Part shown: positions 1 through 64,000 of the stretch, piece after piece
How positions within the stretch are numbered: position 1 is the first letter of the stretch
How the letters are laid out: each line of letters begins with the position of its first letter
DNA from: Candidatus Woesebacteria bacterium
GTDB lineage: Bacteria > Patescibacteriota > Microgenomatia > UBA8517
Length of the DNA stretch: 64,000 nt
Direction of reading: 5' to 3'
Assembly: GCA_013426185.1 (NCBI GenBank)
Contig: CP058602.1
Span: 10,231 to 74,230, forward strand
Notes under the pieces: generated by a model
What the model was told of the DNA's origin: nothing
The model's database searches: none
Seen by the model: only the letters and a program-made list of their open reading frames with translations
Program-made: the position numbers and the translations under genes

Positions 1-152
1 AAAAACGAGAATAAGCTGATTGAGCTTGCCAAAGCTGATGAGAAAGTAAATAAATGGCTTGAAGGCAAAAAAATCAAGAAAACAATCTTTGTCCCCGGCA
101 AGCTTCTGAGTTTTGTTGTCTAGACAAGCTCTTTCTGTTATCATCTTTTTAA

Positions 153-809
153 ATGCAAGATGAGCTTGAGATTATTGATTTTAGCAAAGAGGAAAAAAGC
201 AAGTTCAATTTTGATGAATTCTTGCTAAAAAACAAGCTTGTTTTGACCTTTATCTTCTTGGGAATCATTTTTGCCGGCATAGGCATTTTCTTCATCAGGC
301 AAGATTCTAATTCTTCTAAAGTTGAAATTTTGGAGCCTAAAGAGGGGACTTTGCTTCAGGAGATTGTCGTTGAGGTGGCAGGCGCGGTTGAAAAACCTGG
401 AGTTTATAAATTCCAAAGCGGGGCAAGGGTTGACGATGCTTTAATTGCGGCAGGCGGGCTTTCTTTTTCGGCAGATCGGGAGTGGGTGGAGAAGATGCTA
501 AACAGGGCAGCAAAATTAACTGACGGACAGAAGATTTTTATCCCTGATAAGCAGTCTTCTGTTTTGAGTGCTAGGAAAAATGAAGGATATCAAAATGTAT
601 CAAGCAATTTTTCGGCCTCTGGCGCTAATCTGGTGAATATTAATACTGCAAGCGCCAAAGAACTTGATTCTCTACCAGGAATTGGCCAAGTTTACGGCCA
701 AAAGATAATTGAACAAAGACCTTACTCAAATTTGGAAGAGTTAGTGTCCAAGAAGGTAATTCCCCAATCTTTGTACGAAAAAATAAAAGATAAGATAACA
801 GTCTTTTGA
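153..809 (+). CDS. comEA: Competence protein ComEA (N-terminal TM anchor, SLBB-like domain, C-terminal helix-hairpin-helix)
   Basis: Translation has an N-terminal hydrophobic anchor, 'VAGAVEKPGVYKFQSGARVDDALIAAGG' (SLBB-like) and C-terminal 'LDSLPGIGQVYGQKIIEQRPY' HhH motifs typical of ComEA. Confidence 0.8.
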   Translation: MQDELEIIDFSKEEKSKFNFDEFLLKNKLVLTFIFLGIIFAGIGIFFIRQDSNSSKVEILEPKEGTLLQEIVVEVAGAVEKPGVYKFQSGARVDDALIAAGGLSFSADREWVEKMLNRAAKLTDGQKIFIPDKQSSVLSARKNEGYQNVSSNFSASGANLVNINTASAKELDSLPGIGQVYGQKIIEQRPYSNLEELVSKKVIPQSLYEKIKDKITVF

Positions 810-810
810 A

Positions 811-1516
811 AGGTAAAAGGCGAGAGGTAAAAGATAAAAGAAATCGGCTGTCAGACATCGGATATCAGACATCGGACATCGGCTATCAGCTATCAGCTAT
901 CGGCCTTCGATTGTCGTCTATTGGTCGAAAGCTAGTCAGAAGCTAGTATTTTGTATTATGTATTATGCAGGAAAATGTATTATCCCCATAATACATAATT
1001 CATAATACTAAATTCATTATTATAATTATATTTTCCAAGCCGGGTTTGGAATCCTATTGCCAACGCGGGTCTGAGTAGACCAATTCCCAAATTTTAGATC
1101 AAAAATCAATATTCAAAGGTGTAAGTTGGTTGTTGGGTGTTGATTGTTGTCTGTTGTGAAAGTGACAAGGACGGACCTTGTCAGGTACCCTTTAAAGGTC
1201 AGACCTTTAAAGGGTCAGCGGCTATTCTCTAATCTGTAGTTTCTATTCTCTAATTCTTTATTCCTAGATCTTAAATCTAGATTCTATAATCTGTTTGTGA
1301 TTTGGAGTTTGTAAATTGTTTGTATATTGGAATTTGGAACTTGGAATTTGTTTGTGATTTGCAATTTGGAATTTGTGATTTGGAGTTTGTTTAGAATTTA
1401 GATATTAGAATTTAGAATTTGGAATTTGTATATTGGAACTTGGAATTTTATCTATAATCTATAATCTAATTAGAAGTTTTGACTTTTGAGTTTTAAGTTT
1501 TAAGTTAACTTAATTT
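811..1516. repeat. Composite low-complexity intergenic repeat array. Modules: ggtaaaagg; cggaYatcRg tandems; gtattatgtattatgcagg with its inverted partner; two palindromes; ctataatc; ttggaatttg; gttttgacttttgagttttaagtt
   Basis: Direct reading: the whole comEA-comEC spacer is built from 5-12 nt tandem units. The same modules recur in the same order at >12 other intergenic sites in this window. Confidence 0.85.
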
Positions 1517-2590
1517 ATGTTTAAATTTTTCTTTTGGCTTCTGGTTATTCTTTTGATCGTCTTTCGCTTCTTTTATCTTCGGCCCAATTTCATTGACGGC
1601 TCAAGAATTAGAATTTCGTCTGAAAGAATAGGAAGTGAGCCTTTGCGGTTTGAGAAAAGCCAAAGAATAACAATTCTTGGTCTTAAAGCTTATTTGCCTT
1701 TGTATCCTGAAATTAATTATGGAGATATGGTAACTGTGGAGGGAAGGGTAAACCTCAAGAAAAAAACGCTTGATGAGGCAAAACTTATTAAACTTGAAAA
1801 GGGCAATAGTTTTTATAAATTAAGAGAGCGATTGATTCTTTTTTATCAAAAATACCTTCCTGAACCTCATTCAAGTTTAGTTGCCGGAATGGTTTTGGGT
1901 TCAAAAGCAAGTCTGCCTTATGATTTTTGGCAAAATCTAAAAAAGACAGGCACGGCTCATGTGGTAGTTGCCTCGGGAATGAATGTTTCCTTAATTGCCG
2001 GATTTTTGGCCTCCTTTTTTATCATTTTTCTCAAAAGGCGCTATGCCTTATTGCTTTCGCTTTTGGGAATTTGGTTTTATGCTTTTCTTTGTGGCTTTGA
2101 GGCGCCTATCATAAGAGCTTCTATAATGGGTAGCCTTTCTTTCATTGCTGTTATTTTTGGCCGTATGAATTTAGCTTTAAGAGCTCTTTTTGTCTCGTTT
2201 TTTCTTATGCTTATTTTTAATCCTTACTTTATTTTTGATGTTGGTTTTATTCTTTCTTTTGCTGCAACTTTGTCATTAATTCTTTTTCAAAAGAAAGTAG
2301 ACAACTTTTTGAGATTCATTCCTTCTTTTTTAAGAGAGGGCTTTTCAACTTCTCTTGCAGCCCAAATCTTGGTCGCCCCGATACTTTATTTTACATTTGG
2401 ATACTTTTCGATATACTCGCCCCTGATAAACGGTCTTGTGCTTTGGACGGTTCCTTATATCACTATTTTGGGAATGCTTTCTGGCATTTTTTCCCTTTTT
2501 ATTCCTTTTTTGGGTAGATTTTTGCTTCTTTTGTCATATCCTTTGATTTTTTGGTTTGTAAGTTTGGTTAATCTTTTGGGAAGTATATGA
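1517..2590 (+). CDS. comEC: ComEC/Rec2 N-terminal part (DUF4131 plus polytopic competence membrane domain)
   Basis: Polytopic membrane protein with 'GTAHVVVASGMNVSLIAGFLA' ComEC competence-domain signature. The stop overlaps the next ORF start (ATGA). Confidence 0.75.
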   Translation: MFKFFFWLLVILLIVFRFFYLRPNFIDGSRIRISSERIGSEPLRFEKSQRITILGLKAYLPLYPEINYGDMVTVEGRVNLKKKTLDEAKLIKLEKGNSFYKLRERLILFYQKYLPEPHSSLVAGMVLGSKASLPYDFWQNLKKTGTAHVVVASGMNVSLIAGFLASFFIIFLKRRYALLLSLLGIWFYAFLCGFEAPIIRASIMGSLSFIAVIFGRMNLALRALFVSFFLMLIFNPYFIFDVGFILSFAATLSLILFQKKVDNFLRFIPSFLREGFSTSLAAQILVAPILYFTFGYFSIYSPLINGLVLWTVPYITILGMLSGIFSLFIPFLGRFLLLLSYPLIFWFVSLVNLLGSI

Positions 2591-3513
2591 ATATCAAGTT
2601 TTGGCGGTTTTTCTTTGGCTTTTTAGTTTTGTCTTCGGCTTTGGTTTGGCTCTTTGTCTTTCTTTCGCCTGATGACAAGTTTCATCTTGTCGCCTGTAAT
2701 GTGGGGCAGGGAGATGCGATTCTTGCTTATTATAAAGACAATCAAGTTTTGATTGATGGCGGGCCGGGGAATAGGGTACTTGATTGCCTTAGTCGTCATA
2801 TGCCCTTTTGGGATAGAAAGATTGAAATGGTCGTCCTGACTCATCCTGAGGCCGATCACTTTAGTGGTTTGATAGAGGTTTTTAAAAGGTATAATGTTGG
2901 AGCTTTTTTGGCATCTCCGCTTGAATCTAGCAGTCAAGGATACCAATTGCTAAAAGAAGAGGTGGGGAGTCGTGGGGTTAGGGTTATAGAACCGGATAGG
3001 GGTAAGAATATAGGAGTTGGTTTGATGCATTTTGTTATACTTCATCCATCGCATCAATTTTTGGCTGAAAATTCAAGCTTAGATACAACATCTCGTAATA
3101 ATCAAAATGTATCAGTCTTGGGTGCAAGAACAACTAATAGGAACTTGAATGAATTTTCAATTAACCTCATTTTAAGCTTTGGTGAGTTTGATGCTTTACT
3201 GACTGGTGATATTGTTCCTTCTGCTTCAGGTGAAGTTGAAGAGGCTTTTAAATCAGCTTTGGTGTTTATTAAAGACGGTAAGGTTGAATATCTCAAAGTG
3301 CCTCATCATGGTAGCAAAAATGGATTAACGCAGGATTTGCTGGAATTAGTAAGGCCTAAAATTGCTGTTATTTCAGTAGGCAAGAACTCCTATGGCCATC
3401 CAAGTCCTGAAATTTTGAAGATGCTTGAAAATGCTGGTGCTTCAGTTTTTCAAACTAAAGAGATGGGGGATGTAGAAGTAATCTCAGACGGCTTGAGGTG
3501 GAGGATCAGATAG
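2587..3513 (+). CDS. comEC: ComEC C-terminal metallo-beta-lactamase domain, encoded as a separate ORF
   Basis: 'LVACNVGQGDAILAY...IDGGP' and 'HPEADHFSGL' MBL-fold motifs. 4-nt overlap with the upstream ComEC membrane ORF. Confidence 0.8.
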   Translation: MNIKFWRFFFGFLVLSSALVWLFVFLSPDDKFHLVACNVGQGDAILAYYKDNQVLIDGGPGNRVLDCLSRHMPFWDRKIEMVVLTHPEADHFSGLIEVFKRYNVGAFLASPLESSSQGYQLLKEEVGSRGVRVIEPDRGKNIGVGLMHFVILHPSHQFLAENSSLDTTSRNNQNVSVLGARTTNRNLNEFSINLILSFGEFDALLTGDIVPSASGEVEEAFKSALVFIKDGKVEYLKVPHHGSKNGLTQDLLELVRPKIAVISVGKNSYGHPSPEILKMLENAGASVFQTKEMGDVEVISDGLRWRIR

Positions 3514-3530
3514 TTGTTATAGCAGCTATA
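3506..3530. repeat. Left inverted repeat / palindrome (gttatagcagctataacggttataa) flanking the four-helix-bundle gene
   Basis: The 17-nt perfect palindrome gttatagc-a-gctataac is followed by ggttataa repeats. The partner at 4075-4098 is its reverse complement with 1 mismatch. Confidence 0.7.
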
Positions 3531-3550
3531 ACGGTTATAATGGTTATAAC

Positions 3551-4075
3551 ATGCCGGGCGGTTATAAAAGTCTAGCCTTTTTTATCCAGTCCTCAATAAT
3601 CTACGATTTCACTGTCCAATTTGTTAAGCGCTATATTGAAAAAGGCTCACGCACGGCCGGTCAGATGGTTCAAGCAGCTCGTTCAGGGAAGCAAAATATA
3701 GCCGAAGGCTACCTTCAAAAAAGCTTTGAGGGTAAACTCAAGTTAATCTCAGTCTCAAGAGCAAGTCTTGAGGAGCTCTTAAATGATTATTGCGATTTTT
3801 TGAGACAGAAAAATTTGAAACTTTGGGATAAAAATAGCTCTCTTTCCCAAAGAGTAAGAAGCCTTGCTTATCAAGACAACAAAAGTTACCAGACTTACGA
3901 GAAATATCTTTTAAATCCAGAATCGGCTGCAAACGCAATGATTTGCTTTATCAACCAAACTAACAAGCTTCTTGACCAAAAAATTAGGTGGCTTGAAGAA
4001 GACTTTGTCAAGCAGGGTGGCTTTAGAGAAAACTTGTTTAGGAAAAGAAGGGAATATCTTGCCAAAAGACGATAG
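3551..4075 (+). CDS. Four-helix-bundle protein (23S rRNA intervening-sequence protein family, TIGR02436-like)
   Basis: 'GKQNIAEGY' motif and predicted all-helical 170-aa protein. Gene bracketed by inverted palindromic repeats. Confidence 0.5.
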   Translation: MPGGYKSLAFFIQSSIIYDFTVQFVKRYIEKGSRTAGQMVQAARSGKQNIAEGYLQKSFEGKLKLISVSRASLEELLNDYCDFLRQKNLKLWDKNSSLSQRVRSLAYQDNKSYQTYEKYLLNPESAANAMICFINQTNKLLDQKIRWLEEDFVKQGGFRENLFRKRREYLAKRR

Positions 4076-4098
4076 TTATAATCGTTATAGCTGCTATA
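4075..4098. repeat. Right inverted repeat / palindrome (ttataatcgttatagctgctataa)
   Basis: Reverse complement of the 3506-3530 repeat. Contains the palindrome gttatagc-t-gctataa. Confidence 0.7.
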
Positions 4099-4106
4099 AT
4101 ATTTAT

Positions 4107-5873
4107 ATGAACTTAAAACTAAAGGACCTGGTTGCTTCCTCTTTGGGGCTTGAGGCGGGCGATATTTCTCTTGAAATACCGGAGAAAGAAGAGTTTGGCG
4201 ATTATACCACCAATTTGGCAATGCAGATTTTTGGTGACTCTACGAAGCTAAAAAAGCTTCCTTTTGGATCTTTTGATTTCAAAAATCCGCAAGGACTAGC
4301 ATCAAAAATATCTGAAATCTTAAGCCAAAACAAAGAATTGATGCATTTTATTTCTAAAATTGAAGTTAAAAAACCAGGTTTTATTAATTTTTGGTTAAAA
4401 GATGATACTTTATTTAATAATTTGATATCTATAAGTAAGGAAAAGTATGATTATGGATCAAGTCAGATTGGGGTAGGTAAAAGGGTGGTGATTGATTATT
4501 CGTCCCCTAATATTGCCAAGCAATTTTCGATTGGGCATTTGCGTTCAACTATCATTGGCCATGCGCTTTACAACATCTACCAGTTTCTGGGCTACAGGAC
4601 TATTGGCGATAACCACCTTGGTGATTGGGGGACTCAATTTGGCAAGCTTATTTATATGCTTCGCCGCTACCAGCTTAATTCTCTTGATGTTAAGACTCTT
4701 GAAGAGCTTTATGTTAAGTTTCATAAACTAGCCGAAGAAGATAAAACGGGAGAGATGGAGTTTCAGGCTCGTATCTGGTTTAGCAAGCTTGAGAAAGGTA
4801 ATAAAACGGCTTACCTCACTTGGCAAAAATGCCGCCAAATCTCGCTTCAAGAATTCAACAGAATTTATGACCTTTTGGGTGTTTCTTTTGACTATATGCT
4901 TGGTGAGAGCCATTACCAATCAGAAATAAAATCAATGCTAAAAGACAAAAAGCTATTATCAGTTCTTGAAGAAGGGGAAAATGGGGCCAAAATAATCCGT
5001 CTTGATGAGTTTGGTATAAAAACGCCTCTTATGTTTCTAAAAAGTGATGGCGCAACAACTTATGCGGCGCGAGATTTAGCTTGCCTTAGGTATCGTATGA
5101 AGCGCTTTCAGCCTCATATTATTATTTATGAGGTTGGGCAGGAACAGACGCTTCATTTTAAGCAGGTTTTTGCCGCTGCGCGCAAGCTTGGGATTGTTCC
5201 TCCTGAAGTTATTCTTTATCACACTCGCCACGGTCTTTATCTTTCTTCTTCTGGTCGCAAATTTTCAACCAGAAAAGGGGGAGCTGTTAATCTTGAAGAA
5301 GTTCTAAGAGAGGCAATAGCAAAAGCAAGGAAAATTATTGAAAGTTCTGCCACTTCACGCAATCTTTCGGAAGCTGAAATAGAAAGAGTTTCAACCGATG
5401 TTGGGATAGGTGCTATCAAATACTTTGACCTTAAGCATTCAGTTGAAAGCGATATTGTTTTTGATTGGAAAAAGATTTTGGCTTTGGAAGGAAACTCCGG
5501 GCCTTATATTCAATATACTTTTGCCCGCGCTTTTAGTGTCTTAAGTAAAGCCAAGGAGGAGGGAATTGATTTTGAAAAGGAGACTTACCTTTCAAGTTTT
5601 GATTTAGACGATCAGGAAAAAAATATTATCAGGCAGGTTTTTCATTTTGGCGAAATAATTCAAAAATCAGCTGTTGAATTTGCGCCCAACGTTTTATGCG
5701 ATTACCTTTTTACTCTTTCCCAGAAATATAACAGTTTTTATGACAAGTATCCGATTTTAAAGGAAAAGGACTTGCAAAAGAGGTTTTTGCGTCTAAAATT
5801 AACAGAAGCAACAAGCTGGGTTTTGAGAAATGGCTTGAGGCTTCTTGGCATTGAGGTAATAGAGAAGATGTAG
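4107..5873 (+). CDS. argS: Arginine--tRNA ligase
   Basis: Class I aaRS with 'SSPNIAKQFSIGHLRSTIIG' (HIGH region) and C-terminal anticodon-binding (DALR-type) domain. Start moved to the ATG at 4107 (MNLKLKD); the tracked ORF from 3972 overlaps the upstream gene and the IR. Confidence 0.9.
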   Translation: MNLKLKDLVASSLGLEAGDISLEIPEKEEFGDYTTNLAMQIFGDSTKLKKLPFGSFDFKNPQGLASKISEILSQNKELMHFISKIEVKKPGFINFWLKDDTLFNNLISISKEKYDYGSSQIGVGKRVVIDYSSPNIAKQFSIGHLRSTIIGHALYNIYQFLGYRTIGDNHLGDWGTQFGKLIYMLRRYQLNSLDVKTLEELYVKFHKLAEEDKTGEMEFQARIWFSKLEKGNKTAYLTWQKCRQISLQEFNRIYDLLGVSFDYMLGESHYQSEIKSMLKDKKLLSVLEEGENGAKIIRLDEFGIKTPLMFLKSDGATTYAARDLACLRYRMKRFQPHIIIYEVGQEQTLHFKQVFAAARKLGIVPPEVILYHTRHGLYLSSSGRKFSTRKGGAVNLEEVLREAIAKARKIIESSATSRNLSEAEIERVSTDVGIGAIKYFDLKHSVESDIVFDWKKILALEGNSGPYIQYTFARAFSVLSKAKEEGIDFEKETYLSSFDLDDQEKNIIRQVFHFGEIIQKSAVEFAPNVLCDYLFTLSQKYNSFYDKYPILKEKDLQKRFLRLKLTEATSWVLRNGLRLLGIEVIEKM

Positions 5874-5875
5874 TT

Positions 5876-7141
5876 ATGAAGTACGAAAAACTCACTCTTA
5901 AAAATGGACTGCGAGTGCTTTTAATTCCAATGCCTTCTTTGGAGTCGGTAGTCTTGACTCTCTGGGTGAAAACAGGTTCTCGTTTTGAAGATGAAAAGAT
6001 ATCAGGAGTTAGCCATTTTTTGGAGCATATGGTCTTTAAAGGCACAAAAAGGCGTCCTTCAGCAAAAATTGTTTCAGCGGAAATTGATTCAATCGGGGCT
6101 GAAACCAATGCCGCAACTTCTAAAGAATGGACCAATTTTTATATTAGATCAAGAGTCGATGTTCTAGAGCGATCGTTTGATATACTTTCTGATATAGTTT
6201 TAAAACCGCTTCTTAAGGCTTCTGAGATAGAAAAAGAAAAGGGAGTGATTTTAGAAGAGATTGCGATGTATGAGGACACGCCGATGATTAAAATTTATGA
6301 TCTTTTTGATAATATTGTCTTTAAAGGTTCAAATTTAGCGCGGGATATCTCGGGCACGAAAGAAACAGTTAAGTCTTTGAAGCGGGAGGATTTTATCAGT
6401 TATCGTAGTAATTATTATTATCCTGAAAATATGGTTTTGACTTTGGCTGGTGGTTTTGAGAAAAAGAAAGCTTTGAGTTTAATAGAAAAATATTTTGGCT
6501 TTCTTGAGCCAACAGGCAAAAAGCCGCTTTCTGCTTCTGAAAAAATCTCTCAAGCAAAACCTGAAGTTGTTGTTAAAAACAAAAAAACCGATCAAGCTCA
6601 TTTGATTATTGGTTTTAAGGGCAAGCCCTATGGCTGGCAAGGGCGTTTTGGTGAGGCTGTTCTTTCCACGATTTTGGGTGGCGGGATGAGCTCTAGAATG
6701 TTTATTGAGGTCAGAGAAAAAAGGGGCTTGGCTTATTCTGTTAGAACCACTGTTGATCATGCTTTAGATAACGGTAGCTTTTATACTTATGCCGGAGTTC
6801 CGCCTGAGAAAATTAAAGAAGCTTCAAAGGTGATTCTTGATGAGTACTTTGGTTTGAGAGATAAGACTAAGAAAGTTACCAAGAAAGAACTTGAGAAAGC
6901 AAAGGAGTATTTGAAGGGGCATTTGGCTTTGTCGCTTGAGTCAACCAAAGCGGCAAGTGAATTTTTTGCTTTGGAAGAGCTTTATCTTGAGAAGCCTCAG
7001 CTTCCTGAGGATGTTTTTCGTGGCATTGATAAGGTTTCTCTTGATGATGTCTATCAAGTTGCGTCAAAATTATTTTTGAATGAGGGCTTGAATATTGCTG
7101 TTATCGGCCCTTATAATAGCAAGGATTTAAGGTTAATCTGA
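5876..7141 (+). CDS. M16-family (pitrilysin/insulinase-like) zinc peptidase
   Basis: Inverted zinc motif 'HFLEHMVFKGT' (HxxEH) near the N-terminus; ~420 aa two-domain architecture. Confidence 0.8.
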   Translation: MKYEKLTLKNGLRVLLIPMPSLESVVLTLWVKTGSRFEDEKISGVSHFLEHMVFKGTKRRPSAKIVSAEIDSIGAETNAATSKEWTNFYIRSRVDVLERSFDILSDIVLKPLLKASEIEKEKGVILEEIAMYEDTPMIKIYDLFDNIVFKGSNLARDISGTKETVKSLKREDFISYRSNYYYPENMVLTLAGGFEKKKALSLIEKYFGFLEPTGKKPLSASEKISQAKPEVVVKNKKTDQAHLIIGFKGKPYGWQGRFGEAVLSTILGGGMSSRMFIEVREKRGLAYSVRTTVDHALDNGSFYTYAGVPPEKIKEASKVILDEYFGLRDKTKKVTKKELEKAKEYLKGHLALSLESTKAASEFFALEELYLEKPQLPEDVFRGIDKVSLDDVYQVASKLFLNEGLNIAVIGPYNSKDLRLI

Positions 7142-7169
7142 CCCTTTAAAGGACAGTCCTTTAAAGGGT
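7141..7169. terminator. Palindrome accctttaaaggacagtcctttaaagggt between the M16 peptidase and ndk
   Basis: Perfect 12-bp-stem inverted repeat directly after the stop codon. Same motif family as 1187-1213 and 56484-56517. Confidence 0.4.
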
Positions 7170-7181
7170 GTCTCAAATAAG

Positions 7182-7658
7182 ATGTCAAAAATGGAACAAA
7201 CAGTTGTTTTGATTAAGCCTGATGCCCTTCAGCGCGGTTTGACTGGTGAGATTATTCACCGCTTTGACCGCAAGGGCTTAAAGCTTGTTGGTATTAAGAT
7301 GCTTAAATTAACTGACGAGATTATCAACGAGTGGTATGCTCATCATAGAGATAAGTCTTTTTTCCCTACTTTGAGAAACTTTATGGAGTGGACGCCGATT
7401 GTGGCTATGGTTTGGGAAGGGTTGGACGCGGTTTCTACTGTGCGCAAGATTGTGGGAACAACAAAGGGCAGGGAAGCAGAAGCTGGGTCAATTAGGGGAG
7501 ATTTTGGTATGAGCGGCAGTCAGAACTTGATTCACGCTTCGGATTCACCTGAGGCAGCGGAGAAGGAAAGAAAGCTTATTTTTTCAGATGATGAAATTTT
7601 TGATTATGTAAGCGCTTCTGAGTGCCTCATCTATTCAAGAGATGAGGTGGAAGGATAA
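7182..7658 (+). CDS. ndk: Nucleoside diphosphate kinase
   Basis: 'NLIHASDSPEAAEKE' active-site His region and 'GDFG' motifs. Confidence 0.9.
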   Translation: MSKMEQTVVLIKPDALQRGLTGEIIHRFDRKGLKLVGIKMLKLTDEIINEWYAHHRDKSFFPTLRNFMEWTPIVAMVWEGLDAVSTVRKIVGTTKGREAEAGSIRGDFGMSGSQNLIHASDSPEAAEKERKLIFSDDEIFDYVSASECLIYSRDEVEG

Positions 7659-7926
7659 CTTCCTATTTATCAACAATGGGTCTTGACTATATCCAAATAT
7701 TCAGATGGTGAATTTTGCCTTAGTAAAAATAATATGTTTTTAGCGTTGTGCTAGGTCAAGTAGTTTCAGGTTAAATTCTTATTATTCTGAGGTGGTTATT
7801 GGATTATCGTTTCTTTAGATAAATCATTCTTATATTGTTCTATCACTATCAAAACTTTCCGTTGCACCAAACTTTGGAAGAATATATCTTTTTCTGTTTG
7901 TTTTACGGCTAATATTGTGACCCTAT

Positions 7927-9000
7927 TTATCTATCTGAAATTTTTTGCGTCCTATTGGAAAGAATAATAGGTTGTTCGTCAGAACTGCGCTTAAATTCTC
8001 TTGGATAGTTGGTATATCTTTCCATGATTTGCTCCATAGTCATATTGTTTGGTCTTCCAGATACTCCGTTTGGCGCGGGTGGAAGTATGCGTGGTAGACA
8101 GTACCTCATTGGATCGTTTGGATAAACGGCCATTTCCATAATAGGTCGACTCGTTCCACCGAAGGCAAATTCTAAACCAATACTCTTAAGTTCGTCTGGA
8201 GTGTATGCGCAAGCCTCATATGGCCATGATAGACACTTTACTTTGATACCGAGTCGTGATTCGATTTCATCCATAGATGAGCGAAGCTCACTTAAACCTT
8301 CACTTGCTTTTACCTTTGAGAAGTCTCTGTGCGTTTCAGAGTGGCATCCAAAGCTAAAAACGCCCGAAGAAAGCGCGCTTTCGAAAGTCTTCCAACAACG
8401 ATCTTCTTTACAAACAGAGGACTCACCTTTATCCATGTTTTTTGTCCAGATGAATGAGATAAAATGCATACCGTATTCTTTGAGCACAGGAACCATGCGG
8501 GGTAAGGAGTTGAGCGATGTGTTACCAGAGTCGGTGGTAAGAATAACGGAACGTCCGGGCAAATCAAGCTCTCCGTTTAGATATCCTACCAGTTCGTCCG
8601 CTGTTACCGCATGGAAATCATTTATTGCTAGCCATTCCATCTGTTTAGCAAAATATCCTGGATCCATATAATAACCGGGATACATGTTGTAATAATCACC
8701 ATGGTACTCGAATGCTGGTATAGATTTGGCAACACCATAAGCTTCTATTCTACGTTCCAGTTCAGCTTTGGGTTTTTTCGTAGGTGCCAATTCGGGGGGT
8801 TGTGTCGGCGTGACTTTTCGAGCAGAATCGGTCGTTTCAGCTTGAGCCTCTCCATTAGTGGGTGTTGGCTGTTGAGTTGGAAATAGCGTACTAGCTACTT
8901 TAAAAACAAAAGTAGGTTTAACAAATAGCTCCCAAGTCGTCGCACCGGTGAAAAGGCCGGCAAGTCTAATAAAACCTCTTCGGTCTATTCTATCGACCAT
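7927..9000 (-). CDS. Secreted polysaccharide deacetylase (CE4/NodB-like) with twin-arginine signal
   Basis: N-terminal 'DRRGFIRLAGLFTGA' Tat motif. 'LTTDSGN' and 'GCHSETH' match CE4 motifs 1 and 2. Confidence 0.65.
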   Translation of the reverse strand: MVDRIDRRGFIRLAGLFTGATTWELFVKPTFVFKVASTLFPTQQPTPTNGEAQAETTDSARKVTPTQPPELAPTKKPKAELERRIEAYGVAKSIPAFEYHGDYYNMYPGYYMDPGYFAKQMEWLAINDFHAVTADELVGYLNGELDLPGRSVILTTDSGNTSLNSLPRMVPVLKEYGMHFISFIWTKNMDKGESSVCKEDRCWKTFESALSSGVFSFGCHSETHRDFSKVKASEGLSELRSSMDEIESRLGIKVKCLSWPYEACAYTPDELKSIGLEFAFGGTSRPIMEMAVYPNDPMRYCLPRILPPAPNGVSGRPNNMTMEQIMERYTNYPREFKRSSDEQPIILSNRTQKISDR

Positions 9001-9104
9001 GGGTGATATTATAACAAATATCAGAGTTTTTTTAAACTGTTCTTATGTAATATCACTTTCGTGATAGATGCAGATCGTGTATTTAAACTGTGAAGAAGAA
9101 TTCA

Positions 9105-9340
9105 CAACGTAACTAGAGAGCAAAAATTTATAATTCAAGTTCAAGGTTAAAAATTAAAAGTTTGAATTTGCTAGTTTGTAATTTGAAAAATTGGATAATT
9201 GTAGAATTGTTTAAAATTTAGATATTAGAATTTGGAATTTTATTCTATAATCTGTATTCTGTAATCTGTTTCTGGACAAAGTCGGACTTTGTCCGATTGA
9301 CAAGGACGGACCTTGTCAATCCTATATTTTTCCTATATTT
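9105..9340. repeat. Modular low-complexity repeat array with palindromes ggacaaagtcggactttgtcc (9274-9294) and tgacaaggacggaccttgtca (9298-9318)
   Basis: Direct reading. Same module vocabulary (ttggaatttg, ctataatc, aaagtt) as the other arrays. Confidence 0.8.
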
Positions 9341-9565
9341 TTGTTTTATAATAATTTTGTTATGTCTAAGGATAGGTTAATTGGAGACAGACCCAGTGAC
9401 GATGGAGATTTAATTCCTCATAATGGGATTAAGGCTCAAAATAAAAATGAATCTGGCGTAAAGACAGGACCGGACGATGGGTTAAGAGAAGCTCAATTAG
9501 AGGAGATTGTTTTTCCCTCACAAACTTCTGATAAAAACCGAGTTCAAGAACAAAAATCTCTTTAG
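9341..9565 (+). CDS. Small acidic hypothetical ORF bracketed by two copies of the tgacaaggacggaccttgtca palindrome
   Basis: ORF only. No recognisable domain; may be non-coding. Confidence 0.2.
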   Translation: MFYNNFVMSKDRLIGDRPSDDGDLIPHNGIKAQNKNESGVKTGPDDGLREAQLEEIVFPSQTSDKNRVQEQKSL

Positions 9566-9616
9566 CTGGTATTGACAAGGACGGACCTTGTCAAGAAACT
9601 TTGATATAATCTTTTT

Positions 9617-10291
9617 ATGTCTGGCATTCTTTATATTGTTGCGACTCCTATTGGCAACCTTGAAGATATTACACTTCGAGCCTTAAGGATATTGAGAGAA
9701 GTCGACTTAATTTTAGCGGAAGATACGCGTGTTGCCAGTAAACTTCTGAATCATTATGAAATAGAAAAGCATATTTTGAGCTACCACCAACATAGCAGTG
9801 AGGAAAGAAAGCTTGAGATTTTAAGGGAGCTTCTTCTGGGTAAGAAGATTGCCTTAATCACTGATGCAGGTACACCCGGAATTTCTGATCCAGGCAATGA
9901 GCTAGTTGATTTTATTTATAAGAATTCTGATTCAGTCAAGATAGTTCCTGTTCCTGGACCTTCAGCTTTGACTGCCGCACTTTCAGTTTGTGGCTTCAGG
10001 ACAGATAAGTTTGTCTTTTTGGGCTTTTTGCCTAAAAAGGGAAATTTGGGTCTTTTTGAGTGGCTTAAAAAGGGTGGTTTTACCTTTGCTTTTTATGAAT
10101 CACCAATGAGAATTTTAAAGACTCTAGATTTGCTTTTGGAGAATTTTGGAGAGGAAAAGAGAATAGTTGTCGCCCGGGAATTAACTAAAATTTATGAGAC
10201 TCTCTATCTTGGCAAAATTAAGGAAATAAAAGAGAAGCTTGTAAGTGACAGATTGAAGGGGGAAATAGTGGTTATCGTTGAGGGTAGTTAA
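9617..10291 (+). CDS. rsmI: 16S rRNA (cytidine1402-2'-O)-methyltransferase RsmI (tetrapyrrole-methylase fold)
   Basis: 'LYIVATPIGNLEDITLRALRIL...LILAEDTR' N-terminal signature of RsmI. Confidence 0.85.
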   Translation: MSGILYIVATPIGNLEDITLRALRILREVDLILAEDTRVASKLLNHYEIEKHILSYHQHSSEERKLEILRELLLGKKIALITDAGTPGISDPGNELVDFIYKNSDSVKIVPVPGPSALTAALSVCGFRTDKFVFLGFLPKKGNLGLFEWLKKGGFTFAFYESPMRILKTLDLLLENFGEEKRIVVARELTKIYETLYLGKIKEIKEKLVSDRLKGEIVVIVEGS

Positions 10292-10314
10292 TTTTTTTGC
10301 TAGAATCAGCTTAA

Positions 10315-10387
10315 GCCGGTGTAGCTCAAAGGATAGAGCAGTCCCGTCCTAAGGGAAAGGTTGAGGGTTCAACTCCCCCCACCGGCA
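10315..10387 (+). tRNA. tRNA-Arg (anticodon CCT)
   Basis: Manual cloverleaf: acceptor GCCGGTG/CACCGGC, D-arm GCTC..GAGC, anticodon loop GTCCTAA (U33, CCT, A37), T-loop TTCAACT. One A-C mismatch in the T stem. Confidence 0.65.
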
Positions 10388-10738
10388 CACGACAGATCTC
10401 GGTCGTCGGACATCAGCTGTCGGATATCGGCTTTCAGACGTCAGACTTCAGACATCGGATATCGGCCGTCGGACATCAGCTGTCAGCCGTTGGCAATTAA
10501 TCAAAGCTGGTCGGAAGCAGTATTTAGTATTTTGTATTATGTATTATGCAGGAAATACAAGTAGAAAGTAGAAAGTAGAATGTAGAATGTAGTAAGTAGA
10601 AAGCAAAAATTCATAACTCAATAGTTAAAGGTTCAAAGTTAAAAGTTGTGTATTATCCTTTCTACTTTCTGCTTACTACTTTCTACTAATTTTAAGTTTT
10701 GACTTTTGATTTTTGAGTTTTAAGTTAATTTGTAATCT
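10388..10738. repeat. Modular low-complexity repeat array, forward orientation
   Basis: cggaYatcRg tandems, then gtattatgtattatgcagg, then gtagaaagtagaa, then aaagtt units, then gttttgacttttgatttttgagttttaagtt. Confidence 0.85.
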
Positions 10739-11959
10739 TTATTTTAAGCTCAGCGAATAGAGGTTGGCTTCTTGGGAGTCGGCGCCGAGGTTGGTTAATA
10801 TCAAGATACGGTCATTGGTAAGAGTTGGGAAGGCGTAAGGGGCAAAATAGCTTCCAGAATAAACTTCCTGAAGGTTTGTTCCATCATAGTCCATAATGAT
10901 TATTTTTCCTTCTTTAGCCCAAATTAAGTGTCTTGAGGTTGGAAACCAGAGAATCTTCTGGCTAACTTTGTTATCTTTTGGAGTATATTGACCTATTTGT
11001 AAGTTAGTGCTATTGTCGTTTATCAAAAAATTGCGATCCTCTTTGATGTCATATACATATATTTTACCCCTTTTAATATCCCTCTCTTGCTTCTGAGTTG
11101 AGGCGCCTGGGACTGGTTTGATTATCTCGTTTGGGATAGTGGTATCAACTTTAGCTTTGTAAAGAATTTTGGTCTCATCAGGAGAAAAGCTTACATCCTC
11201 CGCATAGTTAGCTATTATTTCACTGATTTTGTCAGGCAAGGCTTTTATTTTTGAGGCAAGAATTTTTTGTTCTTCTTTTTGCCACTCTTCAATTGTTGTG
11301 TCAGCTTTGACAGCGATATTAGTTCTTTTGTCCTGAGGTGTAAAGGTGGCGGTATCAAGCAAGAATTTTCCTTTAGGAGTGACAAGGAGTATCTCGCGGC
11401 CATTAGGAGACCAGATCCAGTTTGAGTCTTTTAAGTCACCATCTGTTATCCTTCTTGGGTCGCGCGAGAAGCCAAGGGGAAGGTTGATATTGTCAAGCAC
11501 CCAAAGCCCTTCTTTTTCTTCGGCGACGTTTTTAGTTGTTGCAGGAACAATAAAGGCAATTTTGGTGGAGTCAGGTGATGAGGTGGGGTTGAGACAGGAG
11601 TTGAAAGTAATAGCAGAAAGCGATGGAGCAATTTTAAAAAGATGTACATCAACTTCTGTTACTTCTTCTTTTTTAATGGTTAGTCTCTTGTTCCAGGTAA
11701 TGTAGCCTTCTTTTTTGACTGTTATGTCGTAAGTTTCAGGAGACAAGGTTAGATTGAGATTGGTGAAGCCTCTTGGTTCTTGATTAACTAACACCTGAGC
11801 TCCTTCAGGATTTGATTTGACGATTAGAAGGCCACTTGGTGTGATCTTAAGACTTTTGCTATCTAGGCGATAACCACGGGCATAAAGCGAGAAGAGGTAA
11901 CTCAAGCCAACCACAATAGCAATGGTGGTCAAAAGTATTAAGACGCGGATTTTGGTCAT
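10739..11959 (-). CDS. Membrane-anchored PEGA-domain / beta-propeller (TolB-like) protein
   Basis: N-terminal TM; 'PEGAQVLVNQEPRGFT...ITVKKEGYITW' PEGA motif; repeated beta-strand-rich C-terminus. Confidence 0.5.
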   Translation of the reverse strand: MTKIRVLILLTTIAIVVGLSYLFSLYARGYRLDSKSLKITPSGLLIVKSNPEGAQVLVNQEPRGFTNLNLTLSPETYDITVKKEGYITWNKRLTIKKEEVTEVDVHLFKIAPSLSAITFNSCLNPTSSPDSTKIAFIVPATTKNVAEEKEGLWVLDNINLPLGFSRDPRRITDGDLKDSNWIWSPNGREILLVTPKGKFLLDTATFTPQDKRTNIAVKADTTIEEWQKEEQKILASKIKALPDKISEIIANYAEDVSFSPDETKILYKAKVDTTIPNEIIKPVPGASTQKQERDIKRGKIYVYDIKEDRNFLINDNSTNLQIGQYTPKDNKVSQKILWFPTSRHLIWAKEGKIIIMDYDGTNLQEVYSGSYFAPYAFPTLTNDRILILTNLGADSQEANLYSLSLK

Positions 11960-11984
11960 ACCTTTTTATTATATCTTTTTTGGT

Positions 11985-12720
11985 GCCTGAAAGCGAGAGG
12001 GAGCTGGTCGGAAGCTAGTATCACGTATCACGAAGCAAGAATCAAGAATAGGTAAAAGGCAAGAGGTAAAAGGTGAAAAAGAAACTCAAGTAGAAAGTAG
12101 AACGTAGTAAGTAGAAAGCAACGGATTTCAGCTATCAGCCGTCAGTTGTCGGAGTTGATCAGAAACTTGTATCCAGTATCTTGTATTATGTATTATGCAA
12201 GAAAATGCATTATCCCCATAATACATAATTCATAATACACAATACTAAATTCTTTTCCCTTTGTTCTATGTTCTATGTTCTATGTTCTTTGTTCTAATCT
12301 CAAGTTTTGACTTTTGAGTTTTAAGTTTTGAGTTATACTTTTGAATTTTGAGTTTTAAGTTTTAATTTAATTTGTGATTTGGAACTTGGGATTTGTTTGT
12401 AATTTGTATATTGGAATTTGGAATTTGTATATTGCCTGCCCGCAATGCTTTCAGCATAGCTGATGCAGGCGGGGGTAAAGGGTAAGAGAAATTCAAGTAG
12501 AAAGTAGTAAGTAGAATGTAGAAAGTAAAAAATCCACGGCCTAAAGGCCGTGGCTTTCTTGGCTCCATCTAAACTATTCTACATCCACGCGCTAAAGCGC
12601 GTGGCTTTATGATTAGATGTAGTAAAATTCTTAAATCCTAAATCTTAAATCAAAATTCTATAATCAAGGTTTTAAGTTTTGAATTTTGAATTAATTTTTC
12701 TCTCTTGTAGTCGTCTCGTT
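11985..12720. repeat. Modular low-complexity repeat array including two GC-rich hairpins (ccacggcctaaaggccgtgg, ccacgcgctaaagcgcgtgg)
   Basis: Direct reading. The hairpins are flanked by A/T runs and look like bidirectional terminators. The same pair recurs inverted at 15860-15950. Confidence 0.85.
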
Positions 12721-12790
12721 TTTTTTCTACAATGTCTTGCAGTGATTTTTGTTAATTGTATCAAAATACTAGATTTTTATATCAAAATAT

Positions 12791-13804
12791 ATGATTGAAA
12801 TTAGGAAAAGAATTGCGATTGACCTTGGGACGGCAAATACTTTGGTTTGGCTCGCAGGTGAGGGAATAGTAGCTAATGAGCCGACTGTTGTTGCTGTTTC
12901 AGCTGAAGACAATCAGGTGGTAGCAGTTGGTGAGGAGGCAAAAAAGATGCTTGGCCGAACTCCTGAGAGCTTAATTGCCTCACGTCCTATGCGAGATGGG
13001 GTTATTGCCGACTATCAAATCACAGAAGCAATGCTTCGTTATTTTATTCAAAAAGTAAGCGGCAGATTTCAATTCTTCAGGCCTGATGTCATGGTTTGTG
13101 TGCCTGCTGGTTGTACTCAGGTTGAAAGAAGGGCAGCACTTGATGCTACTTTGTCAGCTGGGGCGGCTCATGCTTTTTTGATAGATGAGCCACTGGCCGC
13201 AGCAATTGGCGCCGGAATTCCTGTATCGGCTCCATCAGGGCATATGATTGTTGATATTGGGGGTGGTGCAACCGAAGCGGCTGTCATTTCTTTAGGCGGG
13301 GTCGTGGTTCACAAAAGCGTTCGTGTGGCAGGTAACAAGATTGACGAGGCAATTCAGGATTACTTGCGCAAGAAGTATAACTTGATAGTTGGTGATCAGA
13401 CCGCGGAAGACATCAAAATCAAAATAGGTTCTGCCACCAAAGATGTAAAGGAGGAAAAACTTGAAGTTTCAGGGCGCGACTTGGTTTTTGGTTTGCCAAG
13501 AAGCGTGGTTTTATCTTCAAAAGAAATCTGCGATGCAATTCGAGGCCCTGTCAACCAAATTATTGGTGCTGTTAAGGCTGTTCTTGAAGATACGCCGCCT
13601 GAGCTTGCGGCTGATATAATAGATAAGGGTATTATTATGAGCGGCGGAAGTAGTTTGCTGCGCAATCTTGATAGATACTTAACTTTGGAAACTGGGGTTC
13701 CAGCTCATGTGGCAGAAGATCCTCAGCTTTGTGTTGTCAAGGGCACTGGTCTTGTTCTTGAGAATATAGAACTTTGGAAAAGAAGTGTTACAACCAAAAG
13801 ATAA
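12791..13804 (+). CDS. mreB: Rod-shape determining protein MreB (copy 1)
   Basis: 'IAIDLGTANTLVW' phosphate-1 motif; actin-fold motifs throughout. Confidence 0.9.
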   Translation: MIEIRKRIAIDLGTANTLVWLAGEGIVANEPTVVAVSAEDNQVVAVGEEAKKMLGRTPESLIASRPMRDGVIADYQITEAMLRYFIQKVSGRFQFFRPDVMVCVPAGCTQVERRAALDATLSAGAAHAFLIDEPLAAAIGAGIPVSAPSGHMIVDIGGGATEAAVISLGGVVVHKSVRVAGNKIDEAIQDYLRKKYNLIVGDQTAEDIKIKIGSATKDVKEEKLEVSGRDLVFGLPRSVVLSSKEICDAIRGPVNQIIGAVKAVLEDTPPELAADIIDKGIIMSGGSSLLRNLDRYLTLETGVPAHVAEDPQLCVVKGTGLVLENIELWKRSVTTKR

Positions 13805-14273
13805 TTTTATCTTGATAATTATTTTTATAGGTTCTTTAAAATGGAAAAATACAAAGCGGATTTTTAATTGATGCGTTAATTTTTGCGTTAAAATTAGTTG
13901 GAATTTGTTAAGAGTTTTTAGCTGATAAATGTAATATAGTAATAGTAGTTGCTTTCAAATTTTTTTGCGGACAACTTGAGGATAAGTGGTCTAATTTGAA
14001 GCATAAAATTTGAAAAGTTTTTTTGTTCATAATTTGCATTTTTGAGACTATAGATTTTGTAATTAATTTCCTATAGTAAGCAGGGTGTCTAAGTAGTAAT
14101 TTTATGGTAGGCAATTTTTAAATAAATTTTGCAGGAAAGTGTTTTTAAAGTTAGAGGAGACTTAAAAATTGCATTTTATTTCCTATAGTATATTTCTCTT
14201 GTTCTAAATTTTTGGTTCAGACGAATTTTTATTAGCTTTGACAGTAAAAAAGTTGTTAAAATTTTGAAAAATT

Positions 14274-15191
14274 ATGGTTAAAAAAGACCGTAAACAGGTC
14301 AAAATATTAGATATTGCCTTGGATAGCACTAACAAGACTCAAGTGCTAAGGGAGGTCAGGGTCAAAATAGCTACTTTTGAGCGTAAAGAACCTAATTATC
14401 GGCCTTTTTATATAGTTACCCCCAATCCTGAGATTGTACTTGAAGCTTTGAAAGATAAAAACTTTGCCTTGATTTTAAATTCTGCCAATTTTACCATTCC
14501 TGATGGCATCGGCCTTTCGCAAGCTGCTTTTTTCCTTTCTCTTCCAGATTATAAATTTTTGCCCCTTAGAATTTTTATTTTACTTTTACAGTGGTTTTAT
14601 ACAGTGTTCTTGACTTGGTTTAAAAAGAAGCGGCTATTTGAAAAGTTAAATATCATCAAAGGCAGAAAACTCTTCACCGATCTTATTTTTTTGGCCAATA
14701 AAAAGGGGTGGAGAGTGGTTTTGGTGGGGAATCTTCAAGGAAGCGCGCAAAAGTCTGCTTCAATCATCAAAAATAGCTATAAGAAAGTCAAAGTTTTTGC
14801 TTTCTCGGGCTCGGCTTTGAATAGGGAAGGTGAGGCTTTGAATCAAGAAGAGAAAAAAGCTGAAAAAGAACTTCTTGATTCTATCAACAAGATTTCTCCA
14901 CATTTGGTTTTTGTTGGCTTTGGGGCGCCAAAGCAGGAGAAGTGGCTTTATCGCAATTTAGACAGTCTTAAAATCGGCGGAGCAATGGTAGTAGGGGGCA
15001 CTTTTGATTATGTTTCAGGCAAACTGTCCCTTCCGCCGCGTTTTTTGGAGAAACTGGGTCTTGAGTGGTTTTGGCGGCTTTTAGTTGAGCCAAAAAGATG
15101 GCTGCGTATCTTTCGTGCTGTCTTTGTATTCCCGACAAAAGTAATCTCTTTTAAATTGAAAAAGGGTCTTGACAGGGTTGCTAGCTTTTGA
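14274..15191 (+). CDS. WecB/TagA/CpsF-family glycosyltransferase (N-acetylmannosaminyl-transferase-like)
   Basis: 'FYIVTPNPEIV', 'FTIPDGIGL' and 'VFVGFGAPKQEKW' conserved blocks of the family. Confidence 0.7.
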   Translation: MVKKDRKQVKILDIALDSTNKTQVLREVRVKIATFERKEPNYRPFYIVTPNPEIVLEALKDKNFALILNSANFTIPDGIGLSQAAFFLSLPDYKFLPLRIFILLLQWFYTVFLTWFKKKRLFEKLNIIKGRKLFTDLIFLANKKGWRVVLVGNLQGSAQKSASIIKNSYKKVKVFAFSGSALNREGEALNQEEKKAEKELLDSINKISPHLVFVGFGAPKQEKWLYRNLDSLKIGGAMVVGGTFDYVSGKLSLPPRFLEKLGLEWFWRLLVEPKRWLRIFRAVFVFPTKVISFKLKKGLDRVASF

Positions 15192-15271
15192 TATTGTCTG
15201 ATTAATTAAGGTTACTAGTTAGCCTTGAGGTGATATAAAAATATAATTAAAATTATCAAAATATATCAAAA

Positions 15272-15502
15272 ATGGCTGAAGAAAAACCGGTAAGAAAGAA
15301 AAAGAAGATAAAACTTGAAGATTTACCCGATCTTTTGACTGTGCGTGAGGTTGCCGATCTTCTGCGTGTTTCACCTCTTACCATTAAGCGCTGGGGCAAG
15401 CGAGGCAAGCTTCCTGCAATTCGCATTAACTCCCGCGGCGACAGGCGCTACAAAAAAGAGGCTGTCCTCTGGCTTCTTGGAATACAGAGTAATCAAGAGT
15501 AA
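15272..15502 (+). CDS. Excisionase/MerR-type helix-turn-helix DNA-binding protein
   Basis: 'LLTVREVADLLRVSPLTIKRWGKRGKLPA' HTH. 76 aa. Confidence 0.55.
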   Translation: MAEEKPVRKKKKIKLEDLPDLLTVREVADLLRVSPLTIKRWGKRGKLPAIRINSRGDRRYKKEAVLWLLGIQSNQE

Positions 15503-15959
15503 CAATCAAAATTACAAATCACAAATTACAAACAAATTCCAAGTTCCAAATCACAAATTAACTCAAAACTTAAAACTCAAAAGTCAAAACTTGAGATTAG
15601 AACAAAGAACATAGAACATAGAACATAGAACATAGAACAAAGGGAAAAGAATTTAGTATTGTGTATTATGAATTATGTATTATGGGGATAATGCATTTTC
15701 TTGCATAATACATAATACAAGATACTGGATACAATCTTTCGGCAAGTTTCCGATTAGCTTCGGCAACCGGCTCCCGACGTCCGATGTCCAACAACTGATG
15801 TCCGATATCCGATATCTGAAGTCCGAATTCTTTTACCTTTTAACTTTTACTACATCTAATCATAAAGCCACGCGCTTTAGCGCGTGGATGTAGAATAGTT
15901 TAGATGGAGCCAAGAAAGCCACGGCCTTTAGGCCGTGGATTTTTTACTCTTTTACCTAT
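15503..15959. repeat. Modular low-complexity repeat array, inverted orientation relative to 11985-12720
   Basis: Reverse-complement copies of ttggaatttg, ctatgttctatgttc, gtattatg and cggaYatcgg modules, plus the two GC hairpins. Confidence 0.85.
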
Positions 15960-17024
15960 CTAGTACTTCCTCTCCGTTATGAAGTCAATTAGGGTAAGAA
16001 GCTCCTCTCGTGCGGGCTCTTTTTTCAAAAAAGTAAGCTCTTTTTGAAAGTAAACTTTTGTTTTATCTTTAAATTCGTTGGCCAGGTTTTGGGCATAGGA
16101 AATGGCTTCGTATTCTTTCATTTTAGAAACAACCCATAAAACTTCATTTTTTGTTTTTTCCTCTCTTTTTTTATTTAGAAAAGAAGTCAGTCTTTGTTTG
16201 TCTTTTTTATTTGCTCTTTTCAAAAGTTGCCCCAAAATTACCGTCAGCTTTCCTTCGTAAATATCTCCCGCGAATTCCTTGCGGCCGCCAAAATCACTTG
16301 TTACATCTAAAATATCATCTTGAAGCTGAAAGGCGCGGCCCAAAAGAACTCCAAACTGGGCCAATTTTTCAAGCTGATTTTGATTGGCGTCTGCAATTAT
16401 TGCGCCAAGCCTCATAGGGCAGGCTATAGTGTAGTACGAAGTCTTGCCGTCGGCGATAAAATACCAGTCCGAGTCATCAAACTGGTTTTTTACGCTGTCT
16501 CGCCATATAATTTCTGTCATCTGCCCTAAGGTCGTGCGAAAAAGCTGAGTATTAAATTCATCTAAAATTTGAAAAGTCTTCTTTTCGCCAAGTATTTTCC
16601 TATTCTCAAAAAGTGCTTTCCACATAATGTTATGGAGGGCATCTCCAGCATTAACTGCAATTGGTAGGTTGTATTTTTTGTGGAGGGCTGGTAAACCCCG
16701 CCTTTTTGGAGAATCATCTTCAAGATCGTCGTGGATCAAAAGCCATTCTTCTGAAATTTGCATCGCGGAGGCAGTAGGCAACGTGTCTTCTAGTTTTGCG
16801 CCCACTGCCTCAGCTGTCAGGCAAACAAGCGTTGGCCTTAGATATTTGCCTTTGCGAGTGGGGTAGTCTTTGACAATTTCCCAGAATTTTTGTTCCTCTT
16901 TTTTATATTTTGATGCGATTTGGAATGCTTTTGGAAGTGTTTGGCTTTTAAGATAACTCTTAACATTCGGCCAGATTAGCTTTTGATAGTTCTTGAGTAT
17001 TTCCTCCGCCGTTCTTTTTTGCAT
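15960..17024 (-). CDS. Polyprenyl diphosphate synthase (trans-isoprenyl diphosphate synthase, GGPP/FPP synthase family)
   Basis: 'LIHDDLEDDS' (first DDxxD) and 'FQLQDDILD' (second) motifs. Start placed at the ATG at 17024; the tracked ORF to 17105 would run across a likely uppS promoter and a ccctttaaagg motif. Confidence 0.75.
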   Translation of the reverse strand: MQKRTAEEILKNYQKLIWPNVKSYLKSQTLPKAFQIASKYKKEEQKFWEIVKDYPTRKGKYLRPTLVCLTAEAVGAKLEDTLPTASAMQISEEWLLIHDDLEDDSPKRRGLPALHKKYNLPIAVNAGDALHNIMWKALFENRKILGEKKTFQILDEFNTQLFRTTLGQMTEIIWRDSVKNQFDDSDWYFIADGKTSYYTIACPMRLGAIIADANQNQLEKLAQFGVLLGRAFQLQDDILDVTSDFGGRKEFAGDIYEGKLTVILGQLLKRANKKDKQRLTSFLNKKREEKTKNEVLWVVSKMKEYEAISYAQNLANEFKDKTKVYFQKELTFLKKEPAREELLTLIDFITERKY

Positions 17025-17079
17025 AATCTTGTCTATTTTATCATATCCTTTTATACCCTTTAAAGGTGTCGGTTGACAT

Positions 17080-17092
17080 TGTGATATAATCT
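17080..17092 (+). promoter_or_regulatory. Extended -10 promoter candidate (tgtgatataat) upstream of uppS
   Basis: TGnTATAAT match 45 nt upstream of the uppS ATG. Confidence 0.35.
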
Positions 17093-17136
17093 CAAGAGAT
17101 AACAAGTTAACAAATTAACGTTTAACAATTTAACTT

Positions 17137-18453
17137 ATGATAAGTTTTAGGAAACAACAAAAGAGGTCTTCTAAAAACATAAAAGGTCTTATCCCTTTAC
17201 CAAAAGGAACGCAGATTCCAAATCATATTGCTATGATTTTGGATGGCAACCGTCGCTGGGCGCGTGCTCGTGGTCTTGAGCCTTGGGAAGGACATAAAGC
17301 TGGTTATGAGGCTGTAAAAAAAATTGCCAAAGCTGCGCGTGACTACGGAGTTCATACTTTTACCATCTGGGCTTTTTCAACCGAAAATTGGTCTCGTCCC
17401 AAGGAGGAGATAGACGCAATTTTGAACTTATTGCGTCGGGGCCTAAAAGAGTTTTTGGAAGAGGCTAAAAGAGACCGTATACGTCTTGTCCATTTAGGTC
17501 GCAAAGACCGTTTCCCAAAAGATGTGGCCGATCTTCTTACAAGGATTGAGGCTGAAACTGCTCATTTTGATAAAAATATTTTGAACTTGGCTCTTGATTA
17601 TGGGGGTCGTGATGAGATTTTGCGCGCAGTGCGAAAAATTGTAGAGGACAAAGTGCCACCTGAGGCGATTGACGAAAAGCTTTTTGACTCCTACCTTGAT
17701 ACCAAAAATCAGCCTTATCCATATCCTGATTTATTCATTCGCACCTCAGGCGAGCAGAGAACCAGTGGCTATCTTCTATGGCAGATGGTTTATGCTGAGT
17801 ATTACTTTGAGCCAGATCATTTGCCTGATTTTACTCCCGATAAACTAAGGCTTGCGATTTTGGATTATTCCCGCCGCCGCAGACGCTTTGGGGGCAATGA
17901 TAAAGAGAAGCACTTTACCTTTAAACCCGAAGTTGTTGCACGCTTGGAGCTTTCCTGGTGGCGGCTTTCCAAGGTTCCTGAGGGAACGCGCTTTCGTGAT
18001 TTTGTAGTTAGCTACTTGAAAGAGCAGTATGGTATTTCTAAATCTTTGGCAAAGGAAGCAGGAAAGCATTTGATTGAGGCTTTAATAAGTGGCGACAAAC
18101 ACGAATGGGAAAGGGCTAAAAAGCCACTTAAGAAGTTTTATCTGCTTTTAAAGAAAAATCTGAAGCTTGCGTTTGAGCCTGAAATTGTTACCTCGCTTCA
18201 TCTTAAGAAATGGCAGATGGTGAATAGTAGTTATGACCCGACCTCGGCAGTTGAGGTAGAAGATGTAGTCAAAAATCTTTTGGCAGAAGAATATCGCATT
18301 TCAAATTATCAATTTGAAAAGGCGGCACATTTGAGAGTTTTGGCTGAAATGGAACGGAACAAGGCTTTGGCTGGAATGGGAGAGGAACATTGGGACAAGG
18401 CTTCGGATTATCTCCAAAAATACTATCACGCTTTGAAGGAAAGAGTAGCGTAA
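17137..18453 (+). CDS. uppS: Undecaprenyl-diphosphate synthase (cis-prenyltransferase) with ~190-aa C-terminal extension
   Basis: 'HIAMILDGNRRWA' and 'TIWAFSTENWSRP' UppS signatures in the first 250 aa. The remaining ~190 aa is helical with no recognised domain. Confidence 0.85.
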   Translation: MISFRKQQKRSSKNIKGLIPLPKGTQIPNHIAMILDGNRRWARARGLEPWEGHKAGYEAVKKIAKAARDYGVHTFTIWAFSTENWSRPKEEIDAILNLLRRGLKEFLEEAKRDRIRLVHLGRKDRFPKDVADLLTRIEAETAHFDKNILNLALDYGGRDEILRAVRKIVEDKVPPEAIDEKLFDSYLDTKNQPYPYPDLFIRTSGEQRTSGYLLWQMVYAEYYFEPDHLPDFTPDKLRLAILDYSRRRRRFGGNDKEKHFTFKPEVVARLELSWWRLSKVPEGTRFRDFVVSYLKEQYGISKSLAKEAGKHLIEALISGDKHEWERAKKPLKKFYLLLKKNLKLAFEPEIVTSLHLKKWQMVNSSYDPTSAVEVEDVVKNLLAEEYRISNYQFEKAAHLRVLAEMERNKALAGMGEEHWDKASDYLQKYYHALKERVA

Positions 18454-19030
18454 TTAAGTCAGCATAAAGTATTTTAATAGGTAAAAGGTAAGAGACTTCA
18501 GCTATCGGACATCGGACGTCGGATATCGGCCGTCGGACATCAGCTGTCGGATATCGGATGTCGGATGTCAGACTTCGGTCGTCGGCTATCAGCTATCGGA
18601 GATTAATCAAAGGTAGCCGGAAGATTGTATTTAGTATTTTGTATTATGTATTATGTATTATGCAGGGAATACAAGTAGAAAGTAGAACGTAGTAAGTAGA
18701 AAGCAAAAGATTGTATCTAGTATTTTGTATTATGTATTATGGGAACAATGCATTTTTCTGCATAATACATAATTCATAATACTAAGTTCAGAATTTTTCC
18801 CTTTGTTCTTTGTTCTAACCTAGCAGGTAAAAGGCAAGGGGTAAAAGGTAAAAGGTAAAAGGTAAAAGAAATTCAATTAGAAAGTAGAAGGTAGTAAGTA
18901 GAAAGCAAAAATTCCTAGATTTTAAATCAATATTCAAGAGTTAAGCTGTCATTTTTTAGCCAGTAAAACTGAGCTGTAAAAACCTCCTGAGTCGTTAGCG
19001 AATCTTTTGCGGCGATGAAATTGTGTGCAG
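18454..19030. repeat. Modular low-complexity repeat array
   Basis: cggaYatcgg tandems, gtattatg units, the gtattatgggaacaatgcatttttctgcataatacataattcataatac hairpin, ccctttgttctttgttc, ggtaaaagg and gtagaaagtag units. Confidence 0.85.
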
Positions 19031-19039
19031 ACTTGAGGT

Positions 19040-20005
19040 TTATTCGATATTGTGAGACCAGTAATCATTTGGGTCTAATCCTGTATCCAAACTTTCCAGC
19101 TTGTAACCTAAAGCTAGCAATCCCGCTACAATATTTTCGGCTTGATTTATATCATACCATCTTGTTGAATGGGATAAGACTATAGCTCCATTATTAATCC
19201 TATTATTGATAACTCTTTCTTGCGTTTCGGCATCGAGACCTCCGCTTTCAAGGCTCCAGATAACCGTTTGCATACCGAACTTTGCAACCTGTTCTCTTAC
19301 TCTTTGATTTCTATTACCATAGGGAGGGCGGAAAAACCTTAATGGGTATCCAGGAATAACTTTATTTAAAAGTTTAATAAATTTAGAGAGTTGTTTTTCA
19401 ATTTCTTTTGAGGTGAGAGATGTAAAGGGAACGTGTTCGTAGCCATGGCATCCGAGGGTATGCCCATTCTCTACTATTTGCCATGCGATATCGTGGTTAG
19501 GTTCTCTTTCTAACCATTCACCTGTCACAAAAAAACTTGTTTTGCAATTATATTTCTTGTAGACATTAAGGATTTTAGTAATATCATCTGTTCTGCCCCC
19601 ATCATCATAAGTTATAAGTATAACCTTACGGTTTTTATCTCCTCGTGATATTTCGTGGTTTGCTAAAAAGTTTATTTTCTCTTGAGTAATTTGCCCATTT
19701 TCAGATTGGGAAAGAAATTCAGGCGGCAAAGGGGTGAAAGTTGATGTTGGCTCGGGTGTGAAAGTTGATGTTGGTTCTGGTGTTTGAGTTTGGGTTGGAG
19801 TAGGAATTGTTGTCTCAGTAGGAGTAAGAGAAGGCCCCTTGGTAGGTTCTGGAGTTGGAGTTAGATCAGGACTACCCCCTTTGTTTTCATAAGGAGGAGT
19901 AATTCCACAAGCAGAAAGAAATCCAGCCGCAGATACAATAACTGCTCTTTTCAAGAATTCTCTTCTTGATATTCTTTCTTCTACTTTCCTTTCTGCTTTT
20001 GCCAT
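19040..20005 (-). CDS. Tat-lipoprotein with Pro/Thr linker and CE4 polysaccharide deacetylase domain
   Basis: 'SRREFLKRAVIVSAAGFLSAC' (Tat + lipobox), PT-rich linker, 'ILITYDDGG' and 'HGYEH' CE4 motifs. Confidence 0.75.
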   Translation of the reverse strand: MAKAERKVEERISRREFLKRAVIVSAAGFLSACGITPPYENKGGSPDLTPTPEPTKGPSLTPTETTIPTPTQTQTPEPTSTFTPEPTSTFTPLPPEFLSQSENGQITQEKINFLANHEISRGDKNRKVILITYDDGGRTDDITKILNVYKKYNCKTSFFVTGEWLEREPNHDIAWQIVENGHTLGCHGYEHVPFTSLTSKEIEKQLSKFIKLLNKVIPGYPLRFFRPPYGNRNQRVREQVAKFGMQTVIWSLESGGLDAETQERVINNRINNGAIVLSHSTRWYDINQAENIVAGLLALGYKLESLDTGLDPNDYWSHNIE

Positions 20006-20040
20006 AACTTAATAAGTATTATAGGACTTGTATGAAAGAT
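19783..20040. repeat. Inverted-repeat copy A (~258 bp): promoter -10, 5'UTR, signal peptide and PT-linker of the lipoprotein gene
   Basis: Nucleotide-identical reverse complement of 21076-21330, verified by reading both strands. Confidence 0.85.
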
Positions 20041-20497
20041 ATTCAAGCAAATCTTAGTCGGGCAAGAACCCCGAGTCCTTGCACCTTTTAACTTTTCCTC
20101 TCGCCTTTTACTATTATCGTACTTGATACCTGCTTCGCGACACTTGATACTATTTGTTTCAACCCCAGCCTTGAATTAGATTTTGCCTATTGCGAAAGTG
20201 ACAAGGACGGACCTTGTCCACCACCCTTTAAAGGCCAGGTAAAAGAATTCGGATTTCAGCTATCAGCCGTTGGTTGTTTGAGTTGCTTGTTATCTTAATT
20301 CCTAAATCCTAAATCAAAATTCTGTAATCTAATTTTTGATTTTTAAGTTTTAAGTTAATTTTTTTAGCTATCTAAGATTTACTGAAAAAGATCAGATACA
20401 TATTCGACATTGACACTTCATGAAAGGAGCTGTAGGTACACCTACTACAGGCCATTCTTTGTTTGTTAATATACCTCACTGGAAGGAGGTGGGAGAA

Positions 20498-21071
20498 ATG
20501 ATACAACACCTAAGAAGATTTGATTCTTCAGATATTGCCAAGGAGAGATTAAAGATTATTAGTTATTACCGGAAATAATGGATACCTTGGTTAGGTTTAC
20601 TGATGGTGTTAGATATTATCTTTATTCTGCTATTGATATTCATGGCAAATTTACCCTCTCCCTGCCTTACAAGAGGGCAAATGCCAGAAATACTCTAGAT
20701 TTTTTAAGAAGTTAGAATTAGTAATCCCTTACCAGATTACCTCTGTTCAAACAGATAATGGACCGGGGTTCTTGGGAGATTTTGAGCAATATTTAAAACA
20801 AAAGAAAATCAAACATTTTTTTATATACCCCAGGTGTCCAAGAATAAATGGTGTTATTGAAAGATATCAGAGATCTCTCAAAGAAGAATTCTTAAACCCC
20901 AATCTTCATCTCATCTGTTACCCAAAAGCTTTTAGTGACAGACTGGCTCAATATTTGATATTCTATAATACACAAAGAGTCTACCAGTCTCTAAACTATG
21001 AGACACCAGTGGATTACCTTATCAAGAAAGGAGGAATGTCGAAAATGTATCGAGCGCGTACATTTACTTGA
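20498..21071 (+). pseudogene. Decayed DDE (rve-type, IS481/IS3-like) transposase remnant: frameshifted and N-terminally truncated
   Basis: Three frames give 'MIQHLRRFDSSDIAKERLKIISYYRK*', 'FTDGVRYYLYSAIDIHGKF...' and 'TDNGPGFLGDFEQ...YPRCPRINGVIERYQRSLKEEF...FYNTQRVYQSLNYETP' (rve core). No intact ORF. Confidence 0.6.
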
Positions 21072-21075
21072 TTTT

Positions 21076-21330
21076 TTTCATACAAGTCCTATAATACTTA
21101 TTAAGTTATGGCAAAAGCAGAAAGGAAAGTAGAAGAAAGAATATCAAGAAGAGAATTCTTGAAAAGAGCAGTTATTGTATCTGCGGCTGGATTTCTTTCT
21201 GCTTGTGGAATTACTCCTCCTTATGAAAACAAAGGGGGTAGTCCTGATCTAACTCCAACTCCAGAACCTACCAAGGGGCCTTCTCTTACTCCTACTGAGA
21301 CAACAATTCCTACTCCAACCCAAACTCAAA
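21076..21330. repeat. Inverted-repeat copy B (identical to 19783-20040)
   Basis: Same sequence on the opposite strand, carrying the TTGATT-16nt-TATAAT promoter, the ATG and codons 1-75. Confidence 0.85.
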
Positions 21331-22070
21331 TACCAACCCCAACCGCCGAGCCAACACCTACTCCCACTGAAATTACTCTTGATATATACCACAACTTCTC
21401 AGGTTTTGAAGAAGGGAAGTGGAAGATGCCTGAAGAATCAGAAATTCCTGTTATCTCATATGAGGATATAACAAGCGGCAGACTTCTTGAGAAAGAACTA
21501 AAGCTTTTGTCAACAGGAGAAGTAACTCCTTTTACTGGCAATGAAGTGCCTTTGGAGATAATTTATTTTGAATATTCAAATGGTCAAGCTTTAGTTAACT
21601 TAAAAGGCGAATTTTATAAGATCTATGACGGTTTGGTAGATGAACCCGATAAGGTTCCTTTTCGAGTGACTTCTCTTTCTTTTGTAGATATTGAAGGAAC
21701 TCGACTTCTTGTTTTGGGTGTAGCAATGCATGAATCTGATGGCCGTGTTGCTGTTTTGCACTATGCTTTTGAGAATTACAAGGATCAGTTTGTAATCAAT
21801 ATGGTTCAGATTGCTGTAAATCGCAAAGCTTATGCTTTACCTTGGGGTGTTGTACACAAACCTTATTATGAGGGTTTTGGTTGGTATGATTACAACAAAG
21901 AATCATTCATGCTTGAGATGTATCAAGACGAAGAAGGTAAAAAAGAGAGGGAGAGTTTGCTTCAGGAATGGAACGATACAGGTAAAGCTCCTGAAAAGCT
22001 TCAAAAAATATTGCTTTTGGGCTTTATTGGACCATGGGATCCTTACAGACAGCGTGATATAAAGCCCTAA
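21108..22070 (+). CDS. Tat-lipoprotein paralog: N-terminal 75 aa identical to the 19040-20005 product, C-terminal domain of unknown function
   Basis: Identical 'MAKAERKVEERISRREFLKRAVIVSAAGFLSACGITPPYENKGGSPDLTPTPEP...' then an unrelated 240-aa domain. Confidence 0.6.
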   Translation: MAKAERKVEERISRREFLKRAVIVSAAGFLSACGITPPYENKGGSPDLTPTPEPTKGPSLTPTETTIPTPTQTQIPTPTAEPTPTPTEITLDIYHNFSGFEEGKWKMPEESEIPVISYEDITSGRLLEKELKLLSTGEVTPFTGNEVPLEIIYFEYSNGQALVNLKGEFYKIYDGLVDEPDKVPFRVTSLSFVDIEGTRLLVLGVAMHESDGRVAVLHYAFENYKDQFVINMVQIAVNRKAYALPWGVVHKPYYEGFGWYDYNKESFMLEMYQDEEGKKERESLLQEWNDTGKAPEKLQKILLLGFIGPWDPYRQRDIKP

Positions 22071-22293
22071 GACTTGATATTTGCAGGGTAATATCCTAAG
22101 TTAGTTAATTATAAAATCTATACAGCCCCTTTTCTTTATTGCATTTTTTATTATTAAATTTTGCGATTTGTTTTTTATTGCATCTAATCATAATAAAAAG
22201 ACAACCTGCTTTAGCGCGTGGGTATGGAATAGAATGGTTTAGAGAGCTAGCCTTGCTCTTTAGGTTATTGACTTTTGTTGAACTCCTGACTTC

Positions 22294-22767
22294 CTAGAAG
22301 GCGAGGATGAAGGAAAATATTATTAATGCTATTCCTATGCCTATAGTAATTCCTGTTGGCCAAGATGTTCCAGCTTCAGGTAGAGATGTTTCTATTGTCG
22401 GAGTAGGAGCACCGGCGATTAGCGGAGTTTGGGTGGGTATTGGAGTGCTGGTAATATTTGGTGTCTGAGTAGAAATGGGTGTTTGAGTTATAATTGGTGT
22501 TGGTGTATTAACTGACGTTGGTGTGGGTGTTAACGTATAAACTGGTGTTGGTGTGGGTGTTAACGTATAAACTGGTGTTGGTGTGGGTGTTGATATGTTA
22601 AAGGTTAAGACTTGGCACGAAGAGGTGGCTGCTTTTGGTTTACTTTCTGGCACATTTGGTGTTACAGATTTTTGCCTTAGTTGATAAAGCCTAATTGCTG
22701 TGAATATGGCTATCGCTGATAAAATCAGCAAAATTACTAGTGTTATTATTGTTTTTGTTTTTCTCAT
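22294..22767 (-). CDS. Pro/Thr-repeat surface protein with C-terminal LPEAG motif plus hydrophobic tail (sortase-substrate-like)
   Basis: N-terminal TM; '[10 protein letters not shown]' x2 encoded by a 30-bp DNA tandem repeat (~22520-22600); '[29 protein letters not shown]' at the C-terminus. Confidence 0.5.
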
Positions 22768-22771
22768 TTTT

Positions 22772-23896
22772 TTAAAACCAACCTAAAGTAACATGGTGCA
22801 CCTCTCCTTTTATTGAGAAAGTTGTCGCTCCTGCTGGGATTGTATATTCAGTATAAAACTCAGCTGTTGTACCTGGTTTTTTGCTGGTTACCTCTTGGCC
22901 TAATTGTCCATTTATGGTAAACCTAGCCTTGTCTATCTTATCAGCTGGTGATCCTATTACTGTAAACCTTACTCTATCTCCGGCTTTTAGTTGAGACAGC
23001 TGGTTTTGGGGGATAAGATTCCAGTTTGTATCATAAACCTTTATGCCAGTACACTGCGCATTTTCTTGGCTTGGTGGTTGAGTGGGTGGGGGAGTATTGC
23101 ATGGCTTGTCAGCCTGGACTGAAAGGTATTTAACATTGCCATAGGTATTATTTTGGTTTTTGCAGCCAGCGTCTATTTGGATTGATCCACAGTCTAAGTT
23201 GCCTACAGGGAAAGACTGGCCTGCACTGGCGTTCCAGCTAAGCACAACTCCGTTGTCTTGGCAGCCTTGAGTTAGGTTTATACCGTCACACTTGTATTTT
23301 GATACCCAGACTACACCATCTGGACAAGCCTGGCGACACTTTTGGATATCGTCGTTAGTAATGGTAAGCGCCGTTGTACTTGTTTCTCTTATCGGTGTTG
23401 TTCTGGAACATTGTTGCGGGGGGGAGGTGGGAGTAGGAGTTTTTGGAGGTGTTGTGGCAGTGGGAGTGGAAGTGGGAGCAATACAACCTTGCCCACATTT
23501 GTATCCATCAGCGCAGTTAACTTGGCCGAATTCTTCGGAGCAGGAGTAATTATTGGGGACACATTTTCCATTCAGACGTGATTGACAAACATTTCCAGTA
23601 GCAGCTTTTTCTCTTATGTCTTGGTTTTGATTTACCAGAACTATCCCTGAGGCAATACCTCCAACTAATAACATTATGCCTAATATTGTTGCTATGACCA
23701 ATCTTGTTTTAGACTTTTTCTTCTTCAAGGGTGTATTGCCACTATCACTGCTTTTAGGAAAACCACTAGTGTTTTCTGGGTTTGAAGAAATTGCACTTTG
23801 CGTCTTTTCATTCAAAGGGAAACTAGGGAAATCTGTCAGACTATCAAATGTGGATGGGTTTGTTTTGTTTGGGTTGTTTTGGTTTTGGTCAGGCAT
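22772..23896 (-). CDS. Membrane-anchored Cys-rich extracellular protein of unknown function
   Basis: N-terminal TM after a basic stretch; PT linker; >20 Cys in the ectodomain; no recognisable catalytic motif. Confidence 0.45.
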
Positions 23897-24015
23897 AGAT
23901 TACAAAGATTTATTATTAATTTCATATTAAGTTATGTTTTATAAAGAGTCAACTATCATTTAATACAATTAACCTCGGCTGATTTTTTCTTTTTTTTGGG
24001 CTATAATTAGAGCTT

Positions 24016-24915
24016 ATGAAGGCAAGCTGGAGAATATTAATGTTCGCTTCTGTTTTTTTGTTGGCAATGTTGTCTCTGTTTTTTAGTGTTCATGTGACGA
24101 AGGCTTTGGTGAGTCCTACACCTGTTGTTTCGCCAACTTCCACCATTGAGCCAACTGAAACACCGGTTACGAAAGTGGATATTACTCAAAAAACTGAAGA
24201 GTCAGTTGGGCCTTTGGAGAAATTATTGCGCGAACAAAAATTGGGGCCAGTTTGGCCTTACAATTTCTTAAAATATGCGATAAGAAACGCCGTTTCAGCC
24301 GGTGTCCCGGCAAATACCATTGTCCTTCTTTTGCTTTTGACTGCCGTTGCCGCCTTGATTGCCGCTTCTCGTCATCTTATTGGCCTTAAGGGTTTTGGTA
24401 TTTTTATGCCTGCTGCTTTATCTGTTGCCTTTGTTGCCATAGGTCCAATTTTGGGAATAACTATTTTTATTGTAATGATTGTTTTTTCCACTCTTTTCAG
24501 GATGGTTACCCGCCGTCTTAAACTTAAGCTTCAATATCTGCCGCGAATGGCTATGGTTTTGTGGTTTGTGGTCATTGGGGTTTTGGGTATTTTGTTTTTG
24601 GCGCCTGTTATCAAACAGCCTGATTTAAAAAATATTTCGATTTTTCCTGTCTTAATCTTGGTTTTGTTGGCTGAAGATTTTAGCCGTGTTCAAGCAGGGA
24701 AAAGTATCAAGACTGCTATTAATATGACTTTTGAGACATTGATTCTTGCTTTGTTTTCTTTCTTGCTTTTGACTTTTTCGCCTCTTCAAAAGTGGGCGCT
24801 TTTGAACCCTGAGCTATTTTTGCTTTTGGTTTTGGTCTTTAATCTTGTGGTGGGGAAATATGTGGGCTTAAGATTTATGGAGTATTGGCGTTTTAGGAAA
24901 TTAATCAGCCGCTAA
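24016..24915 (+). CDS. 7-transmembrane protein (7TM module of the kind fused to inactive transglutaminases in ATP-grasp peptide-ligase systems) with short PT-rich extracellular N-terminus
   Basis: Signal/TM, PT linker, then 7 predicted TM helices. First gene of a tightly packed + strand operon with three ATP-grasp genes. Confidence 0.55.
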   Translation: MKASWRILMFASVFLLAMLSLFFSVHVTKALVSPTPVVSPTSTIEPTETPVTKVDITQKTEESVGPLEKLLREQKLGPVWPYNFLKYAIRNAVSAGVPANTIVLLLLLTAVAALIAASRHLIGLKGFGIFMPAALSVAFVAIGPILGITIFIVMIVFSTLFRMVTRRLKLKLQYLPRMAMVLWFVVIGVLGILFLAPVIKQPDLKNISIFPVLILVLLAEDFSRVQAGKSIKTAINMTFETLILALFSFLLLTFSPLQKWALLNPELFLLLVLVFNLVVGKYVGLRFMEYWRFRKLISR

Positions 24916-24916
24916 T

Positions 24917-26254
24917 ATGAAAGCTTCAGAGATATTGGGTATTAACGCAAGAAACAAGCTCTTTTCTTATGTTTATAATAGTGCCAAAGGTAAAAACATC
25001 GCCGCTTCAAAGCTGAAGACTAAGAAGTATTTGAAAAAAGCAGGGGTTCCTATTCCTGAAGTTTATGCCAAGTTTAAGAATATTGACGAGATCTGGGATT
25101 TTGATTGGAACAGTCTTCCTTCAAGCTTTGCTTTAAAACCTAACCAAGGCTTGGGAGGCGAGGGGATTATTGTTGTTAAAAGGAAAGCCAAAGACGGCAA
25201 TGGCTGGATAACTACTCAAAAGAAAAGGGTAACAGTTGATGATTTAAAGCTTCATGCAACAGATATTATTGAAGGCGCATACTCTATGGATAATGAGCCT
25301 GATGTTGCTTATGTTGAAGAATATGTCGGCCGCCATAAGGCTTTTAGAAAATATGCCTACCGCGGAACGCCTGATATTAGGGTGATTGTTTTTAACCGTG
25401 TGCCTGTGATGGCCATGCTTCGCCTGCCTACTCGTGAATCAGGTGGAAGGGCTAATTTGCATCAAGGCGCAATTGGGGTTGGAGTTGATGTTGCAACAGG
25501 GATTACAACACGCGCGATTTGGCATGGGGATTTGATTAAATTTAAGCCAGGGACAAAACGCAAGTTGCATGGAATTAAGATTCCTCAGTGGGATAAGATT
25601 TTAGAAACCGCAGTTAAAGCACAGGAAGCTTGTTTTTTGGGTTATGTGGGGGTGGATGTAGTTTTGCATCCTGAACGGGGGCCGGTTGTTCTTGAAATTA
25701 ATTCTCAGCCCGGTCTTTCAATCCAAATGGCAAATGGCGTGGGTTTAAAGAAAAGGCTTGAAAAGGTTGAAGATTTGAAAATCAGGGACGCTTCGCATGG
25801 AATCAAGGTCGCAAAAGCCCTCTTTGCCGAGCGGTTTTCTGACCGTGTTCGGGCTGAGGAAGGCCTTAAGATAGTCAAAGTTTTTGAAGAAATTAAGATA
25901 AAATCAGTTTCAGGTAAAGTGGTTTTAATTCCTGCTAAAATTGATACCGGCGCCTGGCGAAGTTCAATTGATAAATCTTTGGCTGAAAAGCTTGGACTTC
26001 TTGATGAAAAAAATATCCTTTGGCGTAAAAAGGTTAAAAGCGCTTTGGGTGAGGATTATCGTCCCATTATTAATCTTACTTTTTGGCTTGCCGGTCGGAA
26101 GATAACAACACCGGCTTTTGTTTCAAAAAGGTCGTCTTTGAAGTTTCCTGTCATAATTGGCAGAAGGAGTTTGTCTGGTATTTTAGTTGACCCTGTGGTT
26201 GAAGTAGAAGATAAATTAAGGTTGGTTGAAAAGGGAAAGGGAGTCTTGAAATGA
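24917..26254 (+). CDS. ATP-grasp ligase (alpha-L-glutamate-ligase-related, RimK-like) fused to a C-terminal retropepsin-like aspartic protease domain (RimB/PF05618-like)
   Basis: ATP-grasp 'VVLEINSQPG' Mg-site block in the N-terminal ~310 aa. C-terminal 'VLIPAKIDTGAWRSSID' D(T/S)GA retropepsin signature and 'VIIGRRSL' flap-like segment. Confidence 0.7.
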   Translation: MKASEILGINARNKLFSYVYNSAKGKNIAASKLKTKKYLKKAGVPIPEVYAKFKNIDEIWDFDWNSLPSSFALKPNQGLGGEGIIVVKRKAKDGNGWITTQKKRVTVDDLKLHATDIIEGAYSMDNEPDVAYVEEYVGRHKAFRKYAYRGTPDIRVIVFNRVPVMAMLRLPTRESGGRANLHQGAIGVGVDVATGITTRAIWHGDLIKFKPGTKRKLHGIKIPQWDKILETAVKAQEACFLGYVGVDVVLHPERGPVVLEINSQPGLSIQMANGVGLKKRLEKVEDLKIRDASHGIKVAKALFAERFSDRVRAEEGLKIVKVFEEIKIKSVSGKVVLIPAKIDTGAWRSSIDKSLAEKLGLLDEKNILWRKKVKSALGEDYRPIINLTFWLAGRKITTPAFVSKRSSLKFPVIIGRRSLSGILVDPVVEVEDKLRLVEKGKGVLK

Positions 26255-27129
26255 AAATAACAGTTATCACTACAAATTATAATGCTTTTGCTCTTGAGAT
26301 AAAGAGATTAAAAGAAGAAGCGCAAAAAGCAGGTTATGATTTTTCGGTTTTGGACCTTGAGAATTTTTCTTTTGCAATTAAAGACGGAAAATTAGATATT
26401 GATTGGCTCAATGGTGAGATTTCTGATATTTATATCTTGCGAGGCGCGCTTCATTCTCAGAAATTAGTTTCTGAGATTTTGGAATATTTGAGAAAAAGAG
26501 GGGCTCGTGTCTTTGATAATAATTTCTTGAAGCATAAATATTCTATTAATAAAGTTGCCGATCTTGTTAAATTGACTTTGGCTGGAATTTTAGTTCCGAA
26601 CACTTTCTTTGCTCGTAGTTTTGATGATTTTTTGAAATTTGGGGAAGAAATTGGTTATCCGTTTATTTTTAAATCGGGTAGGGCGGGTAAAGGACAGGGA
26701 GTTTACAAAGTAGATTCAAGAGAGGACTTTTTGAAGATGATAGCTGGTTTTAATGATGAGGAAAAGGAGGCGCAATCTTTCTTGCTTCAGGAGTATATTC
26801 CTTATAAATACGACCTCCGCTGCCTTGTCATTGGTGATAGAACCTTTACCATGAGAAGAATCCCCAAAAAAGGCGATTTTCGCGCCAATTTTTCTTTGGG
26901 TGGCAGTGTTGAGCTTTTTGACCTTGATGATAGAGGAAAAGATCTTGCAAAAAGAGCGCTTAAGGCGGTTGGGCTTGAAATAGGCGGGGTGGATATTCTT
27001 ATAGACGAAAATGATAAGCGTTATATAATTGAGGTTAACCATACAGCAGGTTTTGTGGGTATGGAGAAGGCGACAGGAGAAAATATAGCCAAGATTTACC
27101 TTGATTTTGCTATTTCCCGCGCGTCTTAA
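26251..27129 (+). CDS. RimK/LysX-family ATP-grasp ligase (paralog 2)
   Basis: 'YPFIFKSGRAGKGQGVYKV' glycine-rich loop and 'YIIEVNHTAGFVG' ATP-grasp C-terminal motif. 4-nt overlap with the upstream gene. Confidence 0.75.
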   Translation: MKITVITTNYNAFALEIKRLKEEAQKAGYDFSVLDLENFSFAIKDGKLDIDWLNGEISDIYILRGALHSQKLVSEILEYLRKRGARVFDNNFLKHKYSINKVADLVKLTLAGILVPNTFFARSFDDFLKFGEEIGYPFIFKSGRAGKGQGVYKVDSREDFLKMIAGFNDEEKEAQSFLLQEYIPYKYDLRCLVIGDRTFTMRRIPKKGDFRANFSLGGSVELFDLDDRGKDLAKRALKAVGLEIGGVDILIDENDKRYIIEVNHTAGFVGMEKATGENIAKIYLDFAISRAS

Positions 27130-27136
27130 TTTTAAT

Positions 27137-28042
27137 ATGAAGATATTAATCGCAGGGCTTGTTAAAAATATCCAATTAGTTAGGCTTGTTGAAGAAGGAA
27201 AAAAACGAGGGCATATGGTTGAGGGTTGTTATGCTTCAGATTTAGTTATTGACTGCGACAAGGATTCTTTTAATCCTTATCTTGTTGATGGGAGGAAGCT
27301 TGAGGAATACGACCTGATTTATTCGATGATAGGGTCAAAAAGAAGGTGGGAGTGGTACACTGTTTTTAGTTTTCTTAATGAAAAATTCGGTACGACTATA
27401 ATTAACGAAAAAACGATAGCCAAGGATTATAATTACTTTTTATCACCAGCTCTTGATTATTTAAAGCAAACTCAAAACGATTTGCCTTATCCCAAGTCGG
27501 CCATTGTTTTTAATGCGAAGGGAGCTCGTGAGGCTATTAAATCTTTTACTTACCCTCTTGTTGTCAAATCTTCAGCAGGAAGACAGGGAAGGGGCGTTTT
27601 TCTTTGTAAGAATTTTGAGGATGTGCTTTCTGCAATTGAGGAAATACACAAAGTGGGAGTTGAAGCTGTGGTTATAAGAGAGTTTATACCCAATGATGGT
27701 GATTTGAGAATTTTTACTGTTGGCTATCGCGCGCTTGGAGCAATGAAACGTTCTCCAACAAAAGAAGGGGAGTTTAGGAGTAATATTAGTTTGGGCGGCA
27801 GGGGTGAGAAATTTGAGTTAGAAAATTATCCAGAAATAAAATCTATTGCCGAAAAAGCGGCAGAAGTGATGAAGACGGAAATTGCTGGAGTCGATATTAT
27901 AATTCACCAGGAGACTTCTAAGCCTTATATTTTGGAGATTAATCCCTCGCCTCAGTTTGAGGGTTTTGAAAAATATACAGGAATTAACGTAGCGGAGAAA
28001 ATTATTGAATATTTTGAGGAAAGAAGAAATCAAAATAGATAG
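27137..28042 (+). CDS. RimK/LysX-family ATP-grasp ligase (paralog 3)
   Basis: 'YPLVVKSSAGRQGRGVFL' and 'YILEINPSPQFEGFEKYTG' motifs. Start placed at the ATG at 27137 (MKILIAG). Confidence 0.75.
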   Translation: MKILIAGLVKNIQLVRLVEEGKKRGHMVEGCYASDLVIDCDKDSFNPYLVDGRKLEEYDLIYSMIGSKRRWEWYTVFSFLNEKFGTTIINEKTIAKDYNYFLSPALDYLKQTQNDLPYPKSAIVFNAKGAREAIKSFTYPLVVKSSAGRQGRGVFLCKNFEDVLSAIEEIHKVGVEAVVIREFIPNDGDLRIFTVGYRALGAMKRSPTKEGEFRSNISLGGRGEKFELENYPEIKSIAEKAAEVMKTEIAGVDIIIHQETSKPYILEINPSPQFEGFEKYTGINVAEKIIEYFEERRNQNR

Positions 28043-28044
28043 TT

Positions 28045-28254
28045 TCAGCGAATTTTGAAACCAGTTTCTCCTTCTCTTAACCACCTTGTTATTTCAAGAA
28101 TGACTCTTTCTAGTTTGGCTATGTTTTCTTTATTGATTATTCCGATTTCTATCAATTCAGGCAGTTTCTCAAAAGAAATATATCTGTTTGCGCCAATCGC
28201 TAGAAGGCGAGCTGCTGGTATATCTCCACAATTAATACTTGCAAGTTGTCGCAA
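28045..28254 (-). CDS. Small hypothetical ORF (69 aa) convergent on the ATP-grasp operon
   Basis: ORF only, with protein-like composition. A + strand ORF overlaps it, so only one can be real. Confidence 0.2.
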   Translation of the reverse strand: MRQLASINCGDIPAARLLAIGANRYISFEKLPELIEIGIINKENIAKLERVILEITRWLREGETGFKIR

Positions 28255-28287
28255 ATGGTGAATCAGGGTAATGTCGCCATAGATATT

Positions 28288-28318
28288 CTACACCTCTGGG
28301 TGTAATAGCTTGACACCC
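28288..28318. repeat. 30-bp direct repeat (acacctctgggtgtaatagcttgacacc), copy 1, flanking alkD
   Basis: Near-identical copy at 29072-29102. Internal hairpin acacc-tcYg-ggtgt. Confidence 0.7.
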
Positions 28319-28325
28319 CGGTATT

Positions 28326-28976
28326 TTATATTGTTTTGGTAATTGTAATCAAATTCCCGCGTCTTTTTAGTTTTTCTTGTACCGCTTTGCTTTTTAACTC
28401 CTTCAGTGCGTCTTGCGCAATCCATCTTGCGCTCTTAGAATTGATTTTTGAAATTTCTTTCGCCAGTTTTATCGCTTTTTTATTCAAGTTTGTGTTTCTT
28501 TTACCGATTTGTCGAAGCGCCCAATTAACGGCTTTTTTAACGAAATTTCTTTCATCAACAGATTCTCTTTTTATATTTCTAAAGAATTTGATAAATTTTT
28601 TGTCTAATGCTTTTTTATCATGCACCGAAAGACAAGCCATCAAAACAAAACCCGCCCGCTTGATAAATTCCTCTTCTTTCTTGCTCCATTCAACCGCTTT
28701 TTTGTAGGCAATGTGGGTTTTATCAAAGAAGTTGCTACAAACTTGGTCACAGACATCCCATGAATCAAAATCTTTAACCCATTTTTCAATCTGCGGCTCG
28801 GTTGCTTTTTCCGGTTCGGCAATCATTGCTGCCAAAATTCTCGCTTCATGAATTTCAGAATTCCAGAGCACTAAAGCTAGTTCGTGATTTTTACCGATTT
28901 CTTTGGCTATTTTTCTTAAGATAGGCAAAGACGGTCCGCCTAGAATATTTTTTCCCCTTATACCAAACCGTGCCAT
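28326..28976 (-). CDS. DNA alkylation repair protein (AlkC/AlkD HEAT-like repeat family)
   Basis: 'ELALVLWNSEIHEARILAAMI', 'WDVCDQVCSNFF' and 'NFVKKAVNWALRQIGKRN' blocks characteristic of PF08713. Confidence 0.8.
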   Translation of the reverse strand: MARFGIRGKNILGGPSLPILRKIAKEIGKNHELALVLWNSEIHEARILAAMIAEPEKATEPQIEKWVKDFDSWDVCDQVCSNFFDKTHIAYKKAVEWSKKEEEFIKRAGFVLMACLSVHDKKALDKKFIKFFRNIKRESVDERNFVKKAVNWALRQIGKRNTNLNKKAIKLAKEISKINSKSARWIAQDALKELKSKAVQEKLKRRGNLITITKTI

Positions 28977-29071
28977 TCCTTCAATATTTTCCTTGTTTGC
29001 GTAAGATTTTAGTTTTTTGAGGATCTGGTTGTATTGTGATTTTTATCCATTTATAATTGCACACTTGTACA

Positions 29072-29102
29072 CCTCCGGGGTGTAATAGCTTGACACCTTC
29101 GT
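29072..29102. repeat. 30-bp direct repeat, copy 2 (acacctccggggtgtaatagcttgacacc)
   Basis: Pairs with 28288-28318. Confidence 0.7.
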
Positions 29103-29110
29103 ATTCCTAG

Positions 29111-29182
29111 TCGGGGATGTGAGATTTGAACTCACGACCTCACGGTCCCGAACCGTGCGCGCTACCCCTGCGCCAATCCCCG
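29111..29182 (-). tRNA. tRNA-Pro (anticodon CGG)
   Basis: Manual cloverleaf on the minus strand: CGGGGAT acceptor, GCGC D-stem, anticodon loop TTCGGGA, T-arm GTGAG-TTCAAAT-CTCAC. Confidence 0.85.
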
Positions 29183-29547
29183 TTGCCTTTTCCTTAATAA
29201 ATGGGAGGATAGTTAAGACGATTTTATCACAAGTTTGGCTTGGAACAAATCTAGAGCGGTTTGGGTTTGGGATATGCTGGTGTCTTACTTTGTGTTTTCA
29301 GAAGGCAATGGGTGTGGAAGTATCTAATAAATATGTAACACAAATTTAGGTGATTGTTGTTGAATACTCCCGTAAATTCGGTATATTTATCTACTACAAA
29401 TACATCGATGTATCTGTAGTAATATAATTATTGTCCTGGGGTGGAATTTTTGTCAAGTGTTTTTATGCCTGAGAATCAAGTAAGTGAAAATTACGATTGG
29501 AGATAGTATTTCAGAAAATATTAGATATCCTTAAACGCTCTTTCCAA

Positions 29548-29578
29548 GGACTGTCCTAAAAAGGACAGTCCTTTTCAA
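29548..29578 (-). terminator. Hairpin aaggactgtcc-taaaaa-ggacagtcctt immediately after the rplL stop
   Basis: Perfect 11-bp stem with a T-run on the minus strand. Position fits the terminator of the rplKAJL operon. Confidence 0.55.
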
Positions 29579-29583
29579 GAGTC

Positions 29584-30003
29584 TTACTTAACTTCAACAT
29601 TTGCGCCTGCTGCTTTCAATTTTTCTGCTGCTGCTTTAACATCTTCAGCCTTTGCATCCTTCAGGATTTCTGCAGGAACATTTTCTGTCATAGCTTTTGC
29701 GTCCATCAATGTTAAGTTTTGATTGATTTCGCGCAAAGCCTTAATAACAGCAATCTTATTAGCGCCAGCGTTGGTCATGACCAAAGTCTGATTGGCGCCA
29801 CCGGCTTCTTGTCCGCCAGCTTCTCCTTGAGCTTGACCAGAATCAGCAGGAGCTGCTTGAGGAGCTACGGCAGTTGGCATTGCTGAAACTCCTAATTTTT
29901 CCTGCAATGCTTTGGTTAATTCCGAAAGTTCCAAAACTGAAAGACTTGAAATCTTTTCAACTAATTCTTCTACTGTTTTCGATAATTTTGCTTCATCTGC
30001 CAT
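29584..30003 (-). CDS. rplL: 50S ribosomal protein L7/L12
   Basis: 'MADEAKLSKTVEELVEKISSLSVLELSEL...' and C-terminal 'EKLKAAGANVEVK'. GGGGGTG Shine-Dalgarno 6 nt upstream of the ATG at 30003; the tracked ORF starts at an upstream GTG. Confidence 0.9.
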   Translation of the reverse strand: MADEAKLSKTVEELVEKISSLSVLELSELTKALQEKLGVSAMPTAVAPQAAPADSGQAQGEAGGQEAGGANQTLVMTNAGANKIAVIKALREINQNLTLMDAKAMTENVPAEILKDAKAEDVKAAAEKLKAAGANVEVK

Positions 30004-30020
30004 ATTTAACACCCCCTTTC

Positions 30021-30539
30021 TTATTTCTTAGATGCCTCGTTTAATATAAACACCAGTTTTTGCAAGTTGTTTTCAAGAGTGAAAGCAAAAGTATAGAGCG
30101 GGGAGGAAATTGTCCCCACGACCTGGCCAAAAAGGACATTTTTGGGCGGTAATTTAGAAAGGGCAATTAAATTTTCTTTATCTTGGAATTTCCCTTCAAC
30201 AATTCCAACTTTAAATTGAGGAATTTCAAATTCAGAAGCAAACTTGGCTAATACTTGAAGCGGTGCGATAGGGTCTGACTCGGTCGCAACAATGGCAGTT
30301 GGCCCTGAAAGGACAGTGTCTGATGTAATTTCTTCGGCCACTTTAGCCTCCTTTGAGGCAAGGCGAAAGAGGGTGTTTTTGACAACAAGCATTTTTGCAC
30401 CAACTGCTTTTAGCCTTTTTTTAAGCTCTTGCTGAAGTTTAACTGTAAGGCCTTGGTAATTAATAACCACAATAGCGCTTGAGCTTTTAAGCTCTTCTGT
30501 TAAGTTTTGTACGAATAATGGTTTTTCAGCTCTTTTCAT
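30021..30539 (-). CDS. rplJ: 50S ribosomal protein L10
   Basis: 'MKRAEKPLFVQNLTEELKSSSAIVVINYQGLTV'. Start moved to the internal ATG at 30539; the upstream part of the tracked ORF is probably the L10 leader. Confidence 0.85.
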   Translation of the reverse strand: MKRAEKPLFVQNLTEELKSSSAIVVINYQGLTVKLQQELKKRLKAVGAKMLVVKNTLFRLASKEAKVAEEITSDTVLSGPTAIVATESDPIAPLQVLAKFASEFEIPQFKVGIVEGKFQDKENLIALSKLPPKNVLFGQVVGTISSPLYTFAFTLENNLQKLVFILNEASKK

Positions 30540-30719
30540 AATCTTTTTTGGGCAGGGTCGGACCCTGTTTTCTCCCAATAAAAAAGCGCCAACACCAAGG
30601 CGCCTACAAACTTCACTCAGATTATCTTTTAGGCTTCCTCGGTGCGATTTACTTAGCTTGACGCTAAAACACACTTTCTTAGGAACAGGGAAATTATATG
30701 TTTTGGCTAATCTTAAGTC
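30540..30719 (-). promoter_or_regulatory. Candidate rplJ (L10) leader region with hairpins (cagggtcggaccctg; gcgcc-aacaccaag-gcgc)
   Basis: Position upstream of rplJ. Two inverted repeats read directly. Confidence 0.3.
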
Positions 30720-31127
30720 AAGAGGGAAACGGACATCGAACATTGGACATCGGCCGTCGGACGTCGGATGTCAGCTGTCGGCTATCGGAATTCAGCCGGA
30801 GCCGACCGAAAGATTGTATCTAGTATCTTGTATTATGTATTATGCAGGAAATATAAGTAGAAAGTAGAACGTAGTAAGTAGAAAGCAAAATTAAGAAATA
30901 GTTAAAAGTTCAAAATTAAAAGTTAAAAGTTGGAATTTATTTGTTTGGAATTTGAGAAACTGGATAATTATAGAATTGTTTAGAATTTAGAATTTAGGAT
31001 TTGGACCTTGTAATTTGGAGCTTGGAATTTGTTTGTAATTTGTAATTTGGAATTTGTGATTTAATTCTATAATCCAAAATCTACAATCTAGTTATCAAGT
31101 TTTGACTTTTAAGTTTTAAGTTATTAT
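30720..31127. repeat. Modular low-complexity repeat array, forward orientation
   Basis: cggaYatcgg, then gtattatgtattatgcagg, then gtagaaagtag, then aaagtt, then ggaatttg, then ctataatc, then gttttgacttttaagttttaagtt. Confidence 0.85.
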
Positions 31128-31940
31128 CTAGAAATCTATTCTTGCCGAGGGGCTCATGGTGGATTTGATGAAGAGTTTTACAATCTGCTTTCGGCCGATA
31201 GCTTCAATTATGGCTTCTAAATTCTCGCTTAATTTTTTATCGTCCATACTTACTTTGCCAAAAATTGTGTGAATTAAAGGCGCTTCTTTTTCTGTCTTAA
31301 GAGTCATTTTATCAGTGCTGAAATTTTTAGCCTCTTCTTTGCTTTTAATCAAAGTTCCGTTTTTGGGGTTTGGCAGTAAGCCCTTTGGTCCAAGAAGTCT
31401 TGCAAAGGGCAAAAGCTTTGGCATCATGTCAGGAGTTGCCAAAAGGACATCAAAATCAATAACCCCTTTTTCTAATTTAGCAATTGTTTTTTCATCTGCA
31501 ACTTCTATCTTTTTAGTTTTTCCGGTTGAGTGGGGAAGACTAACGCTCACATTAAGGCCTTGTTTTTTAACCTGAATATGAGCTTCCATTGTGCCGTCAA
31601 AGGAAGAGTAAGAAGCTTCTTTTATAAGTTTTATTGCCTCATCAATTTTATAGCTTTTGGTTTTATCTATTTTTTGCTTTGCGGCAAGGTATTTTTTGCC
31701 TCTTTTTCTTTCTTTTGCCTTGGCTTTCTTTTCTTCCTTTTTCTCTTCCTCTTTAATTTCAGGAATTTCGCCACCGACAACTTTTATTCTTTCACCGCCC
31801 TTTAGGCCCACACCCTCAATTTTGGCTTTTTCTTTAGCCTCGCGCTCGGCTTTTTTCTTCAGTCTTTCTTTGTATTTTTCTTCTCCTGAAAGATTTTCTT
31901 CAGGAAGTCCTGTGACAAATGCTGTTTTTGTTTTACCCAT
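31128..31940 (-). CDS. rplA: 50S ribosomal protein L1 with ~80-aa K/E-rich N-terminal extension
   Basis: L1 core 'SFDGTMEAHIQVKKQGLNVSVSLPHSTGKTKK...FDVLLATPDMMPKLL..LGPKGLLPNPK'. The N-terminal 80 aa is low-complexity Lys/Glu-rich. Confidence 0.9.
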   Translation of the reverse strand: MGKTKTAFVTGLPEENLSGEEKYKERLKKKAEREAKEKAKIEGVGLKGGERIKVVGGEIPEIKEEEKKEEKKAKAKERKRGKKYLAAKQKIDKTKSYKIDEAIKLIKEASYSSFDGTMEAHIQVKKQGLNVSVSLPHSTGKTKKIEVADEKTIAKLEKGVIDFDVLLATPDMMPKLLPFARLLGPKGLLPNPKNGTLIKSKEEAKNFSTDKMTLKTEKEAPLIHTIFGKVSMDDKKLSENLEAIIEAIGRKQIVKLFIKSTMSPSARIDF

Positions 31941-31997
31941 AATTTATAAAGTAAAAGGCAAGAGGTAAAAGGTAAAAGTTTTTGACCTTTTATCCTC

Positions 31998-32423
31998 TTA
32001 TTCTTCGACTTTTACACCCATGCTTCTTGCTGTACCTGCCACAATTTTCTTGGCAGCCTCAAGATCATCGGTGTTTAAGTCATCCATTTTTTCTTTGGCA
32101 ATCTTTTCAAGCTGATCTTTAGTCAAAGTTCCGATTGTTTCTCTTAAAGCTTGCCCTGAACCTTTATCAAGCCCCAATTCTTTTTTAATCATTTCAGAAA
32201 CTGGTGCTTTTCTTAATTCAAAGTCAAAAGAGCGGTCTTCATAAATCGTTATGACAGCAGGCACGACCTGGCCTTTCATGTCTTTGGTTCTGTCGTTATA
32301 AGCTTTGACAAAATCCATAATGGCAACTCCATGCTGACCCAAAGCCGGGCCAAGCGGGGGAGCGGGGGTAGCCTCGCCAGCTTTAAGATTAACTTTGATT
32401 ACCACTTTGACTTTCTTTGCCAT
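31998..32423 (-). CDS. rplK: 50S ribosomal protein L11
   Basis: 'MAKKVKVVIKVNLKAGEATPAPPLGPALGQHGV'. Confidence 0.9.
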   Translation of the reverse strand: MAKKVKVVIKVNLKAGEATPAPPLGPALGQHGVAIMDFVKAYNDRTKDMKGQVVPAVITIYEDRSFDFELRKAPVSEMIKKELGLDKGSGQALRETIGTLTKDQLEKIAKEKMDDLNTDDLEAAKKIVAGTARSMGVKVEE

Positions 32424-32570
32424 TTTTAAAGCTTTAATTGCAGAAGCAAGTAGAGGAAAAAAGCTTGCGACCGCAACTAAAGGTCTCCCTCATTTAGTGA
32501 GGTAATTTATTATAGAGGTTATTTTGGAGATTGTAAATAGATAAATGCTTGAAGTCTTTGCTGCTCTAAT

Positions 32571-32623
32571 CCCGATATGACTAGCTAATCCACTTCCGAA
32601 GTGCTCTGGGTTGTCATATCGGG
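32571..32623 (-). promoter_or_regulatory. Long hairpin (cccgatatgac ... gtcatatcggg, with nested cactt-ccg-aagtg) in the nusG-rplK intergenic leader
   Basis: 11-bp perfect stem plus inner hairpin read directly. Sits where r-protein L1/L11 autoregulatory leaders occur. Confidence 0.35.
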
Positions 32624-32625
32624 AA

Positions 32626-33243
32626 TTAGACTTTCTGGATTTGCAAGAAATTGAGTTCAACTGGAGTCTCGCGGCCAAAGATTGAAACCAAAACTTTAAC
32701 CTTACCTCGTTCTTCATCCATTTCACTGATTGAGCCCAAAAATCCTGAGAAAGGCCCGTCAACGATTTTAACCGCCTCGCCAGTTGAAAACCTGGTCTTA
32801 AATCTTTTGGCAGGAGTTGAAATAAATTTGAGAATATTTTCAACCTCTTTTTCGCTTAATGGAGTAGGGCTTTTGCCCGCGCCGACAAAACCTGTAATTC
32901 CTGGAGTGGTGCGAACAGCAAGCCAGGTGGCATCATCCATAATCATTTTCACTAAAAGATAACCAGGAAGAATTTTTTCTTTGACCGTTGCCTTTTTGCC
33001 GCTTCTTATTACCACTCTGTCTTGAGTTGGCACCATCAGCTCAAAGACATTTCTTTCAAATCCCATTGATTCAACTCTTTGGCGAAGGGTTTCAGCAACA
33101 CGCATCTCGTGGCCTGAAGCGGTATGAACAACATACCAGTGGGCAAGAGGGTTTTCCTCTTTATTAATAACAAAATGACCAACAACTTTGGTCGGTGTTT
33201 CAACTTGTAATTCTTCTTTTTTCTCTTCTTTTATTTTTTTCAT
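32626..33243 (-). CDS. nusG: Transcription termination/antitermination factor NusG
   Basis: 'NWYVVHTASGHE' NGN domain and C-terminal KOW ('GEAVKIVDGPFSGFLGSI'). Confidence 0.9.
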   Translation of the reverse strand: MKKIKEEKKEELQVETPTKVVGHFVINKEENPLAHWYVVHTASGHEMRVAETLRQRVESMGFERNVFELMVPTQDRVVIRSGKKATVKEKILPGYLLVKMIMDDATWLAVRTTPGITGFVGAGKSPTPLSEKEVENILKFISTPAKRFKTRFSTGEAVKIVDGPFSGFLGSISEMDEERGKVKVLVSIFGRETPVELNFLQIQKV

Positions 33244-33473
33244 CTTACAAAGATTTTAGTCAAGATTGTGGTAAAAAGAAAGTCCAAAATCCCGACATAA
33301 CCTGCTACTATAGCCGAAAAGACGATAACTGTCAAAGTCATTCTTACAGTTTCTTCTTTTTTTGGCCAGGTAACTTTGCTTAATTCAAGGCGAACTCCTT
33401 GTAGATAGTTGATAATTTTCCTCACAAAAAAGAATTTTATCAGAAAGAACTTGCCAAAACAATATATAATCAA
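33240..33473 (-). CDS. secE: Preprotein translocase subunit SecE
   Basis: 'LELSKVTWPKKEETVRMTLTVIVFSAIVAGYVGILDF' single TM. Canonical position upstream of nusG. Exact start uncertain. Confidence 0.7.
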   Translation of the reverse strand: MIIYCFGKFFLIKFFFVRKIINYLQGVRLELSKVTWPKKEETVRMTLTVIVFSAIVAGYVGILDFLFTTILTKIFVR

Positions 33474-33483
33474 GAAAGATAAT

Positions 33484-33906
33484 ATGACTCGAGGAAAAGA
33501 ATTGGAGATTCTAAAAGTAGCTGGTGGTGGTGAGATAGTTGTAACCAGAACGCCTACAGGTCAGTTTTCTCCTGTAGAAATAAAAAAGGATAAGAATCCC
33601 ATTGTTCCTGCTAGGTTGCAAGGTGATTTAAGAAATGTAGCTGCTCGAGTTGCTTTTGAACTTCAGGAATCAAATTCCAATTTATTTTCAGAGATTGATA
33701 CATCAGATCCTGAGGAGATAGCAGAAGGGGTTTGGGAAGAGTCTTTATCAAGGCTTAAGAAGTCAGGTCTTAAGGATGATGACTTAGTCTGGGTAATAGC
33801 AAGAAGGTTTGGCGCGAGAGGCTTAACTCCAAATCAGTTCAAGCAACTTCAAGAAGATATTAAAGCTGTTATTGATTCTTTTAAATCTTCTAAATCAAGA
33901 AAGTGA
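33484..33906 (+). CDS. Hypothetical protein
   Basis: ORF with protein-like composition; no recognised motif. Start chosen at MTRGKE. Confidence 0.4.
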   Translation: MTRGKELEILKVAGGGEIVVTRTPTGQFSPVEIKKDKNPIVPARLQGDLRNVAARVAFELQESNSNLFSEIDTSDPEEIAEGVWEESLSRLKKSGLKDDDLVWVIARRFGARGLTPNQFKQLQEDIKAVIDSFKSSKSRK

Positions 33907-34619
33907 AAAGTCTCCCCAACTTCTATTACGAAAAAAAGATTCTAAAAAAAGGTTATAAAGTAATAGCTGGTCTTGATGAGGCTGGTAGGGGAGCTTTGGC
34001 AGGGCCTTTGGTTTGTGCGGCTGTTGTCTTTAAAGGAAATTTTTCTGAGATTATAAAACAAGCCTCAAAAGATCAAGTAAAAATAAATGATTCTAAGAAA
34101 TTAACAGAGAATAAGCGAAAGGAAGCTTATTCTTGGATAAGAAAAAATGCTTTTTCTTTTGGGGTAGGGGTCTCTTCTGTTTCGGAAATCAACCGCTACG
34201 GTATTGCAAAAGCAACTTTTTCGGGTTTTCGTCGGGCGATAAGAGAAGTGGAAAAGAGAGCGGGAAGGCGAGTAAATTTTATACTCATTGATGCGTTTTA
34301 TGTCCCTTATATAGAGGGTATTAGAATGCCTAAGAAAACAATAAGAAAAGCTAATAGAAGGACAAAAAAAGTGAAAATAGAAGGCAGACAGCTAGCAATT
34401 ATTCATGGCGACGAAAAATCTTTTTCAATTGCTGCAGCATCAATTATTGCCAAAGTTTACCGCGACAAGATAATGAAAAAAATTTCTCGTCTTGCCGCTT
34501 ACAAAAAATATAATTGGGAAAAGAATAAAGGCTACGGAACTTCAGACCATCTTTTGGCTTTAAAGAAGTTTGGTTTAACAAAAGAGCACCGCTCAAGTTT
34601 TATTCACCTTAAGTCTTAA
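33903..34619 (+). CDS. rnhB: Ribonuclease HII
   Basis: 'VIAGLDEAGRGALAGPLVCAAVVF' catalytic DEAGRG motif. Confidence 0.9.
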   Translation: MKSLPNFYYEKKILKKGYKVIAGLDEAGRGALAGPLVCAAVVFKGNFSEIIKQASKDQVKINDSKKLTENKRKEAYSWIRKNAFSFGVGVSSVSEINRYGIAKATFSGFRRAIREVEKRAGRRVNFILIDAFYVPYIEGIRMPKKTIRKANRRTKKVKIEGRQLAIIHGDEKSFSIAAASIIAKVYRDKIMKKISRLAAYKKYNWEKNKGYGTSDHLLALKKFGLTKEHRSSFIHLKS

Positions 34620-34816
34620 TTATTCTTGGCTCTTTTTCTTGCCAATTCATCCAAGAATTTGAGGCGGTATTTTTTCTCTTTTCTGATTTGAGATTTGGGT
34701 TTATATTCTTTCCTTTCTCTTGCTTCAATGACAATGCCCTCATCCAAAACCTTTTTCTTAAATCGGCTGATGAGTTTGTCTTCTGACTCGCCTTTTTGCT
34801 TTTTAACAACGACCAT
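34616..34816 (-). CDS. rpsU: 30S ribosomal protein S21
   Basis: 'MVVVKKQKGESEDKLISRFKKKVLDEGIVIEARERKEYKPKSQIRKEKK' S21 pattern. Start at the internal ATG at 34816. Confidence 0.75.
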   Translation of the reverse strand: MVVVKKQKGESEDKLISRFKKKVLDEGIVIEARERKEYKPKSQIRKEKKYRLKFLDELARKRAKNN

Positions 34817-34887
34817 TAAAAATCGCCTCCTTTCTGATATAATCTTCTTAATTTTAACAAAGAAAGACAATAACTGCCAGTAGCATT

Positions 34888-35739
34888 GTGATAGAAAGAA
34901 AAAAATCACCGCAACTATCTTTTGGTATTGAAGCTGAAAAGGCCTTTATTCCTGAAAGTCTTTTAGATAAGTCTTGGGGAAAGGAAATTGTGAGTTTTTT
35001 GGAAGGTAGAAATAATTGGAAAGATAGGCCATTCGGTCCTTTTGTTTGCTTTGTATTTACCAGTCAAGAGTTTGAGAGATTTATTTTTAATCCCTCAAAT
35101 TGGCAAGTGCAAAGCGAAGAAAAGGACAAAAAATATGCTGGGTGTTTAGTCTTGGTAGATGACTTTTTTGATTTTAGTGAGTCTATTTTGGAGAATATTC
35201 CTCTTAGAAAGAAATCCCCATTTTATGTTTTTGAGAGAGCAAATGGTCTTCATCTAGATGCTAGAGAGAAAGAAAAGAGAATTGATGTTTTGAAAGGATT
35301 GGGATTGGTTGAGGTAAATATCCTTACAAAACAAGTGCCTGGTTTTTGGGTATGGGAGGCAAGGGTAGAGAAGAATAGAGTGGCACGAAAAATTAATCTT
35401 TTAGATAAAGAAAAGCGCCCTCGGGCTTACAATTGGGCAAGGAAGCTTTGGAAGGATATGGCAGATGAGTATGCAAGAAGTGGTTTTAAAGTTGTTTCCG
35501 GAGCCGATTCTGAAATAGTGGCGAGGTTAAAAGCGAGCAAGAATCCTCCTAATGATTTGGGCAGGCTCAAAATGGGTTGGGGGGTTGAGATTAAAAATCC
35601 TTCTTGTGGTTGCCATCTCAAGATATCTTTAAATGGAGATCTTGACTGGATTTATTTTTGCGGCGATGAGACCCATCATACTATCAGACAGGGTCGGACC
35701 CTGTCCAAGGGTCAACGGGGCGGAGTTAGTCGAAGTTAG
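34888..35739 (+). CDS. Hypothetical protein. Its 3' end runs through the ggacagggtcggaccctgtcc palindrome
   Basis: ORF only; no motif recognised. Confidence 0.35.
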   Translation: MIERKKSPQLSFGIEAEKAFIPESLLDKSWGKEIVSFLEGRNNWKDRPFGPFVCFVFTSQEFERFIFNPSNWQVQSEEKDKKYAGCLVLVDDFFDFSESILENIPLRKKSPFYVFERANGLHLDAREKEKRIDVLKGLGLVEVNILTKQVPGFWVWEARVEKNRVARKINLLDKEKRPRAYNWARKLWKDMADEYARSGFKVVSGADSEIVARLKASKNPPNDLGRLKMGWGVEIKNPSCGCHLKISLNGDLDWIYFCGDETHHTIRQGRTLSKGQRGGVSRS

Positions 35740-35926
35740 TCGGAAGACAGTATTTAGTATTTTGTATCTTGTATTATGTATTATGGGAATAATGCATTTT
35801 CCTGCATAATACATAATTCATAATACTAAATTCAGAATTTTTCCCTTTGTTCTATGTTTTTTGTTCTAGCTTCAAGTTTTGACTTTTGACTTTTAAGTTT
35901 TGAGTTAATTTGTAATTTTACTCTGT
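35700..35926. repeat. Modular low-complexity repeat array
   Basis: gtattatg units, the cattttcctgcataatacataattcataatac inverted module, ccctttgttctatgtt and gttttgacttttgacttttaagtt. Confidence 0.85.
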
Positions 35927-36460
35927 CTATTCTGTAATTGAAAATGTGGAGATAATTTGGTCCACTTCCGGATTTTGATTCGCATTAACCAAAGTTATAT
36001 ATTTGTCGCCGATTTTCTTGACGGTTAGGTTGGGCTCATTTTTGTATTTTGCCTGATATTCAGCTACACTATTCCAAACTTCAATGGGTAAGTCATAAGA
36101 TTGTCCGCCGCTATAAATCAAAACCACAGCTTTGGGCCAGCCGTAAAGATTGTTTTTATCAGTTAGTGCTTTGTAGGTTGGAGGATAGGAAATTTGAAAA
36201 CCATACTTTTCATTTTTATAAGTCAGCCAGCCGGTAGGTATATTAGCTTGACTTTTAGGTGTGGCGCTTGGGGTTGAAGTTGTTTCTGGTTGGGAGGGTA
36301 ATATTTCTGGCATCTCAGCCTCGGTTTTATTGGACTGTCTTGTGTTATTTTGGATTAATTTTTGCAATTGCAGATTTTGATAAACTAAAAGTCCGATTAC
36401 GCCAAGAAGGAGGAAAATAACTATGATTAAAACTGCGCTTGCTTGACCTTTTCCTTTCAT
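35927..36460 (-). CDS. Membrane-anchored hypothetical protein
   Basis: N-terminal TM 'AVLIIVIFLLLGVIGLLVY'; rest unassigned. Confidence 0.4.
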   Translation of the reverse strand: MKGKGQASAVLIIVIFLLLGVIGLLVYQNLQLQKLIQNNTRQSNKTEAEMPEILPSQPETTSTPSATPKSQANIPTGWLTYKNEKYGFQISYPPTYKALTDKNNLYGWPKAVVLIYSGGQSYDLPIEVWNSVAEYQAKYKNEPNLTVKKIGDKYITLVNANQNPEVDQIISTFSITE

Positions 36461-36575
36461 CTTAATCTTTTTATACTCTTTTGTATTTTGAAAATCAAGC
36501 CCGAATAGCCCATTGTTATAAGCTAATCAATACCCGGTGTTGACAATGCTGTGCTTTTGATTGTAGTTGTACTTG

Positions 36576-36646
36576 CAGGGCTGGAGGGAATCGAACCCCC
36601 AATAGCGGTTTTGGAGACCGCTGTTATGCCATTTAACTACAGCCCT
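36576..36646 (-). tRNA. tRNA-Trp (anticodon CCA)
   Basis: Manual cloverleaf on the minus strand: AGGGCTG acceptor, GTTA/TAAC D-stem, anticodon loop CTCCAAA, T-arm GGGGG-TTCGATT-CCCTC (one G-U). Confidence 0.8.
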
Positions 36647-36649
36647 ATA

Positions 36650-37027
36650 AAGTAAATTATAGCAAAAACTGATTTGAAAAGCTCGAGAGTTTGATGTTTT
36701 GGTCTCGGTCTGATTTGGAGGAATAGCCAGAGTTGGCCAGGAATAGTATCAAGAATTAAGAATCACGTATCAGGTATCAAGTATGATAATAGGTAAAAGA
36801 AACTCAAGTAGAAAGTAGAATGTAGTAAGTGGAAAGCAAAAGTTCCTAAATTCCTAAATCTATACTCAAGAGTTAAAAGTTTGCTGGGACAGGGTTGGAC
36901 CCTGTTCTAACAATTTACTACAAATACATCGATGTATTTGTAGTTGTATAAAGTTCAAAATTTTATCACCCTTTCTACTTTCTGCTTACTGCTTTTTACT
37001 CTCTTTGTTCTACTTTCTGATTTGTTT
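36650..37027. repeat. Modular low-complexity repeat array plus double palindrome (ggacagggttggaccctgttc + tactacaaatacatcgatgtatttgtagt)
   Basis: Direct reading. The palindrome pair recurs at 56361-56416. Confidence 0.85.
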
Positions 37028-37639
37028 TTATCTCTTTTGGAAGATATACAAAGTGTTTCTAAAAGCGCCTAGATCGGCTGAGTTGGGTATGAAGAAGCTG
37101 GGTCTAGCGCTGAGGGGTAGTAGCGATAAATTGTTTTCTTTGGCCCATTTTGCTATCTTTAATTTTGCCTGATTGCCGTAACGTTTTGCTTCTTGAGTTC
37201 TGTCATCTAAAACTATGATTATTTTTTGTCTTGCAATTTGTAAAAACTTTTCTAGACTATAGAGTAGCCCTTCTTCTGCTATATCCCTAGGATTTGGAGC
37301 CACGAGGGAAATGTAATCAGGTGGGAATGGTGGTATAGAATCAACCTCTAGCGTAAAAAATATCATCTGGCTGGGGTTGGCAGTATGAGGACCTAAAGTG
37401 TGAATTTGGACTTTTCCTTCGTTGTTTGCTTTTGCATTTGGATCGCATCCCACCCAAAGCACCCCTCTCGGTGTTTTCCACGAACATCTTGGGTATATTC
37501 CTCGGCTAGGATTAGTTTCTCCACAACCTACATCTAAAATAGTTGTTTGCGCTTGTTGCACCAAGCTAGAGAATCTGTTTTTATCGGGATTAGCCTCAAC
37601 TCTTACATAAGGTCCTGATGTTTGTCTTTCAGGGTCCAT
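37028..37639 (-). CDS. Hypothetical protein, possibly a class I SAM-dependent methyltransferase
   Basis: 'ILDVGCGET' resembles SAM-binding motif I. Weak evidence. Confidence 0.35.
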   Translation of the reverse strand: MDPERQTSGPYVRVEANPDKNRFSSLVQQAQTTILDVGCGETNPSRGIYPRCSWKTPRGVLWVGCDPNAKANNEGKVQIHTLGPHTANPSQMIFFTLEVDSIPPFPPDYISLVAPNPRDIAEEGLLYSLEKFLQIARQKIIIVLDDRTQEAKRYGNQAKLKIAKWAKENNLSLLPLSARPSFFIPNSADLGAFRNTLYIFQKR

Positions 37640-37640
37640 T

Positions 37641-37814
37641 TTACTTTAATTTTGTGCTTTCTTTGTGAAGGGTGACTTTTTTGCAAATCTTGCAATATTT
37701 TTTGATTTCTAGCTTTTTCTCCATATTAATCTTGTTGCGGGTTGTTGTGTAATTTTGACTGCCGCAATCTTTGCAAATCATTCCAACTATTTCTCGAGCT
37801 CCTTTTTTAGCCAT
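37641..37814 (-). CDS. rpmG: 50S ribosomal protein L33 (zinc-ribbon type). Not in the supplied ORF track because it is under 60 aa
   Basis: My own translation of the minus strand: 'MAKKGAREIVGMICKDCGSQNYTTTRNKINMEKKLEIKKYCKICKKVTLHKESTKLK', with CxxC...CxxC and the L33 consensus. Confidence 0.8.
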   Translation of the reverse strand: MAKKGAREIVGMICKDCGSQNYTTTRNKINMEKKLEIKKYCKICKKVTLHKESTKLK

Positions 37815-37896
37815 AGCTCTATTCTATCAAATAATTATTGCTTTTAAAAGTGCTTATTTACAAAATCCTGTTTTTTTTCATAAGATTAGATTATTA

Positions 37897-39150
37897 ATGA
37901 AGGTTGCTTTTATTGCTACGAGAATTTCAGGTCTCGATGGTGTTAGTCTTGAGATTGACAATTGGGGCAAAGTATTCTCGAGGATGGATCATAAAACTCT
38001 TTTTGTGGCAGGCCAACTTGATAGGGAGGGTGTTCTTCTTCCTGAACTTCACTTTCAAAACCCCGAAGTAGCAAAGCTTTACAGATGGATAGTTGAGTCA
38101 AAGAGAAGTTTTGAGAAAGTTGAGGTTAAGGTTTTTGAGATGGCAGGAAGGATAGAAGGCCTTTTGCGTCGCTCGCTTGGAAATGGCGTTTTACCTGATC
38201 TTTTGGTGGTTTCTAATGTTTTTTCCTTGCCGATGCATTTTCCGTTTGCGGTTGGTTTGGCTAGATTCATTGAGGAATATAAAATTCCAACTATTGCCCG
38301 TCATCATGATTTTTGGTGGGAGAGAGAGCGTTTTTTGAACTCGAAATGCTTTAATTTTTTCAAGCGGTGGTTTCCACCAGACTTACCATATGTTAAACAT
38401 GTAACTATTAACTCCATTGCCCAACGCGAACTTTTTGAAAGAACAGGTATAAAATCTGAACTTGTCTGGGACTCATTTGACTTCTCTTCTGATATTAAAC
38501 TTGATAAATATGCTTCGCATTTTAGAGACGATTTTGGTATAAATCCTGGTGATATCGTCTTCCTACAGGCAACAAGAATTGTCCCCAGAAAGAGGTTGGA
38601 GATTGCTATTGAGCTTGTCAGAAGGTTAAACAATCCTCGAATTGTTCTTGTCTTTGCAGGGCATGCTGGGGATGAAGGCTATCTTTACTTAAAAAAGGTT
38701 AAACAATTGGCTTACAAAGCTCCTATAAGGTGCAAGTTTATAGGCAGGTTTGTGAATTCAAGGAGGAGGGTTGTTGACCTTAAAACCAACAATCATTCCA
38801 AAAGGAGGAGAGTATACACTCTTTGGGATTGTTATCTGAATTCTGATTTTGTTGTTTATCCAACAGAGAAGGAAGGTTTTGGTAATCAGTTTGTTGAATC
38901 TGTTTTCTTTAAGAAACCTCTGATACTTACACCCTATCCTGTATACAAGAAAGACATAAAACCTTTGGGTTTTAAGGCTATAGAAATAGATGACAAACTA
39001 AAAGCAGATTCGGTAAAGAAGGTTGAAGATCTTCTCAACAACAAATACGAGGTTGAGAGGATTGTGTCTGAGAATTTTAAATTGGGTAAAAAGTATCTTT
39101 CTTACGATTGGGTAGAGTCGAAAATCCGCAAAATCCTAAAGGATATCTAA
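37897..39150 (+). CDS. GT-B fold glycosyltransferase (family 4-like)
   Basis: 'FVVYPTEKEGFGNQFVES' E-x7-E motif region. Start moved to the ATG at 37897 (MKVAFIATRISG). Confidence 0.6.
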   Translation: MKVAFIATRISGLDGVSLEIDNWGKVFSRMDHKTLFVAGQLDREGVLLPELHFQNPEVAKLYRWIVESKRSFEKVEVKVFEMAGRIEGLLRRSLGNGVLPDLLVVSNVFSLPMHFPFAVGLARFIEEYKIPTIARHHDFWWERERFLNSKCFNFFKRWFPPDLPYVKHVTINSIAQRELFERTGIKSELVWDSFDFSSDIKLDKYASHFRDDFGINPGDIVFLQATRIVPRKRLEIAIELVRRLNNPRIVLVFAGHAGDEGYLYLKKVKQLAYKAPIRCKFIGRFVNSRRRVVDLKTNNHSKRRRVYTLWDCYLNSDFVVYPTEKEGFGNQFVESVFFKKPLILTPYPVYKKDIKPLGFKAIEIDDKLKADSVKKVEDLLNNKYEVERIVSENFKLGKKYLSYDWVESKIRKILKDI

Positions 39151-39321
39151 AATATTTTTTTCCTAATTGCCAGCGTGTTTTTGGAAGATGAAAATGTTAT
39201 AGACGAGTTAGCCCGAAGGCTGTTTTTGTTTAAATCTCCTGTTGACAAACAATATTTTATATGATTTTATTATCACCATAAGCTTAATTTTTTATTTTAG
39301 TAAAGGCGATAAAAAACCAAA

Positions 39322-40308
39322 ATGTTTAATAGCTTGAGGAAATTGTCATTCAGCTTGCTAGGTCTGGGGAAAGCTTTCTTTTTATTCTCCTTTGTCGTTC
39401 TGGTTGTTTTTTTGATTCGTAATCTTGCCGAGGTTCATAAAAGTAGTCTTATGACAAATCTTCCGTCGAAACCCGCGGCGGGTCAGGTTCTTCAGGCACG
39501 TATATCTCCCATAATTGTTGATCATACTTCTGTTGATTTGTTCGAACAGATACCTGATGAATATATAACTGCAGCTAGAGAATTGAAACAAATGTTTATC
39601 GATCAATCGGTGGGAGCAAATATTAGCGAGGGGCTTACCTGTCTGAGTTATCCTTCTGTAAGTCAAGCTCCTTCTGCCTGCAAGCGCCCTAATGCTACAA
39701 CTTCAGGTCTAGTTGCAGATTCTAAGTATTCCAGAGACAACTGGGATTATTTTCATTGGGATTCGCTTAATCTATCTAATGACTATGCGGACTGGCCCGG
39801 GGTGGGCTACGCTTTTATAGAAGCTGTAACGCCGAGACTATCTCAATATCAGGTTTTTTCTTATCAGTATAGTTACCTTCATATGGGTGATCAGGATGGT
39901 ATTCATCTTATTCCGGGAGGCTTTTTTTCTGATAACCCACCCGATAGTCGTCATCCCAAGGCTGATATCTATGATATGGAGCAGTTCTTTTCTCAGCATC
40001 CAGACAAGATCTTTATCTTGTGGACATCCAGTCTGGCGAGAATAATAGGATCGCGTGCTTCTTATGAGTTCAACAATCAGATGCGGGAGTATGCTCGTTC
40101 TAATAACAAGATTCTTTTTGATGTTGCCGATATCGAGTCTCACGCTCCTGATGGCCGTGAATGTACATACAATGGTTATCCTGCAATTTGCCCTGAGTAT
40201 ACTTCTGAGCAATCTGGGGGGGCATTTGGGCAGTATGTCTACAGGGAAGATAAGGATTGCCAAGGCCATGTGGGTATTGATGGCGCAAATCGCCGGCTGG
40301 GTCCCTGA
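39322..40308 (+). CDS. Secreted/anchored protein, N-terminal domain. Reading frame ends 90 nt after a G7 homopolymer
   Basis: N-terminal TM/signal. Frame-1 ORF stops at 40308 while a frame-2 ORF (40055-40750) stays open across the junction. Confidence 0.5.
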   Translation: MFNSLRKLSFSLLGLGKAFFLFSFVVLVVFLIRNLAEVHKSSLMTNLPSKPAAGQVLQARISPIIVDHTSVDLFEQIPDEYITAARELKQMFIDQSVGANISEGLTCLSYPSVSQAPSACKRPNATTSGLVADSKYSRDNWDYFHWDSLNLSNDYADWPGVGYAFIEAVTPRLSQYQVFSYQYSYLHMGDQDGIHLIPGGFFSDNPPDSRHPKADIYDMEQFFSQHPDKIFILWTSSLARIIGSRASYEFNNQMREYARSNNKILFDVADIESHAPDGRECTYNGYPAICPEYTSEQSGGAFGQYVYREDKDCQGHVGIDGANRRLGP

Positions 40309-40750
40309 TGGTAGCGGTAGTGGAAATTCGAACCCGACACCTCAGCCGTCCGAACCTACTCCGGCTGCTACTGTTGCACCAACTCTCGCCCCTAGTCCGA
40401 CTCCTGGTAACGTGGTTGGTTACATACATGTGGGAGATATCGATCCTTCGGTGAAGTATGTAACTGGTGGATGGCAGGGCAGATTTGTTGTCTACGTGCA
40501 CAATGATTCCCATCTGCCAGTTAGTGGGGTGACAGTATCTGGTAGTTTCTACGGTGCTTGGAATGGATCTAGAACATGTGTTACCAATAAGTCAGGTTGG
40601 TGTGCTCTAACCTCTGACAGGATAAGCGATAGTACCACTGTGGGAATGTCTATAACTAACTTGAGTCTCGATGGATATCAATATGACTTTTCTTCAAATC
40701 ATGATCCTGATGGTGATTCCAACGGGTTTAACGCCTCAGTTTCTAATTGA
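40280..40750 (+). CDS. C-terminal continuation (PT/GS linker plus beta-rich domain), probably the same gene out of frame
   Basis: Begins 'GSGSGNSNPTPQPSEPTPAAT', which is linker-like, not a protein N-terminus. Confidence 0.35.
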   Translation: MAQIAGWVPDGSGSGNSNPTPQPSEPTPAATVAPTLAPSPTPGNVVGYIHVGDIDPSVKYVTGGWQGRFVVYVHNDSHLPVSGVTVSGSFYGAWNGSRTCVTNKSGWCALTSDRISDSTTVGMSITNLSLDGYQYDFSSNHDPDGDSNGFNASVSN

Positions 40751-40885
40751 ATTTACTCGTCTCGGTTGATTTTTTCTGGTTGGGGGTATAGAAAAGTGTT
40801 AGTCCGAGAATAGCCAAGGGGTTATATGGCTGTAGGTTAAAATCCTGTTATTTTGTGAATGCGAGCAGGTGACAAAACATCTGTG

Positions 40886-41060
40886 GGAGCCTGGATCGGG
40901 AATCGCCCCAGAACCAAAGCAAAGCTTGGTTCAGGGCGCCCTGAAGTGAAATGTGTTCTACTTTACGGGCGAACCCGAGACCTCATTCTTTAGACGCCAG
41001 TCGCCGTAAGGCAAGAATGCGCCCTCTTGCGAATGCAAGCAGAAGAAGAGTGTGTAATCT
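40886..41060 (-). pseudogene. Degenerate tRNA-Thr-like fragments: a partial copy with a 22-nt insertion in the anticodon loop and a duplicated 3'-terminal 19-mer (gagcctggatcgggaatcg)
   Basis: Aligned by eye to the intact tRNA-Thr(GGT) at 41062-41134. The 19-mer at 40886-40904 repeats 41061-41079. The palindrome ttcagggcgccctgaa sits at 40930-40946. Confidence 0.4.
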
Positions 41061-41061
41061 G

Positions 41062-41134
41062 AGCCTGGATCGGGAATCGAACCCGAGACCTCATTCTTAC
41101 CAAGAATGCGCTCTGCCGACTGAGCTATCCAGGC
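41062..41134 (-). tRNA. tRNA-Thr (anticodon GGT)
   Basis: Manual cloverleaf: GCCTGGA acceptor, GCTC/GAGC D-stem, anticodon loop TTGGTAA, T-arm TCGGG-TTCGATT-CCCGA. Confidence 0.85.
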
Positions 41135-41162
41135 ACTTTTCAAAAATTATAACAGACAGCCT

Positions 41163-42209
41163 TTAGATTATAAAGCAGGCGTCTCCAAAAGAATAAAAGC
41201 GATAACCTCTTTTTATTGCTTCTTGGTAAGCTTTGCCAATTAAGCTAGAACTAAAATCTTTAAATTTTTCTTTGGTTTGTGGGTAGCTGACAAATGCTGA
41301 AACCAAGGCAAGAAGAGTTGAGTGGGGAAGGTGAAAATTTGTTATCAAAGCATCTGTCATCTTAAATTTGAAGGGTGGATAAATAAAAAGGTTTGTCTTG
41401 CCTGAAATTTCGGGACAGGCTTCGTCCAGGCTTTCAATGGCGCGCGTCATGGTGGTGCCGACTGCGATTATTCTTTTGCCGTCCTTTTTTGCCTCAAAAA
41501 GCCTTTCTGCTACTTCTTTTTTAATCTCAAAATATTCAGAATGGATTTTATGGTCTTCTAGGTTTTCGCTTTTAATAGGAGCAAAAGTTCCCAGCCCAAC
41601 ATGAAGAGTCACGAATTCTATCTTTACTCCGTTATTTTTAAGCTTTCTAATTAATCTTTTGGTAAAGTGAAATCCTGCCGTTGGGGCTGCGACCGAACCT
41701 GTTTTTTGAGCATAGACCGTCTGATATTGTTTCCTTAAAAGAGATTCTTTTTGGTTCGTTTTAATATAAGGGGGTAGGGGAGTTTTGCCAAATTTTTGAA
41801 GAAGGTAAAAGAGCTCATCTTTTTTGAGTTTGGTTTTGATTAGAGTTTGATTACTATCTTGATTGAGGCAAGTGAATTCTTGGTCTTTAAAAAATATTTT
41901 ATGACCTTTTTTAAGTCCAGGTTTTGTTAAAACTTGCCATATTTTCGGTCTTATTTCTTCAAGAAACAAGACCTCGATTTTTCCGCCTGTTTCCTTTCTA
42001 GCAATAATTCTTGCGGGGAAGACTTTTGTCTTATTGAAAACTAGAATATCGTTTTCTCCCATAAAATTGGCGATATCGCTAAATTTATGATGGCTTATGG
42101 TTTTAGTTTTCCTATTGATTACAAGAAGTCTTGAGGCATCACGAGGTGAGGCTGGTTTTTGGGCAATTAGCGCTTTTGGGAGATTATAGTCGAAAAGAGA
42201 AGATTTCAT
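41163..42209 (-). CDS. queA: S-adenosylmethionine:tRNA ribosyltransferase-isomerase
   Basis: 'MKSSLFDYNLPKALIAQKPASPRDASRLLV' QueA N-terminus; length and conserved blocks consistent. Confidence 0.9.
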   Translation of the reverse strand: MKSSLFDYNLPKALIAQKPASPRDASRLLVINRKTKTISHHKFSDIANFMGENDILVFNKTKVFPARIIARKETGGKIEVLFLEEIRPKIWQVLTKPGLKKGHKIFFKDQEFTCLNQDSNQTLIKTKLKKDELFYLLQKFGKTPLPPYIKTNQKESLLRKQYQTVYAQKTGSVAAPTAGFHFTKRLIRKLKNNGVKIEFVTLHVGLGTFAPIKSENLEDHKIHSEYFEIKKEVAERLFEAKKDGKRIIAVGTTMTRAIESLDEACPEISGKTNLFIYPPFKFKMTDALITNFHLPHSTLLALVSAFVSYPQTKEKFKDFSSSLIGKAYQEAIKRGYRFYSFGDACFII

Positions 42210-42230
42210 AGTACAAATTACAATATACAA

Positions 42231-42610
42231 ATTCCAAGCTCCAAATTACAATATACAAACAATATACAAATTCTAAATTCTAATTTCTAATTTCTAAATC
42301 CTAAACAAATCGCAAATCACAAATTAACTTAAAACTTAAAAGTCAAAAGTCAAAACTTGACAATTAGATTATAGAATCTAGATTAGAGATTATAGAATTA
42401 AATCACAAATTACAATATACAAATTACAAATTCTAATTTCTAAATCCTAAATTCTAAACAATTTTACAATCATCGAATTTTCCAATCACAAACAGATTAG
42501 GAATACTGAATTTAGTATTATGAATTATGTATTATGCAGGAAAATGCATTGTTCCCATAATACATAATACAAGATACTAGATACAATCTTTTGCTTTCTA
42601 CTTACTACGT
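42231..42610. repeat. Modular low-complexity repeat array, inverted orientation
   Basis: Reverse-complement modules in reverse order (caaattccaa, gattatag, cataatac, ctactttctac). Confidence 0.85.
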
Positions 42611-42632
42611 TCTACTTTCTACTGTTGTTAGT

Positions 42633-42725
42633 GCTGGGGCCAGGATTCGAACCTGGGTAGCCCGTTCGGGCGACAGTTTTATCCCGGTAGTAATTTCGCT
42701 TCGCTTAATACTACGGGACAGGCAG
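42633..42725 (-). ncRNA. Unresolved tRNA-like element with a canonical T-arm (CCAGG-TTCGAAT-CCTGG) and a long imperfect hairpin, but no complete cloverleaf
   Basis: T-arm and 3' acceptor-like CCCCAGC found, but no matching 5' acceptor strand within 100 nt. May be a tRNA pseudogene or other structured RNA. Confidence 0.25.
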
Positions 42726-42730
42726 ACTGG

Positions 42731-42815
42731 TGTCAGGTGAGGGATTCGAACCCCCGAAGCCCATCCGGGCGGCAGTTTTACAGACTGCTCCGATTGTCCA
42801 CTCCGGCAACCTGAC
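42731..42815 (-). tRNA. tRNA-Tyr (anticodon GTA), long variable arm
   Basis: GTCAGGT/ACCTGAC acceptor, anticodon loop CTGTAAA, 85 nt. Confidence 0.75.
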
Positions 42816-42898
42816 AAAATTGAGTGCGTTTGCCTGCCCCGAAGTCAACTTTGTTGTACTTTGGGGACCACTTGGCACCCCAGCATTTTATTTTTGTG

Positions 42899-42971
42899 AG
42901 CCGAGGGTGGGATTCGAACCCACGACTTGCTGTTTACAAAACAGCTACTCTGGCCACTGAGTTACCCCGGC
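42899..42971 (-). tRNA. tRNA-Thr (anticodon TGT)
   Basis: GCCGGGG acceptor, ACTC/GAGT D-stem, anticodon loop TTTGTAA, T-arm GTGGG-TTCGAAT-CCCAC. Confidence 0.85.
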
Positions 42972-43232
42972 TAATGGTAACAGAGAATATTATATCAGAA
43001 AGTGGTTTTTGATGGGAGAGTTTTCCAAAAGGTTGACCCCGCTTTCGGGTTTCCGGTTGAATTTTTCCCCGGATATAATCCAGGTGGGTGGGCTCATCTT
43101 AAACCCGCAGGTTTAAGAAATTTGCCCTCCCTTAAAGAAAGCTGGTGAGGAAAAAGCTTCCCCGGAACTTCCCTCTAAAGCAGGGTCATTTTTATTATAA
43201 CAGTAAAATCAAGTGTTTGGGAAGGGGCAATT

Positions 43233-43877
43233 TTAGATCAAATTGCCTTGTGGTAGAAGCAAATTAACAAGAAAATTAATGATTGGGCTCAAGAAAGCAT
43301 TCAAAGGTGAAACGCCGCGATAAGAAAGAAAAATAAGCATAAAGATGATAATTAGGCCGTACTGGTTTAAAAATTTGTCTGTTTCTTCCGCTTCTTTTGC
43401 GGGCAAAATTCCTACTAAGATTTTTCCTCCGTCAAGAGGGTGTATTGGAATAAGATTGAAAACTGCTAGTACTAAATTTATGACTATGATTAAGTAAAAA
43501 AGAGGCAGTAAAATAGCTAGTATTGAGAAAGGACCGCTAGCAAGTCTAACAACAAGGGCAAAGATAACGGCTGTTATAAAGTTGGCAACTGGTCCTGATA
43601 GAGATATTAAACCGGCATCTTTTCGCGGATTTTTAAGATTAAAGGGATCAAAGCCTACAGGTTTTGCCCAACCGAAAACAAAAGGCGAGCCAAATAAAAT
43701 GAGAAATAAGGGAACTATGATTGTTCCATAAAGATCTAAGTGTTTGAGTGGATTTAAGGTCATTCTGCCTTGAAGTCTTGCGGTTGGATCGCCAAGCCTG
43801 TTTGCCATCCAGGCATGAGCAGCCTCGTGGACACTGATCGCAATTAAGAAAGCAATGATCTTGTAAATAATTAGCAT
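43233..43877 (-). CDS. Site-2 protease family (M50-like) membrane zinc metalloprotease
   Basis: 'HEAAHAWMANRLGD' HExxH inside a TM segment; multiple TM helices. Confidence 0.7.
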   Translation of the reverse strand: MLIIYKIIAFLIAISVHEAAHAWMANRLGDPTARLQGRMTLNPLKHLDLYGTIIVPLFLILFGSPFVFGWAKPVGFDPFNLKNPRKDAGLISLSGPVANFITAVIFALVVRLASGPFSILAILLPLFYLIIVINLVLAVFNLIPIHPLDGGKILVGILPAKEAEETDKFLNQYGLIIIFMLIFLSYRGVSPLNAFLSPIINFLVNLLLPQGNLI

Positions 43878-43940
43878 TTTATTTTTTCAGTCTTTCTAGT
43901 ATAATACAATTTGTCTTGTTTTTCAGGTAGAATAAAAGAT

Positions 43941-44192
43941 ATGTCATACGTTTGCCAAATTTGCGGTAAAGGAAATGTGATGGGCCGTTCCCACACTCAC
44001 AAGCGAGGTGTGGCGGGAAAGAGGTGGAAAAAAAGGACCACCAAGACGCCAAGACTTTTTAAGGTCAACTTACAAAGGGTAACAGTTTTGGTTAACGGAG
44101 AAGAGAAGAAAATGCGTCTTTGCACAAAGTGCATTAAAAGGATTAAGAAGTATAAGTCGATTGGCGATTTTAGCGATATTTCTTTAGTTTAA
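43941..44192 (+). CDS. rpmB: 50S ribosomal protein L28
   Basis: 'MSYVCQICGKGNVMGRSHTHKRG...RLFKVNLQRV' L28 pattern. Start at the internal ATG at 43941. Confidence 0.75.
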   Translation: MSYVCQICGKGNVMGRSHTHKRGVAGKRWKKRTTKTPRLFKVNLQRVTVLVNGEEKKMRLCTKCIKRIKKYKSIGDFSDISLV

Positions 44193-45166
44193 CTCACAAG
44201 CGAGTTTTGAGGATATCCCACCTTAAATTGCTCCCAAGTTACTGGGTTTTTGCCTTCAAGCTGAACTTCATCTAGAACCAGATTTTTGTCTGACAAGTGG
44301 GAACTTATGATTTTCAATCTTTTAGTTTCGCCATTTTCTTGCAATTTAACCTCGGTCCAAGCGCATGGCCAAGGGTTCATAGCGCGAATGAAATTATTAA
44401 TATTTCTTGGACTAGCTTTGATCTCTTTATTTTTCATAAATTGAATTCTAAAATTACTCCCTTTAAAGGCCTGGCCTTTAAAGGTAGCCTGAAGGATGGC
44501 TGGGTCGATGAAAGCATAGTCTTTTTTTATCTCATAGCAAAATGTTGCTTTTTTATGATCTTGTTCTTTAAGATTAATTTTCCCTTCAAGGTAGGCAGGC
44601 AAAAGTTCAACCAATACTTGAGATGATCTTTCAAAGAGTCTTCTTCTTAAAGTTTCTGTGGTATCGTTTTCATCAATCTCCTCTTTAAACTGACAGACTA
44701 TCGGCCCATGGTCAAGAAGGCTGTCAAGTTTAATTATTGAGACTCCGGTTTCTTTTTTGCCAAGAGCAATTGCTGCCTGAACTGGTGATGCTCCTCTAAA
44801 TTTAGGCAAAAGCGAGGGATGGATGTTTAAGATTCCTTTTTTGAAGGAATCAATAACCCTTTGGGGAATTATCAAGCTAAATGAAGCTAAAATTGCCAAG
44901 TCGCTTTCAATGCCTGATTCAAGAAACTTATTCATATCATAAAAAACAGGAATTCTTTTCTGATAAGCCCATTTATCAACGGCTGAATAGGCAAGTTCTC
45001 CTTTTCTTCCTGCTGGTTTTGGAGCTTGGGTGATAACAGCGGCTATTATCTGGCTTCCGTCTTTAAATCTGAAATTTTTGTGTAAAGCCTCAAGGATAGG
45101 GACAACATAATCAGGTGTTCCAAAAAAGACTATCTTGGTGTTAATTATATTTCTACCTTTTCCCAT
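44189..45166 (-). CDS. fmt: Methionyl-tRNA formyltransferase
   Basis: 'IVFFGTPDYVVPILEAL' N-terminal formyltransferase fold plus C-terminal domain. Adjacent to def. Confidence 0.9.
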   Translation of the reverse strand: MGKGRNIINTKIVFFGTPDYVVPILEALHKNFRFKDGSQIIAAVITQAPKPAGRKGELAYSAVDKWAYQKRIPVFYDMNKFLESGIESDLAILASFSLIIPQRVIDSFKKGILNIHPSLLPKFRGASPVQAAIALGKKETGVSIIKLDSLLDHGPIVCQFKEEIDENDTTETLRRRLFERSSQVLVELLPAYLEGKINLKEQDHKKATFCYEIKKDYAFIDPAILQATFKGQAFKGSNFRIQFMKNKEIKASPRNINNFIRAMNPWPCAWTEVKLQENGETKRLKIISSHLSDKNLVLDEVQLEGKNPVTWEQFKVGYPQNSLVS

Positions 45167-45663
45167 TCTGATCCTTTCAATTCGTATAACGGTTGCTTTT
45201 GTTCTATCAAGTGGTCAATAAAAAGAACGCCATTCAAATGATCAATTTCGTGCTGGATAATATGAGCTTGAAAGCCTTTGAAAGTTTCTGTTTTTTCCTG
45301 GCCTTCAAGATCTTGATATTTGATAGTAATTTCACTTGGTCTTTTAACATGCCCGTAGTAATCTGGGATTGAAAGACACCCCTCAAGGATTGATTTTTTT
45401 GTTTTTTTCTTATTGTATTTGGTTTCAACCACCTTGGGGTTTGCAATTACTCTTATTTTTTTATCCTTATCAAGGAAGGCGAAAATAGCGAGGGATTTGC
45501 CAATTTGGCAGGCGGCAAGTCCGACTCCTTCAGGGTCTTTTTGGACGCGAAGAGTGTCGATCAAGTCTTCTGCCAATTGTTTGATTTTCTTATCAAACTT
45601 TTTGATTGGCTTTGCTTTTTTTCTTATCACAGGATCTTTTGAGAGGACTATTTTTCTTATCAT
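45145..45663 (-). CDS. def: Peptide deformylase
   Basis: 'GVGLAACQIG', 'EGCLSIPD', 'HEIDHLNG' motifs 1-3. Confidence 0.9.
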   Translation of the reverse strand: MIRKIVLSKDPVIRKKAKPIKKFDKKIKQLAEDLIDTLRVQKDPEGVGLAACQIGKSLAIFAFLDKDKKIRVIANPKVVETKYNKKKTKKSILEGCLSIPDYYGHVKRPSEITIKYQDLEGQEKTETFKGFQAHIIQHEIDHLNGVLFIDHLIEQKQPLYELKGSEWEKVEI

Positions 45664-45687
45664 ATTAATATTATATCAGAAAATCGG

Positions 45688-47706
45688 CTATTTTATCTCT
45701 TCTAGCTGGTTTTTGGCAAACTCGTCGTTGGGGTTTATTTTTTCAAGAATGTATTTTAGCTCTTCTTTGGCTTTTTCTTTTTCTCCTAGTTTATTGTAGG
45801 CGGTCGATAGAGCAAGCCTTCCGTCACGGTAGTTACTTTTAAGCTCAACGCTTTTTTCAAGCACTTCTTTTGCTTTTTGGGGATTATTTGATCTTAGATA
45901 AATCAGGCCAAGATTATAATAAACTTTAGGGTCAGTTGGAGCAAATTGAGAAAGATCAAGTAGCGAATTTTCGGCGTCGGTGGTAAGTTTGGGGTCAATA
46001 ATTGAAAGCTGTATTAATATGGAAGAGTATGTTTTTCTAAAAAAGATGTTGTTTGGCGAAAGGTTAACGGCTTCTTTAATTTGGTCAAGAGCTTTGTTTG
46101 CTAACTCTTCTGTTTGATTTTGGTTATTTTTATTAAAGGCAGAAATTGCAAGGCCAAGAGTGGTTTTGGCAAGTTCGTCGAGATAAACCGGCTCTTGTGG
46201 TTTTAGTTTTATGGCTTTATTTAAAGAGTCTTGAGCAAAAGCGTAATTTTTGCTTCTGTTGTAATCTTTGGCGCGGCTATAGTAAAAATCAGCCAGCCAG
46301 TAGTTGATGAGTTTATAAATTATAAAAATAGAAATGAAACCTAAAATTAAAAGGCTTATTTTTGCTTTAGTGTCAAAATAATATTTTTCTTCTTTTTCTT
46401 CGGCTTGATTTTTGAAAGAGAAGGCAATAGCCGGATAAATAAAGAATAGAAAACTAGTGACAGCAACCGAGAAGCCAAAGATATTGGTTGTAAGAAAGCC
46501 AATATATCCTGAAAGAAGGCCGAGGGTTATAAACTTTTCTTTTTCATCTTTTGTTTTTTTAATTTCTCTTGCCATCATTAAAATTGATGAAAGAATAAGG
46601 ATAAGATAGCTAAAAAGACCCAAAATGCCTGTATTGGCAAGATAATTTAGGTATTCGTTGTGAGCTTTGTTGTAAACAAAATCCCATTCAGATGTAAGAT
46701 TGTGTTCGGCTGGCTTGTATTTGAAATAGGAAAGGGCAAATGTTTCAGGTCCTGTGCCAAAGACAGGATAATCTTTAAAGACTTTAATGGCTCCTTTCCA
46801 GACGATTTTTCTAATCTCTCCTGATTCAGTTCCTCCTGTTTCAAGAACAGTGCCTGCTTGAGGAGGGGTAGAATTTTTATTTTTTGAAATCAGCTCTTTT
46901 AGACTGGGAGTCCATGGAGTTCCAATTATTAAAGTAATAAAGATAATTGAAAGATTGAAGAGAAGGGCTTGCTTTTTGATTTTAGCTTTGTTGATAAGAA
47001 AAGAAATCAGCCAAAATAAAATATTTGCTGCAACAAATCCCAAAAGTCCCGAGCGCGATTTAGTAAAAAGAAGAACCAGAAAGTAAATTAAGGCAAGTAT
47101 AAAAAACCTTCTTTGCGATCTCTTTTTATCAAGATAAAAAGTGTAAGCAAGGCTTGTTGGAAAGATAAAAACAATAAAGGCGGAAAGCCAATTGGGTTGG
47201 CCGAGAGTTGAAAAAACGCGATTTTGGACATCTTGCACCCAGATGTTTTTATCAATGCCTGCTTTTTGAAGGATGGCATAAAGACAAACAATAACGCTTG
47301 AGGCAAAGGTGATTTTTATAAAATCAATTACTTTTTCCTTTTTAATGTTATTGACAAAGGCAAAGTAAAGGAGCGTGTAGGAAATAATTGGAAGAAGTCC
47401 GCCGTTAAAGCGGGAGTAATAGCCAAAAATAGACATATGCCTGTCAATTGAAAAGTAGGTTGAGATGAGGTTTGCAAGAAGAAAAGTGATAAGAGGCAAA
47501 TCAAGCGGAGTTTTTTTGAAAGTTAGTTTTTGGCTGATGATAATTTTAGCAAGCCAAAAAGAGGTGATTATTGTGGTTAAAATGTAGAGAAAAACGATTT
47601 TATTGAATTCAAAAAGTTCGGATGTGACAGGAATGACAATAAGGGGCAAGAGAAAAAAAAGGAGAGAGAAGGAAAAATATATCGCTTTTTCTATTTTTTG
47701 TATCAC
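45688..47706 (-). CDS. Polytopic membrane protein with C-terminal TPR repeats (O-antigen ligase/Wzy-like family)
   Basis: ~10 TM helices then TPR-like repeats ('YYNLGLIYLRSNNPQKAKEVLEKSVELKSN'). Confidence 0.55.
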   Translation of the reverse strand: MIQKIEKAIYFSFSLLFFLLPLIVIPVTSELFEFNKIVFLYILTTIITSFWLAKIIISQKLTFKKTPLDLPLITFLLANLISTYFSIDRHMSIFGYYSRFNGGLLPIISYTLLYFAFVNNIKKEKVIDFIKITFASSVIVCLYAILQKAGIDKNIWVQDVQNRVFSTLGQPNWLSAFIVFIFPTSLAYTFYLDKKRSQRRFFILALIYFLVLLFTKSRSGLLGFVAANILFWLISFLINKAKIKKQALLFNLSIIFITLIIGTPWTPSLKELISKNKNSTPPQAGTVLETGGTESGEIRKIVWKGAIKVFKDYPVFGTGPETFALSYFKYKPAEHNLTSEWDFVYNKAHNEYLNYLANTGILGLFSYLILILSSILMMAREIKKTKDEKEKFITLGLLSGYIGFLTTNIFGFSVAVTSFLFFIYPAIAFSFKNQAEEKEEKYYFDTKAKISLLILGFISIFIIYKLINYWLADFYYSRAKDYNRSKNYAFAQDSLNKAIKLKPQEPVYLDELAKTTLGLAISAFNKNNQNQTEELANKALDQIKEAVNLSPNNIFFRKTYSSILIQLSIIDPKLTTDAENSLLDLSQFAPTDPKVYYNLGLIYLRSNNPQKAKEVLEKSVELKSNYRDGRLALSTAYNKLGEKEKAKEELKYILEKINPNDEFAKNQLEEIK

Positions 47707-48037
47707 AGATTAATTTTAGGTTTATTGAGGCTTTAAGGCAAGGGGAAAGCAGTCGGAGTTGGTCCTCGCTTAGAGCAAGGTTGGCCAAAGTTAGTCTCCA
47801 CCTGCGGCGGAGTTAGTCGAAGCTGGCAGGAAGCTAGTATTTAGTATTTTGTATTATGTATTATGCAGGAAATACAAGTAGGAAGTAGAAAGTAGTAAGT
47901 AGAAAGCAAAATTCATAAATCTTAAATCTTAAATCCTAAATCTAGATTCTATAATCTGTTTGTAATTTGGATCTTGGAATTTGTAATTTTAACTTTTGTA
48001 ATCCGTGACAAGGACGGACCTTGTCAACAAAACTAAA
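47707..48037. repeat. Modular low-complexity repeat array ending in the palindrome tgacaaggacggaccttgtca (48006-48026)
   Basis: Direct reading. Confidence 0.85.
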
Positions 48038-49249
48038 TTAGAGGGGAATGTTTGTGTATGCCACAACATGTGGTAGGCTAGAAAATGGAGCGGTAAGTAT
48101 TTTATCGTTTAAGAGATAGAACGGATTTCTTTTTTGATTTGCTTTGATGAAGCAAAGATTGAAGGTTTTGGCATATAGTTTTTCTATATCATTTTGATTG
48201 GGGTTTTTGTAAAGTTCCGTTTCAAAAATAGTTGTCCAAAAGGCAATTAGTGCTTTAGCTAAACTTGCTCTAAAAAGGTCTTCTGATAGATCTTTTAGAA
48301 GGGAGAATTCTATGTTTATTGCATCTTTCTCCTGAAAATATCTTCCTTTTTCAAGAGGATCTAGTCCATTTTGAAAATTTTTTAAAAAGCTGATTACGTG
48401 GCTCATCTCGTGTATAAGACCCATTATCTGATGGCGGAAGTTAGCATAGTTATCAATGGTTATTAAGAAGTTGTCTTTTGTCTTGTCGTATTTTATTGAT
48501 GTGGATTCGCCTGTTTTAATTTTTACTTTGGATTTAAAAGCAGAAAAGGATGGATATTTTTGGAACACGAAGTCAAGTGCTTCTTTTTGTTTTTCAAAGG
48601 GGAATTTTGCGAGCCTGCAAACAAAACAGGGTAGATTGTATTCTGAATAAAACCAAAAAGGCAAGTTGCCAGTATTAGGAAAAAGTTCATTATATTTTTT
48701 GATTGTTTTATATTTTTCGCTTTTAAATCTTTGAAAATCTTTTTTTGGTATTTTAAATTGCTTGAGAGAAAATTCTAATGGTGACATTTTTTCCTTCTTA
48801 AGAAAATATTCTATGCGAGTTGAAATTAGCCTGATGAATTTACTCTTAGCTTCTTCAATGGGGAAATTGAGGTCTTTCCATAATTTTTCCCTTTTGGCGG
48901 GAGAAGTATTGTTTATCTCTTGGTTGATTCTATAGAGGAGAGGAATAGGAAGTAGTGAGAAATATTCGGATATGGCTTGAAAATATGGTTCTGATGGAAA
49001 TTTTCTGCGATCAATTTTTATTATAGTTTTCCGAGCCAGATCTTTTTCTAGATTTTCCCTAACCCAATAGGTAATATAAGTTTCTTTACATGATGTTTTT
49101 GGCGATTCTAGTCTTGTGTAGTTTTTTTCTGCCTCCTTGATACCTGCCTTTGCTGTTTGTTTAATATTATCTAATGAAACATCTAAGCCTGCTTTTCGAT
49201 ATTTCATCTGATATTCTATTAATATTTTTTCTATTTTTTGTGAGAGCAT
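48038..49249 (-). CDS. Hypothetical protein with HExxH motif (possible zinc metallopeptidase)
   Basis: 'GLIHEMSHVISF'; otherwise unassigned. Confidence 0.4.
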   Translation of the reverse strand: MLSQKIEKILIEYQMKYRKAGLDVSLDNIKQTAKAGIKEAEKNYTRLESPKTSCKETYITYWVRENLEKDLARKTIIKIDRRKFPSEPYFQAISEYFSLLPIPLLYRINQEINNTSPAKREKLWKDLNFPIEEAKSKFIRLISTRIEYFLKKEKMSPLEFSLKQFKIPKKDFQRFKSEKYKTIKKYNELFPNTGNLPFWFYSEYNLPCFVCRLAKFPFEKQKEALDFVFQKYPSFSAFKSKVKIKTGESTSIKYDKTKDNFLITIDNYANFRHQIMGLIHEMSHVISFLKNFQNGLDPLEKGRYFQEKDAINIEFSLLKDLSEDLFRASLAKALIAFWTTIFETELYKNPNQNDIEKLYAKTFNLCFIKANQKRNPFYLLNDKILTAPFSSLPHVVAYTNIPL

Positions 49250-49346
49250 CTTTTTAATTTTATCAGTTTCGGCAGAGGCAAGACAAAAATTAATTGAATT
49301 GTTGAATAGACTGAATATTTTGCAGTAAATTAAAGGGAAGAAAAGC

Positions 49347-49769
49347 TCATTCTTTGAGATATTCTTCGAAGAGCTGATGAATTAATTGGTCAATTTCCCG
49401 AGATGACTTTTGTTTAGAAGTACCTGCGGTAATATCGTCGAGTGGGCAAACTGTATCTAATATTTGTTCTAATTCTGGACCTTCTATATCTGAAAGACAT
49501 AGCTCATAGATTCTTGCCCCTAAACTAATTGTAAACTTTTGATCTACCTCACCCTTAAAATAACTTTCAAAATTGTCGCGGAGGAGTTTTTTAACTTCTG
49601 TTGCTGGAATAACCTCTCCTTTTTCTAGTCTGTGTTTGATATTAAGAGTCTTCCCGAGGTAGTTATCTATTTTTTCCCAATACTTATCCCGTTTTTCAGA
49701 AGGTAGCTCATTATTTTTTTGTTGTTTTTTCACTTTCTCCATTTTAATTTTATTTGATTGATTTGGCAT
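49347..49769 (-). CDS. Hypothetical protein
   Basis: ORF only. Confidence 0.35.
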   Translation of the reverse strand: MPNQSNKIKMEKVKKQQKNNELPSEKRDKYWEKIDNYLGKTLNIKHRLEKGEVIPATEVKKLLRDNFESYFKGEVDQKFTISLGARIYELCLSDIEGPELEQILDTVCPLDDITAGTSKQKSSREIDQLIHQLFEEYLKE

Positions 49770-49952
49770 TTCAAGACTGGTTTTTGAAAATAAAAGGAGG
49801 AATGGAGGCTAAAGCCTTCATCTGGTAGGTACAGACTTTACTCCTTTACGGAGCCGTTCCTCGTAAAACCTAATTATTTAGTTTTGCCCAATTTCTATCA
49901 GCTAAGAGTTACACTATTTTTCCAGAGGGAAACCAGTGCGATAAACACTTTC

Positions 49953-50876
49953 TTACCCTTCTAAGGTTCTAAGGCATTTATTAAGTGAGTTTCTCAATGC
50001 TTCTTGTTCGCCTTGAGTAGATAAATCTTTGAGCGGTTCTGTGGCTTTTATTATTTTTCTATCTTGAACAAAAACTGCCCAGTTGCGAACATCAAGTAGA
50101 GCTTTTGTTGCGATTGAGGCTGAAATTTTGTTGTCAAAATACTCTTTAATAATTCTTTTCAATATTCTATCCGATTTTTCGGGGAATACAGCGATATCGG
50201 CTAAGGTTTGGATTAGGGAACTATAGTTTTCTTCTGTTTCTAGAAACCAGTTGGTGGTTAGATCGGAGACTCTTTCTAATATGTGAATGAAATATTTCTC
50301 TTCTTTATTTTTGGTTGTTGGTTGTTGAAGCTTGTTAATACTGGAAACCGCCATTCTGGAAAAAGCAGCGATTTCTCCGAGGCTGGGTTTCTTTTTAGCC
50401 CTTGTAAGCGATACTAGCAAATCCTTTATTTCTGATATGCTCTTACTTTTTGAGACCTGATATTGGAGTTTATTAATGACTGTCTTTCTAATATGGTATT
50501 CTTTTGGCAGAGAGGATTTGTAGTAGTTAATCAGTTTTTCTTCTAAGTCTAGAATGTCTTTATCTTTCAGACTAAAAAGTTTTTCTTCCTCTAGTTCGTC
50601 TAAATCTAGTATTATCGATGCTAAAGCACCTTCTCTGTCAAGGAGATCAGAAAAGTTGTTCAATTGGAATCCTAGCTCGCTGATAATGTAAACAAAAGTT
50701 GGAAAATCTATCTTGCCTGTTAGGAAATCGTAAGTTGCCAGAAGAAAAATTCTTTTAGTAATGAGAGGACTTATTTTGTAGGATAAAAACTTTTTAAGAT
50801 AAGAATATAGTTGAGAATAGCTAAGGAGTTGGGTTTTGTTTTTAAATATTTTAATGTTATTTTTGAAATCCCTCAT
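49953..50876 (-). CDS. Hypothetical protein, member of a local paralog family sharing a 'DFLTGK(I/L)D...SxISxEL' block
   Basis: 'LLATYDFLTGKIDFPTFVYIISELGF' resembles 'LMALRDFFKGKIDLHSLSSISCELYY' (51591-52007) and 'LKTIDDFLTGDLSLDEFSAISNYLW' (52214-52435). Confidence 0.4.
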   Translation of the reverse strand: MRDFKNNIKIFKNKTQLLSYSQLYSYLKKFLSYKISPLITKRIFLLATYDFLTGKIDFPTFVYIISELGFQLNNFSDLLDREGALASIILDLDELEEEKLFSLKDKDILDLEEKLINYYKSSLPKEYHIRKTVINKLQYQVSKSKSISEIKDLLVSLTRAKKKPSLGEIAAFSRMAVSSINKLQQPTTKNKEEKYFIHILERVSDLTTNWFLETEENYSSLIQTLADIAVFPEKSDRILKRIIKEYFDNKISASIATKALLDVRNWAVFVQDRKIIKATEPLKDLSTQGEQEALRNSLNKCLRTLEG

Positions 50877-51009
50877 AACCTTTTAAGATTTTAGATCAAA
50901 AAGGAAAAATAGGAAAGAGGGCTGGGCTTTGGCCTACCATGGTGGCAACATGGGTATCTCCTAAGTGACAACCCTCTTTCCTTGCCACTTGTTTAGTTGG
51001 TGACATGCC

Positions 51010-51246
51010 TTATTTTAATGGATGACGGCCCGGATCCCCTTTGGGAACATTCTGGTCTGTTAAGTGAATATTGGGTTCTCCCCTTAAGTTAAAGCTTACT
51101 CGTATGCCTTTATCATCAGGACCAGTTTGCCCCAACAGTGTAAGATGACCGGTGTTAGGATCAAGTATATTTATCTGTCTCCACCAGTCATCTCCCATTA
51201 TTAGAGAATCTCGTTGAGAGTTAAACAAGTCGAATAACTTAGTCAT
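51010..51246 (-). CDS. Small protein (78 aa), paralog of 53413-53652, behind a conserved ~200-nt leader
   Basis: GGAGGTG Shine-Dalgarno, then ATG (MTKLF...). The tracked ORF begins 4 codons upstream (MRCEM) in both paralogs. Confidence 0.45.
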   Translation of the reverse strand: MTKLFDLFNSQRDSLIMGDDWWRQINILDPNTGHLTLLGQTGPDDKGIRVSFNLRGEPNIHLTDQNVPKGDPGRHPLK

Positions 51247-51258
51247 CTCACACCTCAC

Positions 51259-51480
51259 TTGTTAGAAATTCTTGACCGATGATGTGATTCGAGCTCTCCA
51301 GGCTCTCAACTTAGAATTACACCTCCAAAACTGAATTTAAATGTGCTTAGGATTTTTTCCCCGCTGTTGAGGTAAATCCTTATTTTTCTTTTAGCAAAAA
51401 AGGATAAAAGTCAAGTTATGGGGTGATTGATGGTGGTGGACAAGGTCCGACACTGTCCTGACAAGGACGGACCTTGTCAA
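51259..51480 (-). promoter_or_regulatory. Conserved 5' leader / candidate cis-regulatory RNA, copy 1. Contains TTGACT -35-like box and an aggatt..aatcct hairpin; begins with the tgacaaggacggaccttgtca palindrome
   Basis: About 80% identical by eye to 53665-53880 over ~190 nt. Hairpin stem conserved while loop sequence differs. Confidence 0.4.
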
Positions 51481-51590
51481 TTACCCTTTAAGGGGTCTGG
51501 TTTATAAAAGGATATATGGCTAGAAAGTAATAAGGAATAGGGAAATTCTTAAGTCTAATTTATTAATTTCTTATCCTAGACGGTTAGAAA

Positions 51591-52007
51591 TTATAAAATA
51601 TTGTTTTTGTGTTTCTCGTAGTATTCTTTAAGATTCTGTAAATGCTTTTTGTAAATATCTTTATTGTGAGCGTCTTTTTCTTTATTTAGCTGGTAATAGA
51701 AAATCTCAGTTGCGCTAAATAAAGCTCTTGCTAACTCTTTTTCAAAATTAGCATCTATTTCAGATGGTTTGCCAATCTCGTAGTATAATTCACAACTGAT
51801 TGATGATAGCGAATGTAAGTCAATTTTCCCTTTAAAAAAGTCTCTTAAGGCCATTAGAAATATGCTTTTGATGTGCTCTTCTTTTATGAGATTGCCTTTT
51901 TTTACAACCTCCTTTAAGTATTTGTAGAAAGTTTCGTAAAAGCCTTCACTATAACATATTAAGTCTTTTTCGTCTTGTGCTTGAGATTTGAGATTAATTT
52001 TTGTCAT
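51591..52007 (-). CDS. Hypothetical protein (DFLTGK-block paralog family)
   Basis: See 49953-50876. Confidence 0.4.
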   Translation of the reverse strand: MTKINLKSQAQDEKDLICYSEGFYETFYKYLKEVVKKGNLIKEEHIKSIFLMALRDFFKGKIDLHSLSSISCELYYEIGKPSEIDANFEKELARALFSATEIFYYQLNKEKDAHNKDIYKKHLQNLKEYYEKHKNNIL

Positions 52008-52213
52008 TTTTCTGTTTTATTGGAGAATAACCATTTTATTTTACACCTTTTACTTAAAGTTACTTAAAAAGAGGAAGTGGAATTTAATTCTTGCTTGGCG
52101 GCATTCAAGCTTACCCTTTCAAGGATCTGATTTATAAATTTTTAATTCCTCAATTTGTAGATCTTGAATTTCGGCCCTAAATCAAATAGCCTGTAATTGA
52201 TACGGTATAATAA

Positions 52214-52435
52214 GTGGCATATTCCATGACCAAGTCTGAAGAAACCAAGTTTTCAATCAAAGTGCCTTTGCCTAAAAAGAAGGTGGAGAAGTATCTACAC
52301 ACTTTAAGGCTCTCCTCAGTAAGGGAAGCTGGAGAGAGCAAGTTAAAGGCTTTGTTCCTTAAAACAATTGACGATTTTTTAACAGGTGATCTTTCTCTTG
52401 ATGAATTTTCTGCTATCTCTAATTATTTGTGGTAG
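52214..52435 (+). CDS. Short ORF carrying the same DFLTG block. Possibly a gene fragment
   Basis: 'LKTIDDFLTGDLSLDEFSAISNYLW'. Confidence 0.25.
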   Translation: MAYSMTKSEETKFSIKVPLPKKKVEKYLHTLRLSSVREAGESKLKALFLKTIDDFLTGDLSLDEFSAISNYLW

Positions 52436-52703
52436 GAAAGTGGAGTTGTGTTAGGAAAAGAAAAGAGTAGCAAAGAATTTTATAGCCTTTTACAAATGAG
52501 TGGGGAATTAAGCTTTTATATACGTGGTAGGACTAAAGAAGTACGAAAATCTGCTTTGAGGGTTTTAGATCTCATCTTTGATTATTACGGCAAATGTTCT
52601 TAATTGAGGAAAACTGTTGTGATTTACTCTAGATGAAAGAATAAAAGTCAAATTAAGATGTGTTCGAAAATTATGATTCTTTTTCTTGATAAGAAATATA
52701 TTA

Positions 52704-53282
52704 CTAACGCCTTAAGATCTTTTCTGAAGAACTTCTGAGATATTTTATTATGTTTTTGAATTCTTCAAGGTGGTACCTACTTTTTCTACCTTTTTCGTTG
52801 TAGTAGTTTAGATCTGCTCCTTCAAGAACAGCAGAATTTAACGGTTCGGGCATATTTTCTATAAACCCTTTGCTCCAGAAAAGAGTTTCAAAATAGTCTG
52901 ATATTTCTGCATGATCAACCTCCTTGTTATCAAGCTTCTCTAGTAATTTGAGGATGAGCCTTGCCGTCTCCTCTTCAGCTTTTTTGGTGTTTTTACTTCT
53001 AAGTGCCTCTAGGATAGGTTTGATTTCTTTTTTTATTTTTGCCATTCCCCTTTTTATGTTTTTTGGTTTTTTTGCTTGAATAGTAATTTCTGGTTGGGGA
53101 ACTAAGGAGAAATTAACTTGTGTTATCTCTTTTCCGAGAAGAACTTTACGGAGTTGGGGAAGATGCAGGATTGTCTTTATGATTTCTTTTTTTCCTAGAT
53201 CTTCATCTTTAAATTTTGACACGTCGACAGTAACTACATCATATTTCTTTCTGTTGATCTTTAAGGTAAATTTTTTCTTCAT
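52704..53282 (-). CDS. Hypothetical protein
   Basis: ORF only. Confidence 0.35.
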   Translation of the reverse strand: MKKKFTLKINRKKYDVVTVDVSKFKDEDLGKKEIIKTILHLPQLRKVLLGKEITQVNFSLVPQPEITIQAKKPKNIKRGMAKIKKEIKPILEALRSKNTKKAEEETARLILKLLEKLDNKEVDHAEISDYFETLFWSKGFIENMPEPLNSAVLEGADLNYYNEKGRKSRYHLEEFKNIIKYLRSSSEKILRR

Positions 53283-53412
53283 AATTCTATTTTAGTAGAT
53301 TTTGAGAAAAAAGGGGAAGAATTGAGAGTATTGCTCTCTACACGGTAGCTTTGTGGTTATAGCTTAACTGCACAATTCTTCCCCTTACTCAGCTACTTGC
53401 ATTGGTTTTGAC

Positions 53413-53652
53413 CTATCGATCGAATGGCCCTTTGATGGTGCCTCTTAGAAGATCAATGGAGATTCCCAGGTCTTGGTAAACGCCATGATAGTCAATTACC
53501 CGACCATTCTTGTCAAAGGTAATCGAAGTTCTTGCGTTGAATTCTTTGTTGAATTCTGTTATCTTTGTGGTCCCATCTTGAGAACCCCATATGTTAGCAC
53601 CACCTTTTGATCCCCGGATCTCAATATCTGGTTTTCCCTTAGGGTCAGACAT
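53413..53652 (-). CDS. Small protein (79 aa), paralog of 51010-51246
   Basis: Same GGAGGTG-ATG context. Sequence blocks appear circularly permuted relative to the paralog. Confidence 0.45.
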   Translation of the reverse strand: MSDPKGKPDIEIRGSKGGANIWGSQDGTTKITEFNKEFNARTSITFDKNGRVIDYHGVYQDLGISIDLLRGTIKGPFDR

Positions 53653-53664
53653 TTCACACCTCAC

Positions 53665-53880
53665 TTTTTGAATTCTGATTTGACGACCGATTTAGAGCTT
53701 TCCAGGCTCTCAACTAGAATTACACCTCCAAAACTGAATTTTTGAACGTGCTAGGATTTTCCTTCGCTTTTGAAGTGAATCCTTATTTTTCTTTTAGCAA
53801 AAAAGAGGATAAAAGTCAAGTTATTGGGGTGATTGATGGTGGTGGAATGGTCTGACCCTGTCCTGACAAGAAGGGTTTTT
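53665..53880 (-). promoter_or_regulatory. Conserved 5' leader / candidate cis-regulatory RNA, copy 2
   Basis: Aligned by eye to 51259-51480. Confidence 0.4.
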
Positions 53881-53887
53881 TGGGGGG

Positions 53888-55189
53888 TCAGAGTAAAATT
53901 TGAGCTAATTCATTTGCTTTTTCTTGGCTTATGTCTCCAAGGAAATTTACATTCATTTTTTCAGATTTAAATATTTCTTGCGCCATCTTTTTTATTTCCT
54001 CCATCTTTACTTTACTTCTTTCTTTTGAATAATCCTCAGGACTCCAGATTTCTCCATAGTCCATCAGCTCTCCAATCAGATAGCCTGATATAGATTCGGG
54101 CGTCTCAAAGCTCATATACAACAATAGGTTAAGATATTTCTTTATTCTTGAAAATTCTTCCTTTTTTACACCATTTTCTTTTATATCTTCAATTACTGAT
54201 TTTATTTTTCTAAAAGTTTTCTCTAGATTATTTATATCTGTTGATCCATAAATACTAAGGTAGCCTAGGTAGGGGAAAAGTGAAGTGTAACTACCACAAT
54301 CATATGTTAGACCCTCGGTTTCTCTTAGTGCGAGCCACAATCTTGAGAGATGACCTTTGCCTAATATGTTGTTTAAGATATTGAGAACAATCTCGTGGTG
54401 TCTTTCTACTTCACACCAGCCGAAGGCTGGAAAGTTGATATTGAAATTGATTTGTTTACTTTCATTTTTTTGTACATAGACTGTAAACTTTGAATATCCA
54501 TCCTCTTGATATTTAGGGAAAACAGTTTTCTTACCTTTTCTTTCCTTACCGAAAGTCCTTTTGATTTTGCTTGTCACTTTTTTCTCATCAAATTTTCCAA
54601 TTACCGAGATTACCATGTTGCTTGGATTTAAAAATCTCTTCTTCCAGAGAATAATGTCTTTGTCTTGAATAGATAGAATGTGCTTGATATCACCGGTTAC
54701 AGGCAACTGGTATTGCGGTATATCTTTAAAACGATTTTGCCTTATTTTTTGATTAAAGACCCAAATAGGGTCTGTGTAATTATCATTGCATTCATTGATT
54801 ATGATACTTTTTTCTTTTTCAAAATCTTTTTTAGTGAAACTTGACCTAAACACGACTTGATATAGCAAATCCACGGCTTTGTCTGCGTTAATATAAGGCG
54901 TTTTTATCCAGAATAAGGTTCCTGCTAGAGTTGTTTTCGCGTTTGTACCTCCTCCTATCTCATATATTCTTTTAAATATTTCCTGATTTGTTTTGAATTT
55001 TTCTGTTGAAGAGAAAGCAAGGTGTTCCAAGAAATGAGCGATGCCTATATGCTTTTCGTCCTTGGCATAATAATTTCCGGATTTGATTGCAGAGGCTATA
55101 TAAATAGATTGTATTTCTTTGATAGGATAAAGTATTAAGGTTAATCCGTTTTCTAAAGTTATGATCCTGTACGCATTTTTTATTTTCAT
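53888..55189 (-). CDS. M16-family zinc peptidase (second copy in window)
   Basis: 'HFLEHLAFSSTEKF' inverted zinc motif; ~430 aa. Confidence 0.75.
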   Translation of the reverse strand: MKIKNAYRIITLENGLTLILYPIKEIQSIYIASAIKSGNYYAKDEKHIGIAHFLEHLAFSSTEKFKTNQEIFKRIYEIGGGTNAKTTLAGTLFWIKTPYINADKAVDLLYQVVFRSSFTKKDFEKEKSIIINECNDNYTDPIWVFNQKIRQNRFKDIPQYQLPVTGDIKHILSIQDKDIILWKKRFLNPSNMVISVIGKFDEKKVTSKIKRTFGKERKGKKTVFPKYQEDGYSKFTVYVQKNESKQINFNINFPAFGWCEVERHHEIVLNILNNILGKGHLSRLWLALRETEGLTYDCGSYTSLFPYLGYLSIYGSTDINNLEKTFRKIKSVIEDIKENGVKKEEFSRIKKYLNLLLYMSFETPESISGYLIGELMDYGEIWSPEDYSKERSKVKMEEIKKMAQEIFKSEKMNVNFLGDISQEKANELAQILL

Positions 55190-55330
55190 ATTTGTATTTT
55201 ATCATTTGATAGTGATTATGAGAGCGAATGGACAATGTCCAACCCTGTCCTGACAAGGACGGACCTTGTCAGTTGGACGGCTAAGTTATAAAGTAGGAAA
55301 AGGATGTTGTTTAGTTTTTATTTTTAATCA

Positions 55331-56347
55331 ATGTCTAATTTTAAGATTCAACCAATGATATCTTATTGGGCTAATTGTTTTTTCTTCATTTCCAACCTCT
55401 CGGAGTGGCATTGGAGCACTAGGAAGTTTTATAACAGTTATTGGTTGTCGAGAACAGGTAAATTAACTTCAACTGAAAGCAAAGCCCTTGCTAAAGCTAA
55501 GGCTATTTTTGCTAAATATGGCTTTGGTGATAGATATTGGGGTTTGGTCTTTTTGAGGGAGCCTGAAGAGGAAGTTTGGGATAAAGCTAAAAGATTTTTT
55601 GAACCACAAGAACTTAAGAGTTTAGAGGAAATATATAAAGTTTTTAAACCTCGTTTTGAGGCAATCTGGAAAACTGACCGCGAAAATTTATTGGCTTGGC
55701 GTGATCGCTTTAATGATATAAGGGATAAATTGTGTCCCGATGCCTTGCTTTCTGATCTTGATGCTCTCTTTTTTGGTACTGAAAGAAAAAGAAAGCATAA
55801 ATCTGTAAAAGTAGTGTTTTTAATAAGCTTTCCTAATAAATTTGCTGGCGGCGGTGGCAACTTGGGACCAGGAGTAGTTACCCTAGAGCTTTCTCAGACA
55901 CCTTTAGAATATGTCCGTCCTGTTGTTCTGACTATGTGGCATGAGATAGCTCATTCTCTTTGGATGATAAATGGATATGAGAATATGGTGGAGAAGTTTG
56001 TTAAAGAGAAGGATGAAATGCTTAATTTTGATGATAGCCCTTCATTGAGGGTTTTTGTTAACGAAGCGGTCGCCGAGTCGCTTTTGCCTCATGGGTATTT
56101 GGCTCAAAAGCATTTTAATTTTCCATCTGATGAATATTTTTCAAAGCAGGAAAAGATTGTTCTAAGAAAAGAAAACAACGTGCTGGAGAAATGGAGGTTG
56201 TATTCTGCTTCTCGACTTGTGCCTTTGGCTAGAAAGTATGTTGAGGAGGGGAAGGTATTAGATAGCGCTTTTCTTGATAAAGTATACGAGCTTTTTGTTG
56301 AAGCAAGAGATCTAATTGGTATAGGTCAACTTAAAGGCCAAAATTAG
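55331..56347 (+). CDS. Hypothetical protein with HExxH motif
   Basis: 'LTMWHEIAHSLW'. Confidence 0.4.
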   Translation: MSNFKIQPMISYWANCFFFISNLSEWHWSTRKFYNSYWLSRTGKLTSTESKALAKAKAIFAKYGFGDRYWGLVFLREPEEEVWDKAKRFFEPQELKSLEEIYKVFKPRFEAIWKTDRENLLAWRDRFNDIRDKLCPDALLSDLDALFFGTERKRKHKSVKVVFLISFPNKFAGGGGNLGPGVVTLELSQTPLEYVRPVVLTMWHEIAHSLWMINGYENMVEKFVKEKDEMLNFDDSPSLRVFVNEAVAESLLPHGYLAQKHFNFPSDEYFSKQEKIVLRKENNVLEKWRLYSASRLVPLARKYVEEGKVLDSAFLDKVYELFVEARDLIGIGQLKGQN

Positions 56348-56389
56348 GATGATTGAATAGGGACAGGTTCGGACCCTGTCCTGAAGTTT

Positions 56390-56830
56390 ACTACAAATAC
56401 ATCGATGTATTTATAGTTGAAGAAGTTGAAAGTTAATTTGCTAGATTTTAATTGCGTAAGATGACAAGGACGGACCTTGTCAAGCACCCTTTAAAGGCCT
56501 GGCCTTTAAAGGGTGGTCGAGGATGGCCGGAGCTGGTAGGAAGCTAGTATTTAGTATCTTGTATTATGTATTATGCAGGAAATACAAGTAGGAAGGAGAA
56601 AGTAGTAAGTAGAAAGCAAAAATAAAAAGTTCAAAATTAAAAGTTCAAAGTTGGAATTTACTAGTTTGTAATTTGGAAAATTGGATAATTGTAGAATTGT
56701 TTAGAATTTAGGATTTAGAAATTAGAATTTGGAATTTGTATATTGGAATTTGTATATTGTATATTGTTTGTAATTTGTGATTTGTTTATTGGAATTTGTA
56801 ATTTTATTCTTTGTCCTATGTTCTTTGTTC
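56390..56830. repeat. Palindrome cluster (double palindrome; tgacaaggacggaccttgtca; caccctttaaaggcctggcctttaaagggtg) followed by a modular low-complexity array
   Basis: Direct reading. Confidence 0.85.
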
Positions 56831-56882
56831 TCTTTTTGTTTCCCCTTTGAAATTATTTTGTGAGAAGATATACTTTAGGCCG

Positions 56883-58010
56883 ATGAGGGAATATTTTGAA
56901 AAGCTTAAATTGGGCAAAATAAAGCTGAAGTTTGACAGTCTAAATCCCAAACCTTTGTTTTTAAAAGTTGTTTTTGGCAAGATTCTTGGTCCTCTTTCTT
57001 TTGATGTTGGTATTGATCTTGGAACAGCCAATACTTTAGTTTGGGTCAAGGGGAAGGGAATTGTGATCAGGGAGCCATCGGTTGTTGCAAGGCGCAAAAA
57101 AACAAAGGAAATTTTGGCGATTGGGACTGCCGCAAAAAGAATGCTTGGCAAAGCGCCTGCTACCATTGAAGTTGTGAGACCCCTTAAAGATGGTGTGATC
57201 TCCGATTTTGACGCAACAGAAAGTATGCTTTCTTTTTATATCAAGAAAGTTCATGAGTCAGGAACGGCAGTCCCCAAAATTCCAAGGCCAAGAGTTGTCA
57301 TTGGTATTCCTTCGGGAGTAACAGAAGTTGAAAGAAGGGCGGTGTCAGATGCTGCTCTTTCTGCAGGCGCAAGAGAAGTTCATTTGGTTGAGGAGCCTTT
57401 GGCTGCTGCAATTGGTGCAAAGCTTGAAGTAACCAGGCCCGATGGAATCTTGGTAGTTGATATTGGTGGTGGCACAACTGAAATAGCGGTTATTTCCTTG
57501 GGGGGTATTGTTTTAGGTAAATCAATCAGAATTGCAGGAGATGAGATGAATGAGGCAATTATTAATTATGTTAAGCTAAAATATTCTCTTCTTTTGGGAG
57601 AGGGGACAGCAGAAGATGTAAAGATAAAAATTGGTACTTGTCGGCCTGAAAAAGAAAAGTTCTATGTTGTTCGTGGCCGGGATTTGGAGCGAGGTTTACC
57701 TAAATCAATCAAGCTTTCAAATATGGAAGTCCAAGAGGCTCTTTCTCCTATTATTAATGAGATTGTTGGCAATATAGCAGATTTACTTGAAGAGACACCC
57801 CCTGAATTGATGGCAGATATTATGGAGCAAGGGGTTTATTTAGCAGGTGGCGGTGCTTTACTTGAGGGGATTGATAAAGTAATTTCTGAGGCTATTAAAA
57901 TTCCTGTTAATATAGTTGAAGACCCACTTGCTTGTGTGGTTCGTGGTTGTGGCGCTCTTCTTGAAAACCCTGATCTTCTCTATCGTGTAAGATTAACAAG
58001 GGGACTATAA
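56883..58010 (+). CDS. mreB: Rod-shape determining protein MreB (copy 2), directly upstream of PBP2
   Basis: 'GIDLGTANTLVW' and actin-fold motifs. Start moved to the ATG at 56883, downstream of the repeat array. Confidence 0.85.
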   Translation: MREYFEKLKLGKIKLKFDSLNPKPLFLKVVFGKILGPLSFDVGIDLGTANTLVWVKGKGIVIREPSVVARRKKTKEILAIGTAAKRMLGKAPATIEVVRPLKDGVISDFDATESMLSFYIKKVHESGTAVPKIPRPRVVIGIPSGVTEVERRAVSDAALSAGAREVHLVEEPLAAAIGAKLEVTRPDGILVVDIGGGTTEIAVISLGGIVLGKSIRIAGDEMNEAIINYVKLKYSLLLGEGTAEDVKIKIGTCRPEKEKFYVVRGRDLERGLPKSIKLSNMEVQEALSPIINEIVGNIADLLEETPPELMADIMEQGVYLAGGGALLEGIDKVISEAIKIPVNIVEDPLACVVRGCGALLENPDLLYRVRLTRGL

Positions 58011-58012
58011 AT

Positions 58013-59644
58013 ATGTATTTTCAAGATGAAGAAAACTCTTGGCTTATCCTTTTTGCAAGAGGAGTTTTAATACTTGTTTTTTCAATCCTTTTTGCTCGCG
58101 CTTTTGAGCTCCAGATTGTTAAGGGGTCTTATTTTCGCTTGCTTTCTGAAAATAATCGCACAAGGAAAATAGAAATTAGCGCCCCTCGTGGCAAGATTCT
58201 TGCTCGAGGAGGTGAGGTTTTAGTTAGTAACACTGAAATAAAGAAAAGAATAATTTTTGATCCCAAGGAGGGGTATCTTAAAACTGAAAATTTGGAAGGA
58301 GCATCAGAGGAGGATAAGATTTCCGAGTGGAAGCGTGATTATAGTCTTGGCGCAAAAGCCGGGCATATCACTGGCTATTTGGGGGAAGTTGGCGCTGATG
58401 AAGTGGGTAAAGTTGATCCGCTTTGCAAGGAAAAAGGTCCTTTTAAAGCGGGCGATTTGGTTGGAAGAGGTGGACTTGAGGAAAGTTACAATTGTCTTTT
58501 GAGAGGAATTCCAGGTGAGAAGTTAATTGAGGTTGATACAACTGGCAAGAAGATAAGACTTTTGGGAGAGAAAAAAGCTGTTTCAGGCCTTGATTTGAAA
58601 ACGACTATTGATTACAAGCTTCAGGAAAAAGTGGCTGAATTGATGGAAGGCAAAAAAGGGGCTGTTGTTGTAAGCGATCCAAAAGGCGAAATTCTTGCTT
58701 TATATTCTTCACCTTCTTTTGATCCTAATTGGTTTATTAATAAAGATACAAAGAAAGTAGCAGATGTCTTGAATGATGAAGCAAAACCTTTATTTAATCG
58801 CGCTATTTCGAGAATTTACCATCCGGGTTCAACTTTTAAACTTTTTGTCTCTCTTGCTGCTTTAAAAGAGGGGAAAATAGATAAGGATTTTACCTATGAG
58901 GATAAAGGAGAGGTAGTTTTGGATACTCCTTATGGCACTTTTAAATATGGCAATTGGTACTTTTCTCAGTATGGTAGGGTTGAAGGGAAGGTTGATATGG
59001 TTCGGGCATTGGCGCGGTCAACGGATACATTTTTTTATAAAGTGGGTGAGATTTTGGGTATAGATAATTTAGTCAAGTGGTCAAAGATTTTCGGTTTTGG
59101 TAGCAAGACAGGAATTGATCTACCTGGGGAGGTCTCAGGATTAGTTCCTGATCCCGAATGGAAACTAAGAGTGAAAGGGGAAAGTTGGTTTTTGGGTAAT
59201 ACTTATCATATGTCAATCGGCCAGGGAGATTTGGCAGTTAGTCCTATTGAATTAACACAGGCGATAGCAGTTATTGCAAATGGCGGCTATTTATGCAAAC
59301 CTCATCTTGTGGGGGGAGAAAATTGCCGCAAGCTTGATTTGAATGATGGAGATATTAGTCTTGTTAAGGAAGGTATGATTCAGGTTTGCCAAACTGGCGG
59401 CACTGCTTTTCCTTTCTTTGATTTTAAGGAGAAAGTTGCCTGTAAAACTGGAACAGCTGAGACAGGCAAGAAGGATACCACGCATGCTTGGTTTACCTTT
59501 TTTGCGCCAGCTTTTGACCCTGAGATAGTGGTTACCGTTTTTGTTGAAGAAGGTGGGGAAGGCTCAAAAGAAGCTGCCCCACTAGGTCGTGCGATTGCTG
59601 ATTTTTGGTTTAGTCGTAAAAATGGGCTGCCCAAAAATGACTGA
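58013..59644 (+). CDS. mrdA: Penicillin-binding protein 2 (elongasome transpeptidase)
   Basis: N-terminal TM and dimerisation domain. Transpeptidase 'HPGSTFK' (SxxK) plus downstream conserved blocks. Confidence 0.85.
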   Translation: MYFQDEENSWLILFARGVLILVFSILFARAFELQIVKGSYFRLLSENNRTRKIEISAPRGKILARGGEVLVSNTEIKKRIIFDPKEGYLKTENLEGASEEDKISEWKRDYSLGAKAGHITGYLGEVGADEVGKVDPLCKEKGPFKAGDLVGRGGLEESYNCLLRGIPGEKLIEVDTTGKKIRLLGEKKAVSGLDLKTTIDYKLQEKVAELMEGKKGAVVVSDPKGEILALYSSPSFDPNWFINKDTKKVADVLNDEAKPLFNRAISRIYHPGSTFKLFVSLAALKEGKIDKDFTYEDKGEVVLDTPYGTFKYGNWYFSQYGRVEGKVDMVRALARSTDTFFYKVGEILGIDNLVKWSKIFGFGSKTGIDLPGEVSGLVPDPEWKLRVKGESWFLGNTYHMSIGQGDLAVSPIELTQAIAVIANGGYLCKPHLVGGENCRKLDLNDGDISLVKEGMIQVCQTGGTAFPFFDFKEKVACKTGTAETGKKDTTHAWFTFFAPAFDPEIVVTVFVEEGGEGSKEAAPLGRAIADFWFSRKNGLPKND

Positions 59645-60716
59645 AAAAAATTATCTAATTGCTCTTTCTGCTTTTGTTCCTTTTGGACCAGTTCGTCTTT
59701 CTTTGCTTTTATCCTATTTTAAGACTGCCAAAAAAGTTTGGAGTCTTTCTCTTTCTGATTTGGCGGAAGTTGGAATTAAAGAAAAATTGGCTTTGGAATT
59801 TATTTCTTTTCGCGACAATTTTAATATTGAAGCTTACCTTGAGAGACTTAAAAAATTTGGCATTGACTGTGTTATCAAAGGAGAAGAAAATTATCCCAAA
59901 AATTTGGCTGAGATAGATTCAGCGCCTTTAGTCTTGTATGTTAAAGGCAGTTTAAAGTCGTTAGACACCGAATCAGTAGCAATAGTGGGTTCAAGGAAAA
60001 TGACTTCATATGGCAGAGAGGTTGCGGAAAAATTTGCTTATGAGATTTCCCAAGCTGGAGTAACAATTATCTCAGGCCTGGCAAGAGGGATTGATACCGT
60101 GGCTCATAAAAGCGCTCTTGAGGGAGGAGGAAGAACAATTGCAGTTGTTGGCTCTGGCTTAAACAGAATTTATCCTCCTGAAAATACCAATCTTGCTTTA
60201 TCAATTGCCAAAGACGGTGCTTTAATTTCTGAATATCCGCTTGATTATCCTGCTTTAAGACTTAATTTCGCTGCAAGGAATAGGATAATTTCAGGCCTCT
60301 CAAAGATAGTTCTCGTGATTGAAGGAGCTGAAAAAAGCGGCACTTTGCTTACTGCTTCTCATGCGGCAGAGCAGGGAAGAACTGTTTTTGCGGTGCCGGG
60401 TCAAATTACCTCTCCTCTTTCTTTTGCTCCTCATTTTTTGATTCAAAACGGAGCAAAGATTGCCTTTTCACCTCGCGATATAATTTCAGAGCTAGATCTT
60501 CAATTTAAAGTTGATACAGCTGAAGTAGAAAAAGTTATGCCCAAAGACAAGGAAGAAGAAAAGATACTTTTGGCTTTGGAAAGTGAGCCTTTGCATCTTG
60601 ATGAAATTGCTAGAATTTGTAGCTTTTCAGTTTCTCTGGTATCATCTAAACTTATTGTTATGGAAATGAAAGGGATGGTCAAAAGCTTAGGCAGCGGCAT
60701 CTATAAGAAACTATAG
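59637..60716 (+). CDS. dprA: DNA processing protein DprA (Smf)
   Basis: 'VAIVGSRKMTSYGREVAEKFAYEISQAGVTIISGLARGIDTVAH' Rossmann-like DprA core. Conserved dprA-topA linkage. Confidence 0.85.
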   Translation: MTEKNYLIALSAFVPFGPVRLSLLLSYFKTAKKVWSLSLSDLAEVGIKEKLALEFISFRDNFNIEAYLERLKKFGIDCVIKGEENYPKNLAEIDSAPLVLYVKGSLKSLDTESVAIVGSRKMTSYGREVAEKFAYEISQAGVTIISGLARGIDTVAHKSALEGGGRTIAVVGSGLNRIYPPENTNLALSIAKDGALISEYPLDYPALRLNFAARNRIISGLSKIVLVIEGAEKSGTLLTASHAAEQGRTVFAVPGQITSPLSFAPHFLIQNGAKIAFSPRDIISELDLQFKVDTAEVEKVMPKDKEEEKILLALESEPLHLDEIARICSFSVSLVSSKLIVMEMKGMVKSLGSGIYKKL

Positions 60717-60747
60717 GATTGACAAGGACGGACCTTGTCACAAAAAT

Positions 60748-62730
60748 ATGAACTTAATAATTGTAGAAAGTCCAACAAAAGCAAGAACTTTATCTAAAAT
60801 TTTGGGTAAGGATTATGTTATTGAGGCTACGATGGGCCATATCAAAGACTTGCCCAAAAGTGAGCTGGGGGTTGATATCGAAAATAATTTTAAACCTGAT
60901 TACCTTCTTGTTGCCAAAAAGAAAGAAGTAGTTGATAAGATACTTAACGCGGTAAAAAAAATTGGTGAAGATGGATTAATTTTACTTGCGACAGATCCTG
61001 ATCGTGAGGGAGAAGCGATAGCCTCTCATGTTGCTGAGATAATTTTGGATAAGGGCAAGGTTAAAAAAGATATCTTAAAAAGAATTACCTTTCACGAAAT
61101 TACCAAAGAAGCTTTGTATCAAGCTTTAGCTTCGCCTTCTGCTATTGATTCCAACTTAGTTGATGCTCAGACTGCAAGGCGAGTTTTGGATAGACTTGTG
61201 GGTTATAAGCTTTCACCTCTTTTGTGGAAGAAAGTAAGAAGAGGCCTTTCTGCTGGTCGTGTTCAGACAGTTGCAGTAAGACTAATTGTTGAGAAAGAGC
61301 GCGAAATTGAGGCTTTTTCCCCTCAGGAATATTGGGAGATAACAGCTGAGCTTGAAAAAGATAAAGAGAAATTTGTAGCCAAACTTTTGGAGATAGAAGG
61401 AAAAAAAGCCGAGGTCAAAAATCAAAACGAGGCAGAAGCGGTTGTCTCAGATCTTGAAAAATCTAATTATTTTGTTTTAGATGTTATTAAAAAAGAAGTT
61501 CGTAAAGCTCCTCATCCACCTTTCACCACTTCTACTTTGACTCAGGCAGCTGCCAACCTCTTTTTTTGGTCTTCAAAAAGAACAATGAGTATTGCTCAAA
61601 GGCTTTATGAGAAAGGTTTGATAACCTATCACCGTACAGATTCGGTTAATATCGCAGAAGTCGCGCTTTTGAAGGCAAGAGATTATATTAAGGCAAATTT
61701 TGATAAAGCCTATTTGCCAGGTAAGCCTCGAGTTTTTAAGAAGAAAGCCAAACTTGCGCAGGAAGCGCATGAGGCAATTCGCCCTGCCGATCCGTTTTTG
61801 AAACCTTATTCTCCTGAAATTGATGTTGAGCCTGAAGGGCATAGGCTTTATGAGCTTATCTGGAAGCGCTTTATGGCAAGTCAGATGGCTGAATCTGTTT
61901 ATGATGAGACAAAGGTCAAAGTTAGAGCTCAGGGTTCAAAAGATTATTTATTTGGCGCAAACGGACTTATTATGAAATTTGATGGCTGGAAAGTCTTGTA
62001 TTCCAAAAAGTCAGAGGATGTTGTTTTGCCAAAGCTTGAAAAAGGAAACAAGTTGTCTTTGGTAAAACTAACGCCAGAGCAAAAGTTTACCCAACCACCA
62101 GCTCGTTATACAGAGGCTTCTTTGATCAAAACTCTTGAGAAGCTTGGCATCGGCAGGCCATCAACTTATGCGCCGATTATTTCAACTATCCAGCTTCGCA
62201 ATTATGTTGAAAAGAAGGAAGGGAAGTTTTATCCCACCAAAATTGGAATTGCAGTTAATGATTTCCTGATACCTAACTTTAATGATATTTTTGATTATTC
62301 GTTTACTGCAAGAATGGAGGATAATCTTGATTTGATAGCAAAAGGAAATTTGGTTTGGCAGAATGTGATTCGGGATTTTTGGAGCCCTTTTGTTTTGATT
62401 TTGGAAAGTGTTGAAGCAAATTCGCAAAGGGTCAAAATAGAGGCCGATTTTTTGGGCAAGAAATGTCCTGAGTGCAAAGAAGGAGACTTGGTGATTAGAA
62501 TAGGCAGGTTTGGTAAGTTTGTTTCCTGTTCTCGTTTTCCTGAGTGTAAATATAGGGAAAAGTATGTTGAGAAAATTGGAATTAGTTGTCCTGAATGCAA
62601 AAAAGGGGAAGTGGTTGTTAAAAGAACTGCAAAGGGCAAGAAATTTTACGGCTGCTCGCATTATCCTGATTGCAAGTGGGCAAGCTGGAGAAAACCTCAA
62701 GCAAATAATCCAACACCGGGTGTTGACTAG
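60748..62730 (+). CDS. topA: DNA topoisomerase I with C-terminal zinc ribbons
   Basis: 'MNLIIVESPTKARTLSKILGKDYVIEATMGHIKDLP' TOPRIM and 'LITYHRTDS' active-site Tyr region. Three C-terminal CxxC...CxxC ribbons. Confidence 0.95.
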   Translation: MNLIIVESPTKARTLSKILGKDYVIEATMGHIKDLPKSELGVDIENNFKPDYLLVAKKKEVVDKILNAVKKIGEDGLILLATDPDREGEAIASHVAEIILDKGKVKKDILKRITFHEITKEALYQALASPSAIDSNLVDAQTARRVLDRLVGYKLSPLLWKKVRRGLSAGRVQTVAVRLIVEKEREIEAFSPQEYWEITAELEKDKEKFVAKLLEIEGKKAEVKNQNEAEAVVSDLEKSNYFVLDVIKKEVRKAPHPPFTTSTLTQAAANLFFWSSKRTMSIAQRLYEKGLITYHRTDSVNIAEVALLKARDYIKANFDKAYLPGKPRVFKKKAKLAQEAHEAIRPADPFLKPYSPEIDVEPEGHRLYELIWKRFMASQMAESVYDETKVKVRAQGSKDYLFGANGLIMKFDGWKVLYSKKSEDVVLPKLEKGNKLSLVKLTPEQKFTQPPARYTEASLIKTLEKLGIGRPSTYAPIISTIQLRNYVEKKEGKFYPTKIGIAVNDFLIPNFNDIFDYSFTARMEDNLDLIAKGNLVWQNVIRDFWSPFVLILESVEANSQRVKIEADFLGKKCPECKEGDLVIRIGRFGKFVSCSRFPECKYREKYVEKIGISCPECKKGEVVVKRTAKGKKFYGCSHYPDCKWASWRKPQANNPTPGVD

Positions 62731-63440
62731 CTTCAAACAGTGGGTAAAGACGGACTTCGGACTTCAGTTATCGGCTGTCGGACATCGGACATCGGATATC
62801 GGATATCAGTTATCGGCTGTCGGATATCGGCTGTCGGAATTCAGTCGAAGTTAGTCGGAAGAAAATATCTGCATTATGAAAGATCCAAGTAGAAAGTAGT
62901 AAGTAGAAAGTAGAAAGCAAAATTAATAAATAGTTAAAAGTTCAAAGTTGAAAGTTAAAAGAATTCGGATTTCAGCTATCAGTTGTCAGCTGTCGGAGTT
63001 GTTTGCTATCTTAATTCATAAATCTTAAATCCTAAATCAAAATTCTATAATCTATAATCCATAATCAAAAATCTATAATCTAATCATAAAGTTTTGACTT
63101 TTGATTTTTAATTTTTAATTTAATTTGTGATTTGGAATTTGCCTGCCCTGAATCGAATTTATTCTGGTTCAGGGTTTAGAATTTAGATATTAGAATTTAG
63201 AATTTGGAATTTGTATATTGTTTGTATATTGGAATTTGGAGCTTGGATTTGTAATTTCTAATTTGTGATTTTCCCTTTGTTCTTTGTTCTAACCTAGTAG
63301 GTAAAAAGCAAGGGGTAAAAGGTAAAAGAAATTCAAGTAGAAAGTAGAACGTAGTAAGTAGAAAGCAAAATTCTATAATCTATAATCCAAAATCTATAAT
63401 CTAATTAGAAAGTTTTGACTTTTAACTTCTGCCTCTTGAG
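62731..63440. repeat. Modular low-complexity repeat array, the longest tandem instance (module order repeated roughly twice)
   Basis: Direct reading. Confidence 0.85.
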
Positions 63441-63472
63441 AATTGTTTCTTTTCTTTCTATACTTTCAAAAG

Positions 63473-63811
63473 ATGGAAGATTGCATTTTTTGCAAAATAA
63501 TAAGAGGTGAGGCTCCTTCTGAAAAAGTTTGGGAAGATGAAGAGATCTTGGCTTTTAAAGATATTAAGCCTTCAGCTCCTGTTCATATTTTAATTGTTCC
63601 CAAAAAGCACATACAAAATCTTTCTGATACAAGTTCTGAAGATCAAGCGCTTTTGGGAAAAATTCAGCTTACGGCGGTTGAGATTGCAGAAAAATTGGGG
63701 ATTAAAGATGCATTTCGAGTTTCTACTTTAAATGGAAAAAATGCGGGTCAGGTAGTTTTTCATCTTCATTATCACTTGATGGGAGGTTGGAGCGAAAAAC
63801 CTAATTTATGA
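63473..63811 (+). CDS. HIT-family (histidine triad) nucleotide hydrolase
   Basis: 'CIFCKII' and 'HLHYHLMGG' histidine triad. Confidence 0.8.
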   Translation: MEDCIFCKIIRGEAPSEKVWEDEEILAFKDIKPSAPVHILIVPKKHIQNLSDTSSEDQALLGKIQLTAVEIAEKLGIKDAFRVSTLNGKNAGQVVFHLHYHLMGGWSEKPNL

Positions 63812-64000
63812 TTAGATCAGAAATTAGCAAAAAAATAGGTGAGGCTATGAAAGCAGGCGACAAAGTTCGTCTTGAGACTCTTAAGCTTCTTTCCTCAGCC
63901 TTGAATTACGAATTTATTAGTAAACAGCATGAACTTTCGGAAGACGAAGAGCTTGCTGTAGTCCGAAGAGAAATCAAGAAGAGAAAAGATGCAATTGAAG
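63808..64000 (+). CDS. GatB/YqeY-domain protein, partial at the window edge
   Basis: 'MIRSEISKKIGEAMKAGDKVRLETLKLLSSALNYE' matches the YqeY family N-terminus. Confidence 0.55.
   Translation, partial: MIRSEISKKIGEAMKAGDKVRLETLKLLSSALNYEFISKQHELSEDEELAVVRREIKKRKDAIE

Follow-up and report, generated by a model that had tools for sequence, protein, structure and literature searches.

The dispersed intergenic arrays of the window, by which we mean the whole 64,000-nt stretch of DNA analyzed here, are best explained as satellite-like heptanucleotide DNA of the STRR and long-SSR kind, made by slippage, reshuffled by recombination and furnished with REP-like hairpins. We put the probability of this reading at about 0.6, and a gene-specific regulatory role of the arrays is most likely absent. 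The arrays represent an unusually elaborate, fast-changing form of a repeat type long known in cyanobacteria; the kind of repeat is already known, and what is new is the phylum that hosts it, the sequence of its units, and the strict grammar of its modules.

Heptanucleotide Register and Extent of the Arrays

All modules in the 64-kb window are tandem arrays with a unit of 7 nt. Self-identity at lag 7 is 0.536 within the 14 array regions versus 0.274 outside them, and under one criterion 3638 nt of the window are lag-7 periodic (98% of this DNA being intergenic) versus at most 85 nt at any other lag from 4 to 12. Periods of 7, 14, 21, and 28 dominate the Tandem Repeats Finder output for the window; on both grounds, the units of 8, 10, or 11 nt given by an earlier, sequence-only reading of this DNA have to be replaced by units of 7 nt. 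Tandem matches to the nine module classes number 4–18 per class versus 0.05–1.6 in shuffles, while the 20-mer GTAGTAAGTAGAAAGCAAAA has 12 matches and a 24-mer from the B-C junction has five, with none expected for either.

Repeat modules are present in 14 of 14 regions, each of which lies between ORFs or tRNA genes, which bears out the earlier description of intergenic mosaics with common modules and constrained order that never overlap real genes. Two of the regions listed, 9105-9340 and 20190-20350, are degenerate, and two small arrays (31939-31982 and 34668-34702) had been missed. The claim that the arrays take up about 10% of the window agrees with the listed ranges, which sum to 6009 nt (9.4%), but the strictly periodic DNA amounts to 5.7%. 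Array length is not fixed and ranges from 187 to 831 nt; the units are AT-rich, and the composites occupy 6–9% of sequence. As had been proposed, the arrays account for ORFs of 50–114 aa, which are probably spurious.

Module Types and Order

About nine unit types (A to I) are joined in a constrained order, including H (AGGTAAA), A (TCRGNYR), F (TCTATAA), E (TTGGAAT/TTTGTAA), and I (AGTTTTG). Tallied over 147 arrays, the order A>B was found 57 times versus twice for B>A, B>C 70 times versus 12, C>D 52 versus 2, D>E 31 versus 0, G>H 35 versus 0, H>C 40 versus 1, and F>I 27 versus 0 for the respective reverse orders. These pair counts confirm that module order is constrained; however, it takes the form of a branching and cycling grammar rather than the single linear order first described. 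The supposed module ttaaatc/aaagtt is really two modules, and the module that was placed last, next to gene starts, equally often adjoins gene 3′ ends. Multi-module blocks of 60–170 nt recur between arrays at 80–97% identity. The grammar is stricter than simple microsatellite dynamics predicts, a point against the satellite reading.

Hairpins and Palindromes

The hairpins of the arrays have folding z-scores of −4.8 to −8. Long imperfect palindromes, B/b and C/c, are built from the repeat units themselves, and small GC-rich REP-like palindromes (P1 to P4), which are extragenic, high-copy, and in some cases terminator-like, are interspersed among the units. The mismatches between the hairpin arms are the same in each of the 28 copies, while the loop exists in two versions, each nearly the reverse complement of the other. 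The P1 palindrome GACAAGGACGGACCTTGTC at 1164..1182 (plus strand) is one of nine identical copies, the others starting at positions 9299, 9574, 20200, 48007, 51460, 55252, 56463, and 60721; all nine are intergenic and on one strand, some of them in spacers without heptamers, and none of the nine has a GTAG or CGTC tag or lies in an inverted doublet. P3 hairpins are found with the same flanks at different loci in different strains; strains L088 and L132 differ in the presence of P3, and this difference has direct repeats at its borders, the pattern that unequal recombination would leave. Elhai is said to have described, in 2008, small hairpin elements inside Nostoc repeats.

Layout of Individual Arrays

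All arrays below read on the plus strand unless stated otherwise. The comEA-comEC array (810..1516) consists of H, A, a B-loop-b hairpin (939-1015), a unique stretch, P1, P2, F, E, F, and I; this spacer measures 655 nt in strains L135 and L176, 1804 nt in L132, and 1922 nt in L088, with a 127-aa ORF nested inside it in the latter two. The degenerate array at 9105..9340, which falls under the strict lag-7 threshold, has D, E, and F units with P1-type hairpins at its end (9275-9321). Between tRNA-Arg and the 3′ end of a PEGA-domain gene, the array 10389..10738 runs A B C D c I, its C and c pairing into a long hairpin (10559-10687); in L135 the spacer at this locus is 469 nt long and has other modules. 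The array upstream of mreB (11985..12720) runs H C A B-loop-b G I E, P3 (12435-12473), H C, the double hairpin P4 (12534-12604), and F I, and in strain L157 the locus is without both the A-B-b-G-I block and the P4 hairpins. The minus-strand array 15503..15959 repeats parts of 11985-12720 in inverted orientation, with P4 hairpins (15868-15938) followed by minus-strand A B-loop-b G I E.

After uppS lies the array H A B C B-loop-b G H C F (18454..19030), and Logan contig L001 terminates 95 nt into it. A short array at 20190..20350 has P1, P2, H, A, F, and I, and its member of direct-repeat family D14 is 80% identical to 62953-63047. The rplA-rplJ array (30720..31127; A B C D E F I) is antisense to both genes and contains a 170-nt block that is 82% identical to 56614-56783 (family D7). 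The two small extra arrays are an H-type one between rplK and rplA (31939..31982; about four units of GTAAAAG) and the one at 34668-34702. The array 35700..35926 has degenerate A, a B-loop-b hairpin (35752-35838), G, and I; in strain L114 the same locus reads B-C-D-E-G-I over 287 nt, which amounts to a swapped module block. Following tRNA-Trp, 36650..37027 has B-like units, H, C, F, a unique stretch, and inverted c, with a spacer of 399 nt in L114.

The queA-tRNA-Tyr array (42210..42628, minus strand) reads C B-loop-b E F I E on that strand, and its spacer is 497 nt long in the window versus 423 nt in strain L164. The array 47707..48037 has degenerate A, B, C, F, E, and then P1 (48007-48025); Logan contig L082 terminates inside it, and a strain 98–99.7% identical has about 1.9 kb with two ORFs at this locus. 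Before the second mreB paralogue, 56463..56837 has P1, P2, degenerate A, B, C, D, E, and G. The array between topA and a HIT gene (62731..63442) runs A C D A F I E, P3 (63141-63174), E G H C F I; the 99.7% identical strain L084 lacks exactly 42 nt of it, that is, six units of module A.

Strain-to-Strain Turnover and Authenticity

Arrays turn over much faster than genes or ordinary spacers. Between strains they differ by whole units (7, 14, 28, or 42 nt) and by swapped module blocks, whereas flanking genes and ordinary spacers are collinear; L088 and L132, for instance, are one 7-nt unit apart. Array spacer length differs in nearly every strain comparison, while plain spacers are constant. Identity between strains is 79–81% with 117–305 gap columns in array spacers, as for 15503..15959 compared with L098 and L157, versus 91–96% in the flanking genes and 92–95% with one gap in a plain spacer. 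Among net in-array indels of at least 7 nt, 11 of 25 are multiples of 7 (p = 3e-4), versus 0 of 41 among the net indels outside arrays. That many indels within arrays have lengths other than multiples of 7 weighs against the satellite reading.

An assembly or synthetic artefact, which had been considered possible, is excluded for practical purposes. Short-read assemblies do break at the arrays, but the arrays recur, letter for letter, in JGI and Logan assemblies made independently: the spacer 56348-56810 has 0 mismatches over 463 nt to the independent JGI contig L084, two short-read contigs from Logan are 100% identical to the window and stop inside arrays, and a 655-nt spacer is identical between contigs of two different metagenomes.

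Orientation and Neighboring Genes

Array orientation is independent of the direction of neighboring genes, the flanking configurations being ++ in 20 cases, +- in 18, -+ in 17, and -- in 17. This lends no support to a role as insulators or promoters adjoining gene starts, and promoter-like sites are not enriched (52 versus 45.5 expected). The arrays occur in both orientations, as was noted earlier, 15503-15959 and 42231-42610 being reverse-oriented. Within the window, the G-rich strand, as set by third codon positions in genes of both strands (+0.26 and +0.23), carries 12 of 14 arrays, 11 of 12 C modules, and 9 of 9 P1 copies; across the wider set, orientation is biased about 2:1. The strand that the arrays tend to follow is probably the leading strand. 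Pure slippage does not predict such polarity, which counts against the satellite reading.

Host and Distribution among Relatives

The host is uncultured and has a small genome; protein similarity and gene order identify it as a Microgenomates/Woesebacteria-like patescibacterium (Candidate Phyla Radiation, CPR) rather than a cyanobacterium: its MreB is 82–87% identical to those of Microgenomates/Woesebacteria metagenome-assembled genomes, with which the window has the gene order methylase-PEGA-mreB-wecG...ispA-uppS in common. The sequence-only reading of a dispersed modular intergenic family with embedded palindromes is borne out well beyond the contig, as the C module is found on 107 metagenome stretches from about 20 datasets (742 kb in total, 5.6% lag-7 periodic). 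In 80 other Patescibacteria loci, lag-7 DNA makes up 0.21%, still 3–8 times that of any lag from 6 to 10, and the relatives L010, L013, and L004 have other heptamer units in the same mreB spacer. Modules are common to species-level lineages, and unit sequences are identical across genomes that have GC contents between 31% and 41% and whose genes are only 88–95% identical. Recombination within one genome does not explain this identity, a further point against the satellite reading; it suggests selection on the units or exchange between genomes. Our literature search found no earlier report of such repeats in Patescibacteria.

Comparison with Known Repeat Systems

The arrays had been thought to match no described repeat class; however, tandem heptanucleotide intergenic repeats are one, exemplified by STRR, the long SSRs of Mrazek 2007, GGGAATC, GGGGAYT, and TAACTGA. 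STRR of heterocystous cyanobacteria (Calothrix, Anabaena, Nostoc), whose function is still given as unknown in PMC4692102 (see also the Vioque 1997 reference), likewise have, according to the same text, 7-nt units of several types per genome, in arrays that are scattered over the genome, lie mainly between genes, and vary in copy number. Unlike STRR, the present arrays belong to a Patescibacteria host and combine at least nine unit types in strict order with palindromes made of units; none of the STRR units compared is found here. Heptamers are also the dominant class of long SSRs in Mrazek 2007, as relayed in PMC4679880 and PMC4692102, where they are enriched in non-coding DNA and vary in length between close relatives, with polymerase slippage proposed as the cause, all of which the present arrays resemble. 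Those SSRs (GGGAATC in Xanthomonas and GGGGAYT in Nostoc PCC 7120, for example) are mostly of one unit type, often four units long, G-rich, and G-quadruplex forming, in contrast to AT-rich composites of 187–831 nt that take up 6–9% of sequence.

The direct repeats with the unit TAACTGA that occur in marine Beggiatoaceae, in Bacteroidetes, and in some cyanobacteria, and whose role is unknown (PMC4679880), are similar in being intergenic heptamers common to related genomes; they too have stop codons in every frame, since 7 and 3 are coprime. They differ in lying a few bases upstream of start codons in gene-dependent orientation (PMC4679880), and TAACTGA is absent here. The four- and five-heptanucleotide elements of Geobacter metallireducens, proposed as regulatory, are also dispersed, multicopy tandem heptanucleotides, but they have a fixed 4–5 units of one type, are GC-rich, and occur inside genes as well (PMC2700814). 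With REP/BIME/REPIN elements, as described in PMC3116915 and PMC3733652, P1 to P4 share small size, high GC content, extragenic location, high copy number, and in part a terminator-like form, so a REP/BIME-like label fits these embedded palindromes. It does not fit the arrays themselves, the bulk of which is tandem heptamers rather than palindromes, and P1 is also without the tag, the inverted doublets, and a nearby RAYT gene.

Alternative Explanations

It is unlikely that the modules are sites for sequence-specific DNA- or single-strand-binding proteins, with selection on unit and order and possible roles in nucleoid organisation, replication/segregation polarity, or global regulation. Such sites would accord with the conservation of unit sequences in diverged genomes alongside turnover of their arrangement, with the strict transition grammar, and with the bias to the G-rich, probably leading, strand, and there are precedents in the Geobacter elements (PMC2700814) and in cold-shock proteins binding heptamer repeats, as discussed in PMC4679880; however, copy number, module content, and even locus presence differ between close strains, orientation ignores neighboring genes, the closest sequenced relatives have no arrays in the same spacer, and no candidate binding protein was identified. 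We hold it slightly less probable again that the arrays, or at any rate the palindromes within them, represent non-autonomous mobile elements (REPIN-, MITE-, or SDR-like) spread by a transposase encoded elsewhere in the genome, perhaps a single-strand enzyme of the HUH/Y1 type that works at replication forks. Single-strand transposition, as in the IS200/IS605 and RAYT families, yields strand polarity of the sort seen here, and the nine one-stranded P1 copies, partly in heptamer-free spacers, and the recurrence of P3 with its flanks point the same way. C units contain GTAG, the tag of one REP superfamily according to PMC3733652. Yet the arrays have no terminal inverted repeats, evident target duplications, or fixed length, their 187–831 nt varying with strain, and the suggested MITE-like nature is not supported; P1 has neither tag nor inverted doublets, the L088/L132 difference fits unequal recombination, and no transposase was found among the window ORFs.

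It is improbable that the arrays are maintained because they offer related, naturally competent strains common homology for exchanging, inserting, and losing gene cassettes. The window does encode comEA, comEC, and dprA, strain-specific genes are nested in the comEA-comEC spacer and the 47707-48037 array, gene-sized differences bounded by arrays separate L098 from L157 and L167 from L168, and the modules are common to species-level lineages. Array breakpoints, however, are present in only about half of some eight large gene-content differences, in our judgment roughly what chance would give for intergenic DNA; large indels of L084, L164, and L177/L180 lie away from arrays, and the host benefit is a supposition. 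Phase-variable contingency loci, in which unit number would alter promoter spacing or 5′ UTRs and switch neighboring genes, are very improbable: unit numbers do differ between near-identical strains, and the mechanism is known for other SSRs (PMC12721329), but convergent gene ends have arrays between them just as often, housekeeping genes such as rplA/rplJ, topA, and mreB lie next to arrays, and the arrays differ from known switches in spanning hundreds of bases with nine unit types.

Proposed Origin and Consequences of the Arrays

If the arrays are heptanucleotide satellite DNA, slipped-strand mispairing in a 7-nt register would add and remove units, and homologous recombination or gene conversion between arrays, with modules as homology, would move multi-module blocks among loci. 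Such block copying could produce both the genome-wide uniformity of units and the grammar, the latter because each array would derive from one common composite order through partial deletion or recombination, while recombination between inverted arms would flip the hairpin loops. Slippage is supported by the unit-number differences between close strains and by the in-array indels that are multiples of 7, and recombination by the module blocks swapped at fixed loci, the blocks common to several arrays, and the two loop forms on arms with constant mismatches. The arrays would then persist as fast-evolving spacer DNA. Nearly 10% of the window is a cost in a reduced genome, which counts against this reading and suggests weak purifying selection or some benefit. 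As side effects, the arrays would form hairpins with a possible role in ending transcription, put stop codons in every reading frame, interrupt short-read assemblies, and provide sites at which strains rearrange.

Heptamer Units of the Intergenic Arrays

All 14 intergenic regions that the sequence-only reading had described as repeat mosaics (e.g., 811-1516 and 62731-63440) are visibly repetitive and lie between ORFs or tRNA genes; together they comprise 6009 nt, or 9.4% of the window, close to the share of about 10% estimated there. The proposed unit sizes of 8, 10, or 11 nt were not recovered, as Tandem Repeats Finder reports mainly periods of 7, 14, 21, and 28. Self-identity at a 7-nt offset (lag 7) is 0.536 within the regions vs. 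0.274 in the rest of the window; the signal recurs at lags 14, 21, and 28, and thus each module represents a short tandem array of heptamers. By a sliding criterion, lag-7 periodic DNA amounts to 3638 nt of the window, 98% of it intergenic, while every other lag between 4 and 12 accounts for at most 85 nt.

The unit types were named A (TCRGNYR, e.g., TCGGACA), B (GTATTAT), C (AAGTAGA, in a module that terminates in AAGCAAAA), D (AAGTTAA), E (TTGGAAT, TTTGTAA, or TTTAGAA), F (TCTATAA or TCTTAAA), G (TGTTCTA), H (AGGTAAA), and I (AGTTTTG). Each class has 4-18 tandem matches, compared with 0.05-1.6 in shuffled sequence; the 20-mer closing module C occurs 12 times and the B-C junction five times, with 0 expected in both cases. 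Multi-module blocks of 60-170 nt are repeated across the arrays with 80-97% identity. Two ORF-internal tandem repeats, at 22505-22591 (30 nt, 2.9 copies, 94% matches) and 19734-19783 (24 nt, 2.1 copies), have periods that are multiples of 3, and hence belong to coding sequence and have no relation to the heptamer arrays.

An assembly or synthetic artefact, which had been considered from the sequence, is ruled out by independent JGI and Logan assemblies. The spacer at 56348-56810 is found in a separate JGI contig over all 463 nt with 0 mismatches, and a 655-nt version of the comEA-comEC spacer is identical in contigs of two different metagenomes. Two Logan short-read contigs, each from a separate run, are 100% identical to the window and end 41-152 nt inside arrays, as is usual where real repeats stop a short-read assembly. 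In practice, short-read assemblies of such genomes fragment at the arrays, which also give rise to spurious ORFs. The ORFs of the second MreB paralogue (56811-58010) and of ribosomal protein L10 (30021-30743) overlap array ends and begin 64-68 codons ahead of their Pfam domains; their true starts are probably later, so that the ORF list somewhat understates the length of the spacers with repeats.

Host and Gene Content

The MreB protein encoded at 12791-13804 is 82-87% identical to proteins from Microgenomates/Woesebacteria metagenome-assembled genomes, with which the window shares the gene order methylase-PEGA-mreB-wecG...ispA-uppS (protein identity 37-87%). Judging from sequence, the host is a member of the Patescibacteria; a heterocystous cyanobacterium, our first guess from the heptamers, was rejected on both of these grounds. 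Housekeeping genes in the window include comEA, comEC, argS, ndk, two mreB paralogues, uppS, rplKAJL, nusG, rnhB, queA, fmt, def, a PBP2-type transpeptidase gene, dprA, and topA, and no transposase, including Y1, was found among its ORFs. Coding sequence, measured crudely from ORFs, makes up 78% of the window, and the median gap is 159 nt, compared with 83-98% and median gaps of 2-117 nt in related Patescibacteria loci. An Rfam search of the whole window at the gathering threshold returned six tRNAs and nothing else, and an E-value search of 39100-41200 returned only a tRNA and one sub-threshold hit.

Module Order and Embedded Hairpins

Transitions between modules were counted in 147 arrays from the window and the metagenome loci, with some redundancy between strains. 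They are strongly directional: A>B was found 57 times vs. 2 for B>A, B>C 70 vs. 12, C>D 52 vs. 2, D>E 31 vs. 0, G>H 35 vs. 0, H>C 40 vs. 1 and F>I 27 vs. 0 for the respective reverse transitions. The main paths are H>A>B>C>D>E>G>H and C>F>I>E. The conserved relative order claimed earlier is therefore supported in the sense of directional transitions within a grammar that branches and cycles, and not as a single linear order.

One palindrome of the arrays is an imperfect hairpin of ~65-95 nt, present in six copies, in which B units and their complement (b) flank a 19-nt loop. Its arms carry the same mismatches across 28 distinct copies, and in a covariation test they are nearly invariant with shared mismatches, a pattern that points to copying rather than to selection for pairing. 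The loop exists in two versions, one matching the reverse complement of the other at 17-18 of 19 positions, with 17 and 13 copies, respectively (n=30, not de-duplicated); it was probably flipped by recombination between the arms, and both forms would then have been propagated by copying. Units of type C also form inverted copy pairs, at 10559-10687 and 36806-37018.

In addition, four kinds of small GC-rich hairpins, P1 to P4, are embedded in the arrays. P1 (GACAAGGACGGACCTTGTC) has nine identical 19-nt copies, all intergenic and starting at positions 1164, 9299, 9574, 20200, 48007, 51460, 55252, 56463, and 60721, and its strand polarity is striking, with 9/9 copies on the plus strand. It folds well, with a 7-bp stem and an asymmetric loop; some copies occur in spacers without heptamers. 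P2 (CCCTTTAAAGG...CCTTTAAAGGG) contains the CCCTTTAAAGG palindrome that often comes after P1, the P3 hairpins (CCTGCC...GGCAGG) are nested within module E, and P4, a double hairpin, lies at 12534-12604 and, inverted, again at 15868-15938.

Orientation of the Arrays and Regulatory Signals

The arrays are oriented without regard to the direction in which the flanking genes run, the four configurations accounting for 20, 18, 17, and 17 cases. Consequently, the terminal module I adjoins gene ends as often as gene starts, contrary to the earlier placement of the last module beside the gene start. A general role of the arrays as promoters, terminators, or leaders is unlikely. Promoter-like sites are not enriched (52 found vs. 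45.5 expected), which gives a promoter role no support, and terminator-like sites show a modest enrichment (30 vs. 17.6 expected) that is chiefly due to the P1 and P4 hairpins.

The plus strand of the window is G-rich at third codon positions in genes of both strands (+0.26 and +0.23), which indicates a replication-type skew. Co-oriented with this G-rich strand in the window are 12/14 arrays, 11/12 C modules, and 9/9 P1 copies; in the wider metagenome set the orientation bias is about 2:1.

Variation Between Strains

Strains were compared through 15 metagenome contigs that are orthologous to portions of the window with 88-99.7% identity. In the 99.7% identical strain, module A at 62764-62805 lacks exactly 42 nt (6 units), and a single 7-nt unit separates two other strains, L088 and L132. 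Net indels of at least 7 nt within arrays are multiples of 7 in 11/25 cases (p=3e-4), many of them thus having other lengths, vs. 0/41 outside arrays, where multiples of 3 are common. Whole blocks also differ: at 35740-35926 the window has B-loop-b-G-I where strain L114 has B-C-D-E-G-I, and upstream of mreB, strain L157 has neither the A-B-b-G-I block nor the P4 hairpins.

Array spacers differ in length in almost all strain comparisons, from 707 nt in the window to 655, 1804, or 1922 nt in other strains, from 350 to 469, from 831 to 509, from 768 to 955 or 723, from 187 to 287, and from 497 to 423 nt, whereas plain spacers are constant to within 1 nt with one exception (36461-36574; 114 nt in the window vs. 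474 nt in L114 and 433 nt in strain L164). Array spacers are 79-81% identical between strains, with 117-305 gap columns, vs. 91-96% for neighbouring genes; a plain spacer has 1 gap and 92-95% identity.

Strain-specific genes are sometimes nested within arrays. The metagenome contig Ga0101944_10004089 (stretches L127 and L084) carries two array-nested ORFs at ~3120-4770, one of 407 aa, whose product has an HExxH motif, and one of 87 aa, and L088 has a membrane-like 127-aa ORF at 6901-7284; Pfam gives no family for these strain-specific ORFs, nor for several ORFs of the window. About half of the large gene-content differences (n=~8) have breakpoints at arrays, a level that we judge to be near that expected of intergenic DNA; cassette breakpoints do not look clearly enriched at arrays.

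Distribution in Other Genomes

The modules are not confined to the contig, since the exact 20-mer of module C was found on 107 JGI metagenome stretches from ~20 datasets. These stretches comprise 742 kb, of which 5.6% is lag-7 periodic, with at most 0.2% for each of lags 5, 6, and 8-11. The same composite occurs in contigs spanning 31% to 41% GC, for instance as A-C-F-E on a 777-kb contig. Three further contigs of 102-215 kb and 42-45% GC (L153, L160, and L172) share a stretch, identical in three metagenomes and from a different, more GC-rich organism, in which the apparent 5' end of a 16S rRNA gene is directly preceded by a short heptamer array of type C and a (CTGACTA) repeat.

Lag-7 DNA makes up just 0.21% of 80 other Patescibacteria mreB loci (1.22 Mb), where it is nevertheless 3-8 times commoner than any other lag from 6 to 10; N runs in some GTDB loci mimicked lag-7 arrays and were left out of these counts. 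Small composite heptamer arrays with other unit sequences are located in the PEGA-mreB spacer of four relatives (L010, L013, L004, and L009), and none was found in this spacer of the closest relatives. Among these Microgenomates arrays upstream of mreB, at 6663-6896 in L013, 1-270 in L010, and about 4810-5040 in L004, each has its own set of units (ACTGGTA and TGATTAC; ATCAGAA, CTGATTT, and CGAATTT), and that of L013 continues into an N run, which is a scaffold gap or a masked stretch. Given the low level in the phylum vs. 5.6% here, heptamer periodicity appears as a phylum-wide low-level trait that is greatly expanded in this lineage, whose arrays, by their unit sequences, use their own vocabulary. 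Heptamer repeats make up 6-9% of the sequence in this lineage, which belongs to a phylum noted for its small and compact genomes. A search of open-access papers and preprints found no account of arrays of this kind in Patescibacteria.

Relation to Known Repeats and Possible Origin

In the broad sense, the arrays fall into a known class, tandem heptanucleotide repeats (short tandemly repeated repetitive, or STRR, sequences and long simple sequence repeats, or SSRs): they consist of a head-to-tail 7-nt unit, are dispersed in at least 14 non-coding spacers, and are polymorphic in length by whole units. The earlier view that no described repeat class resembles them does not hold at this level, as the broad class has been described, for instance as STRR and as the long SSRs of Mrazek 2007. 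The class includes cyanobacterial STRR, the heptamer-dominated long SSRs of Mrazek 2007, and the GGGAATC, GGGGAYT, and TAACTGA repeats, and such repeats have been known since 1990 and are the commonest long simple repeats in bacteria (PMC4679880, PMC4692102); the Geobacter heptanucleotide elements are also members (PMC2700814). The TAACTGA, GGGGAYT, GGGAATC, and GGGACCG units are all absent from the window. In heterocystous cyanobacteria, STRR1-3 have the units CCCCAGT, TTGGTCA, and CAACAGT. No tandem dimers of these units occur on either strand of the window, and the host is a patescibacterium, which separates the arrays from the narrow STRR1-3 group. Since none of the known heptamer units is present, the arrays stand outside every described family.

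In a CRISPR array, repeats of ~24-48 nt alternate with unique spacers of about the same length, whereas here 7-nt units are contiguous with no spacers. MITEs, which had been suggested, have terminal inverted repeats, a target-site duplication, and a defined length; the array ends (H or A vs. I) are by inspection not mutual reverse complements, and array length is strain-variable, at 187-831 nt. The suggested likeness to repetitive extragenic palindromes (REP/BIME) holds for P1 only, and there in part: this short, extragenic, multicopy palindrome looks REP-like or terminator-like, but its flanks have no GTAG or CGTC tag, no copy is inverted as in REP doublets or REPINs, all being on one strand, and no Y1 transposase that could represent the associated RAYT gene is encoded in the window. 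The small dispersed repeats (SDR) of Nostoc (Elhai 2008) are reportedly mobile hairpin elements of ~21-27 nt nested in other repeats, a description that the P3 hairpins in module E resemble.

We propose that units grow and shrink through slippage in a 7-nt register, and that recombination or gene conversion between arrays would copy blocks, homogenise units, and yield the grammar. A purely neutral account of this kind fits poorly with the identical units in species-level lineages, the strict grammar, and the polarised orientation, which keep alive readings that involve protein binding, single-strand mobility, or cassette exchange. In a reading that we consider improbable, at roughly one chance in eight, the modules would be functional cis-elements and not only slippage products, forming ~9 conserved 7-nt words with an ordering grammar and a polarity along the direction of replication. 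They would then be read by sequence-specific proteins for nucleoid, replication, or segregation organisation, or would serve as common homology through which competent strains swap gene cassettes. If true, such a function would account for identical words being kept across species-level lineages of a genome-reduced phylum despite turnover of their arrangement. Public metagenomes contain many strain-level variants, in which unit slippage, block exchange, and hairpin flipping can be followed as in a natural time series and selection on the unit sequences can be tested cleanly.

Other Repeats and Variable Segments of the Window

The segment 37815-40887 is missing from the otherwise collinear strain L164 and may be recently acquired DNA. 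Especially at 40001-41000, it contains a stretch of 47% GC (window average ~38%) with ORFs overlapping on both strands, for which Pfam and Rfam gave no match. A direct repeat of 232 nt (84% identical; 51241-51465 and 53647-53870) is located in large spacers without heptamers and overlaps small ORFs of 82-83 aa (51010-51258 and 53413-53664, both minus strand); the long spacers 50877-51590, 52008-52703, and 53283-53887 contain no heptamer arrays. An inverted repeat of 275 nt with 98% identity (19778-20052 and 21062-21335) covers about 75 codons at the 5' end of each of two divergent genes together with their upstream regions. The genes encode a polysaccharide deacetylase (minus strand, 19040-20005) and an ORF product without a Pfam match (plus strand, 21108-22070), and the 1.0-kb spacer between the copies of the repeat contains the array at 20190-20350. 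This inverted repeat is also found in strains L098 and L137, and may represent an invertible segment or a shared N-terminal region.

Follow-up and report, generated by a model that had tools for sequence, protein, structure and literature searches.

Palindromic 21-nt repeats in a Candidatus Woesebacteria genome as probable REP-type partners of a RAYT-like Y1 transposase

Background

Short palindromic repeats have been described in several bacterial settings. The Rickettsia palindromic elements (RPEs; Ogata et al. 2000), which are ~100-150 bp long, reportedly lie in frame within protein-coding genes of a reduced genome and add a peptide segment to the products, while the small dispersed repeats (SDRs) of Nostoc and Anabaena (Elhai et al. 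2008) are reported to be 21-27-nt hairpins that share their genomes with tandem heptamer arrays. RPEs have no known cognate transposase, and SDRs are not known to have been linked to one. The REP/RAYT systems used here for comparison are those of Escherichia coli, whose TnpA-REP is represented by PDB entry 4ER8 ('REP associated tyrosine transposase bound to a REP hairpin'), and the REPIN/RAYT systems of Pseudomonas; most described REPs carry a GTAG or CGTC tag, and inverted REPIN doublets have been described in both Pseudomonas and E. coli (PMC3116915, PMC5581495, PMC3733652).

Here we analysed a 64-kb stretch of DNA (the window) from the 0.82-Mb genome of Candidatus Woesebacteria Ch104c, a member of the CPR (Patescibacteria), in which three families of palindromes (A, B and C) were compared with these systems. 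In common with REP/RAYT, the repeats are short (21 nt), GC-rich palindromes, highly over-represented, mostly extragenic and often located just 3' of genes; unlike REP/RAYT, they lack the GTAG or CGTC tag, are mostly singlets rather than inverted doublets, and reside in a 0.8-Mb CPR genome. We consider it likely that they are the REP-type DNA partners of a RAYT-like Y1 (HUH) transposase, here CH104c_0002. With RPEs they share the presence of in-frame palindromic repeats in genes of a reduced genome; they differ in their unit length of 21 nt (7 codons) and in their link to a Y1 gene. The window spacers are full of heptamer arrays, and the combination of these with short dispersed hairpins may resemble that reported for SDRs, although the phylum differs and the sequences are unrelated.

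Results and discussion

Three families of hairpins in the window

Family A (TGACAAGGACGGACCTTGTCA) is present in eight exact copies and one copy with a single mismatch (Table 1), while 100 dinucleotide shuffles of the window yielded 0 matches, giving a chance expectation of 0. The original prediction of nine identical copies therefore holds for the repeat itself but not for the copy at 20199, which ends in C, and one copy had been placed at 9564-9584, 9 nt off its true position. The 16-mers of family A, with nine copies each, are among the commonest of the window and are equalled only by words from the heptamer repeats. As single-stranded DNA, the 21-mer is predicted to close a 5-nt loop with a stem of 8 bp (-7.3 kcal/mol, z = -5); the corresponding energies of families B and C are -8.9 and -12 kcal/mol. 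The loop reads ACGGA on the plus strand in all nine copies.

The family B stem at 9274..9294 differs from that of family A by compensatory substitutions, and the superfamily consensus KGACARRG-WCGGA-CYYTGTCM includes the paired changes AGG/CCT, GGG/CCC and AAG/CTT. Family C follows the pattern ACCCTTTAAAGG-N5-CCTTTAAAGGGT. Among the B-type variants noted originally, the one at 35686-35706 was confirmed and those at 36887-36907 and 56361-56381 stood with one stem mismatch each, but only a partial copy exists at 30550-30570. Two of the locations given, in the dprA-topA spacer and past the stop of the gene ending at 48038, were correct. The copy at 55251, said to follow the M16 peptidase gene, does not: with the gene (53888..55189) running on the minus strand, this copy lies 61 nt upstream of its start.

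Table 1. Positions of REP-like hairpins in the window (., strand not assigned; entries marked "new" were absent from the original prediction)
Element	Position	Strand	Context
A, exact	1163..1183	+	Within 707-nt comEA-comEC spacer; C hairpin follows at 1187
A, exact	9298..9318	+	B hairpin 9274-9294 is 3 nt upstream
A, exact	9573..9593	+	23 nt upstream of ATG of methylase gene 9617..10291
A, one mismatch (last base C)	20199..20219	+	Followed by half C hairpin
A, exact	48006..48026	+	11 nt after stop of minus-strand gene 48038..49249
A, exact	51459..51479	+	Directly abutted by degenerate inverted B copy 51438-51458
A, exact	55251..55271	+	Spacer shared by gene 55331..56347 and the divergent minus-strand M16 peptidase gene; abutted by degenerate inverted B copy 55230-55250
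A, exact	56462..56482	+	Upstream of mreB; followed by C hairpin (56485-56515) and heptamer arrays
A, exact	60720..60740	+	Fills 31-nt dprA-topA spacer; 3-4 nt (GAT between) past dprA stop, 7 nt ahead of topA ATG
Decayed remnant (GGACAGGCTTCGTCC)	41413..41427	-	In queA; new
B, GGACAAAGTCGGACTTTGTCC = GGACAAAG-TCGGA-CTTTGTCC	9274..9294	+	
B, AGACAGGGTCGGACCCTGTCC = AGACAGGG-TCGGA-CCCTGTCC	35686..35706	+	In frame at 3' end of ORF 34888..35739, peptide RQGRTLS
B, one stem mismatch	36887..36907	+	Upstream of tRNA-Trp
B, one stem mismatch	56361..56381	+	13 nt after stop of gene 55331..56347
B, partial copy	30550-30570		
B, degenerate	51438..51458	-	Loop TCCGA on plus strand; abuts A copy 51459; new
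B, degenerate	55230..55250	-	Abuts A copy 55251; new
C, ACCCTTTAAAGGT-CAG-ACCTTTAAAGGGT	1187..1215	.	
C	7141..7169	.	Overlaps stop codon of gene 5876..7141
C	44458..44486	.	In frame within fmt gene 44189..45166 (minus strand)
C, 14-bp stem	56485..56515	.	2 nt after A copy 56462
C, half copies	20223, 51483		

A RAYT-like gene associated with the hairpins

A check proposed originally, whether the genome encodes a RAYT beyond the window, led to the Y1/HUH transposase QLG69234.1 (CH104c_0002), encoded on the same 818,817-bp contig as QLG69241.1 (ComEA) and QLG69307.1 (TopA), ~9 kb upstream of window position 1 as placed on a 94-96% identical contig. The protein matches Pfam Y1_Tnp with 42-50 bits (cut-off 23), and its best NCBIfam family is the REP-associated tyrosine transposase (E 1e-10 to 1e-15). 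Unlike described RAYTs, it scores 40-58 bits, below the curated NCBIfam cut-off of 80, and its ~230 aa include an extra C-terminal region. The HFH motif and the Tyr of RYIHLNP are invariant among 19-29 homologs, and the motif following the Tyr is YIHxNP, as in RAYTs, and not the Y-x3-Q of IS200. The best PDB match of its AlphaFold model (pLDDT 79) is 4ER8 (E 2e-7, TM 0.68), the E. coli TnpA-REP entry, followed by the IS200, IS608 and ISDra2 TnpA proteins; the HUH/Y1 fold is also shared with IS200/IS605 elements such as IS608 and ISDra2. Sequence resemblance to 4ER8 is weak, at E = 0.29, and the entry was not retrieved when PDB sequences were searched with a profile.

In several species (48-100% protein identity), a hairpin lies just upstream of the ATG of the Y1 gene, and most of these species carry a further copy in the reading frame and another right after the stop. 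Two A copies end 4-14 nt before the ATG in L002, L019, L045, L065 and L104; an A copy occurs within the reading frame in L002, L019, L045 and L099, with a one-base variant in L065, and B or A copies stand right after the stop in L002, L019, L045, L065 and L099. The L104 gene has no hairpin copy in its reading frame and none just after the stop. In L133 (55% identity), the same variant, TGACAGGGACGGACCCTGTCA, is found upstream of, inside and overlapping the stop of the gene, and the L132 and L134 loci each have their own variants. The hairpin version at the Y1 gene is species-specific, with the internal copy matching the flanking copies in each genome. Within the 5-20 kb examined per species, the hairpins of L132, L133 and L134 were seen at the Y1 locus only, and therefore dispersal is lineage-specific. 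As in REP/RAYT, the flanks of the Y1/HUH gene hold the most abundant 16-mers of the genome; as in IS200/IS605, one-strand subterminal hairpins, mostly in direct orientation, are present at both gene ends.

The internal hairpin sits right after the catalytic Tyr motif. Across 102 homolog clusters, the residue pairs that it encodes are R..L in 49, G..P in 34, G..L in 8 and R..P in 5, a covariation (Fisher p = 3e-13) that corresponds to an A-T or G-C state of stem pair 6-16, and the loop codons vary freely. A co-varying hairpin conserved within the coding sequence of the transposase gene itself is unusual and, together with the tagless 21-nt singlets, is what is new relative to the described REP/RAYT systems.

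Paralogous Y1 genes carry other palindromes. The L047 paralog has family C on both flanks and an internal C copy, whose peptide, TFKGQAFKG, is also encoded by the in-frame copy in fmt (44458..44486), and the genes of L036 and L118/L031/L066 are flanked by further palindromes; those flanking the paralogs include the originally noted CCCTTTAAAGG family. Each palindrome family is specifically linked to its own Y1 gene, which, like the conserved neighbourhood of the transposase gene, is a feature shared with REP/RAYT. The suggestion of REP-like elements possibly bound by a RAYT is therefore supported by a RAYT-like gene that carries, and is flanked by, the hairpin in several species. Unlike IS200/IS605 elements, the Y1 gene keeps the same neighbours in four species and was not seen as a multi-copy mobile unit in the sequences examined; what is dispersed is the bare 21-nt hairpin.

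Distribution of the hairpins and alternative explanations

In related genomes, 169 occurrences, a sample ascertained by the motif itself, were reduced to ~108 distinct sites with unrelated flanks, so that the repeat unit is the 21-mer alone. These copies are mostly singlets, and a GTAG or CGTC tag was found at 0-1 of the 108 sites. Genes contain only 27 of the sites, whereas random placement would put 74 there, and a stop codon is found within 15 nt of 28% of the extragenic copies (7% expected); the anticipated bias towards gene boundaries is clear, as is the excess over shuffled sequence in the window.

This enrichment after stops would be expected if the primary selected function were that of transcript 3'-end elements, either terminators without a U-tract or mRNA hairpins that block 3' exonucleases, and the hairpin is stable on both strands. 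E. coli REPs are indeed known to stabilise upstream mRNA (reviewed in PMC3733652). However, T-runs are missing after all copies (57% of sites have A at position +1), the five A copies located at 45-64 kb all failed to score as terminator-like, and many copies are located upstream of genes, within divergent spacers or within genes. The terminator option raised originally thus fared poorly, and because a 3'-end function also leaves the Y1-gene linkage and the strand bias unexplained, we regard it as unlikely to be the primary one; a secondary, exapted role of this kind would not conflict with the REP/RAYT interpretation.

Since TGACAAGGACGGACCTTGTCA is a perfect inverted repeat, it could also be an operator, TGACA-N11-TGTCA, bound as duplex by a dimeric transcription factor or nucleoid protein that regulates neighbouring genes, possibly a competence regulon. 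The comEA-comEC and dprA-topA spacers each hold a copy, and several start codons have one 4-23 nt before them; moreover, the left arm with a preceding T forms the -35-like hexamer TTGACA, and the copy at 60720 is part of one promoter-like match, TTGACA-17-AAAAAT. Yet ~150 copies, from species only ~70% identical in their genes, agree at every one of the 21 bases, the 5-nt spacer included, and 25% of the ~108 distinct sites fall in the reading frame of a gene (serS, queA and nth among these genes), a fraction that also departs from REP/RAYT. In addition, both arms change together, as a folded hairpin needs and binding by a fixed protein would not require, the distance to promoters is not constant, and promoter-like sites are no commoner than in shuffles (51 versus 48). 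The identity of the loop, the in-frame copies, the compensatory changes and the position after stops make a protein-binding site of this kind, as was also proposed originally, very unlikely.

In serS and queA, exact copies occupy orthologous codons in species whose flanks are only 72-80% identical. Judged by these alignments, purifying selection or homogenisation may fit better than plain selfish spread, although these loci came from a search for the exact motif, which biases the comparison.

The dispersed copies are strand-biased, with the loop ACGGA on the G-rich strand at 52 sites against 18 (p = 6e-5), a bias that may be confounded with gene orientation and that is complete in the lineage of the window (20:0) and weak outside it (32:18). 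An orientation bias relative to replication strands is shared with IS200/IS605, as expected for single-strand transposition. Near the Y1 gene, copies are mostly discordant in strand (9 of 10 informative sites).

The hairpins also mark breakpoints of structural variation. L112 lacks exactly 48027-51479, a 3,453-bp segment between two direct A copies, the left breakpoint being the copy at 48006..48026 and the right one that at 51459..51479, and in L129 a single copy stands in the place of ~8.4 kb that copies delimit in the window. These observations, and the division of 47.7-56.8 kb into blocks by direct copies at 48006, 51459, 55251 and 56462, of which exactly one is missing in L112 and the whole region in L129, would suit integron attC-like sites of a site-specific recombinase that delimit mobile multi-gene blocks. 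Nevertheless, the repeats are not accompanied by any integrase or recombinase gene (the window has a single integrase-like ORF, an rve_3 fragment at 20772), the copies are mostly solitary and many lie within genes, and direct repeats of 21 bp can delete without a dedicated recombinase. Such sites are accordingly a very unlikely explanation. No precise pair of filled and empty sites was found among the related genomes.

Finally, as CPR bacteria depend on competence machinery, the motif might mark own-species DNA for uptake in the manner of DUS or USS, which are often found as inverted pairs. Its conservation across related species and the copies adjoining comEA/comEC and dprA are in line with this. 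DUS and USS, however, occur at roughly 1 per kb, far above the ~1 per 7 kb in the window and the six copies in the 802-kb Ch104a genome. The arm TGACAAGG is not enriched alone (two occurrences outside palindromes, 1.5 expected), the exact loop is conserved and strand-specific, and linkage to a transposase gene is tight, so that an uptake signal is the least probable of the explanations considered.

A possible mechanism of dispersal

For the REP/RAYT interpretation, a mechanism can be proposed that is modelled on E. coli TnpA-REP and on the TnpA proteins of IS200/IS605. The transposase would recognise the hairpin folded by one strand where DNA is single-stranded, as at replication forks, and would cut and rejoin at the hairpin foot, whereby the 21-nt unit may be copied or moved. 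Copies would persist where they do little harm, that is, right after stops, right before starts, in long repeat-filled spacers and, in frame, in tolerant protein loops, where 21 nt would add seven codons and four of the six frames are open. Direct copies, once in place, could then give rise to deletion and insertion breakpoints. Some benefit to the host is also conceivable.

Individual copies also decay. The copy at 9573..9593 is degraded (TGACCAGGACGGATCTTGTCA) in the close strains L018 and L073, and the queA remnant at 41413..41427 occupies the same codon position as an exact in-frame family A copy (DKDGPCQ) in L028 and L068.

The family A hairpin and its distribution

The 21-nt palindrome of family A, with an 8-bp stem and the loop ACGGA, was found at nine sites in the 64-kb window, against an expectation of 0, and 100 dinucleotide-preserving shuffles gave none; the frequency is thus above the shuffled expectation, as the original prediction had required. 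The prediction of nine identical copies was right as to the number of sites and wrong as to identity, since eight copies are exact and the copy at 20199 carries one mismatch; one copy had also been placed at 9564-9584, 9 nt away from the start of the exact match. All nine copies show the ACGGA loop on the forward strand, and the family A 16-mers, with nine occurrences, are among the top 16-mers of the window. Folded as single-stranded DNA, the 21-mer is calculated to form an 8-bp stem capped by a 5-nt loop, at -7.3 kcal/mol (z = -5). The related hairpin families that had been claimed were recovered by a perfect-hairpin scan together with a looser catalogue of the window, and an Rfam scan of the window at gathering threshold returned only six tRNAs, with no match at the hairpins.

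Positions of hairpin families and other repeats (window coordinates unless a related locus is named)
Feature	Positions	Strand
Family A, TGACAAGGACGGACCTTGTCA, exact	1163, 9298, 9573, 48006, 51459, 55251, 56462, 60720	+
Family A, TGACAAGGACGGACCTTGTCA, one mismatch (last base C)	20199	+
Family B (GGACARRG-TCGGA-CYYTGTCC)	9274, 35686, 36887, 56361	
Family B, degenerate inverted copies adjoining family A copies	51438, 55230	
Family C (ACCCTTTAAAGG-N5-CCTTTAAAGGGT)	1187, 7141, 44458, 56485	
Heptamer-array spacers, window	810-1516, 10389-10738, 11960-12790, 18454-19039, 30744-31127, 42231-42610, 47810-48005, 56520-56810, 62731-63442	
Heptamer-array spacers, relatives	L129 9781-10000; L130 3865-4000	
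GTATTATGTATTATGCAGGAAAATGCATTATCCCCATAATACATAATTCATAATAC module	~950-1010, 12190-12240, 15650-15720, 18730-18790, 35770-35830, 42510-42580	
CCACGGCC-TAAA-GGCCGTGG and CCACGCGC-TAAA-GCGCGTGG hairpin pairs	12534-12604, 15868-15938	
ACTACAAATACA-TCGA-TGTATTTGTAGT hairpins, 12-bp stem	29393-29420, 36917-36944, 56388-56415	
Similar 200-nt leaders	51259-51460, 53665-53860	
TCAACACCGGGTGTTGG	62710-62726 (extreme 3' end of topA), near 32907	

In a scan of species-representative genomes, the exact 21-mer occurred six times in the complete 802-kb genome of Ca. Woesebacteria Ch104a (CP055308.1), and three further MAG contigs each had a single copy. The Ch104a locus L001 shows synteny with window 26-36.6 kb (nucleotide identity 67-83%). 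A metagenome scan with the 19-nt core retrieved 118 stretches, which together with the window hold 169 occurrences at approximately 108 distinct sites; this set of loci was retrieved by the motif itself and is ascertained by the repeat. A relative locus unbiased by the motif, L129, carried three exact family A copies in 22 kb, and a search of viral contigs with the 19-mer core gave no match.

Sequence similarity between sites stops at the ends of the 21-mer, indicating that the repeat unit is the hairpin alone, and the flanks of the ~108 sites contain almost no information. Among the variants, the stem is kept by paired changes (AGG/CCT, GGG/CCC and AAG/CTT) and the loop is kept as WCGGA. Most sites are singlets, and inverted pairs are only occasional, e.g. 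at 624/672 in L129.

Position of the hairpins relative to genes

Using a simple ORF caller, with random placement within the same loci as the expectation, 81 of the 108 sites were extragenic (34 expected) and 27 were inside long ORFs (74 expected). Within 15 nt of a stop codon lie 28% of the 81 extragenic sites, compared to 7% expected and a maximum of 20% in 300 simulations; the corresponding share for start codons is 20%, compared to 7.5% expected. The bias toward gene boundaries that had been foreseen is therefore present, and family A has two of the features by which repetitive extragenic palindromes (REPs) are recognized: a short palindromic unit in many copies far above chance, mainly extragenic and often just 3' of coding regions.

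The original prediction also offered a terminator-like element as a possible identity. However, no T-run follows the family A copies (the +1 base is A in 57% of sites), and none of the five copies between 45 and 64 kb appears in the list of terminator-like structures; the canonical intrinsic terminator was thus rejected. Roles as an mRNA 3'-end hairpin or a recombination substrate are compatible with the data as secondary effects. The hairpin was also considered as a -35 box, and this was rejected because its distance to -10-like hexamers varies from site to site.

All 27 genic copies are in frame, because 21 nt corresponds to seven codons; their peptides read LTRTDLV, DKDGPC, TRSVLV or DKVRPC, and the TGA frame is avoided. 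Family A copies were found in serS (three species), in queA (two species) and in an nth-like gene, and the queA gene of the window retains a decayed hairpin remnant at 41413-41427. A family C copy inside the window fmt gene encodes TFKGQAFKG, and a family B copy lies at the end of the window ORF 34888..35739. At orthologous serS and queA sites the 21-mer is identical at 21/21 positions while the flanks are 72-80% identical, a comparison biased by the retrieval of these loci through the exact motif. The presence of a 21-nt element in the reading frames of serS, queA, nth and fmt provides a source of variation in proteins.

A RAYT-like transposase associated with the hairpins

Three of the genic copies fall in one gene family, whose proteins read ...MPNHFHLL...SRYIHLNP..LTRTDLV..WPYSSY. 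These proteins, encoded by what is termed here the Y1 gene, match the Pfam family Y1_Tnp (PF01797) with 42-50 bits at a cut-off of 23, and their best and only NCBIfam match is the REP-associated tyrosine transposase (RAYT) family NF047646, at 40-58 bits, below its curated cut-off of 80. A single-sequence search of the PDB returned only the E. coli TnpA-REP structure 4ER8 (E = 0.29), and a profile search with the Y1 family returned weak ISDra2 matches and a spurious methyltransferase. The best structural match of an AlphaFold model (29 homologs, pLDDT 79) was again 4ER8, a structure in which the RAYT is bound to a REP hairpin (E 2e-7, TM 0.68), followed by the IS200, IS608 and ISDra2 TnpA proteins. 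In addition, H88-F89-H90 and Y148 are invariant among the homologs, and thus the Y1/HUH fold, the HUH motif and the catalytic tyrosine of a RAYT are all present.

By tblastn, the Y1 gene was detected in seven of the related loci (L002, L019, L045, L065, L099, L104 and L047), as fragments in L107 and L020, and as more distant paralogs in L036, L118, L031 and L066; it is absent from the window. The search for a RAYT gene elsewhere in the genome, which the original prediction had suggested, nevertheless yielded a RAYT-like gene: the L019 protein is 99% identical to QLG69234.1 (CH104c_0002), encoded on the 818,817-bp contig of a Ca. Woesebacteria MAG with CH104c locus tags. This contig also encodes QLG69241.1 and QLG69307.1, which are identical to ComEA and TopA of the window, and the window is therefore part of a 0.82-Mb CPR (Patescibacteria) genome. 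The Y1 gene lies ~9 kb upstream of the equivalent of window base 1 on Ga0101944_10002047, a contig with 94-96% identity to the window. Its flanking genes are shared among L002, L019, L134 and L133, and its distance of ~9-10 kb from leuS-comEA-comEC is found both in the lineage of the window and in L133, which carries a 55% identical copy (L133 1-10687, window 1-2590). RAYTs are typically single-copy genes that are inherited vertically in a stable neighbourhood, and the kept neighbourhood of the Y1 gene may reflect long vertical inheritance, as for domesticated RAYTs.

The Y1 genes have hairpins of their own. In L002, L019, L045, L065 and L104, two family A copies in direct orientation end 4-14 nt before the ATG, while the L099 gene has one inverted family A copy upstream, in the same distance range, and one family A copy after the stop codon. 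Beyond the Y1 stop codon there are family B copies in L002 (two), L019 and L065 and a family A copy in L045. The L047 paralog is bordered on both sides by family C hairpins and holds an in-frame family C copy within the gene, and the paralogs in L036 and in L118, L031 and L066 are flanked by palindromes of other kinds. The association of each Y1 gene with its own palindrome follows the logic of REP/RAYT systems (PMC3116915, PMC5581495), in which the extragenic flanks of the RAYT carry the highly repeated 16-mers of the genome (PMC5581495); here, the family A hairpin stands beside the Y1 ATG, and its 16-mers occur nine times in the window.

Taken together, these results support the assignment of family A and the Y1 gene to a REP/RAYT system, the kind that the original prediction had guessed; by analogy with such systems, the protein would bind, cleave and mobilise the hairpin. 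As the kind is known and the guess was right, the system is not categorically new. The TCAACACCGGGTGTTGG sequence of the window matches the palindrome flanking the distant Y1 paralog of L118, L031 and L066, and the genome thus holds no fewer than four REP-like families.

A hairpin inside the transposase reading frame

Alignment of 19 homologs shows a conserved segment, L-T-[R/G]-x-x-[L/P]-V-x-YPYSSY, directly behind the catalytic YIHxNP motif (YIHLNP); within it, LTRTDLV is encoded by hairpin A, and LTGSDPV and LTGTDPV are encoded by B-like hairpins. The segment is conserved across the family and has the same length in the E. coli RAYT, and the internal copy is therefore not a recent insertion of seven codons. 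Three more homologs, for which the DNA was fetched independently of the motif (L132, L133 and L134), show the same arrangement. In L133, TGACAGGGACGGACCCTGTCA is present in three copies, one 18 nt ahead of the start codon, one in frame within the gene and one overlapping the stop codon, and L132 and L134 have their own hairpin versions at those same three places. The internal copy is identical base-for-base to the flanking copies in some genomes, e.g. L133; in L019 and L045, which belong to the lineage of the window, it is identical to both the upstream copies and the dispersed REPs, and in L132 and L134 it differs in the loop. In L104, the internal hairpin has been lost.

The residues reporting on stem pair 6-16 were compared across 102 homolog clusters, giving R..L in 49, G..P in 34, G..L in 8 and R..P in 5; the association of R/G with L/P has a Fisher p of 3e-13, a value inflated by sequence relatedness, and the G..L combination corresponds to a G-T wobble at this pair. 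The codons that form the loop vary freely. This pattern is as would be predicted for a conserved DNA or RNA hairpin within the reading frame. Compensatory changes maintain the nucleic-acid hairpin, and they can be read even from the protein, as R..L against G..P. We know of no description of a hairpin embedded in the transposase reading frame for REP/RAYT systems. Within the 5-20 kb examined of L132, L133 and L134, none of the copies was dispersed; the genome-wide spread is thus a feature of particular lineages, that of the window among them.

Strand bias of the dispersed copies

The GC skew is positive over nearly the whole window. When strands were counted at distinct sites with a clear local GC skew, the ACGGA loop of the dispersed copies was on the G-rich strand in 52 cases and on the C-rich strand in 18 (p = 6e-5), with 20 versus 0 in the lineage of the window and 32 versus 18 in other lineages. 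In contrast, the copies at the Y1 gene are mostly oriented opposite to the dispersed ones (1 versus 9). A universal replication-strand rule was not sustained: against 9/9 in the window stands an opposite ratio of 5:1 in Ch104a, which is due mainly to the copies at the Y1 gene, whose orientation is that of the gene. The bias is a property of the dispersed copies only.

In IS200/IS605 elements, transposition takes place on one strand of single-stranded DNA at the replication fork. By analogy, the bias fits a transposase with this mode of action. Gene orientation is a possible confounder, and a second caveat is that in some Microgenomates the GC skew departs from the usual two-replichore pattern (PMC7143001).

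Structural variation at the hairpins

Direct family A copies coincide with large differences between related genomes. In the L112 locus, the sequence left of the 48006 copy is connected through a single family A copy to the sequence right of the 51459 copy, so that exactly 48027-51479 is missing. In L129, which was fetched through TopA homology (78% identity), a Wzy-like gene is separated from mreB by 147 nt with one family A copy, whereas in the window the two genes are ~9 kb apart, in blocks cut by the direct copies at 48006, 51459, 55251 and 56462. The REP-bounded region 47707-56810 is a variable island that is missing from L129. Elsewhere, the 1.6 kb of window 7689-9331, which include the hairpins at 9274 (B) and 9298 (A) and a gene for a polysaccharide deacetylase (7927..9000), are replaced by ~285 nt in the close strain L073, which is 96% identical on both sides.

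The dprA-topA spacer has a family A copy in the window and in L012 and a two-mismatch variant in L131, while in L129 and L130 it consists of heptamer arrays only. Joining the flanks of each copy yielded no pair of filled and empty sites, a search that is uninformative for loci selected by the motif. Direct copies thus mark indels of 3-8 kb, a source of rearrangement in genomes thought to be very streamlined, and the repeats explain assembly breaks at such spacers.

Relation to described REP/RAYT systems

Two further identities were weighed for the repeat. DNA uptake sequences (DUS/USS) are oriented words enriched on their own, at about one per kb, and also within genes. Here, the arm 8-mers are not enriched outside palindromes (2 observed, 1.5 expected) and the 802-kb Ch104a genome has only six copies, leading us to reject this reading. 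The operator reading likewise fails a defining test, as do the canonical terminator and the DNA uptake signal.

Within the REP/RAYT class, the system differs from those described in several respects, which include the missing tag, the many in-frame genic copies and the co-varying copy inside the transposase gene. REPINs consist of two inverted REPs with a short spacer that replicate as a unit; here, by contrast, most sites are 21-nt singlets, the nine window copies share one orientation, and the two copies upstream of the Y1 gene are direct repeats. REPs characteristically carry an unpaired GTAG or CGTC tag at one end, which defines two superfamilies (PMC3733652); GTAG, CTAC, CGTC or GACG lay within 10 nt of the hairpin at only 0-1 of the 108 sites.

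Our tentative proposal, held with slightly more doubt than conviction, is that a cognate REP hairpin built into the ORF across this family of RAYT-like transposases in Patescibacteria may serve as a master or template copy or as an autoregulatory site, through which enzyme and repeat would co-evolve, and that the 21-nt repeat would have reached even essential genes of a 0.8-Mb symbiont-type genome by strand-specific spread. To our knowledge, work on REP/RAYT systems has been confined almost entirely to Proteobacteria, and in the literature library searched no paper links RAYT or REP to Patescibacteria, Woesebacteria or CPR. The hairpin within the transposase gene makes the co-evolution of enzyme and repeat accessible to tests (master copy, autoregulation or gene conversion), and Woesebacteria can be binned and strain-typed with the motif and the Y1 gene as lineage markers.

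Other repeats in the window

Spacers of at least 60 nt total ~13.6 kb of the 64 kb, which is high for a 0.8-Mb CPR genome. Imperfect tandem heptamer arrays fill spacers (TRF periods 7, 14, 21 and 28), with units including TCGGACA/TCAGCTA, TTTGGAA/TTTGTAA, AAGTAGA, GGTAAAA, TGTATTA, TCTATAA and GTTTTGA. They resemble the STRR heptamers of heterocystous cyanobacteria and may be more unusual than the hairpins. A cyanobacterial origin of the window, considered because of these arrays, is excluded by synteny with Ca. Woesebacteria and by the exact protein matches. A module of ~60-100 nt, GTATTATGTATTATGCAGGAAAATGCATTATCCCCATAATACATAATTCATAATAC, recurs in both orientations as a long imperfect palindrome. 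It has no Rfam match and could be either a small RNA or one more repeat family.

The TAAA-loop hairpin pairs form inverted repeats around a 3.3-kb block with a second mreB (12791..13804) and a WecG-type glycosyltransferase gene (14274..15191). This module is 97-99% identical in L026, L057 and L080, and is their only match to the window. The hairpins with the 12-bp stem are often near family B and A copies. The small minus-strand genes 51010..51258 and 53413..53664 are each preceded by a leader of 200 nt; the two leaders are similar, have no Rfam match and carry a B and A hairpin pair at their distal edge, the second pair being decayed. They are probably the conserved leaders mentioned in the original prediction. 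Finally, beside the family A copy at 20199 there is an IS remnant (20380-21071), in which an rve_3 integrase-core fragment (20772..21071) follows a degenerate coding sequence.

Follow-up and report, generated by a model that had tools for sequence, protein, structure and literature searches.

At the junction between comEC and argS of an ultrasmall (CPR) bacterium, we found a gene cassette of ~0.6 kb embedded in arrays of a 9-bp unit, N-R-TTATAA-H. Relatives either lack the cassette or carry it flipped between the same two housekeeping genes, so that this one junction is known occupied, empty, and with the cassette inverted. We interpret the arrays as promoter-like sequences and as substrates for recombination, and give this reading a probability of roughly 0.55. 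In the window (the whole stretch of DNA analyzed, 64,000 nucleotides), the cassette fits exactly between the stop codon of comEC (TAG at 3511-3513), which forms the left edge of the junction, and the start codon of argS. The locus has these features:

2587-3513, + strand: C-terminal (metallo-beta-lactamase) ORF of comEC, left neighbour, with Lactamase_B and a ComEC_Rec2 C-terminal match
3516-3550, no strand: upstream array with four 9-bp units in phase, TATAGCAGC / TATAACGGT / TATAATGGT / TATAAC
3551-4075, + strand: four-helix-bundle protein gene, 174 aa, TIGR02436 and TIGR04258 both above cut-off, characterized also by fold, homologues, and pI
3560-3568, + strand: array unit within the ORF, GGTTATAAA, which codes for the conserved residues G4-Y5-K6, 2 x 9 bp in phase with the upstream array
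3869-3907, + strand: relic of an internal array, codons 107-119, YQDNKSYQTYEKY, Tyr-x-x period retained
4076-4106, no strand: downstream array (the right arm) with three units in phase, TATAATCGT / TATAGCTGC / TATAAT, then ATTTAT
4107-5873, + strand: argS, right neighbour, start ATG 4107, 588 aa, TIGR00456 440 bits

The earlier note had described a 174-aa ORF with a NIAEG-type motif and assigned it to the four-helix-bundle family. This ORF is present, with its coordinates at 3551-4075 (+ strand) and QNIAEGY as residues 48-54, and the family assignment was confirmed by TIGR02436 (four helix bundle protein; 27.7 bits, cut-off 24). For PF05635 (23S_rRNA_IVP), the match (E=7.8e-6, 26.5 bits) stays below the gathering score of 33.8; all 44 of the 44 aligned homologues match this profile at E<1e-3, the best at 1.9e-9. 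The C-terminal part, residues 123-170, carries a TIGR04258 suffix domain that scores 60.8 bits (cut-off 40) and spans positions 1-48 of the 49 in the model. The AF2 monomer model contains only helices (pLDDT 91, pTM 0.83), and its best PDB fold matches with Foldseek are 2GSC (Xcc0516) and 2RLD (BT_0352, 'S23 ribosomal protein family'), with probability 1.0 and target-normalised TM of 0.71-0.75. Sequence identity to these two is just 15-18%, and the profile of the homologues matches the 2GSC sequence at E=0.004. The 174-aa product is predicted to share the four-helix-bundle fold of the solved members, which are shorter (108-128 residues) and have neither the suffix helix at the C-terminus nor the Tyr/Asn loop of the cassette protein.

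The protein is Avd/PF05635-like, combines TIGR02436 with the TIGR04258 suffix, and is highly conserved and basic: the alignment of 44 homologues has 59 invariant columns, and the pI is 9.8 for the whole protein and 11.7 for the C-terminal tail. Homology to Avd and the basic tail suggest that it may bind nucleic acid, possibly the arrays themselves; none of the profile libraries applied recognized a DNA-binding motif in it. The subfamily is very large: of the 8,000 candidates scored, at least 7,997 clusters (90% identity) matched at E<=0.001, and the best 120 of these clusters are 65-98% identical to the protein of the window.

Regarding the flanking repeats, both strings quoted in the earlier note exist, but at shifted positions: the left arm lies at 3516-3540 (previously 3506-3530) and the right arm at 4076-4099/4100 (previously 4075-4098). 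The arms are complementary at 23 of 24 bases, and the sequence GTTATAGCWGCTATAA occurs twice in the 64 kb, both times at the arms (chance expectation 0.11). A 17-nt perfect palindrome had been claimed for each arm; this holds for the left one (3516-3532), whereas in the right one a broken outer pair shortens the perfect stretch to 15 nt. The 'ttataa iterations' are in fact a 9-bp tandem array (TRF: 3516-3550, period 9, 3.9 copies), and three or more in-phase TATA[AG] units were found in the window solely at 3518-3549 and 4077-4099, and never in shuffles. The arms also match each other directly over 16 nt (15/16), which arises because the unit pair is palindromic. Since the unit core itself is a palindrome, arrays that flank the gene look like inverted repeats. 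What the arms show is one instance of a design common to the family rather than a dedicated stem, and the unusually good 24-nt match in the window clade comes from the same GCWGC-spaced unit pair standing on both sides. Beyond the arrays, no other long repeat pair was found in 3300-4300.

That design recurs across CPR/Microgenomates metagenomes (74 distinct loci), with the unit consensus N-R-T-T-A-T-A-A-H (9 bp): the CPR four-helix-bundle-suffix subfamily goes together with TTATAA arrays around and even within the gene. Arrays of at least three units are present upstream in 60 of 69 loci, downstream in 36 of 71, and inside the ORF in 63 of 74; a downstream array is wholly absent in 27 of 66. 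The number of units per locus ranges from 0 to 9 (typically 4-5), and the spacers between units vary without conservation. Internal TTATAA units are present in 63 of 74 homologous loci at the place corresponding to 3869-3907, where those of the window clade have decayed. No arrays were found in 690 kb of control argS loci, and in L171 and L172 (17-20 kb) they stand only at the four-helix-bundle gene. For the window, the control loci, and L171 and L172, this rules out the arrays as a generic intergenic feature, with one exception: in the tmk/ndk group, additional arrays lie upstream of the ndk and tmk genes that adjoin the cassette. These additional arrays fit a regulatory reading equally well as a cassette reading. 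Literature searches that covered the family accessions, TTATAA in CPR, and leaderless translation in Patescibacteria turned up no account of this architecture.

The array within the ORF shows bias at the DNA level. Its Tyr codons are TAT in 330 cases and TAC in 14, versus 235 and 84 in other conserved Tyr columns (p=7e-17), and the base that precedes them is T in 69-100% of sequences (overall 35%). In the Y5 column, TAT was counted 57 times and TAC 14 times, and the following codon is AA* in 93%. Reading phase is not random either, with downstream arrays in stop phase in 33 of 37 loci and upstream arrays avoiding it in 61 of 68. Counting against our reading, the in-ORF array and the frequent upstream avoidance of the stop phase could be due to selection that acts on a peptide rich in Tyr and Asn instead of on DNA.

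The comparison with relatives supports the gene plus its repeats as an insertion. The earlier note had proposed to look for relatives with comEC directly adjacent to argS, and closer relatives indeed lack the insert, with a spacer of 16-140 nt. The two genes abut in L175/L176 (ArgS 81% identical), L177 (73%), L180/L181 (66%), and L178 (64%), and also in the distant L013 and L016. Among complete CPR genomes, CP055308.1 and AP024680.1 also have an empty argS site. The informative empty sites were found by protein search and contig look-ups, the closest-ArgS GTDB species representative being only 52% identical. In the neighbour-joining (NJ) tree of ArgS, cassette presence is patchy and the empty-site lineages are successive outgroups of the clade formed by the window and L010, which has the cassette at the same junction with flanks just about 78% identical. 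Patchy presence at comEC/argS may also be read otherwise: one old gene with several losses could replace several gains. The NJ tree of the four-helix-bundle protein is star-like and poorly resolved, with contexts intermixed.

In L004, L005, and L093, the gene lies on the opposite strand while the flanks are 95-97% identical. Against L004, positions 3517-4107 of the window align inverted, and 3308-3551 and 4077-4274 align collinearly. Both arrays align in both ways, which places one inversion breakpoint within each arm. Nine assemblies have the orientation of the window and three the opposite one, at about 5% flank divergence and with one orientation per lineage. Empty sites already carry one to three units, so a target-site duplication would look the same as array growth.

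On the argS side, the earlier note had the cassette overlapping a long-frame start of argS. This overlap is an artefact of ORF calling: only the mechanical ORF from TTG 3972 overlaps. The alignment to TIGR00456 begins from ATG 4107 (protein residues 6-588 on model positions 10-569). Moreover, argS is called at 588 aa in L004, L175, and L176, and in the inverted L004 lineage an upstream extension is impossible. The arrays have a practical consequence for annotation, as gene callers run argS (618 aa) and the four-helix-bundle ORF (194 aa) through them, producing spurious overlaps.

The start at ATG 4107 puts a TATAAT (4095-4100) 6 nt ahead of it, which we infer to be a leaderless argS promoter from its sequence. 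At the upstream array there is a promoter-like pair as well, TTGTTA at 3514-3519 and TATAAT at 3536-3541, and empty sites present GGTTATAAT-N6-ATG at the equivalent place in three of four lineages. The repeat unit matches the -10 box of the host's leaderless promoters (TATAAT-N6-ATG; TATAAT / TTATAAT), and TGnTATAAT-N5-7-ATG precedes several other gene starts in the window, all as single boxes. Some arrays end in phase in TATATG (upstream 16/68, downstream 9/37), though only about a quarter do so exactly. Altogether, these motifs suggest that the arrays act as promoters with leaderless starts.

In the mechanism we propose, the two arms would serve as recombination substrates; one sister lineage carries the entire cassette turned round between them. 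A deletion between arrays could restore the short junction of one to three units seen in relatives. Whichever way the cassette lies, a TATAAT box precedes the cassette ATG and the argS ATG by a few bases; since the box is retained both ways, neither insertion nor inversion would silence argS. Gain, loss, and inversion are all probably caused by recombination at the arrays.

The earlier note had called the locus a mobile IVS-like cassette. Insertion and inversion on long time scales are borne out; recent movement and the likeness to intervening sequences (IVS) are not. A sign of recent transposition would be one protein that occurs unchanged in several contexts, and no such case was found: P0090, the identical protein, has a single context in all 24 contigs examined, and the window holds one copy of the cassette. 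Gene identity tracks the identity of the neighbours (Spearman 0.36 and 0.65). Beyond close relatives, the identity of the four-helix-bundle protein plateaus at about 65-71%, and because it levels off, identity does not separate old vertical descent from transfer. The gene occurs in at least 15 unrelated contexts, and 43% of distinct loci have it directly upstream of argS or tRNA-Arg(CCT). Gene tables of L001 and L004 list no recombinase, transposase, or integrase within about 6 kb, and no reverse transcriptase (RVT family) either.

Other candidate identities were rejected. A phage- or plasmid-borne element found no relative in IMG/VR or GenBank phages, with a non-significant PHROGs hit; PADLOC gave no match for a defence system member; and Rfam on 3300-4400 returned only a chance Phe_leader match (E=0.36) for a known RNA element. 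L186, another CPR genome, offers a parallel case: a different short PF05635 gene, missing from the near-identical L182 and L183, lies there between arrays of a 14-nt unit in inverted orientation (30 nt, 87% complementarity). Judging from this sequence, the insert-with-arrays design may be general across PF05635 genes.

Among the alternatives, we consider it unlikely that the gene is an ordinary, vertically inherited regulator. A PF05635-type oligomer with a basic tail would bind the 9-bp-spaced TTATAA units as operators and control itself and the adjacent argS, tRNA-Arg(CCT), ndk, or tmk; patchiness would reflect losses and the inversion would be incidental. An array upstream of the gene in 87% of loci, and further ones upstream of neighbouring ndk and tmk, fit this reading, and the typical 4-5 units recall the nearest solved relatives (2GSC, 2RLD), deposited with five chains each, which suggests a pentamer such as Avd forms. 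The 59 invariant residues, and an identity of 65-71% where ArgS falls to 28-54%, indicate extreme conservation. The basic pI of protein and tail, the 43% of loci at argS or tRNA-Arg(CCT), and the stable context with correlated neighbour identity are also in line with it, and the relative Avd binds nucleic acid. However, the contexts of the gene are diverse (at least 15 unrelated ones), the window clade has four successive outgroups with clean empty sites, and an operator within an ORF would be unusual. No library recognized a DNA-binding motif, and no PF05635 protein is known to bind DNA sequence-specifically.

The RNA reading of the repeats is improbable. In 23S rRNA intervening sequences that encode PF05635 proteins, a stem is cut by RNase III; by analogy, the arms would pair in a comEC-four-helix-bundle-argS read-through RNA and RNase III would excise the mRNA of the gene. 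The RNase III-type stem can indeed form here. In the MFE fold of 3505-4110, the arms form a stem of about 27 bp (z=-6.5), and the lone arm mismatch would pair as G-U in RNA. For the window clade, the flank duplex has an energy of -50.5 kcal/mol, past the cross-locus 5th percentile of -36.7, and the + strand has no terminator-like site from comEC through the gene to argS, so read-through is plausible. The inverted arrays of the unrelated L186 cassette fit as well.

Despite this, the stem is neither conserved nor compensated in relatives. Over 64-65 distinct loci, own-locus flanks pair no better than cross-locus ones, by ungapped complementarity (score 10.9 vs 10.6, p=0.29) or by duplex energy (-22.1 vs -20.7 kcal/mol, p=0.22). 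L007-L009, L091, and L092 have 2-3 substitutions in the left arm with the right arm unchanged, L010 pairs at background level (-22.7 kcal/mol), and in 27 of 66 loci the downstream side is free of arrays. These self-versus-cross-locus tests and the uncompensated changes in close strains rule out a conserved RNA stem. Besides, if the array were the promoter of the gene, the left arm would fall outside its own mRNA. No rRNA was found in the window, which has only six tRNAs, or in 20 other gene-bearing loci, and Rfam gave no match to the element. With no rRNA, no pairing above cross-locus level, and uncompensated changes, the analogy that the earlier note gave as the reason for the repeats is not supported. 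The premise that such proteins are normally encoded inside 23S intervening sequences does not fit this subfamily: all loci with examined neighbours lie among protein-coding or tRNA genes.

Neutral slippage, in which the arrays would be functionless, microsatellite-like AT-rich growth of a TATAAT box and the inverted repeat a chance product, accounts for the 0 to 9 units between loci, the unconserved spacers, the loss of the internal array in the window clade with the gene kept, and the one to three units already at empty sites, but it is very improbable given arrays tied to one gene over hosts with ArgS 28-54% identical to the window's and none in the 690 kb of control, the non-random phase (33/37 in stop phase downstream, 61/68 avoiding it upstream), the strong synonymous-site bias in the ORF (p=7e-17), and the single boxes at the other TGnTATAAT promoters of the window.

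Read as a cassette in promoter-like arrays, the locus resembles several known systems without matching any. ORFs of PF05635/TIGR02436 occur in 23S rRNA intervening sequences of Leptospira, Coxiella, and others. Like the cassette, these are small ORFs of the same superfamily within inverted repeats, patchy among relatives, which interrupt an essential transcription unit and leave it intact. The cassette differs in lying outside rRNA, between comEC and argS, and in its repeats, which are tandem arrays of a 9-bp unit whose palindromic core resembles a promoter box, not a dedicated stem, with arm complementarity neither conserved nor compensated. Its protein also bears the extra TIGR04258 suffix domain. 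PF05635 ORFs in 23S rRNA intervening sequences are mentioned in PMC10053308, as is the relation of PF05635 to Avd, the accessory variability determinant of diversity-generating retroelements (DGRs; PDB 4DWL). Avd is a basic four-helix bundle of the same superfamily, and binding of nucleic acid is plausible for the cassette protein by this likeness. A DGR role was nevertheless rejected: the surrounding 6 kb or so contain neither a reverse transcriptase nor a template or variable repeat, and 3300-4300 has no long repeat pair besides the arrays. The protein also differs from Avd in its 174 aa and its suffix domain, and it was not found in phage and viral collections.

Invertible DNA switches (fimS, hin, the Bacteroides 'invertons') consist of a short promoter-carrying segment within inverted repeats, found in both orientations. 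The cassette likewise sits within inverted repeats, has promoter-like sequence, and occurs both ways round. Unlike invertons, its orientations are, to judge from assemblies, fixed in separate lineages (about 5% divergence) and not mixed in one population, a site-specific recombinase is missing from the surrounding 6 kb or so, and the whole gene flips while promoter boxes stay on both sides either way. Integron gene cassettes and MITE-like insertions are small units with imperfect inverted repeats at their ends. The cassette shares these repeats, its single gene, a site at a gene junction, and presence or absence among relatives; however, it has no integrase, attI, or attC as integron cassettes do. 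It also shows no transposase nearby and no target-site duplication that stands apart from array growth, occurs once per 64-kb window, and its identical protein is never found in two contexts.

A bolder extension, rather improbable on present evidence, is that the four-helix-bundle-suffix protein forms oligomers that bind DNA sequence-specifically, at runs of 9-bp-spaced TTATAA units. Gene and arrays would then form a self-perpetuating cassette, free of transposase and integrase, that enters leaderless -10 boxes at gene junctions by array recombination, perhaps after natural transformation, gives the downstream gene a replacement promoter, and can be flipped or excised. If true, this would be a previously unrecognised kind of cassette, with the L186 cassette in 14-nt arrays and the 23S rRNA IVS ORFs as variants of one strategy, and it would explain the spread of the enigmatic PF05635 family.

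PF05635/TIGR02436 proteins are among the commonest uncharacterised bacterial proteins, found in rRNA intervening sequences, in DGRs (as Avd), and between housekeeping genes. A large CPR subfamily with a simple DNA signature is a clue to how such a gene family spreads, and a palindromic promoter core can render insertion or inversion harmless to the downstream gene. Finally, the three states of one junction open questions of protein binding, promoter activity, and recombination to experiment.

At the family level, the new element is an array of TTATAA 9-mers accompanying a small four-helix-bundle gene; the array is promoter-like, palindromic, also found within the ORF and a recombination substrate. 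No description of this architecture was found in the literature searched. In the AT-rich window (37.6% G+C), the gene order around it is:

comEA-like gene, 5' of comEC
1517-2590, comEC ORF 1, Competence domain
2587-3513, comEC ORF 2, metallo-beta-lactamase domain
3551-4075 (+), 174-aa ORF, between comEC and argS
4107, ATG start of argS, with ArgS homology from there on
M16 peptidase gene and then ndk, 3' of argS

The comEC ORFs, one with the Competence membrane domain and one with the metallo-beta-lactamase domain, overlap by 4 nt (ATGA). Every fetched relative covering both has the same two-ORF call, down to 64% ArgS identity; thus, the split is probably a real two-gene arrangement and not a frameshift error.

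The 174-aa ORF was rightly assigned to the four-helix-bundle (rRNA-IVS-type) family, given its HMM scores and the PDB matches of its model. It scored 27.7 bits for TIGR02436 (curated cut-off 24) and 60.8 bits for the TIGR04258 'four helix bundle suffix' domain (cut-off 40), and matched PF05635 with E=7.8e-6, under the Pfam gathering score. The AlphaFold model, with 44 homologues as input, was all-helical (pLDDT 91), and its top PDB matches were 2GSC and 2RLD, two solved PF05635 proteins. Of 8,000 scored candidates (90% identity clusters), at least 7,997 were relatives at E<=0.001, the best 120 being 65-98% identical to the window protein. Where the source names a host, it is a Microgenomates-type CPR (Gottesman-, Davies-, Woese-, Roizmanbacteria).

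The arms, the inverted-repeat strings on both sides of this ORF, are real and complementary at 23 of 24 bases, but their positions are 3516-3540 (left) and 4076-4099 (right); the first placement, 3506-3530 and 4075-4098, was off. Their core motif has no other site in the 64 kb (0.11 expected by chance), and Tandem Repeats Finder reported period 9 at 3516-3550. Read in phase, the arms are arrays:

Left array, 5' of the four-helix-bundle gene: TATAGCAGC TATAACGGT TATAATGGT TATAAC-ATG
Right array, 5' of argS: TATAATCGT TATAGCTGC TATAAT-ATTTAT-ATG

Three or more in-phase units occur in the window in both arms only, and in shuffled sequence 0 times. The '17-nt palindrome' is two neighbouring units plus a self-complementary GCWGC spacer. 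A TTATAA core reads the same on both strands, so any pair of arrays looks like inverted and direct repeats at once; the inverted-repeat observation stems from these palindromic arrays.

We fetched 80 metagenome loci together with same-locus relatives and counted 74 distinct loci, over which the unit consensus was N-R-T-T-A-T-A-A-H. Arrays of at least three units were found just upstream of the gene in 60/69 loci and just downstream in 36/71, and 63/74 loci carried an array inside the ORF at codons ~107-119. There were none in 690 kb of control loci, taken from around argS in 80 further genomes that included many CPR, and two MAG contigs covering 17-20 kb around the gene had arrays at the gene only. 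The TTA-TAA stop phase was avoided by 61/68 upstream arrays, which in some loci add a translated YNxYKxY stretch to the N terminus of the protein, and was used by 33/37 downstream arrays. The in-ORF array, lost in the window clade (YQDNKSYQTYEKY), corresponds to a surface loop of Tyr-(Asn/Lys)-x repeats in the protein. Its Tyr codons were TAT 330:TAC 14, vs. 235:84 at the remaining conserved Tyr columns (p=7e-17, Fisher test), and T preceded its TAT codons in 69-100% of sequences vs. 35% overall. The in-ORF array thus appears constrained as DNA too.

The only arrays found without contact to the gene were those of L164 (1670-1701 and 2292-2332; also L128, L131, L138, L159, L162, and L168), directly 5' of both start codons in a tandem pair of ndk paralogues, as well as at the tmk/ndk junction, at most 1.3 kb from the cassette.

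In this clade, the arms were also proposed to pair as an IVS-like RNase III stem. A stem of ~27 bp does close the MFE structure of 3505-4110 (z=-6.5), with an arm duplex energy of -50.5 kcal/mol in this strain. However, the left arm is altered at 2-3 positions in close strains (L007-L009, L091, L092) while the right arm is unchanged, leaving the changes uncompensated, and pairing in L010 is at background level only. Across 64-65 distinct loci, flanks paired no better within a locus than across loci (p=0.29, 0.22), and 27/66 loci had no downstream array. With no sign of selection on the stem, and rRNA absent both from the window and from 20 other loci of the gene, we rank this reading low, as one of small probability for this clade.

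The insertion itself was borne out. The ArgS of the closest GTDB species representatives was at most 52% identical to the window's, and comEC abuts argS in two of them (L013 and L016). Closer relatives were obtained by protein search with ArgS; four of these keep the leuS-comEA-comEC-argS-M16 order, with only 16-140 nt between the comEC stop and the argS ATG, and lack the four-helix-bundle gene:

L175/L176, ArgS 81% identical, no cassette
L177, ArgS 73% identical, no cassette
L180/L181, ArgS 66% identical, no cassette
L178, ArgS 64% identical, no cassette

In the ArgS tree, these four branch off one after another outside the cassette-bearing clade (window group and L010); further off, cassette-bearing and cassette-free lineages interleave. 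Several gains or several losses at this junction may both fit such a pattern.

In a sister lineage (L004, L005, L093), the flanks share 95-97% identity with those of the window, but the gene is on the opposite strand. Window 3517-4107 aligns inverted, and 3308-3551 and 4077-4274 align collinear; therefore, the inversion breakpoints lie inside both arms, through which recombination has occurred at least once. In two distant relatives, the comEC/argS junction is filled by other genes on the opposite strand, a 419-aa ORF (L011 2700-3990, -) or a ~98-aa ORF (L019 3570-3800, -), so it seems a recurrent insertion spot.

The empty junctions would link the arrays to promoters: in three of four lineages, they carry one array-like unit that puts a -10 box 6 nt ahead of the start codon, as in promoters of leaderless mRNAs:

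L175: GGTTATAAT-TGTTAT-ATG
L177: TGTTATAAT-TAGATT-ATG
L180: GGTTATAAT-TGATGT-ATG

The window's argS has its TATAAT at 4095-4100, ahead of ATG 4107. The TGnTATAAT-N5-7-ATG layout recurs at several other window genes: an extended -10 box lies 5-7 nt ahead of the starts at 9000(-), 9617(+), 45663(-), and 55189(-), as at 4107(+), which leaves too little space for a Shine-Dalgarno sequence, a hint that the organism often makes leaderless mRNAs. Together with the empty junctions, these boxes point to the array unit being the host's -10 box. An array runs in phase into a terminal TATATG at 16/68 sites upstream of the gene and at 9/37 downstream of it. The palindromic core would provide a -10 box on both strands, which would account for argS expression surviving both insertion and inversion.

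The cassette was also said to overlap the long-frame start of argS, an overlap confined to a mechanical ORF from TTG 3972. ATG 4107 is the argS start also in the lineage with the inverted cassette, where upstream extension is impossible. Automatic calls run on through the arrays, where two of three frames lack stops, and yield a 618-aa argS and a 194-aa four-helix-bundle ORF (L001 2626-4482; L006 2010-2594 and 2536-4392) with spurious overlaps of 23-59 nt.

Regarding mobility, the gene occupies the comEC/argS context in ~13 distinct loci (ArgS 28-54% identical to the window's), the tmk/tRNA-Arg(CCT) context in ~19, and a place downstream of an ATP-dependent DNA ligase gene in 6. Single contexts included recF-, recA-, proS-, PolX-type polymerase-, and comM-like genes, judged by eye from sequence, as well as genes for glycosyltransferases and large surface proteins. 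In a given context, the gene's identity follows that of the neighbour (Spearman 0.36, 0.65), and one identical protein on 24 contigs has the same place in all; if the gene moves at all, it does so rarely. Its neighbourhood contained no recombinase, transposase, or reverse transcriptase, and it had no match in phage and viral collections or with PADLOC. The mobile cassette of the earlier note is therefore supported on evolutionary time scales only, by empty sites and the flipped cassette.

The tRNA immediately downstream of the gene in the ~19 loci (L098, L101, L112, L123-L134, L138, L144, L150, L153, L157-L168) is always tRNA-Arg with anticodon CCT, and in the ~13 others the gene directly precedes argS; the window's own tRNA-Arg(CCT) (10315-10388) has no cassette. 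Adjacency to tRNA-Arg(CCT) and argS may point to a functional connection with arginine decoding, or may come from sampling.

As for function, the family is homologous to Avd, a diversity-generating retroelement accessory protein (PMC10053308). From this homology and the basic tail (pI 11.7), our best guess is a putative role in nucleic-acid binding, with the arrays themselves possibly the target.

Finally, a parallel case was found in L186, where another gene, short and of the classic PF05635/bAvd type (117 aa; 139-492), lies at the junction of prepilin peptidase and kinase genes (insert 96-559). The near-identical L182 and L183 lack the insert, and there the prepilin peptidase and kinase genes overlap (~360-375). 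The ends of the insert are also inverted arrays, with a 14-nt unit, CTAGTCACTAATC(C/A), compared to 9 bp in the window, and it gives the downstream kinase gene a new start codon (MGFDLIGIVG -> MIIGIVG). This insert suggests a general design in these genomes: a small four-helix-bundle gene with inverted short-repeat arrays at a gene junction.
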